Positions 1-64,000 of a stretch of 64,000 bases of DNA are shown one piece after another; positions within the stretch are counted from its first letter, which is position 1, and each line of letters begins with the position of its first letter. Origin of the DNA: a bacterium (GTDB lineage: Bacteria > UBA10199 > 2-02-FULL-50-16 > JAJFLM01); contig CBDCFN010000016.1 in NCBI GenBank assembly GCA_965216315.1, positions 608,001 to 672,000 of the forward strand. The letters are read 5' to 3'. A program made the position numbers and the translations under genes. The notes below the pieces were generated by a model. That model was not told where the DNA came from and ran no database searches. It worked only from the letters and a program-made list of their open reading frames with translations.

Positions 1-374
1 GGGCCCCACATAGGGATCCGCACTAACCGATTCTCGTGATTAGCGTAGATTTTTTCATCGAGACCGCTACCCTCATTGCCGAATGTCAGTATGTCCGAGT
101 CCTTGTAGCGAATATCCGCGTAGTCTTTTTTGCCTCTCGTGCTGAGAAACCACATTCGGGACCCTGGGTTTTGCTGCGCGATATCATCAAGAGAATCGAC
201 GATTTCCAGCTCTAAATCGTCCCAATAGTCCAGGCCTGAGCGGCGGATCTCTTTGGAGTCGAGATGGAAACCCAAGGGACGAACCAGGTAAAGCGGGGTA
301 TTGGTAGCGACGCAGAGTCGACCGATATTGCCGGTGTTTTGCGGGATTTCGGGTTGAAAAAGGGCGATCATCAT
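1..374 (-). CDS. trmL: tRNA (cytidine/uridine-34 2'-O)-methyltransferase, SPOUT family (3' end beyond window)
   Basis: Not in the ORF track. Manual translation from ATG 374: MMIALFQPEIPQNTGNIGRLC...LGF...RRSGLDYW...FGNEGSGL...RIPMWG, all TrmL signature motifs. Confidence 0.93.
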   Translation of the reverse strand, partial: MMIALFQPEIPQNTGNIGRLCVATNTPLYLVRPLGFHLDSKEIRRSGLDYWDDLELEIVDSLDDIAQQNPGSRMWFLSTRGKKDYADIRYKDSDILTFGNEGSGLDEKIYANHENRLVRIPMWG

Positions 375-508
375 GGTTCTTCAGCAGTTGCAACAATCTA
401 ACTATCTGTCAATTAAATCTACTATTTGCAGATATTTTTTTAAATGACATCGATGATGAATGAGTGCAAAATCTCAAGGTTAACTAGCTTATTGATGCGA
501 GTTTCATA

Positions 509-1981
509 GTGAAAATAGGATTAATATTTCCCAGTAAAACTCCCACGAATGCGCATCGTCGTCCGATGAGTCAGTTTCAAAATCCCTTGGTGCGATGGCT
601 TTTATCCTGGTCCAGTAGAAATGTATTGCCTTCGGGGATCAACCTAGTTGTTCCTGATGACGGTGGGATGGACATCATTCTTAGCCTTACCTACCCCCAC
701 TTGGCAGCTCTTACGCCTCCAGGCCACGAGATCAAAATTATTAATGAGAATGTCCAGGAAATCGATTTTGAGGAGGACTTTGACCTTATTGGCATAACTG
801 TATGGACCGCTTTTGCAAGGCGTGCCTACGAATTAGCGGCACATTATCGAAGCAAAGGGTCGAAGGTTGTCTTAGGAGGACCTCATGTAACTCTCTTGCC
901 TGAGGAAGGGATTAGGTATGCCGATAGTGTCGTCATTGGTGAAGGTGAACTCACGTGGCCCCAGGCAGTCGATGATGCCCTGAAAGGCGAGCTAAAATCT
1001 TTTTATAGCCCCCCGCGCACGATTACGTTGTCCGATGATGAAGGGATCATACCGGCTTTTCCGAGAAGAGATTTAGTAGACAAATCATACTACGTTTTTC
1101 AGAATTTAGTGCTGACAGGCAGGGGATGCCCCTTTGATTGCCACTTTTGTTCCGTGACAACTATTTATGGCGCAAAATATCGACACCGCTCAGTGGAAAG
1201 TGTCATCAATGAAATTTCAAATTTAAAAGAGAAGTTCTTTATCTTTATTGATGACAATTTATTTGGGAATAGACCTCATGCAAAAGAGCTCTTTAAAGCG
1301 TTGACTCCCCTTAAGAAAATTTTTCGATGTGAAGCAACTATTAATATAGCACGCAATGAAGAAATGGTTTCTCTTCTTGCAGATGCCGGATGTCAGGTTG
1401 TTTCCGTGGGGGTAGAATCTCTTTCTTCTGAGAATATAACAGAAATGCATAAACTTCAAAATAATCCAGAGGAATATGGTAAAGCGATCAAGCTATTTCA
1501 TAAATATGGAATTGGGTTTTGGGCGGGGCTAATTATGGGCTTCGATGAAGATGATATCGGTGTTGGTGAGAGAATGATCAGTTTTTGCGTCGAAAATAAT
1601 GTGGATTTTCCAATGCTTAATATTCTCATACCGTATCCGACAACTAAATTATATTATCGCATCAAGCAAGAAGGTCGCCTGTTTCATGAGGATTGGAATA
1701 GATACACAGGCCGGTATGCAGTTTTTCAGCCGAAAAAAATGTCTCCGGAAGAACTCGAGCAGCTCTATGTGGATACAATGAGAAAACTCTATTCTGTACC
1801 CATTATACTGCGAAGGATTTCACATTGGGGAATTCTTACGAAAAAATGGTGGCGGTATCTAACGGTCAATATGGCCATTAAACATGAAATTGAGGCGATT
1901 TGTGACGCGAGGCAAGCGGAAATCGATGCCTCGAAGAAACAAGAAGTGACTCTAGATCGCCCCGTGTTCGAGCGCCCATGA
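509..1981 (+). CDS. Cobalamin-binding-domain radical SAM protein
   Basis: N-terminal B12-binding-like segment (VVLGGPHVT...VVIGEGE) followed by GRGCPFDCHFC (CxxxCxxC). Confidence 0.88.
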   Translation: MKIGLIFPSKTPTNAHRRPMSQFQNPLVRWLLSWSSRNVLPSGINLVVPDDGGMDIILSLTYPHLAALTPPGHEIKIINENVQEIDFEEDFDLIGITVWTAFARRAYELAAHYRSKGSKVVLGGPHVTLLPEEGIRYADSVVIGEGELTWPQAVDDALKGELKSFYSPPRTITLSDDEGIIPAFPRRDLVDKSYYVFQNLVLTGRGCPFDCHFCSVTTIYGAKYRHRSVESVINEISNLKEKFFIFIDDNLFGNRPHAKELFKALTPLKKIFRCEATINIARNEEMVSLLADAGCQVVSVGVESLSSENITEMHKLQNNPEEYGKAIKLFHKYGIGFWAGLIMGFDEDDIGVGERMISFCVENNVDFPMLNILIPYPTTKLYYRIKQEGRLFHEDWNRYTGRYAVFQPKKMSPEELEQLYVDTMRKLYSVPIILRRISHWGILTKKWWRYLTVNMAIKHEIEAICDARQAEIDASKKQEVTLDRPVFERP

Positions 1982-2023
1982 CCGTTTGACTTTCCGGTCG
2001 GCGCGGCCGATGATCCGGGTCCC

Positions 2024-3697
2024 ATGGGCACTCCATCCGTTCTGCATATCCTGCCAAACCCGGACCGCGAAGGGCGTTTTTGGGCCCGACAGCTGCTGAG
2101 CGGACCCAATGATCAGACGGCTTTTCTGGTGCGAGCCACGCAATATTCCCCCGTCATCATGTGGTTGTTGCGGGCTTGGGTGGAGGCATCGGGGAAGACC
2201 TCCTCTTATTGGGCCGGGAGTCTCTGGGATATTCCGGTGGTGAGGAAATACTTAAAAGAACTTAAACAGCAAAATCAGGTAGAAGTTCTCCAGGCCTTGG
2301 AAGCCCGGCAGCAGATCCCGTTGGATCTGTTTGATATCCAGACGTTTGAGCAACGGGATGCGGAAGCCCTGCGTTGTTTTCGCGAGTTGCTGGAGCCCTC
2401 CAAAGAGGTGATGTCGCTCGATTCATGGCGGGAACTTTGCGATGTGTGTCGAACCACACGTATTGAAGTTGGAACTTTGCCTTGGTCGGTGCCGGTCCTC
2501 AGTGAGTCGGACCAAGCTCCTACTGAAATCGAAACGGTCTGGATTCCACAGGCTCAGTGTAGTTCCAATGTCGGCTGGCCCGCATGGCTGGAAAATATCT
2601 CTTCAGTCTGTGCGACAGCCAGCAAAAAGAATGATCGCGGGATGATCTTGAGTCCTGATTATGCCCTTGCCAAGCGCAGCCAATGGCAGATACGTGAAGG
2701 CGATGAAGAAGGGCTCGGTGCGGATAACGAGCCAGAATCTCCGCAGCACCATTTTCAATTAAAAGGTGAGCCGCTGAAACGCTGGCAAGATCAGTTGCAG
2801 TCACACATTTTTTCGTCCACGGAGCTTGAGACCTACTTGCGTTCTCCTTATGCCTATTACTGTGAAAGGGTGTTGAAGTTGAACGGCGTAGAGGAAGAAG
2901 GTTGGGATCTCGAGGCTGCCGAATTAGGATTGTTGGCCCATGATGTCTTGGAGGATTTCTACAGTCAGAACGAAGGCCTTTTTGAGGATCATAAGTTCGA
3001 TATCAAGGCGAGCTTTGCTCAGTTGGATGGTTTGTTGGCTGATGCCGTAAAAGCGTTGCAGCAAGAGCGACCCGGACTTGAGAATATGCTTGTACAACGT
3101 CAGCAGCAGAGAGTTCAACGCGCACTCCACGCTGTCGTACTTAAAGACAGTGAAGATATCAGCTCCCAGCAAAGTCCGCTGTATCCAAAATATTTTGAAT
3201 GGAGTTTCGGCAAAGGAAATGTTCCGCCGTTGGAATTGCCTGGTGATATTCGCTTGCGTGGTACCGTTGATCGTATCGATGTCGATCCGGTTAAAAAAAC
3301 TTTTCTGATTATTGATTATAAGACTGGATCACGCGTGATTACAGGTGCTGATATTGAAAGAGGGGCGTCTCTTCAGCTGCCTCTCTATATCGAAGCTGTC
3401 CGTCAGATTTTGCTCCCGGATTATACGCCAATCGGGGCAATTTTCTTTTCGTTAGCTGATTTGAGCAAAAAGAATGGGATGTTGCGACTCGACTATGCGA
3501 GCGATTATTTTGAACTATCACTACGCAGCTCATCACTGATGACGCCGGAAAAGTGGCAAGATGTACAAACAAATGCCTTGGCGTGCACGCAAGAGACCGT
3601 GGAAGCCATTCGGCAAGGAATGTTCCCTCGTTGTGAGGAGATCTGCGTGGGCTACTGTCCCTATCAAGATATGTGTGGGTGTGGGGTGGCCCTTTAA
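2024..3697 (+). CDS. AddB-like PD-(D/E)XK nuclease subunit (short)
   Basis: LRGTVDRID...IIDYKTG...LQLPLY nuclease motifs, C-terminal Cys cluster (C..YCPYQDMC), stop overlaps the start of a UvrD helicase. Confidence 0.8.
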   Translation: MGTPSVLHILPNPDREGRFWARQLLSGPNDQTAFLVRATQYSPVIMWLLRAWVEASGKTSSYWAGSLWDIPVVRKYLKELKQQNQVEVLQALEARQQIPLDLFDIQTFEQRDAEALRCFRELLEPSKEVMSLDSWRELCDVCRTTRIEVGTLPWSVPVLSESDQAPTEIETVWIPQAQCSSNVGWPAWLENISSVCATASKKNDRGMILSPDYALAKRSQWQIREGDEEGLGADNEPESPQHHFQLKGEPLKRWQDQLQSHIFSSTELETYLRSPYAYYCERVLKLNGVEEEGWDLEAAELGLLAHDVLEDFYSQNEGLFEDHKFDIKASFAQLDGLLADAVKALQQERPGLENMLVQRQQQRVQRALHAVVLKDSEDISSQQSPLYPKYFEWSFGKGNVPPLELPGDIRLRGTVDRIDVDPVKKTFLIIDYKTGSRVITGADIERGASLQLPLYIEAVRQILLPDYTPIGAIFFSLADLSKKNGMLRLDYASDYFELSLRSSSLMTPEKWQDVQTNALACTQETVEAIRQGMFPRCEEICVGYCPYQDMCGCGVAL

Positions 3698-5721
3698 TGC
3701 AGTTAACTCCTGAACAAGAATATGCAATTGCTTCGGCCGGTCAGGATATGGTGCTTTATGCGGCAGCCGGTTCGGGGAAAACCTTTGCATTGACGGAGAT
3801 GGTTGCCCATTTAATCCAAACTCAGGATGTATCTCCTGAAAATATAGTGGTTGTTACCTTTACGGAAAAAGCAGCTGATGAGCTCAAAGAACGTATTGTC
3901 GAACGCTTGTCTATCGATCGCGATGACCTTGCGGATAGTCCGATTGGTACCATCCATGCCTTTGCGACCCAATTGTTGCGTCAATATGGTCGTGCTCTGC
4001 CACGGGATTTTATCATCTGGGATGACTATCGGGCGTCTTTAGAGCGTAATCGAATTGTCCACCAAGAATTGCAATCGCGCCTTGCCAAGCCTTCAAAAGA
4101 TCTTGCGGCTTTAATGAGCGAATATGGTTGGAGGACGTTGGTGCGATTGATTTCCAATCAGCTTGCGATGCGCTGGAAGATGCAATCTTTAGAGAATAGC
4201 GTTTCAGACGCAGAACTGTGGCCAGCCTACCTCAAGCTTTACCGAGAAATGCAAAAGGCCTATTCAATGCACAAGCGCAGTCATGGGGCCCTTGATTTCG
4301 AGGATTTGGAGGAAGAGTCTTTGCACCTCTTGGAAGATGATTCCTTGTGCCGGCAACTTCAGCATCGTTATCGTTATATTTTTATCGATGAATATCAGGA
4401 TGTCAGCCCACCGCAGTATCAACTTATTCAGCGTCTTTATGCTAACGGTAAGAATCACCTTGCTATAGTGGGTGACCCACTTCAGTCAATATATCGTTTT
4501 CGTGGGGCTGAGGCTGCTCTTTTTCAGCAGACGCAAGCGGATCTTGTTGAACAGGGTGCCCGTCACTGTGAATTGATGCATAACTTTCGCACGGAAGCAG
4601 GGTTAATTGATAGCTTGAATATGATCTTTGCTTCGGTGTTCGGTTCTGAATATCATCCGATGAAGAGTCATCAGTCTGATTCCATCAAGGGCGAAGTGAC
4701 TCTCCTGAATATTTCTAAATCACGGACACTTTCCGAGCGGCGTGAGCTGGAGGCCGAGAATATTGTTGCTGAGCTCAAGAAGCAATTAGCTGCAGGTTAT
4801 CGTCCAGAGGATATAGCGATTTTGTTTAGAAGCCGCGCCGCCATGCCGGTTTACGAAGCGGCTCTGGAGATGGCAGGTATTCCCTATCAGTCGCAGCAGG
4901 GGGAATACTTGCTCGAGCAGCCTGAAATCATTGAGCACCTTAATGTTTTTCGCGTCTTGGTGAATCCTCAGGATGAAATTGCCATGGCGGGTGTGTTGCG
5001 CTCATCACTTGTGGGGCTATCCGACCAGGCACTCATGGAGGTGCGTCGAAAGCAAGGTGATTTGGCTGAAAAGGACTTGTGGTCTGCTTTTCAGCACTGG
5101 TGGTCCGGTCTTGTCGCGGAAGCTCCATATCTGAAGGCGTCGGAGGTGGCTCACCGAATTTTTCAGCGTGCGCGAGAACGTGGGTATTATAAGGATGGAT
5201 CGGCACGACGTTGTACTAAGCAATGGATTGCGTTCTTGGAGTGGATGGAGGAAATCGATCCTTTTGAACTGGCGGACCTTCTTGAAGTTGTTGAAGGTTT
5301 TCGTGAGGATGGGGCACGTATTATGACTCAACAGGATGAGTATGAGAATAAAGAGGCCGTCCAACTCATGACGGTACATGCGGCAAAGGGCTTAGAGTTT
5401 CCGGTAGTTGCCGTTGCTGATTTGACGACGACTATCCCCAGTCCTCGTGACCCTATTTTAATTGATGCAAACCAGGGCGTAGGGATGCGTCACCTCGATC
5501 CCGAAGCGCAAGGACTACGTGATCAGATGGTTGATACGGAGGGTTATACTCGAGTCAAAGAGTTTATTAGAGAACAGGAGCTACAAGAGAGCCGGCGCCT
5601 GCTTTATGTGGCCTGTACAAGGGCGAAAGATTTGCTTATTCTAGCCCTGGACCGGAATCGAAAGGAAAAATCGCCAACTTGGAACAAGTGGCTGTGTGAG
5701 GCGTTAACTTGTGATGAATGA
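3697..5721 (+). CDS. AddA/UvrD-like superfamily 1 DNA helicase (no C-terminal nuclease domain)
   Basis: AAAGSGKT, TFTEKAA, DEYQD, VGDPLQSIYRFRGA, MTVHAAKGLEF, RRLLYVACTRAK. Start set at ATG 3697 (TAATG overlap). Confidence 0.88.
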   Translation: MQLTPEQEYAIASAGQDMVLYAAAGSGKTFALTEMVAHLIQTQDVSPENIVVVTFTEKAADELKERIVERLSIDRDDLADSPIGTIHAFATQLLRQYGRALPRDFIIWDDYRASLERNRIVHQELQSRLAKPSKDLAALMSEYGWRTLVRLISNQLAMRWKMQSLENSVSDAELWPAYLKLYREMQKAYSMHKRSHGALDFEDLEEESLHLLEDDSLCRQLQHRYRYIFIDEYQDVSPPQYQLIQRLYANGKNHLAIVGDPLQSIYRFRGAEAALFQQTQADLVEQGARHCELMHNFRTEAGLIDSLNMIFASVFGSEYHPMKSHQSDSIKGEVTLLNISKSRTLSERRELEAENIVAELKKQLAAGYRPEDIAILFRSRAAMPVYEAALEMAGIPYQSQQGEYLLEQPEIIEHLNVFRVLVNPQDEIAMAGVLRSSLVGLSDQALMEVRRKQGDLAEKDLWSAFQHWWSGLVAEAPYLKASEVAHRIFQRARERGYYKDGSARRCTKQWIAFLEWMEEIDPFELADLLEVVEGFREDGARIMTQQDEYENKEAVQLMTVHAAKGLEFPVVAVADLTTTIPSPRDPILIDANQGVGMRHLDPEAQGLRDQMVDTEGYTRVKEFIREQELQESRRLLYVACTRAKDLLILALDRNRKEKSPTWNKWLCEALTCDE

Positions 5722-7135
5722 TGAAATCAAAAAAATACTTCGCTCGTCCGGGTATCCGGATCGCGCTGAATTTGAGTGGATTGAGTTTGAGAAGGCCTAC
5801 CAGCGCGAGGTGAGGGCTGAATTGCCTAACAATGAGTGGCTTGGCCATTTGGCTAAACTGTTTGGGCGTTCGTTTTACCTCACGAGCTACCTCATCAAGC
5901 ATCCTGATCTGGCAAAGCGCTTTTTTCAGACGGATTTTTTAACCAAGCCGAAAAGCTATGATCGGTTTATAGAAGAATTGTCAGCAATTGTGGAACCTAT
6001 CAGTAGTGATATCGCTGCTACCGAACGTGCCTTACGCCATTATCGTTATGAAGAGACTTTACGCTATACCGTCCGTGATATTGCTGGCTTAGGTGACTTT
6101 GTCGAATTGGGATACGAACGTTCCAACTTGGCAGCGGCCTGCATTGAAGTGGCATATCAAGTAATCAATGAAAAACTAAGAAGCGAGTATGGGCTGCCCG
6201 TAGATGAAGAAGACAATCAGGAGTCGCGTTTTTCGGTTTTAGGGATGGGTAAACTAGGTGGTGGAGATCTCAACTATAGTTCTGACATTGATTTAATTTA
6301 TTTATATTCCTCAGATAAAGGCGGCTTTGATTTAGAAGGCGCGGAACATGATCTGTCGCATCATCAATACTTTGTTCGTTTAGGCGAGATGTTAGCAAAA
6401 GTGCTATCGGATCGGACTCAGGATGGCTTTGTCTATCGAGTTGACCTCGATTTACGCCCAGAGGGAATTAAAGGGACTTTGGCGAACTCGATTGAAGCCA
6501 TGGAGGTCTATTACGAATCATTCGGGGATAATTGGGAGCGTATGGCCCTGACTAAAGCCAGGCCTGTAGCAGGAGATCAGGCCTTAGGGATGGACTTATT
6601 ACAGCGAGTGCGTCCTTTCATTTATCCTCGAACTTCCGATTATACCACGGTGGAACAAGTTCATGATCTGAAGAATAGAATTGAACAATCCTTAGATGCA
6701 CGGATTGTCGGAGAGGTAAACCCGCAACGACCAGGTTATAATGTTAAATTAGGAATCGGTGGGATTCGTGAGATTGAATTCATTGTAGGCGCATTTCAAA
6801 GGCTTTATGGCGGCCGTGAGAAGGAAATTCAAGACAGACATACATTGACGGTTTTAAGTAAGCTCGCAGATAAAGAGCTGATGAGTGAGAAAGATGCGCA
6901 GAGCTTAGCAATGGCCTATCAATTTTTGCGCTCCGTGGAAAATCGCTTGCAGATGCTAGAGGATCGTCAGACCCATTCATTGCCCAAGAATAAAGAGGAG
7001 CTTGAAGCCTTTGTGTGTAATCTTCAGTATGATACGGAAGGTGATAATCAGTTAAGCATGGACCGTTTCTATGAGAATATATCTATCCATACGGAGCAGG
7101 TGCGCCGCTCCTTCGAGAGTTTATTGAAAAAATGA
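5711..7135 (+). CDS. glnE: Glutamine synthetase adenylyltransferase, first half (one nucleotidyltransferase domain)
   Basis: GMGKLGGGDLNYSSDIDLIYLY, VYRVDLDLRPEG, WERMALTKAR, NVKLGIGGIREIEF, LRSVENRLQM. Confidence 0.88.
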   Translation: MMNDEIKKILRSSGYPDRAEFEWIEFEKAYQREVRAELPNNEWLGHLAKLFGRSFYLTSYLIKHPDLAKRFFQTDFLTKPKSYDRFIEELSAIVEPISSDIAATERALRHYRYEETLRYTVRDIAGLGDFVELGYERSNLAAACIEVAYQVINEKLRSEYGLPVDEEDNQESRFSVLGMGKLGGGDLNYSSDIDLIYLYSSDKGGFDLEGAEHDLSHHQYFVRLGEMLAKVLSDRTQDGFVYRVDLDLRPEGIKGTLANSIEAMEVYYESFGDNWERMALTKARPVAGDQALGMDLLQRVRPFIYPRTSDYTTVEQVHDLKNRIEQSLDARIVGEVNPQRPGYNVKLGIGGIREIEFIVGAFQRLYGGREKEIQDRHTLTVLSKLADKELMSEKDAQSLAMAYQFLRSVENRLQMLEDRQTHSLPKNKEELEAFVCNLQYDTEGDNQLSMDRFYENISIHTEQVRRSFESLLKK

Positions 7136-8274
7136 CTTTGTGGCAGCAAGAACTGGAACGATATGAAAACTTGTGTGCGGAAATCGAAGCATCGGTGCAG
7201 TTAGCACTGAAGGATTGCGATGAACGGGAAGAGTTCATGGATACTCTCCGGGTTTTTAAACAGGAACGCAATGAAAAGCTCATTAAGGATTACAAGGAAG
7301 GGGAATTGCCCCTGGAGAAAATGATGTTTTCATTGACGGCCCTTGCCGAGACCTGTCTGCAAGCAGCCTACTTATTTGAAAGTCATGAGATAAAGAAGAT
7401 TTATGGATTGCCCAATAGCCATTTTCATATGGTTGCAATGGGTAAATTCGGCGGTTGTGAGATGACTGTCCAGTCTGACCTAGACTTGATATTTCTTTTT
7501 GCGGAGCCGGCCAAGACAACCGGTCCTAAAGTGATTACCAATCAGGAGTATTTTGCGCGCTTGGTACAACGAGTGATATCTAATGTTTCATTGATGACGC
7601 GCCGTGGTCGTGCGTATCAGGTAGATGCTGAGTTGAGACCTTCCGGGCGCGCGGGTATACTCGTCTCCTCATGGAAGTCATTTGAAGAGTATCATCAACG
7701 CGATGCGCGTATCTGGGAAAAACAAGCGCTATTGAGGGCGCGGCCGATTGAGCCGGAGGTAGCGGTGCGCCGTCATGTCCATGATAAGCTGCATGCCCAG
7801 CTATGGAACCGCACTTATGGAGCGAATATTGCCGAAGATATACTCGAACTTCGTCAAAAGATGGAGAAGGAGTTAGCGAAGGAAGGTGACAGTCACTATA
7901 ATATCAAGGTCGGGCCAGGGGGTATCGTCGATATTGAATTTGCAGTTCAGTATCTGCAGCTCAGGCATGGAGGGCAGTGTGAGGCCGTTCGCGCTCCGCA
8001 TACTTTGACTGGCCTGAGGGCGCTCGCCGCTGAAGGCATTTTAGCTGAAAAGTCGGCGGAAGAGCTGGAGTCAGCTTATCTTTTTTATCGCCGGGTCGAG
8101 ACAGCCTTAAGGCAGTTGCAGGGACGAGCCGTATCGCTGGTCCCTTGTAAGGCAGGTGATGACTTGCAGGCCCTCGCCGATTTTCTTAAGGAAGACCCAG
8201 TCGATTTGGTCAGAAAATATGAGACTTTGCGGCAAGAAGTGCGTCAGAGCTATATAAAGGTACTCCAGTCATGA
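7132..8274 (+). CDS. glnE: Glutamine synthetase adenylyltransferase, second half (second nucleotidyltransferase domain)
   Basis: AMGKFGGCEMTVQSDLDLIF, YQVDAELRPSGRAG, WEKQALLRAR, IKVGPGGIVDIEFAVQYLQL. ATGA overlap with the first half. Confidence 0.86.
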   Translation: MTLWQQELERYENLCAEIEASVQLALKDCDEREEFMDTLRVFKQERNEKLIKDYKEGELPLEKMMFSLTALAETCLQAAYLFESHEIKKIYGLPNSHFHMVAMGKFGGCEMTVQSDLDLIFLFAEPAKTTGPKVITNQEYFARLVQRVISNVSLMTRRGRAYQVDAELRPSGRAGILVSSWKSFEEYHQRDARIWEKQALLRARPIEPEVAVRRHVHDKLHAQLWNRTYGANIAEDILELRQKMEKELAKEGDSHYNIKVGPGGIVDIEFAVQYLQLRHGGQCEAVRAPHTLTGLRALAAEGILAEKSAEELESAYLFYRRVETALRQLQGRAVSLVPCKAGDDLQALADFLKEDPVDLVRKYETLRQEVRQSYIKVLQS

Positions 8275-9557
8275 TACTCAACAAGATGCATCAACAACTT
8301 ATGGCAAAAAAGTCTGCAGTCGATGATTGGATGCAGGTGAGGCTTTTTAGTTTGGAAGCGCCGATTTATAGCTCGGCGGATATTCGCCATGCAGGCTATA
8401 AAATGGCGGTTGTCGATACTAATTTATTTCCAGCCGGGTTTAATAACCTCTGTGAAACTTTTTCGAAAAGAGCAGGTGAAGTTTTAAAAAATACTTTGAG
8501 CCGCCTTGGTTTAGTGCAGCCAACAGTTCTTATTCTTCCGGAAGCCCATACGCGGAATGAATTTTACTGGAATAACATTGTGGCGCTGCAGGAAATTATA
8601 GGTCGAGCCGGTGCGGAGTCAGTGATTGGAAGCTACGAGGAGATTGGGATCGATCTACCTTCTCAGGTACAGGGCCTTGATAATGTCGTTTTGAAAGTAT
8701 TGCCGGTTGAGCGACGTGAAAATGAAATTTTTGTGGGGTCGTTGAAGCCTGATTTAGTTCTTCTTAATAATGATTTTAGCCATCGTTTTCCGGAGGAATT
8801 ATGTGGCATTGAGCAGCCTGTTATGCCCTCGCCCGCTTTAGGGTGGCATCAACGTCAGAAATCAGATCATTTTGATATTTATGAGGAGCTCATGGGCGAG
8901 TTTGCCGAGGTCCTCGAAATGGACCCTTGGTTTTTAAATCCATTGATGACGACAGCGCGCGAGATTGATATTCATGAAGAAACATCTCGCGGGCAATTAC
9001 GTGATGCGGTAGATTCTTTGATCGCGCAAATTCGATCCAAGCATGAACAACATGGAATCTCGGCAGAACCTTATGTGTTTATCAAGGATAATTCCGGGAC
9101 TTACGGGATGGGAATTACACACGTGACAAGCGGTCAGCAGGTTCTTGAACTAGGGCGACGCAAACGCAATAAGATGGCGGCCGGTAAAGGACGACCCGAG
9201 GTGTCTGATTTTATCATCCAGGAAGGGCTTGAGACCGTCCAATCTTATGAGGGAATGCCTCTGGAGCCGGTATTTTACCTCATTGACGGCAAACCGATTG
9301 GTAATTTTTTTCGCATCCATGGAGACAAGACGCCACGAGATAACTTGAATTCGAAGGGGATGAGCTTTAATTGCCTCTGTTCTCATCAAATTGAATCGCC
9401 ATCCGGCGTTGTTGATATCAATTGTGATTCAATGGATGAGCTAAGGACGGTCGGTGGTGTGCTGGCGCAAATTGCTACTTATGCGGCGAGTCTTGAGTTA
9501 GTTGATATTAAGAAGAAGCTGGTTGAACCCGGAACAGCCGTTAAGGGGTGTCTTTAG
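8271..9557 (+). CDS. gshA: Glutamate--cysteine ligase (ATP-grasp-type GshA)
   Basis: YSSADIRHAGYKMAVVDTNLFPAGFNNL, PEAHTRNEFY, KDNSGTYGMGI, IIQEG, NLNSKGMSF. Confidence 0.85.
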   Translation: MILNKMHQQLMAKKSAVDDWMQVRLFSLEAPIYSSADIRHAGYKMAVVDTNLFPAGFNNLCETFSKRAGEVLKNTLSRLGLVQPTVLILPEAHTRNEFYWNNIVALQEIIGRAGAESVIGSYEEIGIDLPSQVQGLDNVVLKVLPVERRENEIFVGSLKPDLVLLNNDFSHRFPEELCGIEQPVMPSPALGWHQRQKSDHFDIYEELMGEFAEVLEMDPWFLNPLMTTAREIDIHEETSRGQLRDAVDSLIAQIRSKHEQHGISAEPYVFIKDNSGTYGMGITHVTSGQQVLELGRRKRNKMAAGKGRPEVSDFIIQEGLETVQSYEGMPLEPVFYLIDGKPIGNFFRIHGDKTPRDNLNSKGMSFNCLCSHQIESPSGVVDINCDSMDELRTVGGVLAQIATYAASLELVDIKKKLVEPGTAVKGCL

Positions 9558-9941
9558 CTATTCAGCATAGGAGCGTTCCATTTGCTCCTGTTCCTCTTTG
9601 CAGAGGATGCACATATCAGTCACGGGACGGGCTTCAAGGCGTTTCACTTCAATCACCTCTCCGCAGTTCTCACACTGGCCATAGGTGCCGGCCTCGATTT
9701 TTTCCAATGCTTTATCTATTTTGCGAAGCAGCACACGCTCCCGGTCCCGAAGCATCAGGTTCATCGCCTGACCCGATTCTGTGGTAGCCAGATCGACTTC
9801 ATCGGGAAGGTCCTCGCGGGTGAAGCCGATGCCTTGCTGGCGCGATTCGTTGACGAGTTCGCTGAGCTCATCGCGTCGAGTCTCTAAGAGCGTTTTTAAC
9901 TTGGTCAGGTCTTTTTTTGTGAGTTTTTTTGCCTTAGCCAT
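9558..9941 (-). CDS. dksA: DksA/TraR family C4 zinc-finger protein
   Basis: PDEVDLA coiled-coil tip, YGQCENCG...RLEARP...CILC. GAGG RBS before ATG 9941. Confidence 0.9.
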   Translation of the reverse strand: MAKAKKLTKKDLTKLKTLLETRRDELSELVNESRQQGIGFTREDLPDEVDLATTESGQAMNLMLRDRERVLLRKIDKALEKIEAGTYGQCENCGEVIEVKRLEARPVTDMCILCKEEQEQMERSYAE

Positions 9942-10035
9942 ATCTCCCTCAGTTCCGAGCAAGCCGTTATGATGACTGGGCTGAATTTTGTCAATCTCTA
10001 TTTGATTGCGTAATAATCTATTATGACATAATCAA

Positions 10036-10338
10036 GTGGAAATGGAGAAAAAATCTGAAGGGCTGGTGGGCCTGGGCGAAATATTGGGGCAGCGCGTCAT
10101 AGCCAAGCGGCAGCCCGTGCTAACCCTGCTAGATCTAGTGAAAAAATGGCCGGAAATCGTCGGTACCTACGTCGCGAAACAGGCCTTTCCGAATCGCCTG
10201 CAACAGGCAACCCTCGTGGTCCAGGCGATCTCGCCGATTTGGGCCCAAGAACTCCAGATGATGGCGCCTCGGCTCTTGGAGGCTATCGACGAGCACTGCC
10301 CGCATTTGAATGTAAAAAGACTGCGCTTCGTTTCTTAA
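10036..10338 (+). CDS. DciA/DUF721 family protein
   Basis: WPEIVG...A.P..L....LVV...SPIWAQELQM pattern. Confidence 0.8.
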   Translation: MEMEKKSEGLVGLGEILGQRVIAKRQPVLTLLDLVKKWPEIVGTYVAKQAFPNRLQQATLVVQAISPIWAQELQMMAPRLLEAIDEHCPHLNVKRLRFVS

Positions 10339-10422
10339 TAGGGGCTTGCGTCTGATCAGCGTCTCTGACGCCCCAAGTGCCGAGAGCTCTGCGATCGGCT
10401 GCCTCCTGTTCGCTAACAGAGA

Positions 10423-11736
10423 CTAATCAATCAAGTTAATTACGAGACCTGTTGGAAGTTTTGGATAAAAGTAAGTTGTTTTGGGCGGCATGAACTGACC
10501 CGCTTCGGCAACCGTGCGAATTTGCGCAAGCGGGGATGCATTCATGATGATGCCGACTTGGGCATCGGGTTCGTGGATGCGCTTGAGAAAGTCTTTTCCC
10601 GACTTCATGTAGTTGATGTAGTCTGTGTTTTCTTGGTCGAGTGCCGTGTAGCCGAGAAAACTTTCGAGAAAGACTTTGTGCAGAATCGCGGCATCAAGTG
10701 ATTTGAGCGGTTCGTCAACTATTTGCAAGGCGGGAATCTGGTTGAGTTGAGTACTTTCAATCGAGGCGATATAGCGCTTGGTATCGCCTTGGAGTGAAAT
10801 ACCGAAGACATGTTTGTTGGCTGCGGCTGATTGCGAAACACGGTCAAACCAATCCTCATCACTGATATCAGTCAACTCTTCTACAGCAAAAAAATCGCGG
10901 ACTTTAGCTAAAAAATCACCGGCTGAAAAATCGGGTCGGTGATGGGCGACACGATGGGTCGGAAGGACGAGCAAGCCGGGATCCTCTACTTCCTCACAGA
11001 ACATCAGCACATAGCCGGCAAGTTCGTTTGGCTGGTTATCTTTACGCCATTGTGCGTAAGCAAGCGCCGTTTCGTAGCGATGATGGCCGTCGGCGATTAG
11101 AAACGGGCTGTCTTGAACCGCGTTCTGTAATGATTGAATCCAAGTCTGATCGGTGACTTGCCAAAGACGGTGCTGTTGGCCGCTATCATCTTTGATGTCA
11201 AAAAGGGGATTGGTTTCTACAGCTTGTTTCATTAGTTGCGCGGCGGCTCCGGACTCATCGCGGAAGAGAGCAAAGATCGGACTCATCTGAGTGGAGGTTG
11301 CCTTCATGAGTGCAAGCCGGTCTTTCTTGGGGCCTGCCAAGGTCTTTTCGTGTGGGAAAACCTTACCCGCGCCAAAGGCTTCAAGGCGGCGCAGGGCGTA
11401 GAAGCCGCGACGTGTAAAACGCTGTCCGTCGGGCGCTGTAAATATTTGCTCATAGACGTAGATTCCCGTTTGGGGATCACGCGCGAGGACTCCCTTGTCT
11501 TGCCAGGCTTGATAATCGCTGGCGGCCTTAGCGTAACGTTGTTCAGTCGGTTGACCGCTTCCTTCCTGAGTCACATCCAGCCAGGCGATATTGTAAGCAC
11601 TTTTATCATAGAGGGCTTTTTGTTGTTCAGGTCCGATGACGTCATAGGGTGGCGCGATGACATCCGCTAGATTATCTATTGAGGTCAGGTTGTAGCGGAG
11701 TGCTTGAAAGGGGAGTATTGTCTCTTGCTTCGTCAT
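10423..11736 (-). CDS. DUF1015 family protein
   Basis: PFQALRY, APPYDVI, PHEKTL...DRL.L, IADGHHRYETA, MPPKTTYFYPKL. Confidence 0.9.
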   Translation of the reverse strand: MTKQETILPFQALRYNLTSIDNLADVIAPPYDVIGPEQQKALYDKSAYNIAWLDVTQEGSGQPTEQRYAKAASDYQAWQDKGVLARDPQTGIYVYEQIFTAPDGQRFTRRGFYALRRLEAFGAGKVFPHEKTLAGPKKDRLALMKATSTQMSPIFALFRDESGAAAQLMKQAVETNPLFDIKDDSGQQHRLWQVTDQTWIQSLQNAVQDSPFLIADGHHRYETALAYAQWRKDNQPNELAGYVLMFCEEVEDPGLLVLPTHRVAHHRPDFSAGDFLAKVRDFFAVEELTDISDEDWFDRVSQSAAANKHVFGISLQGDTKRYIASIESTQLNQIPALQIVDEPLKSLDAAILHKVFLESFLGYTALDQENTDYINYMKSGKDFLKRIHEPDAQVGIIMNASPLAQIRTVAEAGQFMPPKTTYFYPKLPTGLVINLID

Positions 11737-12380
11737 GAAATCTCACTTTCTGCGAACAGTTCAAATATATCTTCGGCAGCGATATCGCCTTCACGGATAA
11801 TGACAAGTTTTTCTTCCGATGCATCAACAACGGTTGATCCGCGACTTGGCAAAAGTTCGCCACAGTCTGCAATTAAATCAATTTTTTCAGCGAAATAGTT
11901 CTGTACATGTTTGATGCTGAATGAAGGGGGGAATCCCGCCAAATTGGCACTCGTTGTCGTGAGCGGCTTGCCCAGGCCCGCTGTAATCGCTCGGGCCACG
12001 GGATGTGAAGAGGCGCGGATGCCTATCTTACCGGTATTGGTGGTCAGGGCCTTTGAGATGACAGCATTGGTCGGGAATAAAATCGTGAGGGGGCCCGGCC
12101 AGTATTTTTCTATAAGCGGTTCTACTTGGGGAGGGATTTCCCGAACAACGTCCTTGAGCATATCAACATCTGAGACGATTACGGCGATTGGATTTCCATA
12201 ATCCCGCCTTTTAAGGTCGAAAAGACGTTTAATTGCGTAGTCGTTGGTGACATCGACACCCAAGCCGTAAAAAGTCTCGGTGGGATATGCGGTGATAGCT
12301 CCTTGGCGGATTGCTCCGGTGATTTCATCGATGAGGCTTTTGTCGATGTTGTCCGGATCAATCGAAAGAATGCGACTCAT
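11733..12380 (-). CDS. tsaC: L-threonylcarbamoyladenylate synthase (TsaC/Sua5)
   Basis: YPTETFYGLG, LKRR, WPGPLT, TTSANLAG, STVVD, IREG. Confidence 0.92.
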   Translation of the reverse strand: MSRILSIDPDNIDKSLIDEITGAIRQGAITAYPTETFYGLGVDVTNDYAIKRLFDLKRRDYGNPIAVIVSDVDMLKDVVREIPPQVEPLIEKYWPGPLTILFPTNAVISKALTTNTGKIGIRASSHPVARAITAGLGKPLTTTSANLAGFPPSFSIKHVQNYFAEKIDLIADCGELLPSRGSTVVDASEEKLVIIREGDIAAEDIFELFAESEIS

Positions 12381-12883
12381 GAAGACTGAACTTTCTCATT
12401 CTGTGAGATGACTTTATCGGCAAGGCTCTTGCGATAATCAGCTAATTTTTGGGCAAGATCCGCATTATCATTTGCGAGTATCTGTACAGCAAAAAGCCCG
12501 GCATTACGTGCCCCTGATTTGCCAATGGCCATGGTGGCGACAGGAATGCCGCCAGGCATTTGGACCGTGGCTAATAAGGAGTCCAGCCCCTTCAGTGCGG
12601 ATGAATCGATGGGGACGCCGATGATCGGGAGTGTTGTATTGGCGGCGAGTACCCCCGCTAAATGAGCGGCATGTCCAGCCCCGGCGATTATGACTTTTAA
12701 CCCCCGGTCACGTGCACTCGTGGCGTAGTCATGGGTTTGATTCGGGGTGCGATGGGCACTTGAGATGACAATCTCATTGCCGATGCCAAATTCTTCGAGT
12801 ATTTTGACGGCCTCTTGCATGATCGGTAGATCTGATTCGCTGCCCATTAAAATGCCGACCTGTGGGTTGTTTGAATGAGTCAT
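12377..12883 (-). CDS. purE: N5-carboxyaminoimidazole ribonucleotide mutase
   Basis: VGILMGSESD, SAHRTP, IAGAGHAAHLAG, VQMPGGIPVAT. Confidence 0.95.
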   Translation of the reverse strand: MTHSNNPQVGILMGSESDLPIMQEAVKILEEFGIGNEIVISSAHRTPNQTHDYATSARDRGLKVIIAGAGHAAHLAGVLAANTTLPIIGVPIDSSALKGLDSLLATVQMPGGIPVATMAIGKSGARNAGLFAVQILANDNADLAQKLADYRKSLADKVISQNEKVQSS

Positions 12884-12884
12884 G

Positions 12885-14138
12885 TTAAGTTCCGATGTCC
12901 TTTCTATAGTAGCAGCCTTTCCACTGAATTTTTTCAATCGCGGCATAGGCTTTAGTTCGCGCTTCAGTACGGTCTTGTCCTAATGCGGTGACGCCGAGGA
13001 CACGGCCTCCATTCGTAACGATTTGTCCATTTTCTTGCTTGGTGCCCGCGTGAAACACGATGACATCGGCATCATTAATGCTATCAAGGCCCGCGATGAC
13101 ATCGCCCCTGCGATAAGCGCCGGGGTATCCCTCACTGGACATAACGACGCAGAGCGCATGCCGCGCATCCCATTGGAGCGGCGTTTCACGAAGCGCTCCT
13201 GCATGAGTGGCTTCCAATATATCAATAAGGTCTGTTTTGAGTCGTGGCAATATCACCTGGGCCTCCGGGTCACCAAAACGGACGTTAAACTCAAGGACCT
13301 GGGGGCCGTCCTCGGTTAACATCAAGCCGGTATAGAGTATGCCTTTGAATGGGGAGCCTTGAGCCCGCATTCCATCAATGACCGGTTGAACGATTTCATT
13401 AATGATCTTCGTGCGGAGGTCTTGATTTAACGTGTCGGTGGGACAGAAGGTCCCCATGCCGCCCGTGTTGGGGCCCTTGTTCCCTTCAAAGATTGGTTTG
13501 TGGTCTTGGGCGGGCTCCAGGGGGAGAACTGCGGTCCCATCTGAAAAGACGAGAAAACTGGCCTCGACACCTTCAAGGCAATCTTCAACGAGGACTTCTT
13601 TACCGGCATCACCGAAAGTCTTTTTGATGAAAATTTCGTCCAATGCCTGCATGACATCCGCTTCAGTTTGACAAACAAAGACCCCTTTGCCGGCGGCGAG
13701 TCCGTCAGCCTTAATAACTTGCGGCAGACCACGTTCATCAATGTAGCTCCGCACGGAATTCGCGTCCGTAAAGACTTCGAAGGCGGCCGTTGGTATCCCG
13801 TGCTCGGCCATAAAACGCTTAGAAAAAATCTTGGAACCCTCGAGCTGGGCGGCCGCCGCTTCCGGGCCAAAGACTTTGAGATTGGCATCTCGAAAACGGT
13901 CGACAATTCCGGCGCAAAGGGGGGCTTCGGGGCCGACGACGGTCCAGTCGATGCCTTCGCGTTGGGCAAATTCGAGGAGCTTCTCGATCTCCTCGGCCCC
14001 GATGGGGATGCATTCGCCCAGTTGCGCCATGCCCGGGTTGCCGGGAGCCGCAAAAAGTTGAGTGATTTTAGGGCTTTGAGAGAGCTTCCAGGCCAGGGTA
14101 TGTTCGCGGCCACCGCCGCCGATGACGAGTACTTTCAT
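12885..14138 (-). CDS. purD: Phosphoribosylamine--glycine ligase
   Basis: VLVIGGGGREH, LEGSK, KADGLAAGKGV, QDHK, GPNTGGMG, EFNVRFGDPE. Confidence 0.97.
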   Translation of the reverse strand: MKVLVIGGGGREHTLAWKLSQSPKITQLFAAPGNPGMAQLGECIPIGAEEIEKLLEFAQREGIDWTVVGPEAPLCAGIVDRFRDANLKVFGPEAAAAQLEGSKIFSKRFMAEHGIPTAAFEVFTDANSVRSYIDERGLPQVIKADGLAAGKGVFVCQTEADVMQALDEIFIKKTFGDAGKEVLVEDCLEGVEASFLVFSDGTAVLPLEPAQDHKPIFEGNKGPNTGGMGTFCPTDTLNQDLRTKIINEIVQPVIDGMRAQGSPFKGILYTGLMLTEDGPQVLEFNVRFGDPEAQVILPRLKTDLIDILEATHAGALRETPLQWDARHALCVVMSSEGYPGAYRRGDVIAGLDSINDADVIVFHAGTKQENGQIVTNGGRVLGVTALGQDRTEARTKAYAAIEKIQWKGCYYRKDIGT

Positions 14139-14190
14139 GGAAGGCCTGATCTAACGCGTCAGGACGAGGAAAACAAGTGGGGGGCCGAAA

Positions 14191-16368
14191 TTATCTGACC
14201 GAAAAATGCACGGGCTCGGTTTCACGGATTTTTTTACCGTTTCGCCATATCGTTGCGTAAAGGAGGTGCTCGCCTTTTTGGAGGGGCCAGAGATAGCGAC
14301 CGTTATTAGTCCGGGCGATCAATTTTCTATTGAGCCACCACGTGACGTGATCTGTCGCGGCTAAACCACTCACTAAGAATTCGAAAGCCTGCTCCGAATC
14401 CGGTATGCGCGGATCGCGGGCGAGGTGTAGGCCGGGAGTGGGCTGAAGCAGCTGGATCGGCTTGTTTGAGTTGGCTGGTTTGGTCCAGGCGTTGGATGCT
14501 GTTCCCGGTACAAACCATTCCTTGCCTTCGACGCAGGGGGCCGTTGCAGTGCGTGCGATACAGGTTGAGTGCTGTACCAATCGTGGGCTCAAGTAGAGGG
14601 GCCGCGTCTTTTTGTGCTCATTGAGATGAGAAAAAATACTACGTAAAAGAAGCGTCGGTCCGCGTGATCCTGTTAGGCCCTTGGTCGCACTTTGATCAAG
14701 ATTTCCCATCCAGATGCCGACGACATAACGATGATTAAATCCAATCGACCAGGCATCGCGATAATCGCTCGAGGTTCCCGTTTTAACGGCGGTTTGGACG
14801 GGAAAGCGCAAGACGCTGTTGCGCCCAAACTCGAGTTGGCGTGCTTCAGGGTCGGATAGAATGTTGGCGATCAGTGAGCTGATTTCCGGAGACATGACTT
14901 TCTTGGCTCCATCGACCGGATTATCATCGTGGAAGACATGCAATGGGCGGAGGTGACCTCGATTTGCCAAGGCCGTATAGGCTTGAACGAGTTCGAATAG
15001 GCTGATTTCGCCATTCCCCAGGGCAAGTCCATCACCATAGTAGTCTGCTTCTTGTCGCAAGCTGGTAATGCCTAGGTCGAGCAGACGTGCAAAGAAGTGG
15101 TCAACGCCGACGAAGCGGATGGTTCGTATCGCGGGGATGTTGAGGGAGTTGCCTAGGGCTTCGCGAAGCGTCACCGGACCATAGAAAAGGCGGCTGTAAT
15201 TTTGAAAACTGTGCAAGCCGTGGCCCAAGGACTCCGTTAAAGGACTGTCGTTAATAAGCGTTGCGGCGGTCCAGCCGGATTCGAGGGCCATTCCATAGAC
15301 GAAGGGCTTGAGGGTTGATCCCGGTTGCCGTGGTGTCGTGACGGCATCGATGTGACGACCGGGGACATCGTCTTTGTCGCTACCGGCGACGGCCCAGGCG
15401 AGAATGTGTCCTGTTTGATGGTCAGCGATAAGAACCGCACCGTTGCGCACCTCGTAACGCTTGAGTCGTTGCAGCCGTTGATCCAGGCGGTCCTGCACCC
15501 AGCGCTGTAGCGAGGCCTCCAAGCTTGTGCGCAGCGTTTGCGTTTCGGTATGTTCCGGGAGAGTGTGTTGGCGAGCATAGTGAATAAAGTGCTTGGCTGC
15601 CACGGAGAGGTGAGGGGCTTCGAGTGAAAGGGTTTCGTCGAGTATGGCTTGGTAGGAAGTCGGTTGAAGAATCCCTTGCTCGCGCAGCTGTGCGGCTAAG
15701 CGCTTGATCGGTTCTTCGATGCGAGTTGCCTGCTGGTAAGGGTCAAGGCGCGATGGAGCGCGCACGAGTACGACGAGAGTGAGGATTTCTTTAGGGCTCA
15801 GTGTCTCTAAGTCGCGATTAAAATAATAGCGAGCGGCTTGCAGAACACCGCGTCGATTCGAGGCATAGGGAACTTGGTTGAGGTAGAATTCGAAGATCTC
15901 GGCCTTCGTAAACTTTTTCTCCAGCGCGGAAGCCTCCCATCCTTCGAGCCAACGTGACCACAATGTGCGGGGACGCGGGTGAAGAAGGCGGGCGACTTGT
16001 TCGGTGATCGTGCTGGCACCCCGGACTTTGCGGAGCGCCTTGATATTCTGAAAGAGCGCATGGAGTCGGGCTTGCCAGTCAACACCGCTGTGTTCGTAGA
16101 AACGTTTATCTTCAGAGGCGATAAAGCTCTGCTGGAGCAGTGCAGGAATCTCATAAAGCGACAGAGTATCGTGGTGATTCCAGCGATTTTGATAGGAAAC
16201 GCTTAGGGACTGCCCGTGACGATCCAGTACCTGTAAGCGCTCAATGTCGGAAAGAACGTTCCGCAGAGATAATGGTGAGGAGTTAAGACTATAATATGTT
16301 GTTGCGGTAAGAGCTGCGGCTGTTCCAGCCAAGACGCAAACAACAATAATAAGTATTCTTCTGCCCAT
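14191..16368 (-). CDS. pbpC: Penicillin-binding protein 1C
   Basis: EDKRFYEH and GASTITEQ transglycosylase motifs; GSTLKPF, SLN and KTGTS transpeptidase motifs; lies directly downstream of alpha-2-macroglobulin. Start could also be 16380. Confidence 0.9.
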   Translation of the reverse strand: MGRRILIIVVCVLAGTAAALTATTYYSLNSSPLSLRNVLSDIERLQVLDRHGQSLSVSYQNRWNHHDTLSLYEIPALLQQSFIASEDKRFYEHSGVDWQARLHALFQNIKALRKVRGASTITEQVARLLHPRPRTLWSRWLEGWEASALEKKFTKAEIFEFYLNQVPYASNRRGVLQAARYYFNRDLETLSPKEILTLVVLVRAPSRLDPYQQATRIEEPIKRLAAQLREQGILQPTSYQAILDETLSLEAPHLSVAAKHFIHYARQHTLPEHTETQTLRTSLEASLQRWVQDRLDQRLQRLKRYEVRNGAVLIADHQTGHILAWAVAGSDKDDVPGRHIDAVTTPRQPGSTLKPFVYGMALESGWTAATLINDSPLTESLGHGLHSFQNYSRLFYGPVTLREALGNSLNIPAIRTIRFVGVDHFFARLLDLGITSLRQEADYYGDGLALGNGEISLFELVQAYTALANRGHLRPLHVFHDDNPVDGAKKVMSPEISSLIANILSDPEARQLEFGRNSVLRFPVQTAVKTGTSSDYRDAWSIGFNHRYVVGIWMGNLDQSATKGLTGSRGPTLLLRSIFSHLNEHKKTRPLYLSPRLVQHSTCIARTATAPCVEGKEWFVPGTASNAWTKPANSNKPIQLLQPTPGLHLARDPRIPDSEQAFEFLVSGLAATDHVTWWLNRKLIARTNNGRYLWPLQKGEHLLYATIWRNGKKIRETEPVHFSVR

Positions 16369-16382
16369 AAGACAGTCCAAAA

Positions 16383-19300
16383 TTAATTGTTACTAATCTG
16401 TAATGTCGCTGGCAAGCCTTTGCCGTAGATATCCGGGTCATACATTTCCTCGGCATGAATGGGGAAGAGTCCGAAGTTGCCGGTCGCGATCGCCTGGGCC
16501 GTGTAGGACAGGTGATAATGGCCGGGTGCCAGATACTCGGAGTAAAAACGTACGGCATTATGGCGCAATTCTTGGTGATAAAAACTCCAGCGTGAGACGC
16601 CATAGTGAGACCAATCATTAAACTTAAACCAGTAGGATCCGCCAGCTGCTTGGTAGTCACCAGCTTCCGCGTCGAGTACGGAGGCCGTAGCCAAGTCACG
16701 GTTGATCGGTTCAAGGCCGCCGGGAACGGGATCGTCGACGACAACAAAGTAGCGCGCCGTCGGAAGATCGATAAAAATATCGACGCGCACGACATCGCCG
16801 CGTTTCAGCTGATCGTCTTTGAGTAGAACCCACTTATTATTGCGGCGCACACTGTATTCGCGACGGATTTCAATGCCTGAGTTGATGCGCTCCTCGCGTG
16901 GTTTGAGATAGGCATAGCGTAAGCGTGTCGCATAGTAGAGGCGACCCTCGCCATCTCGATCCAGCGTGAGTTTGGCCTTGCGGCCGGGATCATTGGCTTT
17001 GAGGGGGCGCTTGAGTGTTACCGCTTCGTCATTTAAAGCGTAAAAACTGGCGTCGCCAAAATTTTCTCCATCGAGGCTTGCATCAACGGTCATATCAGGC
17101 GTAACGTTTTCGAAGACGCGGCTATAATCCGTCAGGGCGTTCATGCAGAAGACATTTTCTTGGGTGTTCTCCCAGTGGTCTTTGCGGCCCCGTGCTTGGG
17201 TGAGCGTACGTACCAGCTTGAACGGGATGGTCTTTTCTTTGGCCGCGACGAGCGAACTTAAAATGGCGCATTGTGAGCGCAGTGGTGTCGCTAAGATGCG
17301 TGTGAAGCCGTCGTCAAGCTCCTCATTAAATTGGAATTTGCCCCCGCTTTGATTCGAATGGGCCAATATTTTTTCTAGGACCTCCTGCGCAATGTCCGCC
17401 GCATTAGGGACTTTGAGGGCCGCTTGTAAGAAATGGGCCCTGCCAAACAGGCTCATTGCGTCGACGTGCTTGCGATAACGCTCCAGGTCACTGCGTTGAA
17501 CCTTGCCGTGCTGGGCAAGGGCGGCAAGGGCAACAGCACGGACGGTAGACGTCATTCCCTGCGAATAATAACCGGGAACGACGTTGCGCTTAAGGAGGCC
17601 ATCTAAATAGGTGAGTAACTTTTCTTCGACGCTGGACGGGATCTGGTGCCCTGACTTGCGCAACCAGTTGAAGGCAAGCGCGGTATAGGCGCTTAAGTAG
17701 GGACTCGCGTAATGATCTTCGGGAATGTAGTAGGTGAAGGCCCCGCTGGGTGATTGAAAGTCCGCGGCATCTTCCAATATTGATTTCGTGACCTCGACAC
17801 TCTCTTTCCATTCAAGTTCTGCGGGGAGATATTCTTTGAGGTTGCGATAATGCGATGCCATGAGCCCCTTGCTCAAGCGTTGCTCCCAGCAGCTATAGGG
17901 GTAGTCGGCCATATACCGAAAGGCACCGGCAACATTACCGATGACGCTCGGGGTCAGGACAACGCTTAAGTCACCAACGTCGGTTCGGATCTGGTCAGGA
18001 AACTGGATGGACGTTTCCGTATGCTGCGCCGTGGTGGTCCCATAATCGGCAGCCGTTTCAAAGGTGACTAAGGTGTGCACGGGGATGCTGTGTTCGAGCC
18101 CATCACGGTCCGTCTCGTCTCCAGCAATGACTTTAAAGTGCAGGGCCTCGGTCGCAAACTTTGTCTGCTTCCGCTTCGTCTGCAACGGCATCCAGACCTG
18201 GGTTCGTTTGAAAGGCTCCAGTTTGACACTGGTTTTATAACTATTGGGAGTCGCCGCGGCGTCAATCGGTCCCGAAGCTTGGATCTTGACTTCGATGGTG
18301 CGCGCTTTATCGGTACGGTTCATGATCGTAAAGCCGGCATCAAACTTATCACCGAGGCTGACCTGGTTGGGCAATGCCGGGAGGATCTGAGTGGGTCGAT
18401 TGACCTTAAAGTTGCCTTGGCCCAGGCCCATTCGGTCACTGGGTGTCATGGCGAGAGTCAGAATGCGCCAACCCGTCAGATTATCCGGCAGGACAAAGTC
18501 AAAATTGGCTTCACCATTTTCATTCGTCTTGATGGAAGGGTTCCAGTAACTGACAAATTTAAAGATAGAACGCATGGCGACATCACTGCCACCGCCACCG
18601 CCAGGGCTGGCCCCTTTCTTTTCAAATTTTTGGATGCCGATAAGTCGCGTGATGAGATTATAATTGGTCAGGTCAAGGCTATCGAGGCGGTAGAACCCTT
18701 CATAAGGGTCGAAATGTTTTTTGCCTCCTTGGATCATATCAAATACGGCTTCGTCCAAAACAGCGACCGCTAGCTCGATCGGCCCTTTACCTTTGGGGTG
18801 ACGCGGCTGCGCCTTGACGGAAACGTGGACCCGTTCTCGTGGTTTGTAAACCGGCTCTGCTGTTTTGATATCCACTTGCATTTCATTGTACGGGTCGCGC
18901 ACCGGAACACGAACGTATCCGATGCGGAATGCCGGTTTACCAAGGTCGACATTACCTTTGCCCAGCGGTTTGTCGACGCGCGGGGAGATGACTACGGCAG
19001 AGAGATAGAAACCGGGTAAAAACTCGGGCTCTACCGGAAATTCGAGCACGGAGGTGCTGTTGTCCAAGGTTTGGACCCAATGTTTGAGAATACCGTAACG
19101 CTCAATCGTGATCAGCGCCTTCGCCCCGGGAAAGGGATTTTTAATCAAGTAACGGGCGGTTTCACCGATGCGGTACGATTCTTTTTCGGGAATGATTTTA
19201 AGATTAAAGTCATTGCCCTCATCCCAGAGGACATAACCTGAGCCAACGACCCAGGTATGGAGCTGCGTTTTGTGAACGCGATTTTGAGTATCATGAATTT

Positions 19301-22193
19301 CCGCGGTGAGGCGATAGGAGCCGGCTTGCCTAGGTGTGATATCGCAGCTTCCGGGTTCACGTTTGGTTTTGGCTTCACAGCTGCCTTCGCTTTTCCATTC
19401 TTCGGAATATCCTTTGAGGTAGGCATTGCCGGCACCTTTGATACGCGCGGCTTTTCTGATGAGACGCTCCAGCGTCAATTTGACCGGAGATCCGGAGACG
19501 GGGGTTCCATTAGCATCGACGACAATGTATTCAAAGCGTGCCGGTTTATTGGCCGAGTAAACCCACTGAGTGGGGCGCAATCCGACGAGCCTATCGACAC
19601 CGACAAAAGCTGCCGTGGCCCGATTGGCGACCGATTTGCCGCGGTCATCTTGTACGGATGTTTCAACGAGTAGTTCGCCATACAGAATTTCCTGCTTGGG
19701 GATTTTGAATTCGGTTTGGTTACGGCCCTGGTCATCGAGGGCGCTCTCCGTTTGAAAAACCGTTACTTGGGGTTTGTCAAGAAAGGTGTCAAAGGAGAAG
19801 TTTTTGGCGACGGGGTGGCGTGGATAAAAATTCTTTTCACGGATAACGGCATTGACCTTTGCCTGTGCCTGCGTATAGGGCCCCCCCGAGTGTAGTTTTG
19901 CGAGGCTGGTCACTTCGACTTTATCATCTGTTTCAAACTGATCTCCGTTGAGACTGGTTTCAACTTTGAAAGGCGCAGGCGTGAAATCCGTGACGAGGAT
20001 GCGAAGGGGCCACCAGCTGCCTTTGTGGAAGTCCGCTTTTAGTTGAAACTGATACCAACCAATGGCTCCTTTTTTAGGGATCTTAAACTCACCATGAAAA
20101 CCGCCAAATTCGGATAAGGTGATGTCCTCGATTTTGTGAACTTCTTTGCCGGTGGGATCGGTGACAGTGAGTTTGTAGGTCTTGTTGGGCGCGGGAATAA
20201 GCGATTCGTTGTCTTGGTCCCGCACATAGATCTTAAACTGAATGGTGTCGCCGGCCCGGTAGAGGCCCTGGGCCGTGGTGCCCCATGCCCGCATATGACC
20301 ATGACGATTGCGCTGATAGGGGTAGACATCATTGGCAACCGAATAGCTGTCCACGATAAAGCGACCGTCGAGTGGAATGAGGGCCATGTCATCGCCCTTA
20401 GTAAGATAGAGAAACATTTTCTCTTTCTTGTCCGAGCTGTAAGAGCCGATATATTTCAGCTGAGGGTCCAAACTTTCGGTTCCGGGTAAAATTACCATGC
20501 CGTCGGCATCCGACAAACCTTGAGCGATAATGTCCGGTGAGAGTTCAAGCGTTTTTATCATGCCGCGTGTCACCTGAGTATTGACTCCGCTCACAGGTTT
20601 GCCCGTTGCGAGGTCAGTGATCCAAACCAGTGTGTTAAAATGACCCACTTTGGCGTGAACTTGGTAAGGTGTGACTTGTGCAAAGAGACGCCGCTCGCCC
20701 TCGTATTTTTTGATAGCAGGAGTACTACTTAAATTTCCGTAGATGGCTCCACTACTTCCTCCCGTGAGATCGCGGACTTTGAGCGGAATGGCAAAGGCAA
20801 TGTCTTCGGCTTTGGGCACAGAAACGGTTGCTTTTTGTTGTTGGTCGCGCTGCTTGGCTGTCAGTTTATTGTAATCTAAATCGACTCGGTCGAGATTGGT
20901 GACAATGAGCGGGACATGGGTCTCCACGTTTTTTTCCAATACCGCGGTATTGTGGTCGAGTACGTAGTCGGGCAGGCGATGATCGGTGAGAAAATGCATA
21001 TTCAAAGCCTTGCTAAGCGGGCGACCAAAACCATCTTTAATGCTCGTTGCCGGTAGTGTGATGAAAATGGACTTAAGCCGGTCCAGCCAGCCGTATTCAG
21101 GTGCTTTGTTAGTGAGGTGGTATTTTTCGAATGCTTTGAGCTGGTAGCTGATCGTCGCGCCATAAGTTTTTTTGCGCGTATGTGTCATGCTGATGCGTCG
21201 CTTGTGTGTCTCTGATTCTTGCTCTTCCGCTTTCTCTTTGGAAAACGGATCAGGCGTTAAGCTGATTTCCTGCTTGATGTGATTTCTTTGGACCGGGCTG
21301 CTAAATTGGAGCCGAACACGCTGGAGGGGGTTGCAGCGTTCTTGCTTATGCAACGGTTCGTCCGGTTTAATCAGGATATCTTTGTGCTCATTGGTCGTGC
21401 ATTTGATTCCGAGGAAGCGAAACTCGGGGAAGGTGTCGAATCCACTCAAGCGCGCATCTTCTTTAACGCTGGGTTCCGGTCCGTGGGAGGAGATGAGCCC
21501 AGGTTCTACGGCGAGAATGCCGTGAGAATTGGGAGGGAGCGCTTTTTCGGGGGAAACCAGCCAGATGCGCTGTGCCTCGCTGGCTATTTTGGCTTCATTG
21601 GGGACGGGTTCCACGGCAACAGCCATCCGCTTGGCGGTGTCGCCTTCCTCAGAGCTGTCTTGCGGAGAATAATCAATGAAAACGTGTTTAGCGACCGAGG
21701 TTTTCGTGACCGGCTGGTTGAAAGTGATGCGGAAGACCGGCATTTCGGGTCCGCGCCATTCGTACATCCAGGCATAGCGGACCTGAGGTCGTTTCGTGAT
21801 GAACTCATGTTTATGGACGGAAGCGATCGTGCCCCCGTCTTCGGCCTTGATTCCCGGTTGAATGATCAGTTTGTAACGATGAGCCGCTTTAAGGGCATCC
21901 TTTTTGCTGAGTTGGCAGGCGAGAGCACTTGTGTTGAGCCAGCGCCATTCACAGTTGAGCGGTGGCGTGATTTCAATCGGGATTTCGTCGGCCTTGCGCT
22001 CCATGCGTCCCAGTGGAACGACAGGTCGATTAAATTGGATGACAATCTGTTGCCCTGCGGGAACGTCTTCTCCTGTCGGCGTGATGCGCGTAATCTTGAG
22101 ATTTTTCGATTGAGGGAGAGGTTCTTGAGCCATGGCCGTACCTGTGAATAGGAGGAGGGCCAAACTGAGTCCTATGCCGACTTGCAGGCGCAT
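16383..22193 (-). CDS. Bacterial alpha-2-macroglobulin
   Basis: 1936 aa with signal peptide, LYRAGDTIQFK MG domain, LPDNLTGWR, thioester motif YPYSCWEQ, and C-terminal VVDDPVPGGLE...AEEMYDP. Confidence 0.93.
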   Translation of the reverse strand: MRLQVGIGLSLALLLFTGTAMAQEPLPQSKNLKITRITPTGEDVPAGQQIVIQFNRPVVPLGRMERKADEIPIEITPPLNCEWRWLNTSALACQLSKKDALKAAHRYKLIIQPGIKAEDGGTIASVHKHEFITKRPQVRYAWMYEWRGPEMPVFRITFNQPVTKTSVAKHVFIDYSPQDSSEEGDTAKRMAVAVEPVPNEAKIASEAQRIWLVSPEKALPPNSHGILAVEPGLISSHGPEPSVKEDARLSGFDTFPEFRFLGIKCTTNEHKDILIKPDEPLHKQERCNPLQRVRLQFSSPVQRNHIKQEISLTPDPFSKEKAEEQESETHKRRISMTHTRKKTYGATISYQLKAFEKYHLTNKAPEYGWLDRLKSIFITLPATSIKDGFGRPLSKALNMHFLTDHRLPDYVLDHNTAVLEKNVETHVPLIVTNLDRVDLDYNKLTAKQRDQQQKATVSVPKAEDIAFAIPLKVRDLTGGSSGAIYGNLSSTPAIKKYEGERRLFAQVTPYQVHAKVGHFNTLVWITDLATGKPVSGVNTQVTRGMIKTLELSPDIIAQGLSDADGMVILPGTESLDPQLKYIGSYSSDKKEKMFLYLTKGDDMALIPLDGRFIVDSYSVANDVYPYQRNRHGHMRAWGTTAQGLYRAGDTIQFKIYVRDQDNESLIPAPNKTYKLTVTDPTGKEVHKIEDITLSEFGGFHGEFKIPKKGAIGWYQFQLKADFHKGSWWPLRILVTDFTPAPFKVETSLNGDQFETDDKVEVTSLAKLHSGGPYTQAQAKVNAVIREKNFYPRHPVAKNFSFDTFLDKPQVTVFQTESALDDQGRNQTEFKIPKQEILYGELLVETSVQDDRGKSVANRATAAFVGVDRLVGLRPTQWVYSANKPARFEYIVVDANGTPVSGSPVKLTLERLIRKAARIKGAGNAYLKGYSEEWKSEGSCEAKTKREPGSCDITPRQAGSYRLTAEIHDTQNRVHKTQLHTWVVGSGYVLWDEGNDFNLKIIPEKESYRIGETARYLIKNPFPGAKALITIERYGILKHWVQTLDNSTSVLEFPVEPEFLPGFYLSAVVISPRVDKPLGKGNVDLGKPAFRIGYVRVPVRDPYNEMQVDIKTAEPVYKPRERVHVSVKAQPRHPKGKGPIELAVAVLDEAVFDMIQGGKKHFDPYEGFYRLDSLDLTNYNLITRLIGIQKFEKKGASPGGGGGSDVAMRSIFKFVSYWNPSIKTNENGEANFDFVLPDNLTGWRILTLAMTPSDRMGLGQGNFKVNRPTQILPALPNQVSLGDKFDAGFTIMNRTDKARTIEVKIQASGPIDAAATPNSYKTSVKLEPFKRTQVWMPLQTKRKQTKFATEALHFKVIAGDETDRDGLEHSIPVHTLVTFETAADYGTTTAQHTETSIQFPDQIRTDVGDLSVVLTPSVIGNVAGAFRYMADYPYSCWEQRLSKGLMASHYRNLKEYLPAELEWKESVEVTKSILEDAADFQSPSGAFTYYIPEDHYASPYLSAYTALAFNWLRKSGHQIPSSVEEKLLTYLDGLLKRNVVPGYYSQGMTSTVRAVALAALAQHGKVQRSDLERYRKHVDAMSLFGRAHFLQAALKVPNAADIAQEVLEKILAHSNQSGGKFQFNEELDDGFTRILATPLRSQCAILSSLVAAKEKTIPFKLVRTLTQARGRKDHWENTQENVFCMNALTDYSRVFENVTPDMTVDASLDGENFGDASFYALNDEAVTLKRPLKANDPGRKAKLTLDRDGEGRLYYATRLRYAYLKPREERINSGIEIRREYSVRRNNKWVLLKDDQLKRGDVVRVDIFIDLPTARYFVVVDDPVPGGLEPINRDLATASVLDAEAGDYQAAGGSYWFKFNDWSHYGVSRWSFYHQELRHNAVRFYSEYLAPGHYHLSYTAQAIATGNFGLFPIHAEEMYDPDIYGKGLPATLQISNN

Positions 22194-22257
22194 AGCAGGG
22201 CTCTAAACGAAGCCGGCTCATAAAGCAATCATCTAAAATATAGGGGGGAGTGAGGAG

Positions 22258-22291
22258 TGGGAGCTGCATTGAGTGCGCAATGCAGCTCCCA
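22258..22291. repeat. Perfect 14-bp inverted repeat upstream of the alpha-2-macroglobulin gene
   Basis: TGGGAGCTGCATTG-agtgcg-CAATGCAGCTCCCA. Confidence 0.75.
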
Positions 22292-22603
22292 GTGTTGCGT
22301 TGGGTTGTTGAAGTTACGTGTTAGAATAAAATTTTTGTTACACCTATCATCACACTAATTGCATTATCGCTTCCTTGGGGGCCCAAAGTTGCGAGGCTTT
22401 TTTCCGGTGGTCGTTGGGGCCACGCCAGCGCGAGGGGATGTCACGGGGATGGCTATGTAACTATATGATTTTAATGATTATTTTATGAGCCGCTGGGGAA
22501 GGAAAACTGTGTTCAAATGTCCACTGAAAGCCATTTGACAGCCCCTGCTATTCTGCATACCCTCGCGCTTTTCATAAACTCTCAAATCAGAAGGAACTAA
22601 CTC

Positions 22604-22987
22604 ATGCGCAAATTAAATGTACTTGGAATGATCTTAGCATGCTCCTTGGTCATGACTTTTATGGTGAGTAGTGCAATGGCCGCCTATGCAAAGGGTGATC
22701 GCGTCCTGGGCAAGTGGAAGGACAACCGCTGGTATCCGGCACGGGTCGCAGCGGTGTCAGGTGGCAATTACACGGTTAATTTTGACGATGGCGATGTATC
22801 GACCCTTCCCGAGGCCAAGCTGAAAAAGGTCGATTGGAAGGTCGGTACGGCAGTTCAATGCAATTGGAAACTTAGAGGAAAGTATTACCCTGGCAAGATT
22901 ACAAAAATGAATGGCGAGGCCGTTCACATTTCATACAATGATGGAGATCAAGAAGACATTACGATCTCTCGTTGCCGTACTCCATAA
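22604..22987 (+). CDS. Secreted protein with two tandem Tudor/Agenet-like (SH3-fold) domains
   Basis: AAGGA RBS, signal peptide ending SAMA, repeats KGDRVLGKWKDNRWYPARV...VNFDDGD and KVGTAVQCNW...YYPGKI...ISYNDGD. Confidence 0.8.
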   Translation: MRKLNVLGMILACSLVMTFMVSSAMAAYAKGDRVLGKWKDNRWYPARVAAVSGGNYTVNFDDGDVSTLPEAKLKKVDWKVGTAVQCNWKLRGKYYPGKITKMNGEAVHISYNDGDQEDITISRCRTP

Positions 22988-23012
22988 GGATTCTGAGTGA
23001 ATGCAACGCAAT

Positions 23013-23048
23013 AAAAAAAGCCCCGGTCATCTGACCGGGGCTTTTTTT
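23013..23048. terminator. Bidirectional intrinsic terminator
   Basis: AAAAAAAGCCCCGGTCA-tc-TGACCGGGGCTTTTTTT between two convergent genes. Confidence 0.92.
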
Positions 23049-23061
23049 GTGAAAATTGTTT

Positions 23062-23307
23062 CTAGCGTTTTTTGATGCGATGTGGGCCGACCGTTTCGTC
23101 CCAGCTGCTGCTCCAGCCATCATAATGAATACGATAGAGGCAAGGTTTGCCTTTGCGGACGTTTAAAATCGTTGCATTGTACCATTTACCTTTCCATACC
23201 ACGCGGACCTTTTGCCCGCTGTAGTAGAGGCAGGCATAGGCGGTAGCGGGGACGCTGGCAATGACGACGAAAAGACTTAAGACTATCGCAGCCGCAAATC
23301 GTTTCAT
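23062..23307 (-). CDS. Small secreted protein with one Tudor-knot/chromo-barrel-like domain
   Basis: AAGGAGGT RBS before ATG 23307, signal peptide ending AYA, GQKVRVVWKGKWYNATIL...YRIHYDGWSSSWDETV. Confidence 0.8.
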   Translation of the reverse strand: MKRFAAAIVLSLFVVIASVPATAYACLYYSGQKVRVVWKGKWYNATILNVRKGKPCLYRIHYDGWSSSWDETVGPHRIKKR

Positions 23308-23326
23308 AATGACCTCCTTCTTTAGC

Positions 23327-24889
23327 TTAATGACGAAAATGCCGAATTCCGGTAAATACAAGCGCAATCTCATGTTCATCGGCGGCTTGTATGACTTCCT
23401 CGTCCCTCATCGACCCGCCCGGTGATATAATGGCTGTGATGCCGAGTTTGGCAGCTTCGTCGATATTATCACGAAATGGAAAAAATGCATCCGATCCCAT
23501 TACGGCGCCTTTAATAGGGTGACGCGCCTTCATGGCGGCAATTTTAGTTGAATCAATGCGGCTCATCTGGCCGGCGCCGACGCCAATGCTGCGATCCGCG
23601 TAGGTGAAGACAATCGCATTGGATTTAACGTGTTTGGTGACCTTCCAAGCGAAATCGAGGGCGGCCCATTCTTCTTCGTTGGGTTGACGCTTTGTAGGGA
23701 CTTTGCACTCCCTGACCTTAACAACCTCTTGATCACGGCCTTGGACCAGAAGGCCTCCACTGATCTTGCGTAACATTTGTACATTGTTGGCCAGCGGCTC
23801 ACGCAAGCTGGGAAGTTTGAGGAGGCGCAAATTTTTCTTCTGTTTGAGAATGGCTAAGGCCCCCGCATCGTAGTCCGGTGCAATGACGGCTTCATAGAAA
23901 TCTTTGCGTATTTTTTCGGCTGTGTTTTCATCCACGCTGCGATTCAAGCCAATGATGCCGCCAAAGGCCGAGAGGGGGTCGCAATCAAGGGCCTTGTCAA
24001 AGGCTTCCTCGAGTGACTCGGTTGCGACTGCCACCCCGGCAGGATTGCTGTGTTTGATAATGACGCAGGCCGGATCTTCGAATTCTTTGACGATGGCCAG
24101 CGCGGCATCGAGGTCGAGAAAATTATTGTAAGAGAGTTCCTTGCCGTGGAGTTGTTCCGCGCGACTCAGTGCTGAGGCCTCCGGTTCGGGGTCTACATAG
24201 ATAGCGGCTTTCTGGTGCGGGTTTTCGCCGTAGCGCAGCTCCTGACGTTTTTTGAACGTGATTTGTAATTGTTCCGGAAAATCCGAAGCCGCGCTCTCGA
24301 CACCTTTTTCAAGGTACTGGGCGATGCAACGATCGTAATGCGCGGTAACCGCATAGGCTTTTTGGGCCAGCCGTCGGCGGGTGTCGCCACTGATAGAGCC
24401 GTTATCCTGCTGCATTTCGTTTAAGAGGGCTGCGTAATCCGCCGGATCCGTGACGACAACGACGTCGTTATGGTTTTTAGCGGCGGCGCGGATAAGGGTG
24501 GGCCCGCCGATATCAATGTTCTCGATCGCTTCCGCAAAGGAGGCGTCAGGGCGGGCAATGGTCTTTTCAAATTGGTAAAGATTAACGACAACCATATCAA
24601 TAAAGGAAATGTTGTGGTCAGAGGCTTGTTCTTGATGTTTTGGATTATCGCGAATGCCGAGTATGCCGCCCGCAATCTTGGGGTGCAGCGTCTTGACACG
24701 GCCATCCATGATCTCCGGAAAGTCGGTGACTTCACTAACGTCGCGCACGTCAATGCCGTGATCACGAAGAAATTGAGCTGTGCCGCCCGTCGAGATGATT
24801 TCGACGTCCAGGGCCTGGAGGCCCTTGGCAAAAGTATCGAGGCCAACCTTGTCAGTTACCGAAATAAGTGCGCGTTTGATCTCAGTCAT
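23327..24889 (-). CDS. purH: Bifunctional AICAR transformylase/IMP cyclohydrolase
   Basis: RALISVTDK, GRVKTLHP, IDIGGP, LRYGENPHQ, KHVKSNAI, SDAFFPF, RHFRH. Confidence 0.97.
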   Translation of the reverse strand: MTEIKRALISVTDKVGLDTFAKGLQALDVEIISTGGTAQFLRDHGIDVRDVSEVTDFPEIMDGRVKTLHPKIAGGILGIRDNPKHQEQASDHNISFIDMVVVNLYQFEKTIARPDASFAEAIENIDIGGPTLIRAAAKNHNDVVVVTDPADYAALLNEMQQDNGSISGDTRRRLAQKAYAVTAHYDRCIAQYLEKGVESAASDFPEQLQITFKKRQELRYGENPHQKAAIYVDPEPEASALSRAEQLHGKELSYNNFLDLDAALAIVKEFEDPACVIIKHSNPAGVAVATESLEEAFDKALDCDPLSAFGGIIGLNRSVDENTAEKIRKDFYEAVIAPDYDAGALAILKQKKNLRLLKLPSLREPLANNVQMLRKISGGLLVQGRDQEVVKVRECKVPTKRQPNEEEWAALDFAWKVTKHVKSNAIVFTYADRSIGVGAGQMSRIDSTKIAAMKARHPIKGAVMGSDAFFPFRDNIDEAAKLGITAIISPGGSMRDEEVIQAADEHEIALVFTGIRHFRH

Positions 24890-24907
24890 TGTTCTTCCTT
24901 ATCTGGC

Positions 24908-26287
24908 TTACCTGGCCGCCGCGGCGCCGAGGCCGAGTAGCGACTTAACATCATTGTCAACAAATTGGAAGCCCGCCCCGACGAACCAGTCAGTGGGAAT
25001 ATCGGGATTGAGCGGGTCATCAATGCCGCCTAAAACGAAGAAATTTCGGGTTAAATTAAGCGTACCCCACGCTTTGATATGCGGCCGCCGTCCGCCGTCC
25101 GTTCGAAAGTCCCACGCCGAGACGGAGGCCTTGAAAAACTTTTTCTGGTAATCAAAGCCGATACCGGCGCGCGATTCGATGAGACCGCCACGGATGGTGA
25201 AGTCATGAAAGTCCTGGGCGATCTGGGCGGAGAAACGAAACTGGTCCCGTTTGGTAATCTCCCGTTCGGTTTCGACGGTCGTGGTTGTTCCACCCGTTGT
25301 GACATCAGTCACAATGAGTTCCCGGTCCGGTGACGGCGTTGAGTCGGCAACAAACTCAAAGAGGAAAGCGCGATCCGGACGTGTGTTCAGGCCAACACTA
25401 ACGTAGTTTTTAAAGGCTTCGCTGCGCCCCAGATATTCAAGGTGATAGCCCATACTGAGTTCAAAGCCTGAGAAGCCCCCGATGGTCTCGTTGAGATTAG
25501 CGACCGCCTTGTTGAGTTCGTCGACTGTGGTCTCATCATTGACGAGGCGGCCGATGGTGCCGCGACCCTCATCGATCTTTTGTGCGATGCTGCGGATGTG
25601 CTGCATGCTGTTGGTCAGTTCGCCTCGATTTTGTTCGACCATGACGCGTAATTGCTGAGTAAGGGCGGCGAGATTCGCGACGACGCGGTTCATGTCGCCC
25701 TTGTTGTGTTGAGTGAATTCTTTCAAGTCTTTGGTGAAGTCCCGCATGTTGAGAACCATTTGAGTGACGGGGGCCTGCGACTTGTCATCGGGTGCTTTAA
25801 ATAAAGACTTCACTGACGACGTCATTTCTGACACGTCATCGGCAATTTCGTTGAGCTTGCCGCTCAACTGGGAAAGGTCGGCGAAAGGATTGGTGGCCTC
25901 GATCGTGTCGCCAGGTTTTAAGAAACCCTTTTCGCCGTCGCCTTGTTTAAGGTCAATGTAGGATTCTCCTAGGAACCCCTTGGTGCGCACCTGGGCCACC
26001 ACATCTTTCGTCAGTTTGACGTCCTTGTTGATGTTGAGGGAGACCTTGGCGGCGCGATTATCGATGAGCTTTGATTTTCCCAGGGTGCCGACCTGGATGC
26101 CGGCTATTTCAATCGGTGTTTTAGGAGTCAGGCCTTCGGCTGACTCCATGACGGCAAAGACCTCATAAGTGCCCGTTGAAAAAATACCGCCTTCTTGGCT
26201 TACGCGGATGGTGGCATAGGTGATGATGAGGATAATTGCGAGAGCGAAGAGACCTACTTTGATTTCTGTTCCTTGTATTTTTTTCAT
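24908..26287 (-). CDS. mlaD: MCE/MlaD family protein with extended C-terminus
   Basis: EIKVGLF N-terminal TM, GL...PIEIAGIQVG, KGFLGESYIDL, GRGTIGRLVND; in operon with mlaF/mlaE. Confidence 0.85.
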   Translation of the reverse strand: MKKIQGTEIKVGLFALAIILIITYATIRVSQEGGIFSTGTYEVFAVMESAEGLTPKTPIEIAGIQVGTLGKSKLIDNRAAKVSLNINKDVKLTKDVVAQVRTKGFLGESYIDLKQGDGEKGFLKPGDTIEATNPFADLSQLSGKLNEIADDVSEMTSSVKSLFKAPDDKSQAPVTQMVLNMRDFTKDLKEFTQHNKGDMNRVVANLAALTQQLRVMVEQNRGELTNSMQHIRSIAQKIDEGRGTIGRLVNDETTVDELNKAVANLNETIGGFSGFELSMGYHLEYLGRSEAFKNYVSVGLNTRPDRAFLFEFVADSTPSPDRELIVTDVTTGGTTTTVETEREITKRDQFRFSAQIAQDFHDFTIRGGLIESRAGIGFDYQKKFFKASVSAWDFRTDGGRRPHIKAWGTLNLTRNFFVLGGIDDPLNPDIPTDWFVGAGFQFVDNDVKSLLGLGAAAAR

Positions 26288-27024
26288 GAGGGTTGTTTTG
26301 CTGCGTAATGTCCGATGAAATGTTGTACGAATTTGTCATGTGAGCGGCGGAACTGATCCGGCGTTCCGACCTCGATAATATTTCCCCCATGGAGCATCGC
26401 TACTTGGTCTGCCACCTGAAATGTCGATTCGATATCATGACTGATTACGACTGAAGTCACTTTTAGTTGCTTTTGCATCGTGACAATCAGTTGGTTAATC
26501 GATTCCGCCGTTATCGGGTCCAGACCGGTGGTTGGCTCATCATAAAGAACGATTTTGGGTTCTAGCGCAATGGCCCGAGCGAGTCCAACCCTTTTTCTCA
26601 TGCCTCCAGACAGCTCTGAGGGGTGTTTATCATTAATTCCACTGAGACCGATCAGGGAGAGGTTGTGGTTGACGATCTCTAAGATCTCCTGCGGAGACTT
26701 GTCCGTGTGCTCTCGAAGCGGGAACGCGATGTTGTCCTCGACGGACAATGAGTCAAACAGGGCCGCGTTCTGAAAGAGCATGCCGAAGCGGCGGCGGAAG
26801 TCGTTGAGCGCGGCGGCGTCCAGTTGAGTGATATCCGTTCCATCGACATGGATATGACCTTCGTCGGGTTCCAATAATCCGATCATATTTTTGAGGAGGA
26901 CGGATTTTCCGGTTCCCGACTGCCCGAGAATCACGGCAATGCTGCCCGCTTCGATCTCTAAATTAACACCATTGAGGACTTTGTGCTCGCCAAAGGCTTT
27001 GCGGACGTTTTCCAGTTTAATCAT
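26284..27024 (-). CDS. mlaF: MlaF-type ABC transporter ATP-binding protein
   Basis: GQSGTGKS, FQNAALFDSL, LSGGMRKRVGLARA, YDEPTTGLDP. Start set at ATG 27024. Confidence 0.9.
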   Translation of the reverse strand: MIKLENVRKAFGEHKVLNGVNLEIEAGSIAVILGQSGTGKSVLLKNMIGLLEPDEGHIHVDGTDITQLDAAALNDFRRRFGMLFQNAALFDSLSVEDNIAFPLREHTDKSPQEILEIVNHNLSLIGLSGINDKHPSELSGGMRKRVGLARAIALEPKIVLYDEPTTGLDPITAESINQLIVTMQKQLKVTSVVISHDIESTFQVADQVAMLHGGNIIEVGTPDQFRRSHDKFVQHFIGHYAAKQPS

Positions 27025-27874
27025 TGAGGAAAAACTCCAGAATCCAAGCGGTGAGAAAATAATCGACAATGAGAATGAGGACGGAACTGATGACAACGGA
27101 ACGTGTTGTTGCGATGCCGACGCCCTTGGAGCCGCCTCGAGTTGCGTACCCTTGATAGCAGCTGACCACGGCGAGCAGAAATCCAAATACCGTCGCCTTA
27201 ATCAATCCTCCGATGATGTCTTCCGGGTCGACGTGATAAACAAGATTGTCAATGAAGTAAAAGGAATGGATGGAAAGAATCTTAATGGCGACGAAATAGC
27301 CTCCGACCACGCCAATATAGCTGAAAAGAGCACAGAGTAGGGGGGCCATGATCGTTGTGGCGAGGACGCGCGGGACAACGAGGAACTGAATGGGATTAAC
27401 GGCCATCGTCTTTAACGCGTCGATTTGTTCAGTAACACGCATGGAGCCAATTTCAGCGGCCATAGCGGATCCGCACCGCGCCGTGATCATGAGGGCCGTA
27501 AAGACGGGGGCGAGTTCACGCGTGAGGGAGAGGCCGATCGTGGAGCCGACGAGGTTTTCCGCATTAAAGAGTCGAAAGGCATAGCCCGTTTGCAGCCCGA
27601 GGACCGCCCCTGAAAACAGGCCGGTCAAGGCGATGATGGGGATGGAGCGAATGCCGATCAATTCCAGTTGGTTCAGCAGCTCTTGCCAACGAAAAGGGGG
27701 GCGCACGGTCCACGCAAAAAAACGGCGCGTAAAACCGATAACGGCGCCTAGCTCTTCGACAAAGTGCTTTAACATTCCGATGAGTAATTTAACTAAGGGA
27801 AGTTCAGTCAACCAACTTAGATTACTCTTTGTAGGCTCGGGGAACCCGTCCTGCGATTCTGGTAATGATTTCAT
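27017..27874 (-). CDS. mlaE: MlaE family ABC permease
   Basis: RELAPVFTALM, AAEIGSMRVTEQIDAL, GVGIATTRSVV. Start uncertain. Confidence 0.9.
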   Translation of the reverse strand: MKSLPESQDGFPEPTKSNLSWLTELPLVKLLIGMLKHFVEELGAVIGFTRRFFAWTVRPPFRWQELLNQLELIGIRSIPIIALTGLFSGAVLGLQTGYAFRLFNAENLVGSTIGLSLTRELAPVFTALMITARCGSAMAAEIGSMRVTEQIDALKTMAVNPIQFLVVPRVLATTIMAPLLCALFSYIGVVGGYFVAIKILSIHSFYFIDNLVYHVDPEDIIGGLIKATVFGFLLAVVSCYQGYATRGGSKGVGIATTRSVVISSVLILIVDYFLTAWILEFFLND

Positions 27875-28937
27875 AATTGATCGTCTCCGCCCATGAGGCG
27901 AGATCATCAGCTGTTATTTGTTCTGTGCCGCCCTGGCCGAGTACCGTCACGGTGTCTCCGATGGCCACATCGGGAATATCTGTTACGTCGACCATCGTCA
28001 AATCCATACAGACACGCCCGGCGATCGGGGCCCGTTGCCCGTGAATGAGGAAAGCGCTTCGGTTGGAGAGGAGGCGTGGATAGCCGTCGGCGTAGCCCAG
28101 AGGAATAACGGCAATACGGCTTTCCCGTTGCGTCGTATAGGTACAGCCATAACTGACCGAGGTGCCTGCCGGGACGGTCTTGAGATCGATGATTCGGCTG
28201 GTCCATTGCAAAGTTGGTTTCAGCGTGACCTGGTCGCGGAGGCTTTCGTCAGGATAGCAGCCGTAGAGAACGATGCCGGCCCTCACCATGTTGTTGTGGG
28301 GGAATAAATTCTTAACAGCGCCGATGCTATTGGCAAAATGCCATAAGGTGATATCTGCATTTTGGGCCTTGATGTCGGTGCATGCCTGGTCCCAGGCCTC
28401 TTTCTGGGTTGCGGTGTAGGCCGGGTCCGAGGCCTCGGCGAGATGGGAGAGTACGCCCTCAACCTTTAAGTGCGTCAGTTGGTTGAGCTCTTCCATGAAG
28501 GTGGAGATCTGAGTTGCCGGGACGCCGAGTCGCGTCATGCCCGTGTCGATTTTAACGTGTACTTTATGGACCAGTCCTTGTTGTTCCAAGTAGTGATTGA
28601 AGGCGCGGGCGGTCTCCAAGTCGTAGATAGTCGGGGTCAGTTGATGGCCGACGAATTGTTCAAAGGCGTCGGCAATCAGACCCAGTAATATAAGGATAGG
28701 ACACTCGATTCCGGCTTCACGCAGGCGCCGCCCCTCCTCGACGTCGCGTACACCAAAAAAATTCGCCTCTTCGATGACGAGGGCCTTGGCGACTTCGACG
28801 AGGCCGTGACCGTAGGCGTTTGATTTGATGACGCAGAGGACGCGTTGGTCCTCGGGGACGATGCGGCGGATCTCGCGGTAGTTGTGGCGGATGGCGCTGA
28901 GATCGATGGTGACTTGAGTTGGGTTAATATCTGTCAT
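27822..28937 (-). CDS. alr: Alanine racemase
   Basis: VIKSNAYGHG, HVKIDTGMTRLG, VSYG, GYADG, GRVCMD, TINYE. Confidence 0.95.
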   Translation of the reverse strand: MTDINPTQVTIDLSAIRHNYREIRRIVPEDQRVLCVIKSNAYGHGLVEVAKALVIEEANFFGVRDVEEGRRLREAGIECPILILLGLIADAFEQFVGHQLTPTIYDLETARAFNHYLEQQGLVHKVHVKIDTGMTRLGVPATQISTFMEELNQLTHLKVEGVLSHLAEASDPAYTATQKEAWDQACTDIKAQNADITLWHFANSIGAVKNLFPHNNMVRAGIVLYGCYPDESLRDQVTLKPTLQWTSRIIDLKTVPAGTSVSYGCTYTTQRESRIAVIPLGYADGYPRLLSNRSAFLIHGQRAPIAGRVCMDLTMVDVTDIPDVAIGDTVTVLGQGGTEQITADDLASWAETINYEIITRIAGRVPRAYKE

Positions 28938-28991
28938 TTTCTCAAATGATTGCATTCTACACCGGGCGCACGCTATGACGGAGCCTATCCA

Positions 28992-29747
28992 ATGTCAAAC
29001 TTAGCTATCACCTATATCGGACACTCCACCACGATCATCCACGTCGATGGCCTCAATATCTATACGGACCCTCATTTCGGCCGGAAGGCCTTGTGGTTGA
29101 AGAGGAAACGGCCCCTGCCGGTCCCGCCTGAGGATCTGCCCGCCCCTGATGCCATCATTATTAGCCATGCCCATTATGATCATCTTGATCTGCACAGCTT
29201 TAAGTACTTCTCATCACGAGTTCCGGTCTTGATCCCTCATGGTTTGTCGCTATTTCTGGGGCGATTTATTCGCAATCCAGTGATTGAGTTGGCTCCGGGC
29301 GCGGACTATCGCTTGAAGGATCGTGTTACGATACGGGCGATACCGGTGCAACACCGAGGGGGCCGCATTTTCGGACTGCGCCTCCGCGAGGCGACGGGTT
29401 ATCTGGTCAAAGGGGTATCGGAAAATGTTTTTTTCCCCGGTGATACGGCCTATCGACCCGATTTTGTCGAGATGAAACGGCATGGACCTTTAGCGGCGGC
29501 GATGTTGCCGATCGGCCCCATTTATCCGAAATGGCTGATGCGACGCCGGCATCTCGATCCTGATCAAGCGATTCGTTTAGGTGAGGAGCTGGCGCCGGCG
29601 ACGCTCATTCCCATTCATTGGGGTCAATTTCATTTGGGTCTCGAAGGCGCGGATACGCCGTTGCATTGGCTGAAAAAGCGCCTGCCCGATTCCTCTGTGG
29701 CCGATCGTTTTGTCATCCTGGAGCCGGGCCAGAAATGGGAGTCGTGA
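28992..29747 (+). CDS. Metallo-beta-lactamase-fold hydrolase (NAPE-PLD/UPF0173-like)
   Basis: YIGHST, TDP, SHAHYDHLD, FPGDTAY, LPIG, IPIHWG. Confidence 0.85.
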   Translation: MSNLAITYIGHSTTIIHVDGLNIYTDPHFGRKALWLKRKRPLPVPPEDLPAPDAIIISHAHYDHLDLHSFKYFSSRVPVLIPHGLSLFLGRFIRNPVIELAPGADYRLKDRVTIRAIPVQHRGGRIFGLRLREATGYLVKGVSENVFFPGDTAYRPDFVEMKRHGPLAAAMLPIGPIYPKWLMRRRHLDPDQAIRLGEELAPATLIPIHWGQFHLGLEGADTPLHWLKKRLPDSSVADRFVILEPGQKWES

Positions 29748-30991
29748 GTTCACCGCAATTAACGTTCTGCCAGCAAAACGCCCTCCGTTTGCTCGAAGAG
29801 AGTATTGAGAATGTATTTCTGACGGGCAGTGCGGGAAGTGGTAAGAGTTTTTTGATTCGGCAATTCCTTAAAGGCAAGGATCGTAAGAGTTTTCCCGTTG
29901 TCGCGAGTACCGGAGCGGCGGCCGTTCTCATCGGTGGACGGACCTTTCATAGCTTTTTTGGGCTTGGCATCATGGCTGGCGGTTATGAGCGCACGGTGAC
30001 GAGCGCTTTGACGAATCGCCGCATTGTCAATCGACTCAAAAAAATCGATGGCTTTGTGCTGGATGAAGTGTCGATGATTCCGGCGCCGGCCTTGCGGGCG
30101 GCGGAAGAAATCTGTCGGCGGGCCCGAGGCGAAGCGGCTCCCTGGGGTGGGGTGCGTGTCATTGCGGTCGGAGACTTTGCTCAATTGCCTCCCGTGCAAA
30201 CGGCAGGCGGGCAGCAAAAGGAATGGGCCTTTCTCGATCCGGTTTGGGAGCAATCGGCCTTGACGCCTGCGATTCTCAAGACGATTGTGCGGACGCCGGA
30301 TGAGGAGTACATCCGTATTCTTAATCGGATCCGGGAGGGTATTGTCGATGATGAGGTCGAAGCCTATCTCAACCGCAAAGTCGACTGCGATGCCGTTGAT
30401 TCTTCGCAGACCCATCTCTTTGCCCGACGCCATGCGGCCGAAAAATTTAATCGCGAACGCGTCGAAGCCATTTCTCATCCGCTGGTCGAAGTGCCGACAA
30501 ATTACAGCGGACGCGCGGATGCGATCGAACGCATCAAAAAAGTCGCGCCCATTCCCGACGTTCTGCACATCAAGCTCACTTCGTTAGTGATGCTCCGTTA
30601 TAATGACCCTAAGTGGCGTTTTGTAAACGGGACGGTGGGGACGGTAGAGGATATTGCGGATGACGAGTTGGTTTTGTCGCTCAAGAACGGCCGTGTCGTT
30701 GAAATTCCCAAGATGACTTTTACCCTCTTGGATGGCGAAGGGAAGCCCTTGGCGTCGGCAGAAAATTTCCCGGTCACTTTGGCCTATGCGACGACGATTC
30801 ATAAGGCCCAGGGCGCGACGCTCGAGTCACTCGTCGTGAAACTCAGCGGGCTCTGGGATCCGGGTCAGGCCTATGTGGCCTTGAGTCGTCTGCGCAGCGG
30901 CGCGGACTTGACGCTGACGGGGTGGGATCATCGGTCTATTTCAGTGGATCCTGAGGTGGTGCGCTTTCATCAAGGGCTGGAGCGCGATTGA
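29744..30991 (+). CDS. Pif1-family (SF1B) DNA helicase
   Basis: FLTGSAGSGKS, ASTGAAA, TFHSFFG, DEVSM, GDFAQLPPV, NGTVG, LAYATTIHKAQG, GQAYVALSR. Confidence 0.9.
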   Translation: MSSPQLTFCQQNALRLLEESIENVFLTGSAGSGKSFLIRQFLKGKDRKSFPVVASTGAAAVLIGGRTFHSFFGLGIMAGGYERTVTSALTNRRIVNRLKKIDGFVLDEVSMIPAPALRAAEEICRRARGEAAPWGGVRVIAVGDFAQLPPVQTAGGQQKEWAFLDPVWEQSALTPAILKTIVRTPDEEYIRILNRIREGIVDDEVEAYLNRKVDCDAVDSSQTHLFARRHAAEKFNRERVEAISHPLVEVPTNYSGRADAIERIKKVAPIPDVLHIKLTSLVMLRYNDPKWRFVNGTVGTVEDIADDELVLSLKNGRVVEIPKMTFTLLDGEGKPLASAENFPVTLAYATTIHKAQGATLESLVVKLSGLWDPGQAYVALSRLRSGADLTLTGWDHRSISVDPEVVRFHQGLERD

Positions 30992-31033
30992 CACGGCAGG
31001 GGGACGCTGCTAATGACGTGAGACATAATAACA

Positions 31034-31109
31034 GCTAGGGGCGGTGGAGTTGTTCTGCCTGAGATGTCACCCTAAGAACCTGATCCAGGTAATGCTGGCG
31101 AAGGGAAGC
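31034..31109 (+). ncRNA. TPP riboswitch (THI element)
   Basis: GCTAGGGG...CTGAGA...ACCC...GAACCTGATCCAGGTAATGCTGGCGAAGGGAAGC immediately before thiS; the 3' strand overlaps the RBS region. Confidence 0.93.
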
Positions 31110-31112
31110 ACG

Positions 31113-31313
31113 ATGAAAATTTTCCTTAATGGCGAGTCCCGAGAAGTGGGAGACGCCCTCAATCTTGCCGAAATCCTAGTCGAACTCAATCTGGCGAACC
31201 GAGCCTTAGCGATCGCCGTCAATCAAGAGATCATTCCGCGTTCCAAATATGCTTCGACTGTCTTGCAAAGCGAAGATCAAGTTGAATTGGTGCAGGCTGT
31301 GGGGGGAGGGTGA
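31113..31313 (+). CDS. thiS: Sulfur carrier protein ThiS
   Basis: 66 aa, IFLNGE...AVNQEII...C-terminal VGGG. Confidence 0.93.
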
Positions 31314-32070
31314 TGCTTCAAATCGGGAATAGAGAATTCTCAAGCCGCCTCATGCTCGGTACCGGTAAGTTTGCCTCCATTGAATTATTAAGCCAGTCGA
31401 TACAGGCATCGGAGACGCAGATCGTTACGGTGGCTTTGCGTCGCGTTGATCTGGAGCAGAAGCAGGAAGATATACTGTCCGTGATCGATCGTGACAAGAT
31501 TCAACTCTTGCCGAATACATCCGGCGCGCGCACGGCTCAAGAAGCTGTGCTGTTGGCGAAACTGGCGCGCGAGGCGGGCTTGGGTGATTGGGTCAAAATC
31601 GAAGTCATTCCGGATTCCCGCTATTTATTGCCGGATGGACATGAAACGTTAAAGGCTGCCGAGGCCCTTGTCAAAGACGGCTTTGTTGTCCTGCCTTATA
31701 TTCAAGCGGACCCCGTGCTCGCCAAGCAACTGGCTGATGTGGGGACGGCAACCGTCATGCCGCTTGCGGCTCCGATTGGTTCGAATCAAGGTCTGAAGAC
31801 ACGACAGGCGATCGAAATTATTATTGAACAAAGTGAGGTCCCCGTAGTGGTCGATGCAGGGATCGGCGTGCCCTCGCATGCGTGTGAAGCGATGGAATTA
31901 GGGGCGGATGCCGTGCTTGTGAATACCGCGATCGCGACGGCGCAAGATCCAGTTGCCATGGCACAGGCCTTTGCGAAAGGCGTTGCGGCGGGGCGTGGAG
32001 CCTACGAGGCCGGGCAGGCGATGGCGCGTAAGGATGCGGAGGCGTCGAGTCCGTTAACGGGATTTTTAAA

Positions 32071-32080
<10 letters not shown>
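31313..32080 (+). CDS. thiG: Thiazole synthase
   Basis: [47 protein letters not shown]. Confidence 0.96.
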
Positions 32081-34678
<2,598 letters not shown>

Positions 34679-34743
34679 TATCCCCTTGCCTTTTATCCAT
34701 GAGGAGCGTACTGCTGAGGACCGTTTGTTCGTGAGGGAGCAGC

Positions 34744-35793
34744 ATGGCCACCCGTCGAAGCACAACACGCAAGTCAACGAAATCATTAAAGAAAAAAGCA
34801 TCGTCCCCGTCTAAGCCTGTGGTGGCCTTGACCGGAGTGACGGGATTCTTGGGGGGCTCCCTCCTACAGCTCCTGGAAGCCGACTCCCGTTATGAACGCA
34901 TCATCGCTATCGACCGACGTAAGCCCCGGTTCCCACTCAAGAAAAGTAAATTTTATCGAGTTAATTTAACGGAGACGCTGGCGGATTCGAAGATCGCGGA
35001 GATTTTCAAGAAAGAAGGGGTGACGATTGTTGTGCACGCGGCCTTTCCGGTGACGCCGCTGCATAATAATACTTTGGCCCATGAAATTCAGTCGGTGGGG
35101 ACAATGTATCTCCTTAACGCCTGTGTCGCCCAGCGAATCGACAAATTGATTCTTGCTTCGACGACGGATGTTTATGGGGCGCTTCCATCAAACCCCAATT
35201 ATCTTTCAGAAGATCATCCGCCCCGCGGGGGACGCAAAAGCTCGTTTATTCGCGATAAGATTGATGCAGAGAATCAAGTCATGCGCTTCAGTAAAAACAA
35301 TCCTGCAACCGTTGTTTCTATATTGCGACCGTGTACGATCTTAGGTCCTAAGGTCCGAAATTTCAAAACAACCTTTCTGAAAAGACGTGCTGTTTTTACT
35401 GTCATGGGATTCGATCCGTTGATGCAGTTTGTTCATGAAGAGGACGTGATGTGTGCTTTGTTGAAAGTGCTGAATGAAAATCATCCGGGTATTTTTAATA
35501 TTGTGGGCCCTGGAGTCCTTCCGTTGTCTCAAATACTTTATCTGAGCGGAAAGCTCGGCGTGCCGGTTCCGTCGCCGATGCTTTATCCTATCGCACAATT
35601 AATGTGGTATACGGATATTTTTCCAGCCCCCGCGAGTCATCTTGATTTCCTTAAATATCTTTGTGTTGCCGACGGAAGTAAGGCCAAAGAGGAAATGGGT
35701 TTCGTAGCTAAATACAGTTCTACGGAGGCGTTACTCGCTTTTATTGGAGCGGAACGATTGCGTCGTGTGCATTTACTGGAGGAACAGGCCTGA
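34744..35793 (+). CDS. NAD-dependent epimerase/dehydratase family protein
   Basis: TGVTGFLGG Rossmann motif, STTDVYGALP.NP, GFDPLMQFVHEED. Confidence 0.85.
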   Translation: MATRRSTTRKSTKSLKKKASSPSKPVVALTGVTGFLGGSLLQLLEADSRYERIIAIDRRKPRFPLKKSKFYRVNLTETLADSKIAEIFKKEGVTIVVHAAFPVTPLHNNTLAHEIQSVGTMYLLNACVAQRIDKLILASTTDVYGALPSNPNYLSEDHPPRGGRKSSFIRDKIDAENQVMRFSKNNPATVVSILRPCTILGPKVRNFKTTFLKRRAVFTVMGFDPLMQFVHEEDVMCALLKVLNENHPGIFNIVGPGVLPLSQILYLSGKLGVPVPSPMLYPIAQLMWYTDIFPAPASHLDFLKYLCVADGSKAKEEMGFVAKYSSTEALLAFIGAERLRRVHLLEEQA

Positions 35794-36977
35794 TGGGTGA
35801 CAAATCGCAAGATAAGAAAATATTTCAGCTCTTGGTTGGCGATGAGGATGCGGCGACGTCAACGGAGAGAGAGCGGTCGTTGGAGAGTCTGGCGCTACGA
35901 CTTGAATCGCGTATTGCGGACCTGGAAGGCCAATTAAGCCGTCTCCGCGAAGGCCTGTCAGACCAAAACGAGCTTCTCCAAAAGTCATCACGGCGAGGGT
36001 CGGAGGTTCATCGTCTGGCTAAGATCTTGGAGAGCAAAATTTTAAGGTATGCAGAAGAATTTTCACCTACCAAGCAGGGAAACGAAAGTCGAAGTACTCA
36101 TTTTATCTATGAACAAATAAAAAAGTTTGCAAATGCGATGTCTGTGGAAGGAATCGGTCAGTTACTCATTTCAATGTGGTATGTTGGACGCCCCCACCCT
36201 ACAGAAGTCGATGACTTTGGTATGGATCGCGAGTTTGCGCTGCGTGTAAAGCCATTTTTCGATTTTCTTTATTATAGCTACTGGCGTGTTTCCGTGAAAG
36301 GAATCCTGAATATTCCGGATGAAGGCCGTGCTTTGGTTGTCTCCAATCACTCGGGAACTTTGCCGTATGATGGTTCGATGATCAAGCTAGCTGCAGAGAA
36401 TGACCATCCGTCACGCCCGGATATGCGCTGGTTGGTCGAGGACTTTGTCTATCACTTTCCATTTATGGGAACCTTTATGTATCGAACCGGAGGGGTGCGC
36501 GCCTGCCCCGAAAATGCAGTAAGACTTTTAGAAACAGATCACGTCGTGACGGTGTTTCCTGAAGGTGTCAAAGGGATAGGCAAGTTATATAAGCATCGTT
36601 ATCATCTGCAACGTTTTGGGCGCGGTGGCTTTGTGCGTCTTGCCCTTCGTACCGGCTCGCCGATTATTCCGACCGCCGTTATTGGTGCCGAGGAAATTCA
36701 CCCGTTGCTGCATAAATCGACTTTTATGGCGAAGCCTTTGGGGATTCCCTATATCCCCATTACACCGACTTTTCCGGCTTTAGGTTTATTCGGCCTTATT
36801 CCTTTGCCGACTAAGTGGACGATCATGTTTGGAAAGCCAATTTCCTGGCCACAATATGGGCCCAAGCATGCGGAAGACCGCTTGCTCGTCAATCGTCTCT
36901 CGGAAGAGGTCCGTACGAAGATTCAGGAGATGATTTTTGAAGGATTGGCGGCGCGGCGGTCGATATGGTTCGGTTAG
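35793..36977 (+). CDS. Lysophospholipid acyltransferase family protein
   Basis: VSNHSGTLPYD (HX4-5D-type), VFPEG, RFGRGGF, PTAVIGAEE. Confidence 0.87.
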   Translation: MGDKSQDKKIFQLLVGDEDAATSTERERSLESLALRLESRIADLEGQLSRLREGLSDQNELLQKSSRRGSEVHRLAKILESKILRYAEEFSPTKQGNESRSTHFIYEQIKKFANAMSVEGIGQLLISMWYVGRPHPTEVDDFGMDREFALRVKPFFDFLYYSYWRVSVKGILNIPDEGRALVVSNHSGTLPYDGSMIKLAAENDHPSRPDMRWLVEDFVYHFPFMGTFMYRTGGVRACPENAVRLLETDHVVTVFPEGVKGIGKLYKHRYHLQRFGRGGFVRLALRTGSPIIPTAVIGAEEIHPLLHKSTFMAKPLGIPYIPITPTFPALGLFGLIPLPTKWTIMFGKPISWPQYGPKHAEDRLLVNRLSEEVRTKIQEMIFEGLAARRSIWFG

Positions 36978-36983
36978 GGCAGG

Positions 36984-38363
36984 TTAGATTATAAAGCGGC
37001 TATTTTTTGACGTATTTTCGATTTCCCTTAATTCTTTTTCGTATCCGGCGAGGCCTAATAAAGCCTTAATATACTTCTTAATCGATTCGACAGCTGGCTG
37101 ATCAAACGGATTGATATTGTAAATCTCTCCAGTCACAACTGTTTCAAGCTCTGCCATATAGAAGAGTTGTCCCAGGGTGTAGGCATCATGGTGAGGTAAT
37201 CGAATAGTCATGCTGGGGACGCCATGCCTTTTTAAGGCCTGTTCGGTAGCCCGATATTCAATGTCCAAGAGTTCTTTCACGCTCCTGCCGGCAAGCTCGT
37301 TCAATTCAGGATATTGTGCATAACTTTCAGGGATTTTATGATGGGTCTTTTCTTCAAGGGTAAAGAAAGTGACTGTTTTATCGCGTGGACCTTCCAAGTA
37401 TAATTGCAGCTGGCTATGCTGATCCGTTGCGCCCATGACGCGTACTGGGGTTGTTCCGGCAAAGATTTCCGTTCCGGATAGATTATGCCTTTTGCCCAGA
37501 CTTTCGGCCCAAAGTTGGGCGAACCACTCCGTATAAGCCTCTAAAGACTCGGCGTAGGGCATGAGCGTCCGGATGGACTTATCCTTCTGGGTGGCCGCTA
37601 AGTAAGAGAGAATTCCTGATATGTAAGGTGGGTTGACCCATAAGTCTGACTGTCGGGCACGTTCATCCAAGGCGCGAGCCCCCGCGAGCAGGGCCGCGAT
37701 GTCAATTCCCGTGCAAGCAGCGGGGAAAAGCCCGACTGCCGTTAATACGGAAAAGCGGCCGCCGATGCCGGGAGGAATTTCAAAGCTGAGGAGACCTTCG
37801 GAAGCCGCAATATCCCGTAGGGGGCCTGCCTCCGGGTCCGTGATGATGGCAAGATTTTCCTTGTAGGCGGATTTGCCTAAGTGTTCGATTAACTTGTCAC
37901 GAAAATAGGCGAACGAAGCCAAGGTTTCGACGGTGGCTCCCGACTTACTGATCACAATAAAAAAAGTTTCCTTAAGTGTCAGGCGATCTTCAATTTGCTG
38001 CCAGCTGAAAGGGTCGATATTGTCGATAACGGAGAGTCGAGGCGATCCATTCGTGTTCTGAATAAATTGATGGGCGCAGGCAGGTCCGAGTCCCGACCCA
38101 CCGATGCCGAGCACGACGACGTCGCTAAAGGCATCGCGGACATTTTTTCCTCGTGCGGCTATTTCTTCGGCGGTGTCATCTTGGTAGGGCAAGTCTTGAA
38201 AGGGGAGTTGGCCGAGGCGGCGTAAGTCTTTGAGGGCGGTTTGGACCTCTTGAGCAACGGGAAATAGTGCCTCGATATCTTTAAGGGTAAGGCCCTGATC
38301 GGAGTCAAGCTGGTCCGCAAGCATGTAGTTGAAGTCGAGCTGAATTTCGGCATGACGTGTCAT
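36984..38363 (-). CDS. pgi: Glucose-6-phosphate isomerase
   Basis: LGIGGS, SKSGATVET, GGRFSVL, QLWAESLGK, DQHSQLQ, NPFDQPAVE. Start uncertain. Confidence 0.93.
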   Translation of the reverse strand: MTRHAEIQLDFNYMLADQLDSDQGLTLKDIEALFPVAQEVQTALKDLRRLGQLPFQDLPYQDDTAEEIAARGKNVRDAFSDVVVLGIGGSGLGPACAHQFIQNTNGSPRLSVIDNIDPFSWQQIEDRLTLKETFFIVISKSGATVETLASFAYFRDKLIEHLGKSAYKENLAIITDPEAGPLRDIAASEGLLSFEIPPGIGGRFSVLTAVGLFPAACTGIDIAALLAGARALDERARQSDLWVNPPYISGILSYLAATQKDKSIRTLMPYAESLEAYTEWFAQLWAESLGKRHNLSGTEIFAGTTPVRVMGATDQHSQLQLYLEGPRDKTVTFFTLEEKTHHKIPESYAQYPELNELAGRSVKELLDIEYRATEQALKRHGVPSMTIRLPHHDAYTLGQLFYMAELETVVTGEIYNINPFDQPAVESIKKYIKALLGLAGYEKELREIENTSKNSRFII

Positions 38364-38501
38364 TGCTTGCATCCTACGAGAAATTCTCGCTTGATTCAAG
38401 AAAAGCGTGTATTAAGAAATTTCGGAGTATGAGTGTCAAGCTGGAGCTGTGCTTCGGCGCGAAACAAAATCGCAATGTAATGAAGATTTTGTGGAGTATG
38501 A

Positions 38502-39449
38502 ATGTCGACAGGGATCGTTTGGGACAAAATTTTTCTTGAGCATGATACGGGCCCCTATCATCCGGAACGAGCGGCGCGTTTGAATGCGATTTGGGATCGA
38601 CTGAACGAATCAACTCTCATTCAGCAGGTCGAGACGATTGCACCGCGTCCCGCAACGCACGAAGAGATCGCCCTGATTCATAGTCTGGATCATATCCGCG
38701 AAATAGAAAATACGAGCGGAATGACGCTGCATCTCGATCCCGATACGGTGGCTTCACCTCAGAGCTATCAAGCGGCACGAATGGCGGCAGGTGGTTTGTT
38801 AGAGTGTGTGGATCGTGTTGTGGGGCCCTCTGATATGAACAATGCTTTTGCCCTGGTGCGTCCTCCCGGCCATCACGCGGAAGCCGAACGCGCCATGGGA
38901 TTTTGTCTATTTAATAATGTTGCCATCGCTGCGGAATATGCGCGCAAACAGCATGGTTTGCAGCGAATCCTGATATTGGATTACGATGTTCATCACGGCA
39001 ATGGAACGCAATGGGCTTTTTATGAGCGCCCGGACATTTTTTATTGTTCAATTCATCGCTACCCATTTTACCCGGGGACGGGCGCAGCGAGTGAAGAGGG
39101 TAAAGGGAAAGGTCGCGGCTATACATTGAATGTTCCCATGGATGGTGGAGAAGGGGACCTTGAGTATGAGACGGTTTATGAAAAGACAGTGTTGCCCATC
39201 GCACGTGATTTTGATCCGGACCTCATCCTTTTGTCAGCTGGCTACGATGCTCATTTGCAGGATCCGTTGGGCGGGATGAATGTGAGCGCAGAGGGTTTCA
39301 GGCGGATGACAGAAGGTTTGCTCAAAGTTGCTGCTGAAAAATGCGAGGGACGCCTGGTGGCAGTGCTTGAAGGTGGTTATGACTTGCAAGGGTTGGCTGA
39401 GAGTGTTGAGGCAACTTTGAAGGAAATGATAGCTTATAAAGGTTGCTGA
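38502..39449 (+). CDS. Zn-dependent histone deacetylase-family (lysine/polyamine deacylase) protein
   Basis: HPERAARL, RPPGHHA, MGFCLFNN, DYDVHHGNGTQ, SAGYDAH, LEGGY. Confidence 0.93.
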   Translation: MSTGIVWDKIFLEHDTGPYHPERAARLNAIWDRLNESTLIQQVETIAPRPATHEEIALIHSLDHIREIENTSGMTLHLDPDTVASPQSYQAARMAAGGLLECVDRVVGPSDMNNAFALVRPPGHHAEAERAMGFCLFNNVAIAAEYARKQHGLQRILILDYDVHHGNGTQWAFYERPDIFYCSIHRYPFYPGTGAASEEGKGKGRGYTLNVPMDGGEGDLEYETVYEKTVLPIARDFDPDLILLSAGYDAHLQDPLGGMNVSAEGFRRMTEGLLKVAAEKCEGRLVAVLEGGYDLQGLAESVEATLKEMIAYKGC

Positions 39450-42058
39450 GCTTGAAGGTTAGGGAGGTCGTTGATTTCGGCTTCGATGTCTTCGTTTGCT
39501 GTGTTTTCGTTTCCGGCGTTGTCCGTGTCTAAGTTGTCATAATTTTCAAAGTCTTCAAATAAGAAGTCCGAAGCGCGATTGGGGTCAACTCCATCAGGGA
39601 CAGTATCACCCGCGTCATCCAAGGATTCGCGTATTTCATGGTACAGTGCGGAACCGCCTGAAAGTTCTCCGAGACTCGCAACGCTAAGCCCCTCGGGGAC
39701 TGGTAACCGGATAGGGTCGATGCCGGCCAAAGCCACCTTCATATACTTATTCCAGATAGGGGCCGAGACAACGCCGCCCGTCATGCCGCGTCCGAGTCGT
39801 TTTTTGTTTTCAAAGCCCACCCAGACGCCGGTGCAGAGATTTGCGGAATAGCCGATAAACCAGGCATCGGTTTCTTTGTTGGTTGTTCCTGTCTTGCCCC
39901 CAAGTTCCCATTCGGGGATACGAGCCTTGTAGCCGGTGCCGCCATCAACAACATTTTTCATTAAACGCGTCATGATAAAGGCGGTTTGTGGGGTGATAAC
40001 ATGGCCGGGTGGAATTCGCGCGCCATAGAGAGTCTTGATCTCTTCGGGAGTCAGCTTCAGATCTTTTTCTCCGATAAACTTTTCTTCTTTGCGGACGAGA
40101 TCGGAATTCAGTTGGTCTTCTTCTTCAAGTGAAAGAATGACTTCATGTTTGGGAGGGTCGGACGGTTCGATTTTTTGGAGTACTTTCCCTTCTTTGTCGG
40201 TTATCTTGCGAATCGCTGTTGGTGTCGGAAGAATGCCGAGGCTTGGAAATACCGAATAGGCGCGCACCATTTCTTCAACACGTGTATCGGTGGCGCCCAG
40301 TGCTGAAGAGAGGTAAGGCCGAATCTCATTGATGCCCAGCTTATGGGCAAAGGCAACGGCATAATCGATTCCGATATCATGGAAGATCTTAACGGCAATA
40401 ACGTTGACGGAGTGTTTGAGGGCTGAGGCAAAATCCATCGGGCCATTAAATTTGCGCCCGTAATTTTGCGGGCTCCAAAAAGAGCGTTTGCCAACTTGAA
40501 AAGTAACCGGCGAATCCGAGATGGAAGTTCGGGAGGTGTAGCCTTTGTCCAGTGCCGCCGCGTAGAGTATCGGTTTGAAGGCGGAGCCCGGCTGCCGAAA
40601 GGCCTGAACGGCGCGATTGAATTCACTGCGTTCAAAGTCGTAGCCTCCCACGACCGCTTCGATCTCGCCCGTTAAGGGGTTCATTGAGAAGAGGGCGCCC
40701 TCGACGCGAGGCTCTTGCTCTAACTTGAATGGGGCCACCACTCCCGGGGCCGGGGAATGACCTTCCTTTAACATGGCCCAGAGGACCCAGCCTTTTTCAA
40801 TCCGCTTAGTTGCCCATTTATGGTCGGCTTTGGCAATTTTTCCTTTCACGCGACCAACGAGTATGTTGAGAGTGCGATCCGGTCCAATGTCGGTGACGAC
40901 CGCTTTGTACAATCGGTTCGGGCGCAGCGGAGTCGTTTCGTTGGTGCTCTCTGGAGGAGGCGGAATGTAAAACGATTGTTTTTCTCTCGCGACAGCTTTT
41001 TTGTGTACGTTCTCTGCGAAGCTTGCCCACTCATCGGCTGTCAACACTTGAAGAGGACCACGAAATCCCTGGCGTTTATCGACGACGCGGAGGCCGTCTT
41101 GTACAGCTTGTTGAGCCGCCGCTTGGATCTTCCAATCCACTGTCGTGTAAATCTTGAGGCCACCTTTATAAAGAGTTTCAGTGCCATACGTTTCGGCGAT
41201 GCGGCGACGCACGTACTCAGTGAAATATGGGATGTACTGCATGTTGAATTTTTTGTCGGTTCGGGCGCGGTAAATCTTGAGCGTTGCCTGGAATGCATGC
41301 TCGGATTGCTCTTTTGTAATAAAGCCGGCATCGACCATCCGTTCAAGCACAAGTTTTTGGCGGATTTTAGAGCTCTTGGGGCTGCGGGTTGGAGAGAATT
41401 CAGCGGGTGCTGAAGGAAGTCCCGCTATCATCGATATTTCGGCGAGGCTTAATTTATCGAGTGGTTTCTGGAAATAATTCCAAGCGGCGGCACCGACGCC
41501 ATAAGCACGGTTACCGAGGAAAATTTGATTGAGGTAGAGGTAAAGAATTTCTTCTTTGCTCAGGTTCTGTTCAATTTGAGTAGCGAGTATCGCTTCTTTA
41601 ACCTTTCGAGCTAAGGTCCTTTCGCGTGTCAGCAATAAGGAGCGCGCTACTTGTTGCGTGATTGTCGATCCACCCTGAACCACGCGCCCGGCCTTGAGGT
41701 TCTTTAAGAAAGCGCGCGCGATACTGCGGAAATCGACGCCCGTATGCTCATAGAACCGCGCGTCTTCTGAGGCGACAAAGGCCTGGATCACACGCTTGGG
41801 AATTTTTTCGTAGGGGATGAGCAGGCGCTTTTCTTTCCAGAATTCACCTATTTTGACGCCATTTCGGTCAAATACCTCACTAAATACAGGAGGGTTGTAC
41901 TCGGAGACGGTCGATATATCGGGAAGATCCCGGACATAGCTAAAATAAAGATATCCCGCCCCCGCAACGCCGATTACAATCAGGATTAAGGGGATCCCAA
42001 TCACGATCTTGAGCAGGCGAGAAACGCTTTGGAATGCTGAGGGCCGGTTTTCGGTCAT
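39434..42058 (-). CDS. mrcA: Class A penicillin-binding protein 1A
   Basis: N-terminal TM, EDARFYEH, QGGSTITQQ, RKVKE, GSAFKP, SVN, KTGTTN. Confidence 0.9.
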   Translation of the reverse strand: MTENRPSAFQSVSRLLKIVIGIPLILIVIGVAGAGYLYFSYVRDLPDISTVSEYNPPVFSEVFDRNGVKIGEFWKEKRLLIPYEKIPKRVIQAFVASEDARFYEHTGVDFRSIARAFLKNLKAGRVVQGGSTITQQVARSLLLTRERTLARKVKEAILATQIEQNLSKEEILYLYLNQIFLGNRAYGVGAAAWNYFQKPLDKLSLAEISMIAGLPSAPAEFSPTRSPKSSKIRQKLVLERMVDAGFITKEQSEHAFQATLKIYRARTDKKFNMQYIPYFTEYVRRRIAETYGTETLYKGGLKIYTTVDWKIQAAAQQAVQDGLRVVDKRQGFRGPLQVLTADEWASFAENVHKKAVAREKQSFYIPPPPESTNETTPLRPNRLYKAVVTDIGPDRTLNILVGRVKGKIAKADHKWATKRIEKGWVLWAMLKEGHSPAPGVVAPFKLEQEPRVEGALFSMNPLTGEIEAVVGGYDFERSEFNRAVQAFRQPGSAFKPILYAAALDKGYTSRTSISDSPVTFQVGKRSFWSPQNYGRKFNGPMDFASALKHSVNVIAVKIFHDIGIDYAVAFAHKLGINEIRPYLSSALGATDTRVEEMVRAYSVFPSLGILPTPTAIRKITDKEGKVLQKIEPSDPPKHEVILSLEEEDQLNSDLVRKEEKFIGEKDLKLTPEEIKTLYGARIPPGHVITPQTAFIMTRLMKNVVDGGTGYKARIPEWELGGKTGTTNKETDAWFIGYSANLCTGVWVGFENKKRLGRGMTGGVVSAPIWNKYMKVALAGIDPIRLPVPEGLSVASLGELSGGSALYHEIRESLDDAGDTVPDGVDPNRASDFLFEDFENYDNLDTDNAGNENTANEDIEAEINDLPNLQAQQPL

Positions 42059-42243
42059 TCGTGCTCCGCAAATTCTCCATATATCATTAGGACTTGCTGT
42101 GCTCCGTAGGGAGTTATTGGCCTGATAGAATGATCTCTAACATGTGACGGAAGGAGATTGCAATGGTCTGGGCCAGATTATGGGCTTGCCAGATCCAGGA
42201 GGCGTTGTTATGGCATGGCGCCTAATTGTAAGGAGGGTATTTC

Positions 42244-42483
42244 ATGTTTAAGCAGATCGTAACACTTGCGTCGTTTGGAATTTTGGTCCTAACGGCTGCC
42301 TGCAGCTTCGAATCCCAGGATACAGCGAGCAGCGCGGCCGAACAGCCAACGGCAGCTGCCGAAGCGCCTGCAGAAGAGCCCGCGGCGGCTCCGGCGCCGG
42401 CCCCTGCAGCAGAGCCAGCTCCTGCAGCAGCGCCAGCCCCTGCAGAGGCTCCTGCTGAAAAAACTGCTCCCGCCGCGGAGTAG
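42244..42483 (+). CDS. Small Ala/Pro-rich putative lipoprotein
   Basis: AAGGAGG RBS, lipobox-like TAAC, low-complexity APAEEPAAAPAP tail. Confidence 0.75.
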   Translation: MFKQIVTLASFGILVLTAACSFESQDTASSAAEQPTAAAEAPAEEPAAAPAPAPAAEPAPAAAPAPAEAPAEKTAPAAE

Positions 42484-42488
42484 ACGTC

Positions 42489-42662
42489 ATGGCCAACGAC
42501 AGTCGTTGTCCGCACGAATCAGACTGGTACTGTAAACTGCTGGATAAGCCATGTCATCCGGGGATGGCTGGCTGCATCTTGTCAGGACAGCCAATGGTCG
42601 ATGCGTTGTTGGCCTTTGAAGCGAAACAGGAAGCAGACGAGAGCCCGAAGTCTGAAGGCTAA
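42489..42662 (+). CDS. Small four-cysteine protein (57 aa), unknown function
   Basis: Below the ORF-track cutoff. MANDSRCPHESDWYCKLLDKPCHPGMAGCILSGQPMVDALLAFEAKQEADESPKSEG*; GGAG just upstream; fills the gap between flanking genes. Confidence 0.65.
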   Translation: MANDSRCPHESDWYCKLLDKPCHPGMAGCILSGQPMVDALLAFEAKQEADESPKSEG

Positions 42663-42664
42663 CT

Positions 42665-43606
42665 TCAGGTTTCGGGCTTTTCGTCACATTCAAATTGAAT
42701 ATTTGCGTGACTGATATTGAAGCGCTCTTTGACTAGTTGGCAGAGTCGATCGAGAATATCGTGCGTTTCGCTGATACGTAAATCGGACGTTAGCGCGTGG
42801 GCCGTCATCGTATACATGTGAGACGTGATCTCCCAGATGTGGACGTCATGCACCTGCCTGATTTCAGGAATCTCATTACAGATTGTTTTAACCACTTGAT
42901 CGACATTGATATGCTTCGGGGTTGATTCTAATAATATATGTGATGAATCATGGAGCAGTTTGAAGCCCCAATAAGAAATGATGGCCGCAATCAAAAAACT
43001 GACAATCGGGTCCGATTGAGCCCAACCGGTAAAATGAATCAAAATAGCGCAGCCGACGACGCCAACAGAGCTGAGTGTGTCGCCGATCATGTGCATGAAG
43101 GCGCTGCGGACGTTTAGGTCGCCATGGCTGACACGAGAGAGTATTAAGGCACTGATTAGATTGACGGCCAATCCGATCACCGCGATGATGAACATCTCTC
43201 GACTTTGGATGGCGACCGGATGCATGAGCCGATCGATCGCTTCGTAGACTATCAGTGCCGCTACCGCGAACATCGTTAGACCGTTTACTAAGGCTGCCAG
43301 TACTTCGATCCGATAGAGGCCAAAAGAGCGATGAGCCCCGGCGGGTCGGCTGGCGATGACAATAGCGGCATAGCTGATTACTAAGGCGAGTGAGTGCGTC
43401 AACATGTGACCTGCATCCGAGAGCAAGGAAAGGCTGCCACTGATGATGCCGCCGATAACTTCCAATACCATGGTCGTGCTGGTCAGCAGGAGTGTCAGTA
43501 GTAGGTGGCGCTTTTCACGGGGTCGATGTTCGTCGGATTGCCATGGGCCCAAGGGTTTGTGATTTAACGGGCCGGCCTCGGGCGGGTGTTCATGGGAGAG
43601 AGACAC
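42665..43606 (-). CDS. Cation diffusion facilitator (CzcD/ZitB-like) metal exporter
   Basis: SLSLLSDAGHMLTH, FGLYRIEVLAA, NVRSAFMHMIGD, VHDVHIWEI. Start uncertain. Confidence 0.9.
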   Translation of the reverse strand: MSLSHEHPPEAGPLNHKPLGPWQSDEHRPREKRHLLLTLLLTSTTMVLEVIGGIISGSLSLLSDAGHMLTHSLALVISYAAIVIASRPAGAHRSFGLYRIEVLAALVNGLTMFAVAALIVYEAIDRLMHPVAIQSREMFIIAVIGLAVNLISALILSRVSHGDLNVRSAFMHMIGDTLSSVGVVGCAILIHFTGWAQSDPIVSFLIAAIISYWGFKLLHDSSHILLESTPKHINVDQVVKTICNEIPEIRQVHDVHIWEITSHMYTMTAHALTSDLRISETHDILDRLCQLVKERFNISHANIQFECDEKPET

Positions 43607-43660
43607 CTGTGCAGGGTATAATGGGATGGAATAATTTGCAAATTGCGAACCGCACACGTA

Positions 43661-43720
43661 ATGTAGGGGAGCTGCTTGCTGCGCCCTTATCAGGGGGCGC
43701 GCCAAGGGTCGCCCCTACAT
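43661..43720. repeat. GTAG-type REP-like palindromic element
   Basis: ATGTAGGGGAGCTGCTTGCTGCGCCC...GGGCGCGCCAAGGGTCGCCCCTACAT with terminal inverted repeats; a half copy recurs at 45610-45632. Confidence 0.65.
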
Positions 43721-44770
43721 ATGGCACAAAAGAAAAAACAAATTGGGGTACTTACGGGAGGTGGTGACTGCCCCGGCTTAAATGCAGTTATCCGCGCGAT
43801 TGTCCGCAAAGCGCTGCCGCTGGGCTATGAAGTCAAAGGTTATCTAAGGGGTTGGGAAGGTATCCTCACACGAAAATCAATTCACTTAAACCTCCGCTCT
43901 GTCACGGGAATACTACGGCAGGGCGGGACGATACTGCAGACATCGAGAACGAATCCTTTCAAGGATAGTAAAACAGAGCGAGCCTTCTTGGTTTCCTTAA
44001 AAGCGCTCAAATTGCACGGGCTGATCGCCATTGGCGGTGAGGATACCTTAGGCGTTGCGGCGAGACTGGCGAAGAAAAGTTACCCGGTGGTTGGTGTGCC
44101 AAAGACGATCGACAATGATTTGATGGGAACAGAGCAGACCGTAGGGTTTGATACAGCTGTAACGGTAGCGACGGAAGCGATTGATCGATTGTCAACGACG
44201 GCAGAGAGCCACAATCGCGTCATTGTACTCGAAGTCATGGGGCGACATGCGGGATGGATTGCATCCCATGCGGGGCTTGCCGGCGGCGCCGATGGTATCC
44301 TGATTCCGGAGCAACCATTTGAGCTGGAAGAAATTTGCTCGATTATTAGCAAACGTCACAGGCGGGGAAAAAACTTCTCCATAATTGTCGCTGCTGAAGG
44401 CGCACAGATGAAACAGGGGCGCGCCAGGCAACAGATCCTTTCGAGCGAGGAGACGGATGCCTTCGGTCATGTGAAACTCGGTGGGATTGGCCCGTTATTG
44501 GCGAAGGAAATTGAAGCGCGCACCGGGTTTGAGAGTCGTGCGGTCGTGCTCGGTCACTTACAGCGCGGAGGATCGCCTACACCCTATGATCGGATTTTGG
44601 CGACGCGCTACGGGGTTCGAGCTGTGGAGCTGCTAGACAAGAGACGGTTTGGACGCATGGTGGCCTTACAGCGAGGCAAGATTACGGATGTGGCCCTCGC
44701 GACCGTGACCAAAGGGATAAAAAAAGTAGACAAGGAACTCTATAGAGTGGCATCGACGTTTTTTGGGTAA
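43721..44770 (+). CDS. pfkA: 6-phosphofructokinase (mixed-substrate/group III type, probably PPi-dependent)
   Basis: LTGGGDCPGLNA, GGTIL.TSR, GGEDT, PKTIDND, EVMGR, LGHLQRGG. Confidence 0.92.
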   Translation: MAQKKKQIGVLTGGGDCPGLNAVIRAIVRKALPLGYEVKGYLRGWEGILTRKSIHLNLRSVTGILRQGGTILQTSRTNPFKDSKTERAFLVSLKALKLHGLIAIGGEDTLGVAARLAKKSYPVVGVPKTIDNDLMGTEQTVGFDTAVTVATEAIDRLSTTAESHNRVIVLEVMGRHAGWIASHAGLAGGADGILIPEQPFELEEICSIISKRHRRGKNFSIIVAAEGAQMKQGRARQQILSSEETDAFGHVKLGGIGPLLAKEIEARTGFESRAVVLGHLQRGGSPTPYDRILATRYGVRAVELLDKRRFGRMVALQRGKITDVALATVTKGIKKVDKELYRVASTFFG

Positions 44771-44773
44771 GTT

Positions 44774-45313
44774 ATGTTAACGAAATTTGCAAAATTTTTG
44801 GGACTAGAGTCGCAAGGTTCAGCTTCGGATGATTCAAAAAGCTCCGAAACCGAATCCGTCCGCCAGATTATTCAATCACTGGACCAACTTGATGCGGATC
44901 GGGCGCATTATATTGCCCTGTTTGCGTCAATCCTGAGTCGTGTAGCCTACGCCGATTTACATATGTCGGAGCAAGAAACAGCAACGATTGAAGAGATCGT
45001 TCAAAAGATAGGTCACCTCGATGAGGCGCAATCGGTCCTAGTGACCCAGATTGCAAAGAATCAAAATAGCCTGCTTGGCGGCGTGGAAAATTATCTTATC
45101 ACGCGCGAATTTGCCAAAATCACATCAACCTCTCAGCGCCATGAGCTGATGGAATCGCTTTTTGCCGTGGCCGCGGCAGAAGAGGGTATATCCTCCGAAG
45201 AAAATGAAGAGATTCGGAAGATAGCGGAAGAAATCGGGCTGACGCGCCAGGATTTTGTCGCCGTACGAGCTTCATTTAAAAAACATTTGAATGTCTTGAA
45301 GGGTATTTCTTGA
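44774..45313 (+). CDS. TerB-like family protein
   Basis: RVAYADLHMSEQE and AVAAAEEGISSEENEEIRKIA TerB-type repeats. Confidence 0.75.
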   Translation: MLTKFAKFLGLESQGSASDDSKSSETESVRQIIQSLDQLDADRAHYIALFASILSRVAYADLHMSEQETATIEEIVQKIGHLDEAQSVLVTQIAKNQNSLLGGVENYLITREFAKITSTSQRHELMESLFAVAAAEEGISSEENEEIRKIAEEIGLTRQDFVAVRASFKKHLNVLKGIS

Positions 45314-46266
45314 GTTCTTGTCAGCGTTCGTCCTTGATCGGTTCATTTATTCAGAAATTCTTTTTTACGATTGCACTGCTGTTGGCCTTGGTTTGTGGAC
45401 TTATCTGGCCGCAACCTGCGGTAGGCCTTGCGCAGCACCGAAGTCTCTTGCTGTTTGTTGTGATGTTTATGGTGGGGCTTGAGCAACATTTGCCCGCCTT
45501 GGCAGCACAATTTCGCAAGGTAGGTGCCATCAGCCTCAGTTTGATATTGAGTTTCATCGTCTTTCCCATTTTATCCTGGGCCGTAGCTCAGTTATTTTTT
45601 AATTTTGGCGTAGGGGCGCCGCTTGCTGCGCCTGTTATTGCCGGATTCGTTGTGCTTGGGGCCGTCCCAACGACTTTGACGTCAGCCGTGATTTATACGC
45701 GACTCGATAAGGGAAATGATCGTCTTGCTCTCATTATCGTTTTGCTCAGTCAGTTTCTTTGTGTGCTGGTGACACCGGCGCTGGTATCGCTTTTTCTCGC
45801 CAAGACAACGGAACTTAATTTGGCCCAGATGATCATTCAATTATGTCTTTATTTCCTGTTGCCGCTTGCGCTCGGCATGCTATGCGGACGCTTTTTGCCG
45901 CTTGAGAAATTGAAACCTTATTTAATGCGGCCGGAACAGCTTATTGTCGCACTCTTTGTCTTTATGGGGGCCGGCCATATTCCACGGGAGACGGCCTTGA
46001 GTGTTGTCGCCAAGTGTTTCTTAGCCGTGATTCTATTGCAGCTTGGCTATGTTGTGTTGATCCGGCTAGTGATTAAAAAATTTAATTCAAATGATCAGAC
46101 GGCACTTTTTTTTACCTCTTCTCAAAAGACGTTATCGGTGGGGTTGTATTTATTGCTGAGTTACTTTCCCTCGGCCGCGATTCTTCCCATGGTGCTGTAT
46201 CATCTTCTGCAATTAACGATCGGGAGATTATATTGGGTTCCTCCTGATAGGGTGGGAGGCAGATAA
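45310..46266 (+). CDS. Bile acid:sodium symporter family transporter
   Basis: Multi-TM protein with VPTTLTSAVIYT...KGN and SQKTL motifs. Confidence 0.8.
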   Translation: MSSCQRSSLIGSFIQKFFFTIALLLALVCGLIWPQPAVGLAQHRSLLLFVVMFMVGLEQHLPALAAQFRKVGAISLSLILSFIVFPILSWAVAQLFFNFGVGAPLAAPVIAGFVVLGAVPTTLTSAVIYTRLDKGNDRLALIIVLLSQFLCVLVTPALVSLFLAKTTELNLAQMIIQLCLYFLLPLALGMLCGRFLPLEKLKPYLMRPEQLIVALFVFMGAGHIPRETALSVVAKCFLAVILLQLGYVVLIRLVIKKFNSNDQTALFFTSSQKTLSVGLYLLLSYFPSAAILPMVLYHLLQLTIGRLYWVPPDRVGGR

Positions 46267-46332
46267 GTGGGCTGTCCCCCCGTGGGCCGACCGAGGTGCC
46301 GGACCCACGGGAGAACGAGTGAGTGGGAAGAA

Positions 46333-48450
46333 TTAACGATCTTTTTTTCGGTAGCGCACGCTCTCTATCACAACGATAAAAGCCACGAAGAGCCATGCGA
46401 GCATGGGACCTGGCCGGAACGATCGCATAGCACTGAGGCTACAGCCACCACCGGCCACACCCGTCGAACCGGTCGCTACTAACAAGTAGGCGGGTGCGAC
46501 TTGATCCGTGATTGCTGTGCTGGCGTCAGCGCCGGTCATCTTGATAACTGGTCGTCCGGCTCCGTCACCGTCGCTGTCATTATCGCCGGTCCCGAGTGGT
46601 GCGTTTGGCTTCGGCAATTTAAGTGGGGGGAAGACCCTTATTTTAACGCCGAGTTTGTTGCGTTTGCCCGGCGTTTGGCTGGGCCCACCCGCCACCGTAA
46701 CCGGATCGTCAACGGTTGTCTCGGCAGCCAATTCTTCGACCGTAACGTGTTCCGGTTTGATGGCGGTAGTTGTGGCAAATCGTTCTCCATCAACAGAGGG
46801 TGCAAACTGAAAGGCACGAATCGGCGGGGAGGGCATGTCCAATCTTTTGCCTTCCGGGACAATCATGCCTTTCCAGACCTTAATATAATGTAAGAGGTTC
46901 GGCACGATTCCGCTCAGCGATGAGACCTCTCCACGTTCGCACCCCTCAACCTTTTGGGAGAGTTCGATCATTGCGGGATCGATTGCGAGTTCCAACGGGA
47001 CTTCGGGGCAGCGTTCCTCTCCTTTATCCCCCAGCCAAATCAATTCACAGGTCTCAACATCAATCGCGACGGCCGAACCTTCGCGACAGGCGAAGAGCCG
47101 CTCATCCTGTAGCTCTTCAACAACCGGTGTTTCCGGCTCCGGGGTTGTTGGTTCTGGGGTTGCCGGCGGTTGATCCGCAGGTGTTCCTCCATCCGTCAAC
47201 TCAGTCGGGATATCGGGCGGTGCATCACAAAGACATTCGGGAACGCTGACGCTGCAGCTTTCCGGTTCTTCAATTGGTTCGGGAGCTTCTGTTCTCTTCA
47301 CCGAAGGTATGGCGTCAGCCTTGACGACCCCCGCATATTCTCTTGCTGCGAAGTCAAGTCGTGTGCGGGAAAATGCGGTCGAGCGCAGTTGCTTACATTG
47401 TGATGGTGTTGTCGTAAACGTGACGTCAAAGCTGCGGCTCGAGGGACTGTACTCCAATGAATTAAAACGGATCTCGGTGCGCGGCGACAGTCCGGCAATC
47501 ATGCTCTTGATGAACTTGCGCGCGTCCGCTTCTTGTGCCGGGTGAAGACAGGGGAAACTCATGACATTGCGGAGAAAGTCGCGATGACAAATGCCCGGCT
47601 CTTCGACAGCCTGCGGTGCCTCACAGCCACAGAGCGGAGTATCTGCCGTTAGTTGTGGAGTGCGTTTACCCGGCTCTTCGATGCCTTCACGCTCTTTTTC
47701 CAGCACCCGTTTCTTGTTTAATAATTCCTGACTGGCTTCCTCGGTAAATGAGATCTGCGCGATCTTCTCCGCGGAAACTTTAATTCTAGCCCGGGTTTCC
47801 ACTTGTTCCGGAACCAATTGCTCGTAACAACCACTCATATACTCCACTTGTTGGGGTGCGAGACAGCCCATGCAGGCCAATGCGGAGGGATTCGTGGTGC
47901 AGCGACACTCTTGCGCGAGTTGCGAGTGCTGGTCAGGTCCCGCCAATAAATCTTTCATGTCGACGGCTCCGACCATACAGCAGCCCATCAGCTCTCTTCC
48001 ATAAGGACTATTGCGGAGAGTTTCGATGGTTATCTCGTTGCCATAAATGGCCGTCGCACATTTACGGCAACGTCCGTAGGCCTCCTGATCGTTTTCGTGT
48101 TGGGAGCAGGGATCATACTCTCTTTCCTCGGTACGCGGCGGTGCCGGGGCGGCTGCGGGCGGTGGCGCCTCGGCCGTCGGCGGAGACGCGATCTCCTGTG
48201 CCGGTTGGGGCGCCGGTGCCGTGGCGACGGTCGGCGGCTGTTCGGCCGTGCGCGGTGGTTGAAGCTCCCTAATCGCTTCCTCAACCAGCGGCACTGGCGC
48301 GGGCCGTCGGACGACTTCTTGCCCTGATGCCTCAACCAGGTTGGTGCGTTCCGCTTCTTTCCGTTCCTGTGAGAAACCCGAGGCCGGAAACAGGGCATTT
48401 CCCATGCTGAGGAGCAGAAACCCAACGATAATGAAGTGTTGTTTAGTCAT
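46333..48450 (-). CDS. Secreted Cys-rich protein with C-terminal GGGC-TM-basic sorting signal
   Basis: Signal peptide from ATG 48450, many Cys pairs, Pro-rich linkers, ends GGGCSLSAMRSFRPGPMLAWLFVAFIVVIESVRYRKKDR. Confidence 0.8.
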   Translation of the reverse strand: MTKQHFIIVGFLLLSMGNALFPASGFSQERKEAERTNLVEASGQEVVRRPAPVPLVEEAIRELQPPRTAEQPPTVATAPAPQPAQEIASPPTAEAPPPAAAPAPPRTEEREYDPCSQHENDQEAYGRCRKCATAIYGNEITIETLRNSPYGRELMGCCMVGAVDMKDLLAGPDQHSQLAQECRCTTNPSALACMGCLAPQQVEYMSGCYEQLVPEQVETRARIKVSAEKIAQISFTEEASQELLNKKRVLEKEREGIEEPGKRTPQLTADTPLCGCEAPQAVEEPGICHRDFLRNVMSFPCLHPAQEADARKFIKSMIAGLSPRTEIRFNSLEYSPSSRSFDVTFTTTPSQCKQLRSTAFSRTRLDFAAREYAGVVKADAIPSVKRTEAPEPIEEPESCSVSVPECLCDAPPDIPTELTDGGTPADQPPATPEPTTPEPETPVVEELQDERLFACREGSAVAIDVETCELIWLGDKGEERCPEVPLELAIDPAMIELSQKVEGCERGEVSSLSGIVPNLLHYIKVWKGMIVPEGKRLDMPSPPIRAFQFAPSVDGERFATTTAIKPEHVTVEELAAETTVDDPVTVAGGPSQTPGKRNKLGVKIRVFPPLKLPKPNAPLGTGDNDSDGDGAGRPVIKMTGADASTAITDQVAPAYLLVATGSTGVAGGGCSLSAMRSFRPGPMLAWLFVAFIVVIESVRYRKKDR

Positions 48451-48462
48451 GCTGCAATGCAT

Positions 48463-48478
48463 TGCAATTGCAGTGCCA
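48463..48478 (-). promoter_or_regulatory. Sigma-54 -24/-12 promoter
   Basis: TGGCAC-TGCAA-TTGCA; IHF-like AATCAGTATGTTA at about 48515-48527. Confidence 0.85.
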
Positions 48479-48572
48479 AAGCTGACGCGACAGGCCAAAA
48501 AATAAACTATTATAAATCAGTATGTTATGGGGGTTCGCAAAAATTCGCAACGCACTGTGCTGGCGCAGCGCA

Positions 48573-48605
48573 TTATCAAATTGAGAAAGTTTATCAAAAT
48601 GATAA
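48573..48605. promoter_or_regulatory. Tandem TTATCA-N3-TGA(T/G)AA palindromes (putative enhancer)
   Basis: TTATCAaatTGAGAA and TTATCAaaaTGATAA, about 95-130 bp upstream of the sigma-54 site. Confidence 0.65.
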
Positions 48606-48640
48606 TTATGCCTGATAAGTAGGCTATTAAAGGGCTCTGC

Positions 48641-48669
48641 AAAAAAAGGCCCCTTGGGGGGCCTTTTTT
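48641..48669. terminator. Intrinsic terminator of the 48693-49142 gene
   Basis: AAAAAAAGGCCCC-ttgg-GGGGCCTTTTTT. Confidence 0.85.
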
Positions 48670-48692
48670 GAGAGATTCTGCGTAGAGAGAGT

Positions 48693-49142
48693 CTAGAAGT
48701 CGGCTTTTCGTGCCTTCTTGAGCGCTCTGCAATTATCGAATTGAATCGCGACTTCATCGATATCTAGCGTGCAAGGATCAGCTAATGAAACGTTACCAGA
48801 CAAGATCTTACCAATGGTAACCCCCATGACAAAAACTTCATCTAATGAGGCGTCACGCTGAGCCATCAGTCGACTGACGTTGCCGATGATCTGGTCTTCA
48901 GTTAGGTAGAGCCGACGCTCACTCTTGGGCGAGACAATGTTAACAGCATATTTCTTAGCTGCCGGTTTGTTGTAGGCCGGTAGGGCGATGGCCGCCAGCT
49001 CTTCGTCTTGCTGTTTCTGTTTGTCGACGGAGACAACATAGAAAGTTCCAAAGCCGACTTCAGCTTCTTCTGCGTGACTGTTAGTAAGAGGTGACAAGCT
49101 AACGACAACGCTCAATAGAGCTAAAACAAATAGTGCTTTCAT
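48693..49142 (-). CDS. Hypothetical secreted protein
   Basis: 149-aa ORF with GGAG RBS, signal peptide ending SHA, followed by a terminator. Confidence 0.7.
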   Translation of the reverse strand: MKALFVLALLSVVVSLSPLTNSHAEEAEVGFGTFYVVSVDKQKQQDEELAAIALPAYNKPAAKKYAVNIVSPKSERRLYLTEDQIIGNVSRLMAQRDASLDEVFVMGVTIGKILSGNVSLADPCTLDIDEVAIQFDNCRALKKARKADF

Positions 49143-49412
49143 AATAGACGCTCCCGATTCAGATAGTTTGGTTTATAAATCAGACACGATTTATGTATCG
49201 AACCGAATCACTGCTCGGGTTGCGGGTCTGAAATGAGCTAACTTGATGATATTAATCCGGTTTTTCCCGATTTTCCCTCATTGTGTATAAAAAGTGTCCG
49301 AGCTGGGGAGTCAAGCCCCGGGGTATTGAGGGGTCTAAAACGGCGCCGAAAACGGGCGGCTCCGATTAGCCAATAATAATACGGCTATAATGAGACCATT
49401 CGGATCTTAAGT

Positions 49413-49428
49413 TGGCATCGGTTTTGCT
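49413..49428 (+). promoter_or_regulatory. Sigma-54-like promoter with no cognate downstream gene
   Basis: TGGCAT-CGGTT-TTGCT pointing into the 3' end of the minus-strand gene. Confidence 0.45.
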
Positions 49429-49479
49429 CAAACAGAGGGGTTGGCCTGAATGGGCGACGCGAAAAAAAATTAAAAAAAA

Positions 49480-51507
49480 TTATTTTTTCGGTGAAACGCT
49501 GAGTTTTTTGGCGCTTCGCACGGTGATGAGGAGCAAGAACGCGATGCCGAGTAAGGTCATGCCGTGATGTGACGTGCCGGTAGCGCCGAGGCTGCACGCC
49601 CCGCCCGCGAGACGATTGCCGATGGCGCCGCCGGTGCCGTTTCCGTCCTCGTTGTCTCCGGCGCTGGTGCCGTCATTCCCGGTTCCGCCGTTACCCGTCT
49701 CGCCGCCACCCGTATCACTGCCACCGGTTGGATCGCCGCCACTGCTGATACCGTCGCCGGTGAGTGAGACGGTCACACTGCTATCATTCGTGGCATTGGA
49801 ATTGATCGTCAGTGAGCCGGCGTGCGTTCCTTCGCTCGTTGGTCCGAATAAGACCTCAACCGTACAGCTGTCGCCGGCCGTGATCGTCGCCGTATCACTG
49901 CCGCAGGGATTGCTGCCACCGCTGGTGTCGACGGTGTAGTTGCTCTGATCCGAGAGGCTCAAGCCGCTGAGGATGAGATCCAACGTGCCGATATTGGCGA
50001 TGCCGACTTCTCGCGCCTCGGCAGTGGCGTCTATGTCTAACTCACCAAAATCAATGGCCGTGGGGGCAACACTGATCAAGACCTCGGTAAACTCGTCAGC
50101 GCCCATGTCGGGGGCCGCGCCGACAATGCGGTTGTCGCCGTCGAAATCAGTCGTGGGCAGATTCGTTGCCGTTCCTAGGGCTTGGTTGATACAAGGTGAA
50201 TTAACCGTCAGGTGAAAGTCCTCGGCCGCGACATTGTTGAATAACGGGTCTTCGTCGATGTTGTTGGCCGTCGTGATATCATCGACACAGGAGGGCGTTT
50301 GTTGGAGGCAGCTGCTGTCAAAGGCCGTGATGTCGTTATTTTGAATCAAGATGGTGGCACCGAGGCCGTCGACATCGAGATCATCATCCATAAAGAGATC
50401 GTCTTCCACGGGGAGCTTGGCGGCTTGGAAGTTACCCCACAGGATATTATTGGATATTTCAGCTGATCCGCTTTCTTCTTCCATGAAAAGATACAGTCCC
50501 GCGCCGCTGTTAAACGACTCATTGTCAAAGAAAGTATTGTTGATGACGTAGACATTGGCACCGAGATCGGGATCACCGGTCGAAAGACCCCCGCCATGGT
50601 TGTCCGAGGTATTCTGGTAGAAAACGTTATTGCTGATGATCGTGGTCCCGCCGGTGCCGACGAGGGCGCCGCCCCCGCTGGCCGGATCGTTGCCGGCATT
50701 CGTGTGGTTCCGGGTAAAGGTATTGTCATTGACGGTGGCGTTACCGGAGGAAAGTCCGACAATGTTAAGACCGCCGCCCGCCGCGCCGGATGAATTACCG
50801 GTAAAGGTATTTCCGGTAATGAGAGCATCGGAGGCGGAGCCATTGCCGAGGATATATAATCCCCCGCCATATTGATTGGCAGCAAAATCGGCGGTGTTAT
50901 TGGTAAATGCGGAATTTTGGACGCTGACATCGCCGTCAATCGTAATGATACTGACGCCGCCGCCGTTGGCACTGCCGCCGCGCGGATGGCTGGCGTGATT
51001 GTCATCGAACTCGCAGTTGCTAATATTCACGTCGGCGTCGTTCGTGCGAATCAAGGCGCCGCCACCGGCCCCAAAACTCTCGCTGTTACGCGTAAAGCTG
51101 AGATCATTAATAAAGATATCGGCGTCAATATCCGGAGGGGGTGCCGTGACACCGCCCGCCGTCGTGTCGATCAATAAGCCTCGTAAGGTATAATTGGCAT
51201 CGATGGTCGTGACGCCGATACCGGAACCGTTAATGGTCAAGGAGAAATTCTCTCCGTTGGAAGATACGATGTAGCTAAATGTGCCGCCGGAGGCATCAAA
51301 CACACCAGCCTCGAGATTGAGGACGTCCGCAGCCCCATTACCCTGAGCCTCGGTTAGGGCGCTTTGGAAGTCACAGATGTTATCGGAACAATCGATGTCG
51401 GGTGCCGTCGTGACCGTATAGGTCTTGGCATACACGGAGGATATACCGGCGCTGACGATGAAAAGACTGAGGCTAGCGATTAGAAAAGCAAAAACGGCTT
51501 TTCCCAT
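49480..51507 (-). CDS. Surface protein: right-handed beta-helix (GGG/FxxN repeats, choice-of-anchor Q-like) plus Ig-like choice-of-anchor D-like domain and GGAC-TM sorting signal
   Basis: FTNNTA...GGGL repeats, DFHLTVNSPCIN...DFDGDNR...DMGADE, IDFG...N.G..DL...C...F.P...LTINSN...VSLTGDG, ends AGGACSL...MTLLGIAFLLLITVRSAKK. Confidence 0.85.
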   Translation of the reverse strand: MGKAVFAFLIASLSLFIVSAGISSVYAKTYTVTTAPDIDCSDNICDFQSALTEAQGNGAADVLNLEAGVFDASGGTFSYIVSSNGENFSLTINGSGIGVTTIDANYTLRGLLIDTTAGGVTAPPPDIDADIFINDLSFTRNSESFGAGGGALIRTNDADVNISNCEFDDNHASHPRGGSANGGGVSIITIDGDVSVQNSAFTNNTADFAANQYGGGLYILGNGSASDALITGNTFTGNSSGAAGGGLNIVGLSSGNATVNDNTFTRNHTNAGNDPASGGGALVGTGGTTIISNNVFYQNTSDNHGGGLSTGDPDLGANVYVINNTFFDNESFNSGAGLYLFMEEESGSAEISNNILWGNFQAAKLPVEDDLFMDDDLDVDGLGATILIQNNDITAFDSSCLQQTPSCVDDITTANNIDEDPLFNNVAAEDFHLTVNSPCINQALGTATNLPTTDFDGDNRIVGAAPDMGADEFTEVLISVAPTAIDFGELDIDATAEAREVGIANIGTLDLILSGLSLSDQSNYTVDTSGGSNPCGSDTATITAGDSCTVEVLFGPTSEGTHAGSLTINSNATNDSSVTVSLTGDGISSGGDPTGGSDTGGGETGNGGTGNDGTSAGDNEDGNGTGGAIGNRLAGGACSLGATGTSHHGMTLLGIAFLLLITVRSAKKLSVSPKK

Positions 51508-51562
51508 GAGACCCTCCACGAGATAGGTTCTGTGAGTCAGCACCCCTGCAGTACATTAAAGA

Positions 51563-51578
51563 AGCAATGTCTGTGCCA
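51563..51578 (-). promoter_or_regulatory. Sigma-54 -24/-12 promoter
   Basis: TGGCAC-AGACA-TTGCT; IHF-like TTTCAACATCTTA at about 51617-51629; degenerate palindrome TTCTCAaaaTGAGGA at 51674-51688. Confidence 0.85.
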
Positions 51579-51720
51579 AATAGAACGGGAGGGCGGTAAA
51601 TAATAATTTCTAGTTATTTCAACATCTTACTTGGGATTCCTTCGTCAGGGCTTGAGGAGTGGGGCCCTTTTGATTCTCAAAATGAGGATGAAGCGTCGAA
51701 ATACTGACGCCCTGGGTTCT

Positions 51721-53571
51721 TTATTCACGCGTCTTGCTGAACCGCTGGACCGTCGACAAAGCTAAAAAGGTCATCAGCAAGAGCCAGAGCAGGGCGCTGT
51801 GACTCCCCGTAACCGGTCCCGTTCCCGTCAAAGACGCGCCGCAGGCACCGCCCTTAAGCTTGACGCTCATGACCGGGAGCACGATGTAATCGACCTTGCC
51901 CTCGCTGAGATTTGAATTCAGTGCCGTAGAGAAGTTCTGTTCGTAAATGTTGTCCGGGTTCTTTTGAATATAGACGGATTTACTGTTGTTCGCATTCGTG
52001 GCGATCACAACCTCTTCACGACTCAATGATCCCAGGGTGGCCGTTGCCGTGCCATCGATAACGGAATTTTGCTGCATGCGTAGCGATTTGACGATGAGAT
52101 TGGCTGTCTTATGTTCCACCCAGCGCTCGGCGAGAAAGCGGGCGGGGACCGTCATGCGTTGACGGGCCTCGGCGACGGTGATGCGATCCGCGTGGAGGTC
52201 CTCCCAGATCGTGATGAGCTCCTGGTACTGAGCCCAGTTTTCTTCGTTGCCTAATTCAGACGGAAAGACCGGCATGCTCATCAGGTCAGCGACGAGCTCG
52301 CGATTCGTTTCGACCATGCCTTCGGTGCCGTCGCAGACAACTTTGTTGCCGTCCGCCATGCCGAAGCAGATCTGAGCGGTTTGCGGATTGACGGGGGGCT
52401 CATCGATAATGATGGGGTCGTCCGGTTCCGGTTCCGGTGTGGTTTCCGGTTCCGTCGGTTCGGAACACTCACAGGCAGGAAACTGAATCAGGCATTCCTT
52501 CGGTTCACGGTTCTCGGTCAGCAGCACCTCTTTTCTTGCATCCACCAATGCGGTTTCTTGGACCGCATTAGGGTCATAGGACCCATCGATCATCGATTGA
52601 AGCCGCTGACAGGCGCTCTCCGGAGCTTGAATATTTAACGTGTAACCACCGAGCTCGTTTGCGCTGATGTTGATCCCGAGCTTTTTCCAGTGGTCGACCT
52701 GTTCGGGATAGAGGCACTGGACGTAACCCCAGAGATTAATGTCTCGTTCGACTTGTTTGACTCGATAGTACTTGCTGGCGATTTCGCGATCCAATGCGAT
52801 ATTTTTCGTCAGTCGATTTTCTTCGGTTTCCTTGACCTCATGTTGACCACAATAAGCGGTTCCGACATTCTGCGGATTGTCGCAGCCGCACAGTGCAATT
52901 TCTTTAGAGCGCGTACAGCACTGGTGGGTCTCCGGAAGGTATTCGGCTCGAGAATCATGACAGAATTGCTCGCCGTCATTGATCTCATCTTTGAGGTAAC
53001 TCTCGATGATATCAGGGTCGGCGGTTTTCGCCGGCGAATCATAACAATTCAAGACAGAGGCCGTGTTGCTTTCGTCGTCATAGACAAAAGAAAAGTCGTC
53101 GTGACATTCATCAATCTTGTCGAGTTGATGGGCCTTGCCGAAACAGGAAAAACAGGCGGTATTGAGCGGATTCCGCTGACAGGAACAACTGAGTCGCGCC
53201 GTCGTGACATCCTCGGCGCTTTGGGGTTCGGCGGTGATGGTACCCTTAACGCAGCAATCAACAAGATCTGCAATGGGCGTATAGCGGGAGATGTTGACAT
53301 CGAGACGATTCACCAGGCTGCGCGAGGCATCGTTTGTAAACATTGTATAGTTTTCACAGCATTTTAAGGCTTGCTCTTGTTCTGCTGGGGATTCGTAACG
53401 AGCGGCGATGAGCGAACAGGTATCAAGGGCTTCAGCGGGCTCAGCGGCGGCGGGAGCGGGAGCTGGCGCCGGTACTTTGCCGACGGTCTCTTCTTGAGCT
53501 TGAATGGACTGAATATTTAAAAAGGTGAGTCCGGTAATAAAAAGGAGTGATAAGAGCCTACGTACCGCCAT
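51721..53571 (-). CDS. Secreted Cys-rich protein with C-terminal GGAC-TM-basic sorting signal
   Basis: AAAGGA RBS, signal peptide ending IQA, more than 20 Cys, ends LKGGACGASL...ALLWLLLMTFLALSTVQRFSKTRE. Confidence 0.82.
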   Translation of the reverse strand: MAVRRLLSLLFITGLTFLNIQSIQAQEETVGKVPAPAPAPAAAEPAEALDTCSLIAARYESPAEQEQALKCCENYTMFTNDASRSLVNRLDVNISRYTPIADLVDCCVKGTITAEPQSAEDVTTARLSCSCQRNPLNTACFSCFGKAHQLDKIDECHDDFSFVYDDESNTASVLNCYDSPAKTADPDIIESYLKDEINDGEQFCHDSRAEYLPETHQCCTRSKEIALCGCDNPQNVGTAYCGQHEVKETEENRLTKNIALDREIASKYYRVKQVERDINLWGYVQCLYPEQVDHWKKLGINISANELGGYTLNIQAPESACQRLQSMIDGSYDPNAVQETALVDARKEVLLTENREPKECLIQFPACECSEPTEPETTPEPEPDDPIIIDEPPVNPQTAQICFGMADGNKVVCDGTEGMVETNRELVADLMSMPVFPSELGNEENWAQYQELITIWEDLHADRITVAEARQRMTVPARFLAERWVEHKTANLIVKSLRMQQNSVIDGTATATLGSLSREEVVIATNANNSKSVYIQKNPDNIYEQNFSTALNSNLSEGKVDYIVLPVMSVKLKGGACGASLTGTGPVTGSHSALLWLLLMTFLALSTVQRFSKTRE

Positions 53572-53718
53572 GCGTTGTCCTTTCCGACCCTCTACCCGAA
53601 TGACCCTTCAATTTTTATCATCCCAACGTAAGACCATTATCGGGAAGGGGGCCCTAACGAGTTGCGGCGGATGAGGCGCTAATTATTGCGAATAGTTGTA
53701 AGGGCCCGCGGAAACGGA

Positions 53719-53751
53719 ATAGGCCGCTGCCCTTAAGGGGCAGCGGCCTAT
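53719..53751 (-). terminator. Strong hairpin after the 53761-55962 gene (terminator or mRNA processing/stability element)
   Basis: ATAGGCCGCTGCCC-ttaag-GGGCAGCGGCCTAT; only a weak U-tract. Confidence 0.6.
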
Positions 53752-53760
53752 AGAAAGAGT

Positions 53761-55962
53761 CTAGCGTTTGACGGCGACACGACGGAGCCGATGAACGAGT
53801 TGTCCGACCCCTAAGGTGATCAAGGCGATCATCAATAGGAGTAAGGTCATCGGCTGTGTCCGATCCGAGCGATGCGTGGTCAGGCTTCCCCCGCTGCAGC
53901 CGCCACCGGCCGTCAATGAGGGCTGGTCAATGCGCAGCGTAATGCGCGGATCGCTGGCGGCCTGGGTCCCATCGCTGAGCGCGGAAAGCCGTGTCGGATT
54001 AAAGGTGAAGAACTTCTGCCCCGTGCTGTCCTCGACTTCGCTGACGTCACTGGGATCCAGGGCGAGGGCGGCGGCATGGCGTTGACCGCCTGCGGCGACG
54101 TCTTCGGGTTTGACGTTCGTCGTAAAGGCAGTGAGCAGCCCGGCCTTGCCCTTCAGCCAACGCTTCATCAGTTGATTGAAGCAAATGGCCATTTGCTCAT
54201 GGGCCTCGGTGGCCGAGATTTTGTCATTGTGGGCCTTGCGATAGATTTCATTGATTTGCTGATAGCACTCATAGTCTTCTTTGTGCTTCCAATCCCCCAT
54301 AAACCAGGGATTGGAAGTCACGGAGTACTCCGACTCGGCCGAGGGATCGAGATCGACCCAGCCGTCCGGGCACAGGACCTTATCGTGCTGCGCGAAGTGC
54401 ACACAGACCTCGGCCCGTACCGGTGCCGTCGGAACGACGGGTGGGGTTGCTTCGGGGCTGGTTGGTTCCGGTTCTGGCTCCTTTTTTGGCTCTTCATCAC
54501 AGACGACTTCGCGCGTTTTTCTTAACCAGATGTCGCGTTCATCCATGTGGGTCAAATATCGGCGTTGATCGACCGTGCCTTCTACTTTCTTTTCGGCTAG
54601 GGCTTTTTCATATTCTTCAAGTTTTCTGCGCTCTTCTTCGCGCTGCAACTCGGTTTCTGTGGTGGAGCTATCTTTGGCCCGCTTTAACGAGTCGTCGATC
54701 TTTTTCTCGAAATCGTCGACCTCCGGTTGCTCGGCTTCTTGTTGAGCACAACAGGCGATGAGTTTCCAGAGATCGTCCATTTTGTTATCGGTATCGACGT
54801 AACGCACACGGACCTGGTTACTAATCTCCTTGCTGAGTTGCTCTTTCCGAATGGCATTCGCGAGTTCGTAGTCTCCGTCGAGATAAGCAAAAGAGCGTGT
54901 CTCTTTGACGTCTTCCTCGGCGGCTTGCGCTTCTTGCTGCATGGCTAAGAGTTGAATCTCCTGTTGAGTGCCGTTGCTCAGATTGGCTTGGCGAATGCCA
55001 TCTTGGTTGACGCGCACGATGCGTAGCGGTGTCGTATCGGCGTTTGCTTCGAGCTTCTCTTCTTCAATGCCGCGTTGCAGGACGATTTCCTGATCGGTTC
55101 CGCCATTTAAATAACGGGTTCTATCAGCATAGTTGTGAAAGTAAATGCGATCGCTCGTCACGGCCTGTTCAAGCCGGACTTTTTCTGCTTCGGGCTTTGC
55201 CACGGCGACTTCGACCTTTTCCGCTTCGGCGAGGATGGCTTCTTTTTGTGTATTCGCTTGAGCGAGTTCTGCTTCGATGGTTTCTTCCTTAGCCTTAGCG
55301 AGTTCCGTTTCCTTAGCCTGTTCCAAGATCGCTACTTTGGCTCGTTCAGCGACGAGCTTTTCTTCGGGAATGTCCCGAATAGTGCCGACGACCGAATCGA
55401 CTTCGCGTCCATAAAAATCCGCCAATGTTTTCTGACAGCAGAGCAGATATTTTTTGGCCTGCTCTTCGGTGATTTCACCCGCTTCCACTAATTTCCATAC
55501 GGCAATCTTGCACTGTATCGCGACGTCGTTGGTATTGACGCGCAGCTGTCCTTTTTCGACCGCCGTACGGATGTCATATTGAGCGACACGCCTCGCGACT
55601 TTATATTCTCCTTCGGGGGTGCCGACGGTTCGAACGATCGTCGCCGTCGGTTTTTCCTGGCTGAGGAAGGTCGCGTCGAGGCGGGTCGCATTACGCGCTG
55701 CGACGCTGTAGTCCAATGCGGCCTGCTCGCCTTCAATTGTTTTAAAAGAGCGTTCCAGCATCAGCTGTTCTTCGAGTGGCGGGACAATGGTTCCCTGGCT
55801 TTCCACTGGTGCGGCCTCCACGGCGCGAACGGTTTTGGTGGCAGAGGTGACGATTTCTTCTTTTGCGGCCTCGACCTTATCGGCGTCTTGCCCCTGGACT
55901 GTGCCATTGCTTATCGTTAATAAAAGGATCCCCAAGAGTGTCAGTAAGATTTTTGTTTTCAT
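53761..55962 (-). CDS. Secreted coiled-coil/Cys protein with C-terminal GGGC-TM-basic sorting signal
   Basis: Signal peptide, E/K/A-rich helices, PEPEP linker, ends LTAGGGCSGGSL...PMTLLLLMIALITLGVGQLVHRLRRVAVKR. Confidence 0.82.
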   Translation of the reverse strand: MKTKILLTLLGILLLTISNGTVQGQDADKVEAAKEEIVTSATKTVRAVEAAPVESQGTIVPPLEEQLMLERSFKTIEGEQAALDYSVAARNATRLDATFLSQEKPTATIVRTVGTPEGEYKVARRVAQYDIRTAVEKGQLRVNTNDVAIQCKIAVWKLVEAGEITEEQAKKYLLCCQKTLADFYGREVDSVVGTIRDIPEEKLVAERAKVAILEQAKETELAKAKEETIEAELAQANTQKEAILAEAEKVEVAVAKPEAEKVRLEQAVTSDRIYFHNYADRTRYLNGGTDQEIVLQRGIEEEKLEANADTTPLRIVRVNQDGIRQANLSNGTQQEIQLLAMQQEAQAAEEDVKETRSFAYLDGDYELANAIRKEQLSKEISNQVRVRYVDTDNKMDDLWKLIACCAQQEAEQPEVDDFEKKIDDSLKRAKDSSTTETELQREEERRKLEEYEKALAEKKVEGTVDQRRYLTHMDERDIWLRKTREVVCDEEPKKEPEPEPTSPEATPPVVPTAPVRAEVCVHFAQHDKVLCPDGWVDLDPSAESEYSVTSNPWFMGDWKHKEDYECYQQINEIYRKAHNDKISATEAHEQMAICFNQLMKRWLKGKAGLLTAFTTNVKPEDVAAGGQRHAAALALDPSDVSEVEDSTGQKFFTFNPTRLSALSDGTQAASDPRITLRIDQPSLTAGGGCSGGSLTTHRSDRTQPMTLLLLMIALITLGVGQLVHRLRRVAVKR

Positions 55963-55976
55963 AATAAGCCGAGTCT

Positions 55977-55992
55977 TGCAATGCAGGTGCCA
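55977..55992 (-). promoter_or_regulatory. Sigma-54 -24/-12 promoter
   Basis: TGGCAC-CTGCA-TTGCA, ending 14 nt before the ATG. Confidence 0.85.
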
Positions 55993-56073
55993 TTCCCTGA
56001 AAAAAATAAAAAATAAAGTGTATTAAAATTAGGAGCTTGCAAGGAGAGGGCTGCAATGGTGGCCGCGGTGCGA

Positions 56074-56105
56074 TTATCATAATGATAAAATTATCATATT
56101 GATAA
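56074..56105. promoter_or_regulatory. Two perfect tandem TTATCA-N3-TGATAA palindromes (putative enhancer)
   Basis: TTATCAtaaTGATAA-aa-TTATCAtatTGATAA; a third variant, TTATCAaagTGAGAA, at 56193-56207. Confidence 0.7.
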
Positions 56106-56299
56106 CGCGGTTGTTGCCACGGCGTGCATTTCGTAACGTCTTAGTTCAATTGGGTTTTTTTGCATTGGCTGTCAAAAGGATGACGTTTTTTCTTATCAAA
56201 GTGAGAATTTTTCCAAAAATTAAAGGATAAAATATTAACCTATGGTTAAATAGTTAAGTAATATCAACATTTTATAAAAGATGACTTGGCGCGAAAAAT

Positions 56300-56315
56300 A
56301 GGCACGTCAATTGCT
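56300..56315 (+). promoter_or_regulatory. Sigma-54 -24/-12 promoter
   Basis: AGGCAC-GTCAA-TTGCT; IHF consensus TATCAACATTTTA at about 56262-56274. Confidence 0.8.
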
Positions 56316-56328
56316 TCCCTAAAAGAGC

Positions 56329-59300
56329 ATGATTACATCAACTTCAGCACGGATCGGGGGCGTGCTGACCTCAACCCTGACCCTCCTTCTGCTCACGATG
56401 ATTCCGGTCGCGCCGGCTCAGGGGCAAGAGCTGCAACGGGTGCGGGCCCTGAAGGCGGTGGTGACCGAAACGGCGGCGACCGATAGCAGCTACGGCGTGG
56501 CCAATGCCTGCCTCGAATCAGATTTCAAGTCCCCCGGCTTTCGGACGCATACACCGGATGTGAAGGCGGCCTTAGGGCTCGGTTTTTCGACGGACACTCT
56601 TAAGGCCCTGCTTGAACGCTCCGCGGCCTGTGACGAAAAGACCTGCACGACCGAGGATCGTCTCGCCTTGTACGAGGCCTTCATTGAGGCCCTGGCGCCG
56701 GCCTTGGATTCTAATCTGGGTCTGGATTATTCAGCGCAGCTGGACATTGAAATGCCGGCCGGTTTTTTTGCGGCTCACGCCTCGCGTGATGTTGAGAATC
56801 GTGCTTTCGTGACCGGAGATAATGCGCTCAATTACATTTACAAAAAGCTTAATGCCGCGATTAACAAAGAAGCCGGAGAGACTGCTGGTTGGGGGCCCTC
56901 CGGTGTCGTGGCCGCAGACCATAATGGCGTGATCGATTACAAAGAACTGCTTGAGCCGGTCGATCCGACGGGAAGTCGCATGATTGAATACAAGGGCAAA
57001 CGTTATTTCGTTGTCCTCGATAGCGTAGGTGCGGAACTCAGGGAAAATTCCGCATTTATCGACGGCCGACTTGAGAAGGGTGAGTTTCCCGGCGGCCGGG
57101 CCCATCTCTATGAAGTGACTCAAGATGAAGACGGGGCTTGGAGCTATACGTATCTTTTAGCTTACGATGTCGGTTACAAGCCTTATGGGATTGAGTTTGA
57201 TGCCACTACGGGAACGGTCTACGTGGCAGGGAGTGGGGGCTTCTTTGGCAGCCAGGTGGTCGGGGGCAGTATTGCGGAATTTAATATCGAAAGTGACGTT
57301 GCGACCCATTATTCCACGGTTGATCCCGAGTTCTATGCCAGTAAAGGTTGGGTTCATGGACTGACGAAGTCGATGGCCTCCTATGGGGACTATATTTATC
57401 TCACGCCGCTGACATTGCCTAATCTGACGGTCAAAACATCGCTCGATGCAGAGTCATGTGTAGGGGGAACGGCTGGTTTTGCTTTCAGGGGGTTCTGCAC
57501 AGGACCGATCGAATTTAAGTTGAGCCAGGATGAATCAGGCCAACATTTCATTACGAGTGGTGAAGGTGCCGATCAACACACGGCACCGATAGAAAGTTTG
57601 GAGAGCAGTCCGTACTTTCCGACTGCCACGACTGTTCTGGGGTACGAATCCGGCAGCATGCTCATGCATATCGCGCCGGATTTGTATCAGGCTATTTGGG
57701 TGATTTCACATACGGAAAATATGCAGACGGTTGTCAAAATGCCTTTCACGGCGGGGAGCGCGGAGAATAGCTACCGTATCCATGAAATGAAGGCGTATTT
57801 CAAGGGTCCGGTCAATGCTGTCGCGGAACTTCGCATGAAAGAACATGGCGGCATTGATTTCATTGCGCGCACTCTCAATGGCAATTTAATTACTATCTAC
57901 AATAAGCTCACTCATCAATTGAGTTACCAAATGCTGGAGCATGAGCTCGCGTGGATTGAAAGCGAAACGCCGTTTGTCTTCAACCTGAGTGATACGGTGA
58001 GCGTTCAATTTGGGATTGGTGGCGGTTGGTCGGGTGTCGAGTACGGAAAAGTCGGCGACAAAGAAGGGCTGTTTTTTCATAAGTTGCGCAGCATGGATGC
58101 GGCCTTTGCCGCAGCCGATTCGATTGGTCCGGATGGAGCCGTGACGGTAAGCGGAGAAATAGGCTTTGCCAGCAAGGAGTACCAAGAGCGCGTCAAGGCC
58201 GCGTTGAAAATCGACGAGGTCAATGCCTTTATCAAGGAGTTGGATCTTATCGAAAATCCAGGGGTCAGTGTGAGTACGGAAGAAATGAGTAGCGGGATGG
58301 GTGCGTTGATTACAACGCTTCTTGCGCTTCATGCCGGGCCTCAAGAAATGATTTATATGCACCAAGCCGGTGAGCCGAGTGACATGTTTGCCCGCTTTGG
58401 TCTGGACTTTATCGGTTTCCTTAATCACGTACGCCCACCGGCTCACCATTTTATCGAGATCGATGGTTGGAAGAGCCCGGTGACTGAATTGCAGCAGTTG
58501 GAATTTTTTGGGGCGAGGGAGAGTGAACTGCGGGAGTATGAGAGCGCGAATACCTTGGAAGCGACGGAAAAACAGGCGATCGAGCTCGAGGCGGCCGAAA
58601 AGCAAGCGCTAGAATTGGAAACAGCAGAGCGAGAGGCGATCCAGCTGGAGGGTATTAAAAAAGAGGCCATCATCTTGGAAGCGCAGGAACGTGATACCAT
58701 CGAAGCACAACCTGTTGAAGCGCAAAAGGCCTACTTGATAGAGAGTGAAAAGGTTGAAGCCCAACCCGTCGAAGCGACAAAAGTCCTGATTCAAGAAAGT
58801 ACTACGGTAGAAGCTCAACCGCTCGAAACTAAGGAGACGATTAATCTTCAAATGGAAACCACGAAGGCCGTTGAACTCAAAGCGAGTGAGACACTGAATG
58901 CTGAGATGAAGACGACTGAGGCGACTGAACTCAAAGCAAATGAGACTCTGAATGCTGAGATGAAGACCACTGATACCGTGACGAATGAGCTCAAGACGGT
59001 ACAGGAACCGGTGAGAGTCTTGGAGGAAACGCAACCGAAAATTGAAATTGAGGATTCAACAAAGGTCTATCTGAAAGCCGCTCCGACGACGGAATATCAG
59101 TTTGAATTGAAAAAGAATATTGAAGCGGATCAATGTTCCGATGATCCTAACAAGATGGAGCCGGGTATTTGTGGCTGCGGAGTACCGGACGTCGATGCAA
59201 ACAGAAATGGTGTGATGGATTGCATCGAATCCAGTCGGTCACGCTCTTCGCTCGATGAACTATGGAATCTCTTTCGCATTCGCGAGGCAATGGCCCAGTC

Positions 59301-60474
59301 GGAAGGGGATCTTCGCCTGCAAGCTTCAGGAACGACCGATGGCACCTCTGATGCACGTATCGCGGTGAGCACGGAAAGCAGTCTTGATTACCGCGCCATC
59401 CTCATTCCCTTTTTGAAGGCGTTGGTGTCGGTGCAGTATCCGAGCGAAGTGAGCTGTACCAACTTGGATCGACCGGAGAAGACTCCGGAAATTCCGGAAG
59501 ACGAGCCCAAGGATGTTCCGGAAGATGAACCGAAGGACGTGCCCGAAGACATTCCGGAAGATATTCCGGAGGATGAGCCGAAAGATATTCCGGAAGATGA
59601 ACCGACGGATATCCCGGAAGACGAACCCAAGGATATTCCGGAAGATGAACCCAAGGATATTCCGGAAGATGAGCCGGAGCCGGAAACCAGCACCGTGCCT
59701 GAGAAAACGCCAATTCCCGGAACCTTGACGAGAAAAATGCCGACGCCACCGGACAGCACGGTACCTAAGCAACCGGCGCCACGTGAACCGGGGGTCACCT
59801 TGATTCCGGTCGATACGCCGAAAGAACCGCCGAAGATTGATGATACGGTTCCCGCGGCACCGGGCAACGTCGAAGAGATTCCTTCAGTTCGAACACTGAG
59901 GATGCCGGTGACATTGATCATCTTGCGTGGGCCCGGATGGTGTCACATCGCCGATGCAGGGACCGGTTGGTTTGTCCGCGTCGACTACGACAATTATCCC
60001 GATGTCTATAACGACTGTTTGGAGTTGGATCTGAGTGAAGACTGTAGCAGCGGTGAGTGCGGAAAGGTCTCCGAAGCCGTCGCCGACTTTTTGTGGGGGC
60101 AAGACGGACCCTTTGAGGAGAGCAATCTGAAGGCCTTGCAGGATCGCTTCAGCCAATTCGTCGGCGGCAAGTCATTGGACTCTCAGTTCTCTTCCCTGCT
60201 GAGCGGTACGCTTGATGGCAGTGAGCCGGCTGCGGAAGAGGTGTCCGAGACGAAATATCGTAAGAAACTGAATGTCGATTGGGTGAAGAAGCTGGAAAAG
60301 GGCTTCTGTAAAGAAGAAGGTTGTGACAAACGCCTGCGTAAGGCGCGGGTGACTTCACAAATGAGTACGGAAGCCAGCCAGGCGGCCGTCGTTCAGTATG
60401 GTGACGTAACCGCTTTTGCCGCGCAAGCGACGGTTAGCGGTGGCCGCGGTGGGTGCACGCTAGTCCGCAGGTGA
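56329..60474 (+). CDS. Large secreted protein: globular (possibly beta-propeller) N-region, repeat-rich stalk, TSP3-like Cys/Asp motif, terminal GGC motif
   Basis: 1381 aa with signal peptide, DQCSDDPNKMEPGICGCGVPDVDANRNGVMDC, PEDEPKDI repeats, ends SGGRGGCTLVRR*. Confidence 0.82.
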   Translation: MITSTSARIGGVLTSTLTLLLLTMIPVAPAQGQELQRVRALKAVVTETAATDSSYGVANACLESDFKSPGFRTHTPDVKAALGLGFSTDTLKALLERSAACDEKTCTTEDRLALYEAFIEALAPALDSNLGLDYSAQLDIEMPAGFFAAHASRDVENRAFVTGDNALNYIYKKLNAAINKEAGETAGWGPSGVVAADHNGVIDYKELLEPVDPTGSRMIEYKGKRYFVVLDSVGAELRENSAFIDGRLEKGEFPGGRAHLYEVTQDEDGAWSYTYLLAYDVGYKPYGIEFDATTGTVYVAGSGGFFGSQVVGGSIAEFNIESDVATHYSTVDPEFYASKGWVHGLTKSMASYGDYIYLTPLTLPNLTVKTSLDAESCVGGTAGFAFRGFCTGPIEFKLSQDESGQHFITSGEGADQHTAPIESLESSPYFPTATTVLGYESGSMLMHIAPDLYQAIWVISHTENMQTVVKMPFTAGSAENSYRIHEMKAYFKGPVNAVAELRMKEHGGIDFIARTLNGNLITIYNKLTHQLSYQMLEHELAWIESETPFVFNLSDTVSVQFGIGGGWSGVEYGKVGDKEGLFFHKLRSMDAAFAAADSIGPDGAVTVSGEIGFASKEYQERVKAALKIDEVNAFIKELDLIENPGVSVSTEEMSSGMGALITTLLALHAGPQEMIYMHQAGEPSDMFARFGLDFIGFLNHVRPPAHHFIEIDGWKSPVTELQQLEFFGARESELREYESANTLEATEKQAIELEAAEKQALELETAEREAIQLEGIKKEAIILEAQERDTIEAQPVEAQKAYLIESEKVEAQPVEATKVLIQESTTVEAQPLETKETINLQMETTKAVELKASETLNAEMKTTEATELKANETLNAEMKTTDTVTNELKTVQEPVRVLEETQPKIEIEDSTKVYLKAAPTTEYQFELKKNIEADQCSDDPNKMEPGICGCGVPDVDANRNGVMDCIESSRSRSSLDELWNLFRIREAMAQSEGDLRLQASGTTDGTSDARIAVSTESSLDYRAILIPFLKALVSVQYPSEVSCTNLDRPEKTPEIPEDEPKDVPEDEPKDVPEDIPEDIPEDEPKDIPEDEPTDIPEDEPKDIPEDEPKDIPEDEPEPETSTVPEKTPIPGTLTRKMPTPPDSTVPKQPAPREPGVTLIPVDTPKEPPKIDDTVPAAPGNVEEIPSVRTLRMPVTLIILRGPGWCHIADAGTGWFVRVDYDNYPDVYNDCLELDLSEDCSSGECGKVSEAVADFLWGQDGPFEESNLKALQDRFSQFVGGKSLDSQFSSLLSGTLDGSEPAAEEVSETKYRKKLNVDWVKKLEKGFCKEEGCDKRLRKARVTSQMSTEASQAAVVQYGDVTAFAAQATVSGGRGGCTLVRR
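58873..58974 (+). repeat. Intragenic 54-bp tandem duplication
   Basis: Encodes ELKASETLNAEMKTTEAT / ELKANETLNAEMKTTD. Confidence 0.8.
59485..59685 (+). repeat. Intragenic 24-bp (and 12-bp) tandem repeats encoding PEDEPKDI
   Basis: Repeated CCGGAAGAYGARCCSAAGGATATT-like units, in frame, with no spacers. Confidence 0.9.
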
Positions 60475-60507
60475 CGTAACGGACATTTCCGTGTATCGTG
60501 TCCTGTA

Positions 60508-61533
60508 ATGACCGTTACGATTGGGGTGATCGGGGCAGGGGCATGGGGAACCGCCCTTGCCAACGTCGTGGCGAATCAGGGCTACGAGACCTTGATGTGG
60601 GCCCGTGAGCCCGAAGTCGTTGCCGCCATCAATGATCAACACGAAAATACCCAGTATCTAGCCGGTATCCAGCTCAACGAGAATATTCGTGCGACGTCGA
60701 GCCTGGAAGAGTGCTGTCAGGCCCGCGAGCTTTTGATCTCCGTCGTGCCGGCTCAATATGTTCGAGCGGTCTGGTCGGAAGCGGCCCCTTATATAAAGGA
60801 GACGACTCCCATCGTCAGTGCCTCCAAGGGAATCGAGATTAGTTCGCATCAGTTGCTCAAAGACGTCTTTGAGGAAATCCTTCCCGGAATTTGTGGACGG
60901 CAGCTCGCTTTTTTATCCGGACCGAACTTTGCGCGTGAGATTGCCGAGGGCAAGGCGGCAGCGGCCACGTTGGCGTCATTAAATACTGAAATTGTACGCC
61001 ATGCGCAGGAGCTGATCTCTTCACCTCTCTACAAACTCTATGAAAGTAACGACATTGTGGGAGTTGAAGTGGGCGGAGCGATCAAGAATGTCATCGCAAT
61101 TGCCGCGGGTATCGTCGATGGGCTGGAGCTCGGGCACAGTTTGCGCGCGTCGATGATCACGCGTGGCCTGAATGAGATGACTCGTTTCGGCGTGGCGCTC
61201 GGGGCCGACCCGCTGACCTTTCAAGGGCTGTCGGGGATGGGCGACTTGATCCTGACCTGTACCGGTGATCTTTCCCGCAATCGAACCATGGGTCTCGAAC
61301 TCGCCAAGGGAAAGACCTGCAAGGAAATCCTCGGTTCGCGCCAAACGGTGACGGAAGGGGTTTCAACCGCGCGGGCCCTCCACGAACTCGCTGCGACGAT
61401 GGATCTCGATCTGCCGATCTCGGAGCAGGTCTATCAGGTCCTGTATAAGGATAGATCATGCGCCGAGGCCCTGACGACGCTCGCGGCGCGTCCTTTGAAG
61501 GCGGAGTTGGCTGGGATTACCGTATCAAAATGA
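60508..61533 (+). CDS. gpsA: NAD(P)H-dependent glycerol-3-phosphate dehydrogenase
   Basis: IGAGAWGTALA, SKGIE, LSGPNFA, KNVIAIAAG, GMGDLILTC...SRN. Confidence 0.96.
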   Translation: MTVTIGVIGAGAWGTALANVVANQGYETLMWAREPEVVAAINDQHENTQYLAGIQLNENIRATSSLEECCQARELLISVVPAQYVRAVWSEAAPYIKETTPIVSASKGIEISSHQLLKDVFEEILPGICGRQLAFLSGPNFAREIAEGKAAAATLASLNTEIVRHAQELISSPLYKLYESNDIVGVEVGGAIKNVIAIAAGIVDGLELGHSLRASMITRGLNEMTRFGVALGADPLTFQGLSGMGDLILTCTGDLSRNRTMGLELAKGKTCKEILGSRQTVTEGVSTARALHELAATMDLDLPISEQVYQVLYKDRSCAEALTTLAARPLKAELAGITVSK

Positions 61534-61553
61534 TAATTTTATCAATTTGATAA
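61522..61553. promoter_or_regulatory. Tandem TTATCA-N3-TGATAA palindromes overlapping the gpsA stop
   Basis: GTATCAaaaTGATAA-tt-TTATCAattTGATAA. Confidence 0.68.
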
Positions 61554-61626
61554 AGGGCTCTGCTCGCTTAATGAGAAATTTACTTTATATTACCCGATGT
61601 TATAATTAGCCCTTCAAATCAATTGC

Positions 61627-61642
61627 AGGCATAGATCTTGCA
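61627..61642 (+). promoter_or_regulatory. Sigma-54 -24/-12 promoter
   Basis: AGGCAT-AGATC-TTGCA, ending 14 nt before ATG 61657. Confidence 0.72.
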
Positions 61643-61656
61643 GATTACTGAGGTTT

Positions 61657-64000
61657 ATGATGATTTCAAAACCGACCCCATTTTATTTTTTTTCAATCAT
61701 CTCAGTGACGATCCTTTTTGTTTCCGTGATCGCTCAAGCCCAACCTGAGACCGGACAAGAGGCGCCGCCGGTCGAAGAGGGTGCGCAGCGTGAAAGCGGG
61801 CAACGACCTAATGGAGCTTCGACAATCGGCGATTACGAACCCAAGGAATGCTTCAACTCAGATTTTAAACGATTGCCGTTTGCCGACATGACGGCAATCG
61901 AATCAGGGACGCGTGCCTATGCCTTTCATCCCCTTGGTACTGATATCGATGTTGTTACGAAGGCGGTCGAGATTTTCAAGCAGGCCCAAGATTGTGATGA
62001 AGCGAAGCGAGACTATGAGAATGCCAAAATTAAGCATGGCGAAAACTCACCGGAGGCTGAAAAAGCCAAGGACACAATGTGTACGGATGTCGACCGCAAG
62101 GAACATATAAAGCAGGCCCAGTTGGTGTTCGGTAGCTATTTTCCTAAGCTGCAAAGCTGGACTAAAACCGATGGCCAGCACAATACGAGTCCATGGCCCC
62201 AATCGGTCCCGGTCTCGGTCACGTCGGTGAGCACCAAAAGGGCGGATCTGACCTTTGTCCTGGAAGAGCGGGTATTAAAATATGGATATGATCACTTCAA
62301 TCGGCAGTTTGCCAGTGACTTGTCGAGGCTGGCCGGTGATGGCGAATTGTCCGATGCCCCGTTAGGCGCGGCACGTATCGCTCTTTATAATGGTGACGAA
62401 TTTATTCGCGACTATGACTTGGATAGCGTGATTTATCCTACCTCGGTGTATGCTTTTAGAGATAATGATAAGCAATTCCTTGTTGTTTTGGACAAAATTG
62501 GGGGTGATATCGTCGAACATTATGCCTATGATGTCAAAGACGATAAAAAGGAACTGTTTGAAGAGGGAAGTGTTCACTATTTTGAAATCGTCAGCGATCA
62601 GGATGGCAATGTCAGTCTGCTCCCACTGAAAACACTCAGCTCAGGGGGCATCCATCCGAACAATTTTTTGCGACACGAAGGGAAGTTCGTCGTCGTAAAC
62701 CAAGGTGGTTTTGATAAGATCAGAGGGAGCCATAACCCTGCCTTTGGAACCGTTATGGTTTGTAACAATGAATTTGAATCCTGCGACAGTAGTACGGTTC
62801 GTAGCGATGAGCATTTGCAAAAGGGATGGCTTCATGGGCATCCCTGGCATTCCGATATTCTCGGGGACAGAGTTTATTTTACAGACCTTAATCTGCCTAA
62901 CTTGTTTGCAGAGGTAACTTTTGGAGGTAGCCAGGACCATTGTAAGGAGAACTTGAAACAAATCAGTGATGAGATCGAGGGTGATCTGCAAGCTTTGAGT
63001 TTTCTGTGTGAAGGGCCGGTCGGCGTTGTTGTCGATGTGACCGGTAAAAAAGTAACGATCATGCATGGTGGCACGCAGGATGTTCACGATAATCTTGCGG
63101 TCATTACGGAATCCGCTTTATTGCCGGAAGGTGATGGGACGGAGATGCTCCGTCATGTCACGAGTGAGGGAGAGATCCATTTTGCACCGTCGATCAAGAA
63201 AATCGCTTACGTTATCAACGGCCAAGACGGTTATGATCTGCTGTTTCATTTCGACATGAAAGACGGAGAAGCGCCGAACACTTATGTGGTTTCGATGTTT
63301 AAGGGAGGTGCCCAGGGAATCGTTAACCTGTGGTTTGAAGGGGAGATGTTTGAAAAGGGCGGCTTCAAGGCGAGAGTGGAGAGCGCCAACAGCAGCTGGG
63401 TCGGTGAGTATCATCTAGCGAGCGGCGAGGTTGATTATCACCATATTAAGACTGATTTGCCGATTCGTCACCTCGGTGGTGACGGACATTTCTTTAAACA
63501 TGAGGATTCGAAACGCCAGGTGAGTATGAAACTCGGGGTCGGTCATAGCTGGTCGGCGCTCGAACGCATTTTCTTTAAAGGAGCAGGGACTGACGGCGGT
63601 GACCTTGAGGTTCTCGGCCTGGGCTCTTTGAACTCTCTGGATGCGATTGCGATTACCCGGGATGAGGCAGGTCACCCGAAGGCAATCGGCATGTGGACGC
63701 CCTCGACCGATAGTTATGCGTCACGTACCGAGCTGTTGTACGACCCCGAAAAGGTAAGAGATCTGATTAATTTCGCTGTTTTTAACCGGGCCTATACGCC
63801 GAGTGACGTGACAGCCGCAGCCGTCGCAGCCGCCAACAGTATTACAACTCTATTCGGTGGTCTCAATGATCTTAAGTTCTTTCATGGCGGCGAGGATTTT
63901 GATCTGATGGCCCGTTTTGGTTTTCCCATCGATCTCGTTTCGCAAGTGGTTCCCGCCCCGAAGTTGGAAGCGGGCAAGCAAGTTTCTTGGCTCCCTGATT
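61657..64000 (+). CDS. Large secreted protein, paralog of 56329-60474 (runs off window)
   Basis: Not in the ORF track (no stop in window). MMISKPTPFYFFSIISVTILFVSVIAQA signal peptide; frame reads open to the window end (...KQVSWLPD); shares collinear motifs with 56329-60474. Confidence 0.85.
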   Translation, partial: MMISKPTPFYFFSIISVTILFVSVIAQAQPETGQEAPPVEEGAQRESGQRPNGASTIGDYEPKECFNSDFKRLPFADMTAIESGTRAYAFHPLGTDIDVVTKAVEIFKQAQDCDEAKRDYENAKIKHGENSPEAEKAKDTMCTDVDRKEHIKQAQLVFGSYFPKLQSWTKTDGQHNTSPWPQSVPVSVTSVSTKRADLTFVLEERVLKYGYDHFNRQFASDLSRLAGDGELSDAPLGAARIALYNGDEFIRDYDLDSVIYPTSVYAFRDNDKQFLVVLDKIGGDIVEHYAYDVKDDKKELFEEGSVHYFEIVSDQDGNVSLLPLKTLSSGGIHPNNFLRHEGKFVVVNQGGFDKIRGSHNPAFGTVMVCNNEFESCDSSTVRSDEHLQKGWLHGHPWHSDILGDRVYFTDLNLPNLFAEVTFGGSQDHCKENLKQISDEIEGDLQALSFLCEGPVGVVVDVTGKKVTIMHGGTQDVHDNLAVITESALLPEGDGTEMLRHVTSEGEIHFAPSIKKIAYVINGQDGYDLLFHFDMKDGEAPNTYVVSMFKGGAQGIVNLWFEGEMFEKGGFKARVESANSSWVGEYHLASGEVDYHHIKTDLPIRHLGGDGHFFKHEDSKRQVSMKLGVGHSWSALERIFFKGAGTDGGDLEVLGLGSLNSLDAIAITRDEAGHPKAIGMWTPSTDSYASRTELLYDPEKVRDLINFAVFNRAYTPSDVTAAAVAAANSITTLFGGLNDLKFFHGGEDFDLMARFGFPIDLVSQVVPAPKLEAGKQVSWLPD

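Follow-up and report, generated by a model that had tools for sequence, protein, structure and literature searches.

Six large genes for apparently exported proteins lie together in the 64,000-nucleotide stretch of bacterial DNA analyzed here (the window). Four of the products end in a glycine-rich cysteine motif followed by a spacer, a hydrophobic helix and a basic end, and two stop a few residues after a very similar cysteine motif. What machinery reads these tails, and could a single system read both forms? The features concerned are:

45310..46266, + strand: gene of an SBF-like transporter that flanks the slot on the left; conserved in the relative G024
46333..48498, - strand: P1, exported and Cys-rich, 721 aa from a TTG start (probably ~705-709); long tail GGGC-SL-spacer-helix-basic
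46336..46467, - strand: long MYXO-CTERM-like tail of P1, no CTERM family match
48693..49142, - strand: 149-aa ORF inside the cluster, signal-peptide-like start, no tail, no family
49480..51543, - strand: P2, with domains of the choice-of-anchor Q and D types; long tail GGAC-SL
51721..53571, - strand: P3, 616 aa, exported and Cys-rich; long tail GGAC-GASL
53761..55962, - strand: P4, exported protein with a charged helical region, 733 aa; long tail GGGC-SGGSL
56329..60474, + strand: P5, exported protein, 1381 aa; short helix-less tail
60448..60474, + strand: short helix-less tag of P5, GGC-TLVRR-stop, no NCBIfam or Pfam family
60508..61533, + strand: gpsA, NAD(P)H-dependent glycerol-3-phosphate dehydrogenase (NF000942, 409.6 bits, cut-off 257), slot marker
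61657..64000, + strand: P6, exported orphan, 1071 aa (runs to 64872); short tail GGGGC-SLRRHRIIQ-stop

A first-pass annotation of the window had described an island of secreted, Cys-rich proteins sharing a C-terminal sorting motif. Its gene models stand. All six large ORFs are present, each with an N-terminal hydrophobic stretch (signal peptides were called by eye and with a crude hydrophobicity score). The C-termini of the four on the minus strand consist of GGGC, GGAC, GGAC and GGGC, respectively, followed by a spacer of ~11-15 residues, then a helix of hydrophobic residues and a basic tail. The fifth protein ends GGRGGCTLVRR-stop, and the sixth, cut by the window edge, extends to window position 64872 and ends GGGGCSLRRHRIIQ-stop. 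The label Cys-rich fits two of the six (3.5% and 4.1% cysteine); the other four contain 1.2-1.5%, and the proteome 1.16%. The term island had to be dropped. The GC content of 0.50-0.54 matches that of the contig (0.51), and the relative G024 has the same flanks around a single homologous tail gene; because of this match and the conserved flanking genes, we regard the site as a native chromosomal slot and reject a foreign island. The cluster, which is broken up by the housekeeping gene gpsA and the tail-less 149-aa ORF, is likely a local expansion of surface-protein genes in a fixed slot bounded by gpsA and the gene of the SBF transporter.

Most of the passenger domains had gone unrecognized, and our searches agree. 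P1 has no Pfam or NCBIfam family; P3 belongs to a rare unnamed family with matches in three of the 93 genomes of the phylum, its own included; and P6 is an orphan whose homolog search returned nothing but P6 itself among 8000 scored candidates. Several of the proteins are nevertheless paralogs: P1 of P3, the C-terminal half of P4 of P3 (phmmer E 2e-16), and P6 of P5 (E 2e-32), with which it has an N-terminal domain in common. P5 also carries one 33-aa Cys repeat and EDEPKDIP-type repeats. P2 passes two family models (NF041518, 31.6 bits, cut-off 25; NF012200, 51.8 bits, cut-off 45), and may be of the beta-helix type on a reading of its repeats rather than a fold result. AlphaFold models of P6 and P3 are of low confidence (pLDDT 30.6 and 37.1); P3 had no usable match in the ESM Atlas, and P6 gave a weak beta-propeller lead (score 0.87, below 0.9).

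The long tails extend well beyond the window. We found 21 in the genome (24 regex matches, three dropped as non-consensus or polytopic), with L and R conserved in at least 90% and an invariant Cys, which formed part of the selection rule. One long-tail ORF (C16:151389) has no signal peptide by crude hydrophobicity. The MYXO-CTERM model TIGR03901 matched none of the four long tails in the window, which matched no other CTERM model either, but genome-wide it matched 10 of the 21 at E <=1 (best 23 bits); in a separate search, one of 13 matches was above the cut-off (20 bits). NF033191 (JDVT-CTERM) matched five of the 21, with a best E of 3.9e-7 that is probably above cut-off, and TIGR04564 (Synerg-CTERM) matched none.

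The likely processing enzyme, absent from the window, lies 1.23 Mb away. It is a protease of ~220 aa, encoded by the genome's only PF02517 (CPBP) gene, which passes the myxosortase core model NF040914 (118.1 bits, cut-off 100) and misses the full-length subtype models MrtP (175.8/250), MrtC (129.3/195) and MrtX (106.2/180), as well as MrtJ (56.3/75) and MrtS (71.7/130). Such low scores are expected, as lineage-specific models are needed (Haft preprint 10.1101/2023.06.07.544157). The EE-xxx-R and His residues are invariant in all 27 aligned proteases, and mrt is above the NF040914 cut-off in 80 of the 93 phylum genomes. The type II secretion (T2SS) secretin GspD, the only T2SS component tested, scored 522.5 bits (cut-off 351). 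The other proposed enzymes did not materialize: two rhomboids reach at best 44.7/84 with the rhombosortase model TIGR03902, and the exosortase model TIGR04178 had no match in the genome, with the control positive in 3 of 14. Protein prenyltransferase (PF00432) had no match here and none in the control genomes. Taken as sequences, the tailed proteins look like clients of a C-terminal sorting pathway of the Cys type, as first proposed; for the helix type, the single core-passing protease, the ten TIGR03901 matches and the secretin leave the claim of an undescribed system without support. These helix-type tails are, by their sequence, of a known, MYXO-CTERM-like kind, and it is very probable that the genome's myxosortase-core protease would cut them.

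What appears to be new is the helix-less tag class and the coupling of the protease gene to an lgt gene. The short tag, GGC-[ST]L-x-R, is found on 29 exported proteins here, two of them in the window (31 regex matches, two dropped as non-consensus or polytopic). Its profile is G in 27, C in 29, S in 25, L in 29, then I/V/L/M/R, and R in 25; at least four residues follow the Cys in all 29, exactly four in 16, and at most nine. The expected C-terminal enrichment is borne out genome-wide: in 2505 ORFs, [GSA][GSA]C[STA]L[ILVMR][RK] is found 28 times, and in 27 of these cases it lies within five residues of the stop. Helix-less tails end 28 of 576 secreted-looking ORFs versus one of 1929 others, with 0.37 expected from the internal rate. 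A scan of the 93 phylum genomes matched the pattern 106 times, in 23 of them, versus nine times for a reversed control; 26 of 30 inspected loci end long frames, and the tag was verified in 21 of 93 genomes and nine of 24 families. In another phylum, 301 genomes contain it no more often than chance predicts. No NCBIfam or Pfam family covers the tag, and no description was found in the literature or HMM libraries searched, which included few subscription papers and no bioRxiv supplements. Genomes that seemed to combine mrt with short tails only did not bear this out: G063, and perhaps G060, has one long tail or more.

Could the short tails simply be decayed long tails, left without function by nonsense mutation, frameshift or assembly error? 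The short tail does look like the start of the long one, and its length after the Cys varies from four to nine. Yet the same SL-I/V-R ending recurs in the 29 copies here and across 21 genomes and nine families, with differing codons and each of the three stop codons. A helix hidden behind read-through or a frameshift failed as an explanation: hydrophobic read-through exists in three of the 29, each in a different frame. Downstream of the P5 stop no helix is encoded and the frame runs into gpsA 33 bases on, where the accuracy of the assembly rests on conservation of the tag elsewhere. We consider decay close to refuted.

The two tail forms exchange on homologous proteins. The tandem pair C16:497905/499968 has one long and one short tail, and the three closest paralogs of long-tailed P2 in the genome are all short-tailed. 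Members of the P3 family carry either type: of 14 found among 1.84 billion representatives, 11 are tailed (six long, five short or short-like) and three are fragment-like and lack a tail. Tails of both classes share a GGC-S/T-L core. Tails are found on both large contigs.

The mrt gene sits directly downstream of an lgt gene at 78 of 80 evaluable loci (26 + 32 + 20 pairs from three batches) and lacks it there at two. We examined 83 mrt loci, 80 above cut-off and three just under, and three at a contig edge were not evaluable. At 28 of 47 measured junctions the lgt stop and mrt start overlap by four bases or one. At least two lgt copies are present in 86 of the 93 phylum genomes, and the mrt-adjacent copy, where typed, is a divergent second paralog, LgtB. 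These copies group together in a single clade (SH-aLRT 99 and 100), separate from LgtA, the standard-motif copy, and the operon runs lgtA, a small lipoprotein-like ORF, ileS, lspA, lgtB, mrt. A clear myxobacterial ortholog of LgtB was considered, but the sister relation to myxobacterial paralogs (91) collapsed with fuller sampling. LgtB scores 168 bits with Pfam LGT (cut-off 24.9), and its profile matches E. coli Lgt 5azb (E 3e-26). R143, G154, R239, E243, R246 and G104 are kept in all 33 aligned sequences, with N146C and E151C as in LgtA; departures from the 13-residue Lgt motif, in a count that leaves out Y235, are Y26F (30/33), loss of G142 (31/33) and a variable H103. Since E. coli Lgt cannot do without Y26 and H103 (10.1101/2025.03.27.645668), LgtB may lack activity or serve as a scaffold. 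We found no lgt within mrt flanks of up to 4 kb in 20 genomes from outside the phylum, and the literature searched, with few subscription papers, holds no description of an lgt-myxosortase gene pair.

By analogy with Myxococcus xanthus, the proteins would be exported by Sec and lose their signal peptides, LgtB would transfer diacylglyceryl to the Cys thiol, the Rce1-like protease would cut just after the modified Cys, freeing a helix or only 4-9 residues, and T2SS would deliver the product to the outer surface. In the published system MrtX cleaves Cys-dependently, and the lipidating transferase was left unidentified with Lgt as the leading candidate (PMC11980579); LgtB is now a named candidate for that role. 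We lean slightly toward reading both tail forms as lipid-anchoring signals recognized by the single myxosortase-type protease and the gene-overlapping LgtB. Its parts differ in strength: that the same machinery handles short tails as well as long ones seems reasonably likely, and whether LgtB is the lipidating enzyme is evenly balanced. The boldest form, in which the phylum would have evolved a bacterial CAAX box, a helix-less GGC-SLIR lipidated by LgtB and trimmed by the gene-coupled Rce1-family myxosortase, we put forward only tentatively. The published model has the helix hold the client in the inner membrane (PMC11980579), and capture of a helix-less tail after Sec release is hard to fit to it.

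Long tails might instead be ordinary MYXO-CTERM clients, with the short tag read by something else and neither lipidated nor cut by Mrt; it could then be a release mark, a disulfide tether or the ligand of a C-terminus-binding periplasmic factor. The absence of a helix for membrane retention, the short-tag-specific conservation, at the free end, of Arg and a hydrophobic residue, and a patchy tag beside near-universal mrt speak for this. Indeed, with mrt and lgtB near-universal and the tag in 21 of 93 genomes, co-occurrence cannot tie the tag to them. The common core and the exchange of tails between homologs argue against it, as do a G024 long tail that opens with a full short tag, GGGC-SLVR, before continuing into the helix, and the lack of any other sorting protease above cut-off. 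We judge both this separation and the functions listed for the tag rather unlikely. Less probable again is that Mrt handles both tails while the housekeeping LgtA supplies the lipid or none is needed, LgtB being a non-catalytic partner or unrelated paralog and mrt having joined the ileS-lspA-lgt operon. The substitutions at Y26, H103 and G142 would suit this, as would the cleavage of TraA by MrtX in E. coli (PMC11980579), which has no LgtB. All 21 genomes examined for copy number hold 2-5 lgt copies, 20 of them without mrt linkage, and lspA-lgt order is older than lgt-mrt; the lspA-lgt adjacency occurs outside the phylum too, and mrt may thus have done no more than enter a long-standing lipoprotein operon. 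Against it stand the phospholipid-binding arginines kept in 33/33 LgtB, the variation of H103 among natural Lgts (10.1101/2025.03.27.645668), the start-stop overlaps and the retained linkage. The original proposal, taken to mean an undescribed lineage-specific pathway whose substrates lie on an acquired island and build a surface layer, is now very improbable: the window tails fail every CTERM model, the protease is below the full-length MrtX, MrtC and MrtP cut-offs and the passengers are near-orphans, but the core model is passed, low scores are expected without lineage-specific models, tails lie on both large contigs, and GC and synteny indicate a native slot.

The system resembles MYXO-CTERM/myxosortase in its Cys motif, spacer, helix and basic end on dozens of exported proteins, its one single-copy CPBP protease that passes the core model, the presence of T2SS as judged by GspD, and its many tail copies per genome, on unrelated carriers included, with exchange among homologs. 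It differs in lying outside the published range of Myxococcota and Bradymonadales, in a separate phylum (93 genomes, one class; probably UBA10199), in a protease that passed no full-length subtype model, in the lgt coupling, and in a second tag class, commoner here than the long one, that stops 4-9 residues after the Cys (P5, P6 and 27 others). JDVT-CTERM/MrtJ as well as Synerg-CTERM/MrtS likewise pair invariant-Cys tails with cognate CPBP proteases, but the window tails lack the DP motif nine residues after the Cys of the former, whose single client compares with 50 tails per genome here, and have a spacer between Cys and helix, unlike the latter. GlyGly-CTERM and PEP-CTERM differ in that no cognate rhombosortase or exosortase is above cut-off here. 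The N-terminal lipoprotein pathway (Lgt, LspA) would offer a parallel in combining a transferase of the Lgt family with a protease that works at a modified Cys, with genes in one operon, whereas here the Cys is C-terminal, there is no lipobox and cleavage would come after the Cys. As in the CAAX box, the Cys is a few residues from the C-terminus with small or aliphatic residues after it, and an Rce1-family protease is the likely trimmer; unlike it, at least four residues follow the Cys, the end is Arg, the proteins are Sec-exported and the lipid would probably be diacylglyceryl from the Lgt paralog rather than prenyl. The resemblance is one of function and does not make the tag a CAAX box.

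In the literature searched, every prokaryotic C-terminal sorting signal has a membrane helix. If our reading is correct, the five-residue helix-less form would mean that the helix is dispensable, LgtB would be the first transferase that can be named for C-terminal sorting signals of the cysteine type, and the pathway would mirror eukaryotic CAAX processing with a different lipid chemistry. The short tag would also be a very small tag for surface display. It points to up to ~30 candidate surface proteins per genome in an uncultured phylum, overlooked by current HMMs.

The six exported proteins that the first-pass annotation had picked out in the window, P1 to P6, were all found as predicted, in a genome (G000) of 2.96 Mb that is 98% complete and in which the window occupies C16:608001-672000:

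P1, 46333-48498, minus strand, GG(G/A)C long tail
P2, 49480-51543, minus strand, GG(G/A)C long tail, choice-of-anchor Q and D domains above cut-off
P3, 51721-53571, minus strand, GG(G/A)C long tail
P4, 53761-55962, minus strand, GG(G/A)C long tail
P5, 56329-60474, plus strand, C-terminus GGRGGCTLVRR-stop
P6, to window position 64872, past the window edge, plus strand, C-terminus GGGGCSLRRHRIIQ-stop

As had been claimed, P1-P4 end in GG(G/A)C and a spacer, then a hydrophobic helix and finally basic residues, the arrangement we call the long tail. The description of the six proteins as Cys-rich holds for P1 (3.5%) and P3 (4.1%) only, against a proteome value of 1.16%, and fails for the other four. 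The passenger domains are indeed unrecognized in five of the six: P1, P3, P4, P5 and P6 have no family match in Pfam or NCBIfam, and the exception is P2 with its choice-of-anchor Q and D domains. Comparison within the genome shows P1, P3 and P4 to be distant paralogs of one another. P5 and P6 are also paralogs (E 2e-32), and a homolog search in which 8000 candidates were scored added no further relative of P6. From their size, Cys patterns and low-complexity stalks, we would guess that the passengers have adhesion or surface-coat roles.

The view of this cluster as an acquired island did not hold up. Its GC content is 0.50-0.54 versus 0.51 for the contig, and in G024, a relative, the flanks match those of the window (PBP1A, a cation transporter, pfk, terB, an SBF transporter, then gpsA), with the slot between the SBF transporter and gpsA holding a single 1967-aa long-tailed homolog of P1/P3. 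GC content and shared flanks show that genes of the window were duplicated and inserted locally, in a site native to the chromosome. Comparable clusters occupy other chromosomal regions.

Several features of the neighborhood deserve mention in their own right. An acidic/proline repeat of 8 residues (EDEPKDIP type) occurs some nine times in tandem in P5 (window 59400-59750) and probably forms a stalk. The P5 stop lies in frame with gpsA, 33 bases before the gpsA start (window 60474-60508); read-through would give a fusion, of which there is no sign. Just beyond P6, a 6227-aa ORF (G000:C16:673165-691848, window positions 65165-83848) contains some 75 tandem 33-residue Cys repeats and ends without a Cys tail; one copy of this repeat occurs in P5, at residues 934-966. 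On the minus strand at window 14191-22193, a bacterial alpha-2-macroglobulin gene (1936 aa) precedes a PBP1C-like gene, which scores 493 bits against a cut-off of 494. Alpha-2-macroglobulin and PBP1C form a usual gene pair.

The C-termini of P5 and P6 represent a second class of tail, a helix-less short tag. When the 2505 non-overlapping ORFs of 100 aa or more in the genome were scanned with regular expressions, 31 matched the short tail and 24 the long one; after removal of two off-motif short matches and three long ones (two polytopic membrane proteins and one non-motif), 29 and 21 remained. The short class has the consensus G-G-C-[ST]-L-[IVLMR]-R with a stop 4 to 9 residues past the Cys, exactly 4 in 16 of the 29, and shares the core GGC-SL with the long class. 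By a crude hydrophobicity rule for secretion, the short tail ends 28 of 576 secreted-looking ORFs versus 1 of 1929 others, and 0.37 such tails would be expected from the internal rate of the motif. All three stop codons are in use among these genes, and of the 29 only 3 yield a hydrophobic stretch when read through, in a different frame each time. Long-tail motifs also occur inside a 2997-aa ORF (C16:2348413-2357406) and a 748-aa ORF (C16:1726230-1728476), possible polyproteins.

Long and short tails are exchangeable on homologous proteins. Three paralogs of the long-tailed P2 are encoded in the genome (30-37% identity), every one of them short-tailed, and a tandem pair elsewhere in the genome has one member of each kind. 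A family profile built from P1, P3, P4 and two homologs from relatives, tail columns included, recovered 14 proteins, 5 of them inputs, from 1.84 billion representatives; 11 of the 14 bear a Cys tail, which is long in 6 and short or short-like in 5, and the remaining 3 resemble fragments. In the G024 homolog (L305:3528-9428), the long tail opens with the complete short tag, GGGC-SLVR, before its helix, and may be intermediate between the classes.

To describe the range of the tails we used 93 genomes of the phylum, from one class and 24 families. Long tails occur in 86 of them by a profile trained on G000. The DNA pattern GGC-[ST]L-x-R-stop was matched 106 times, in 23 of the 93 genomes and up to 26 times in one, versus 9 times for the reversed control. 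At 30 inspected loci, 26 matches close frames of more than 200 codons and 4 are chance; of the 11 inspected frames whose 5' end is closed, 9 have a clear hydrophobic start. One more genome came from a pattern extended by one residue, placing the short tag in 21 genomes and 9 of the 24 families. Among 301 genomes sampled from the phylum holding a Myxococcota-titled record, the pattern, which is tuned to the own phylum such that a variant tag could escape it, gave 21 single matches versus about 43 in the control (hand count), none at the end of a frame longer than 158 codons.

Four Cys-type sorting signals have been defined, all with a helix, MYXO-CTERM being limited to Myxococcota and Bradymonadales, and lineage-specific models are said to be needed, according to the Haft preprint (10.1101/2023.06.07.544157). 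At E up to 1, 10 of our 21 long tails match MYXO-CTERM and 5 match JDVT-CTERM; the tails of P1-P4, which had been likened to these signals, match neither (0/4). Long tails would work like MYXO-CTERM, yet they fall below the HMM cut-off, and are best seen as an extension of MYXO-CTERM to another phylum. This takes the long tails out of the undescribed pathway that had been proposed. The short tag, lacking the helix, is not a member of MYXO-CTERM. It matches no NCBIfam release 20 family (24 of 25 tails without a match, one weakly matching an unrelated family) and likewise no Pfam family (17 tails). In all likelihood it acts as a minimal version of the long-tail signal. Among the entries listed by literature searches, none described the short tag or an lgt gene paired with a myxosortase gene.

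The only CPBP gene of the genome (C16:1904925-1905716), here mrt, scored 118.1 bits against a cut-off of 100 with the myxosortase core model, and reached the cut-off of none of the full-length subtype models. No rhombosortase or exosortase scored above cut-off in this genome; GspD is present. At this locus mrt comes last, after lgtA, a small lipoprotein-like ORF, what we take from its sequence to be ileS, lspA and lgtB, in that order, and the standard-motif LgtA and divergent LgtB share 28% identity. Across the phylum set, 80/93 genomes have a myxosortase core above cut-off and 86/93 have at least two lgt genes. Among 83 mrt loci, lgt is directly upstream in 78 and absent there in 2 (G010 and G026), and the other 3 loci are at contig edges. 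Scores gave the type of 46 of these 78 neighbors (45 nearer LgtB, one ambiguous fragment), the other 32 resting on coordinates, and the lgt stop overlaps the mrt start by 4 or 1 bases at 28 of 47 junctions. The order recurs at loci L004-L011, a sample that overlaps with the phylum set and adds no independent cases. Outside the phylum, the flanks of mrt (up to 4 kb) were free of lgt in 20 genomes carrying mrt. G026 (L265) keeps lgtB after lspA on a different contig from mrt, and no LgtB was seen in G010 (L262).

In the work of Guo, Haft and Wall (PMC11980579), MrtX is shown to cleave in a Cys-dependent manner and to be active also in E. coli, and the transferase for the tag Cys is called unidentified, with Lgt as leading candidate; Lgt goes unmentioned in the accessible portion of the Haft preprint (10.1101/2023.06.07.544157). 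In our proposed scheme, LgtB would lipidate the tail Cys, Mrt would trim the tail, and a T2SS would export the tailed proteins.

LgtB forms a single clade in quick IQ-TREE trees (support 99 with 96 rows, 100 with 99 rows); a sister relationship to lspA-adjacent myxobacterial paralogs in the first tree (91) was lost in the second. R143, G154, R239, E243 and R246 are retained in 33/33 LgtB sequences, Y26 is Phe in 30/33, G142 is lost in 31/33 and H103 is variable; LgtA retains Y26 and G142 in 20/20. In E. coli Lgt, Y26 and H103 are essential, with natural variation noted at H103 (10.1101/2025.03.27.645668). The LgtB pattern would fit either an altered peptide-binding side, of the kind required for a substrate that is inverted and C-terminal, or lost activity.

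Some phylum genomes (families f8 and f18, L093-L103) encode a third, E. coli-like Lgt clade beside LgtA and LgtB, with H103, N146 and E151 intact, possibly acquired. Myxosortase-positive genomes outside the phylum have 2-5 Lgt paralogs (L122-L151, L227-L261), which fall into several clades with good support, some in tandem after lspA, and these paralogs are candidates for the myxobacterial transferase.
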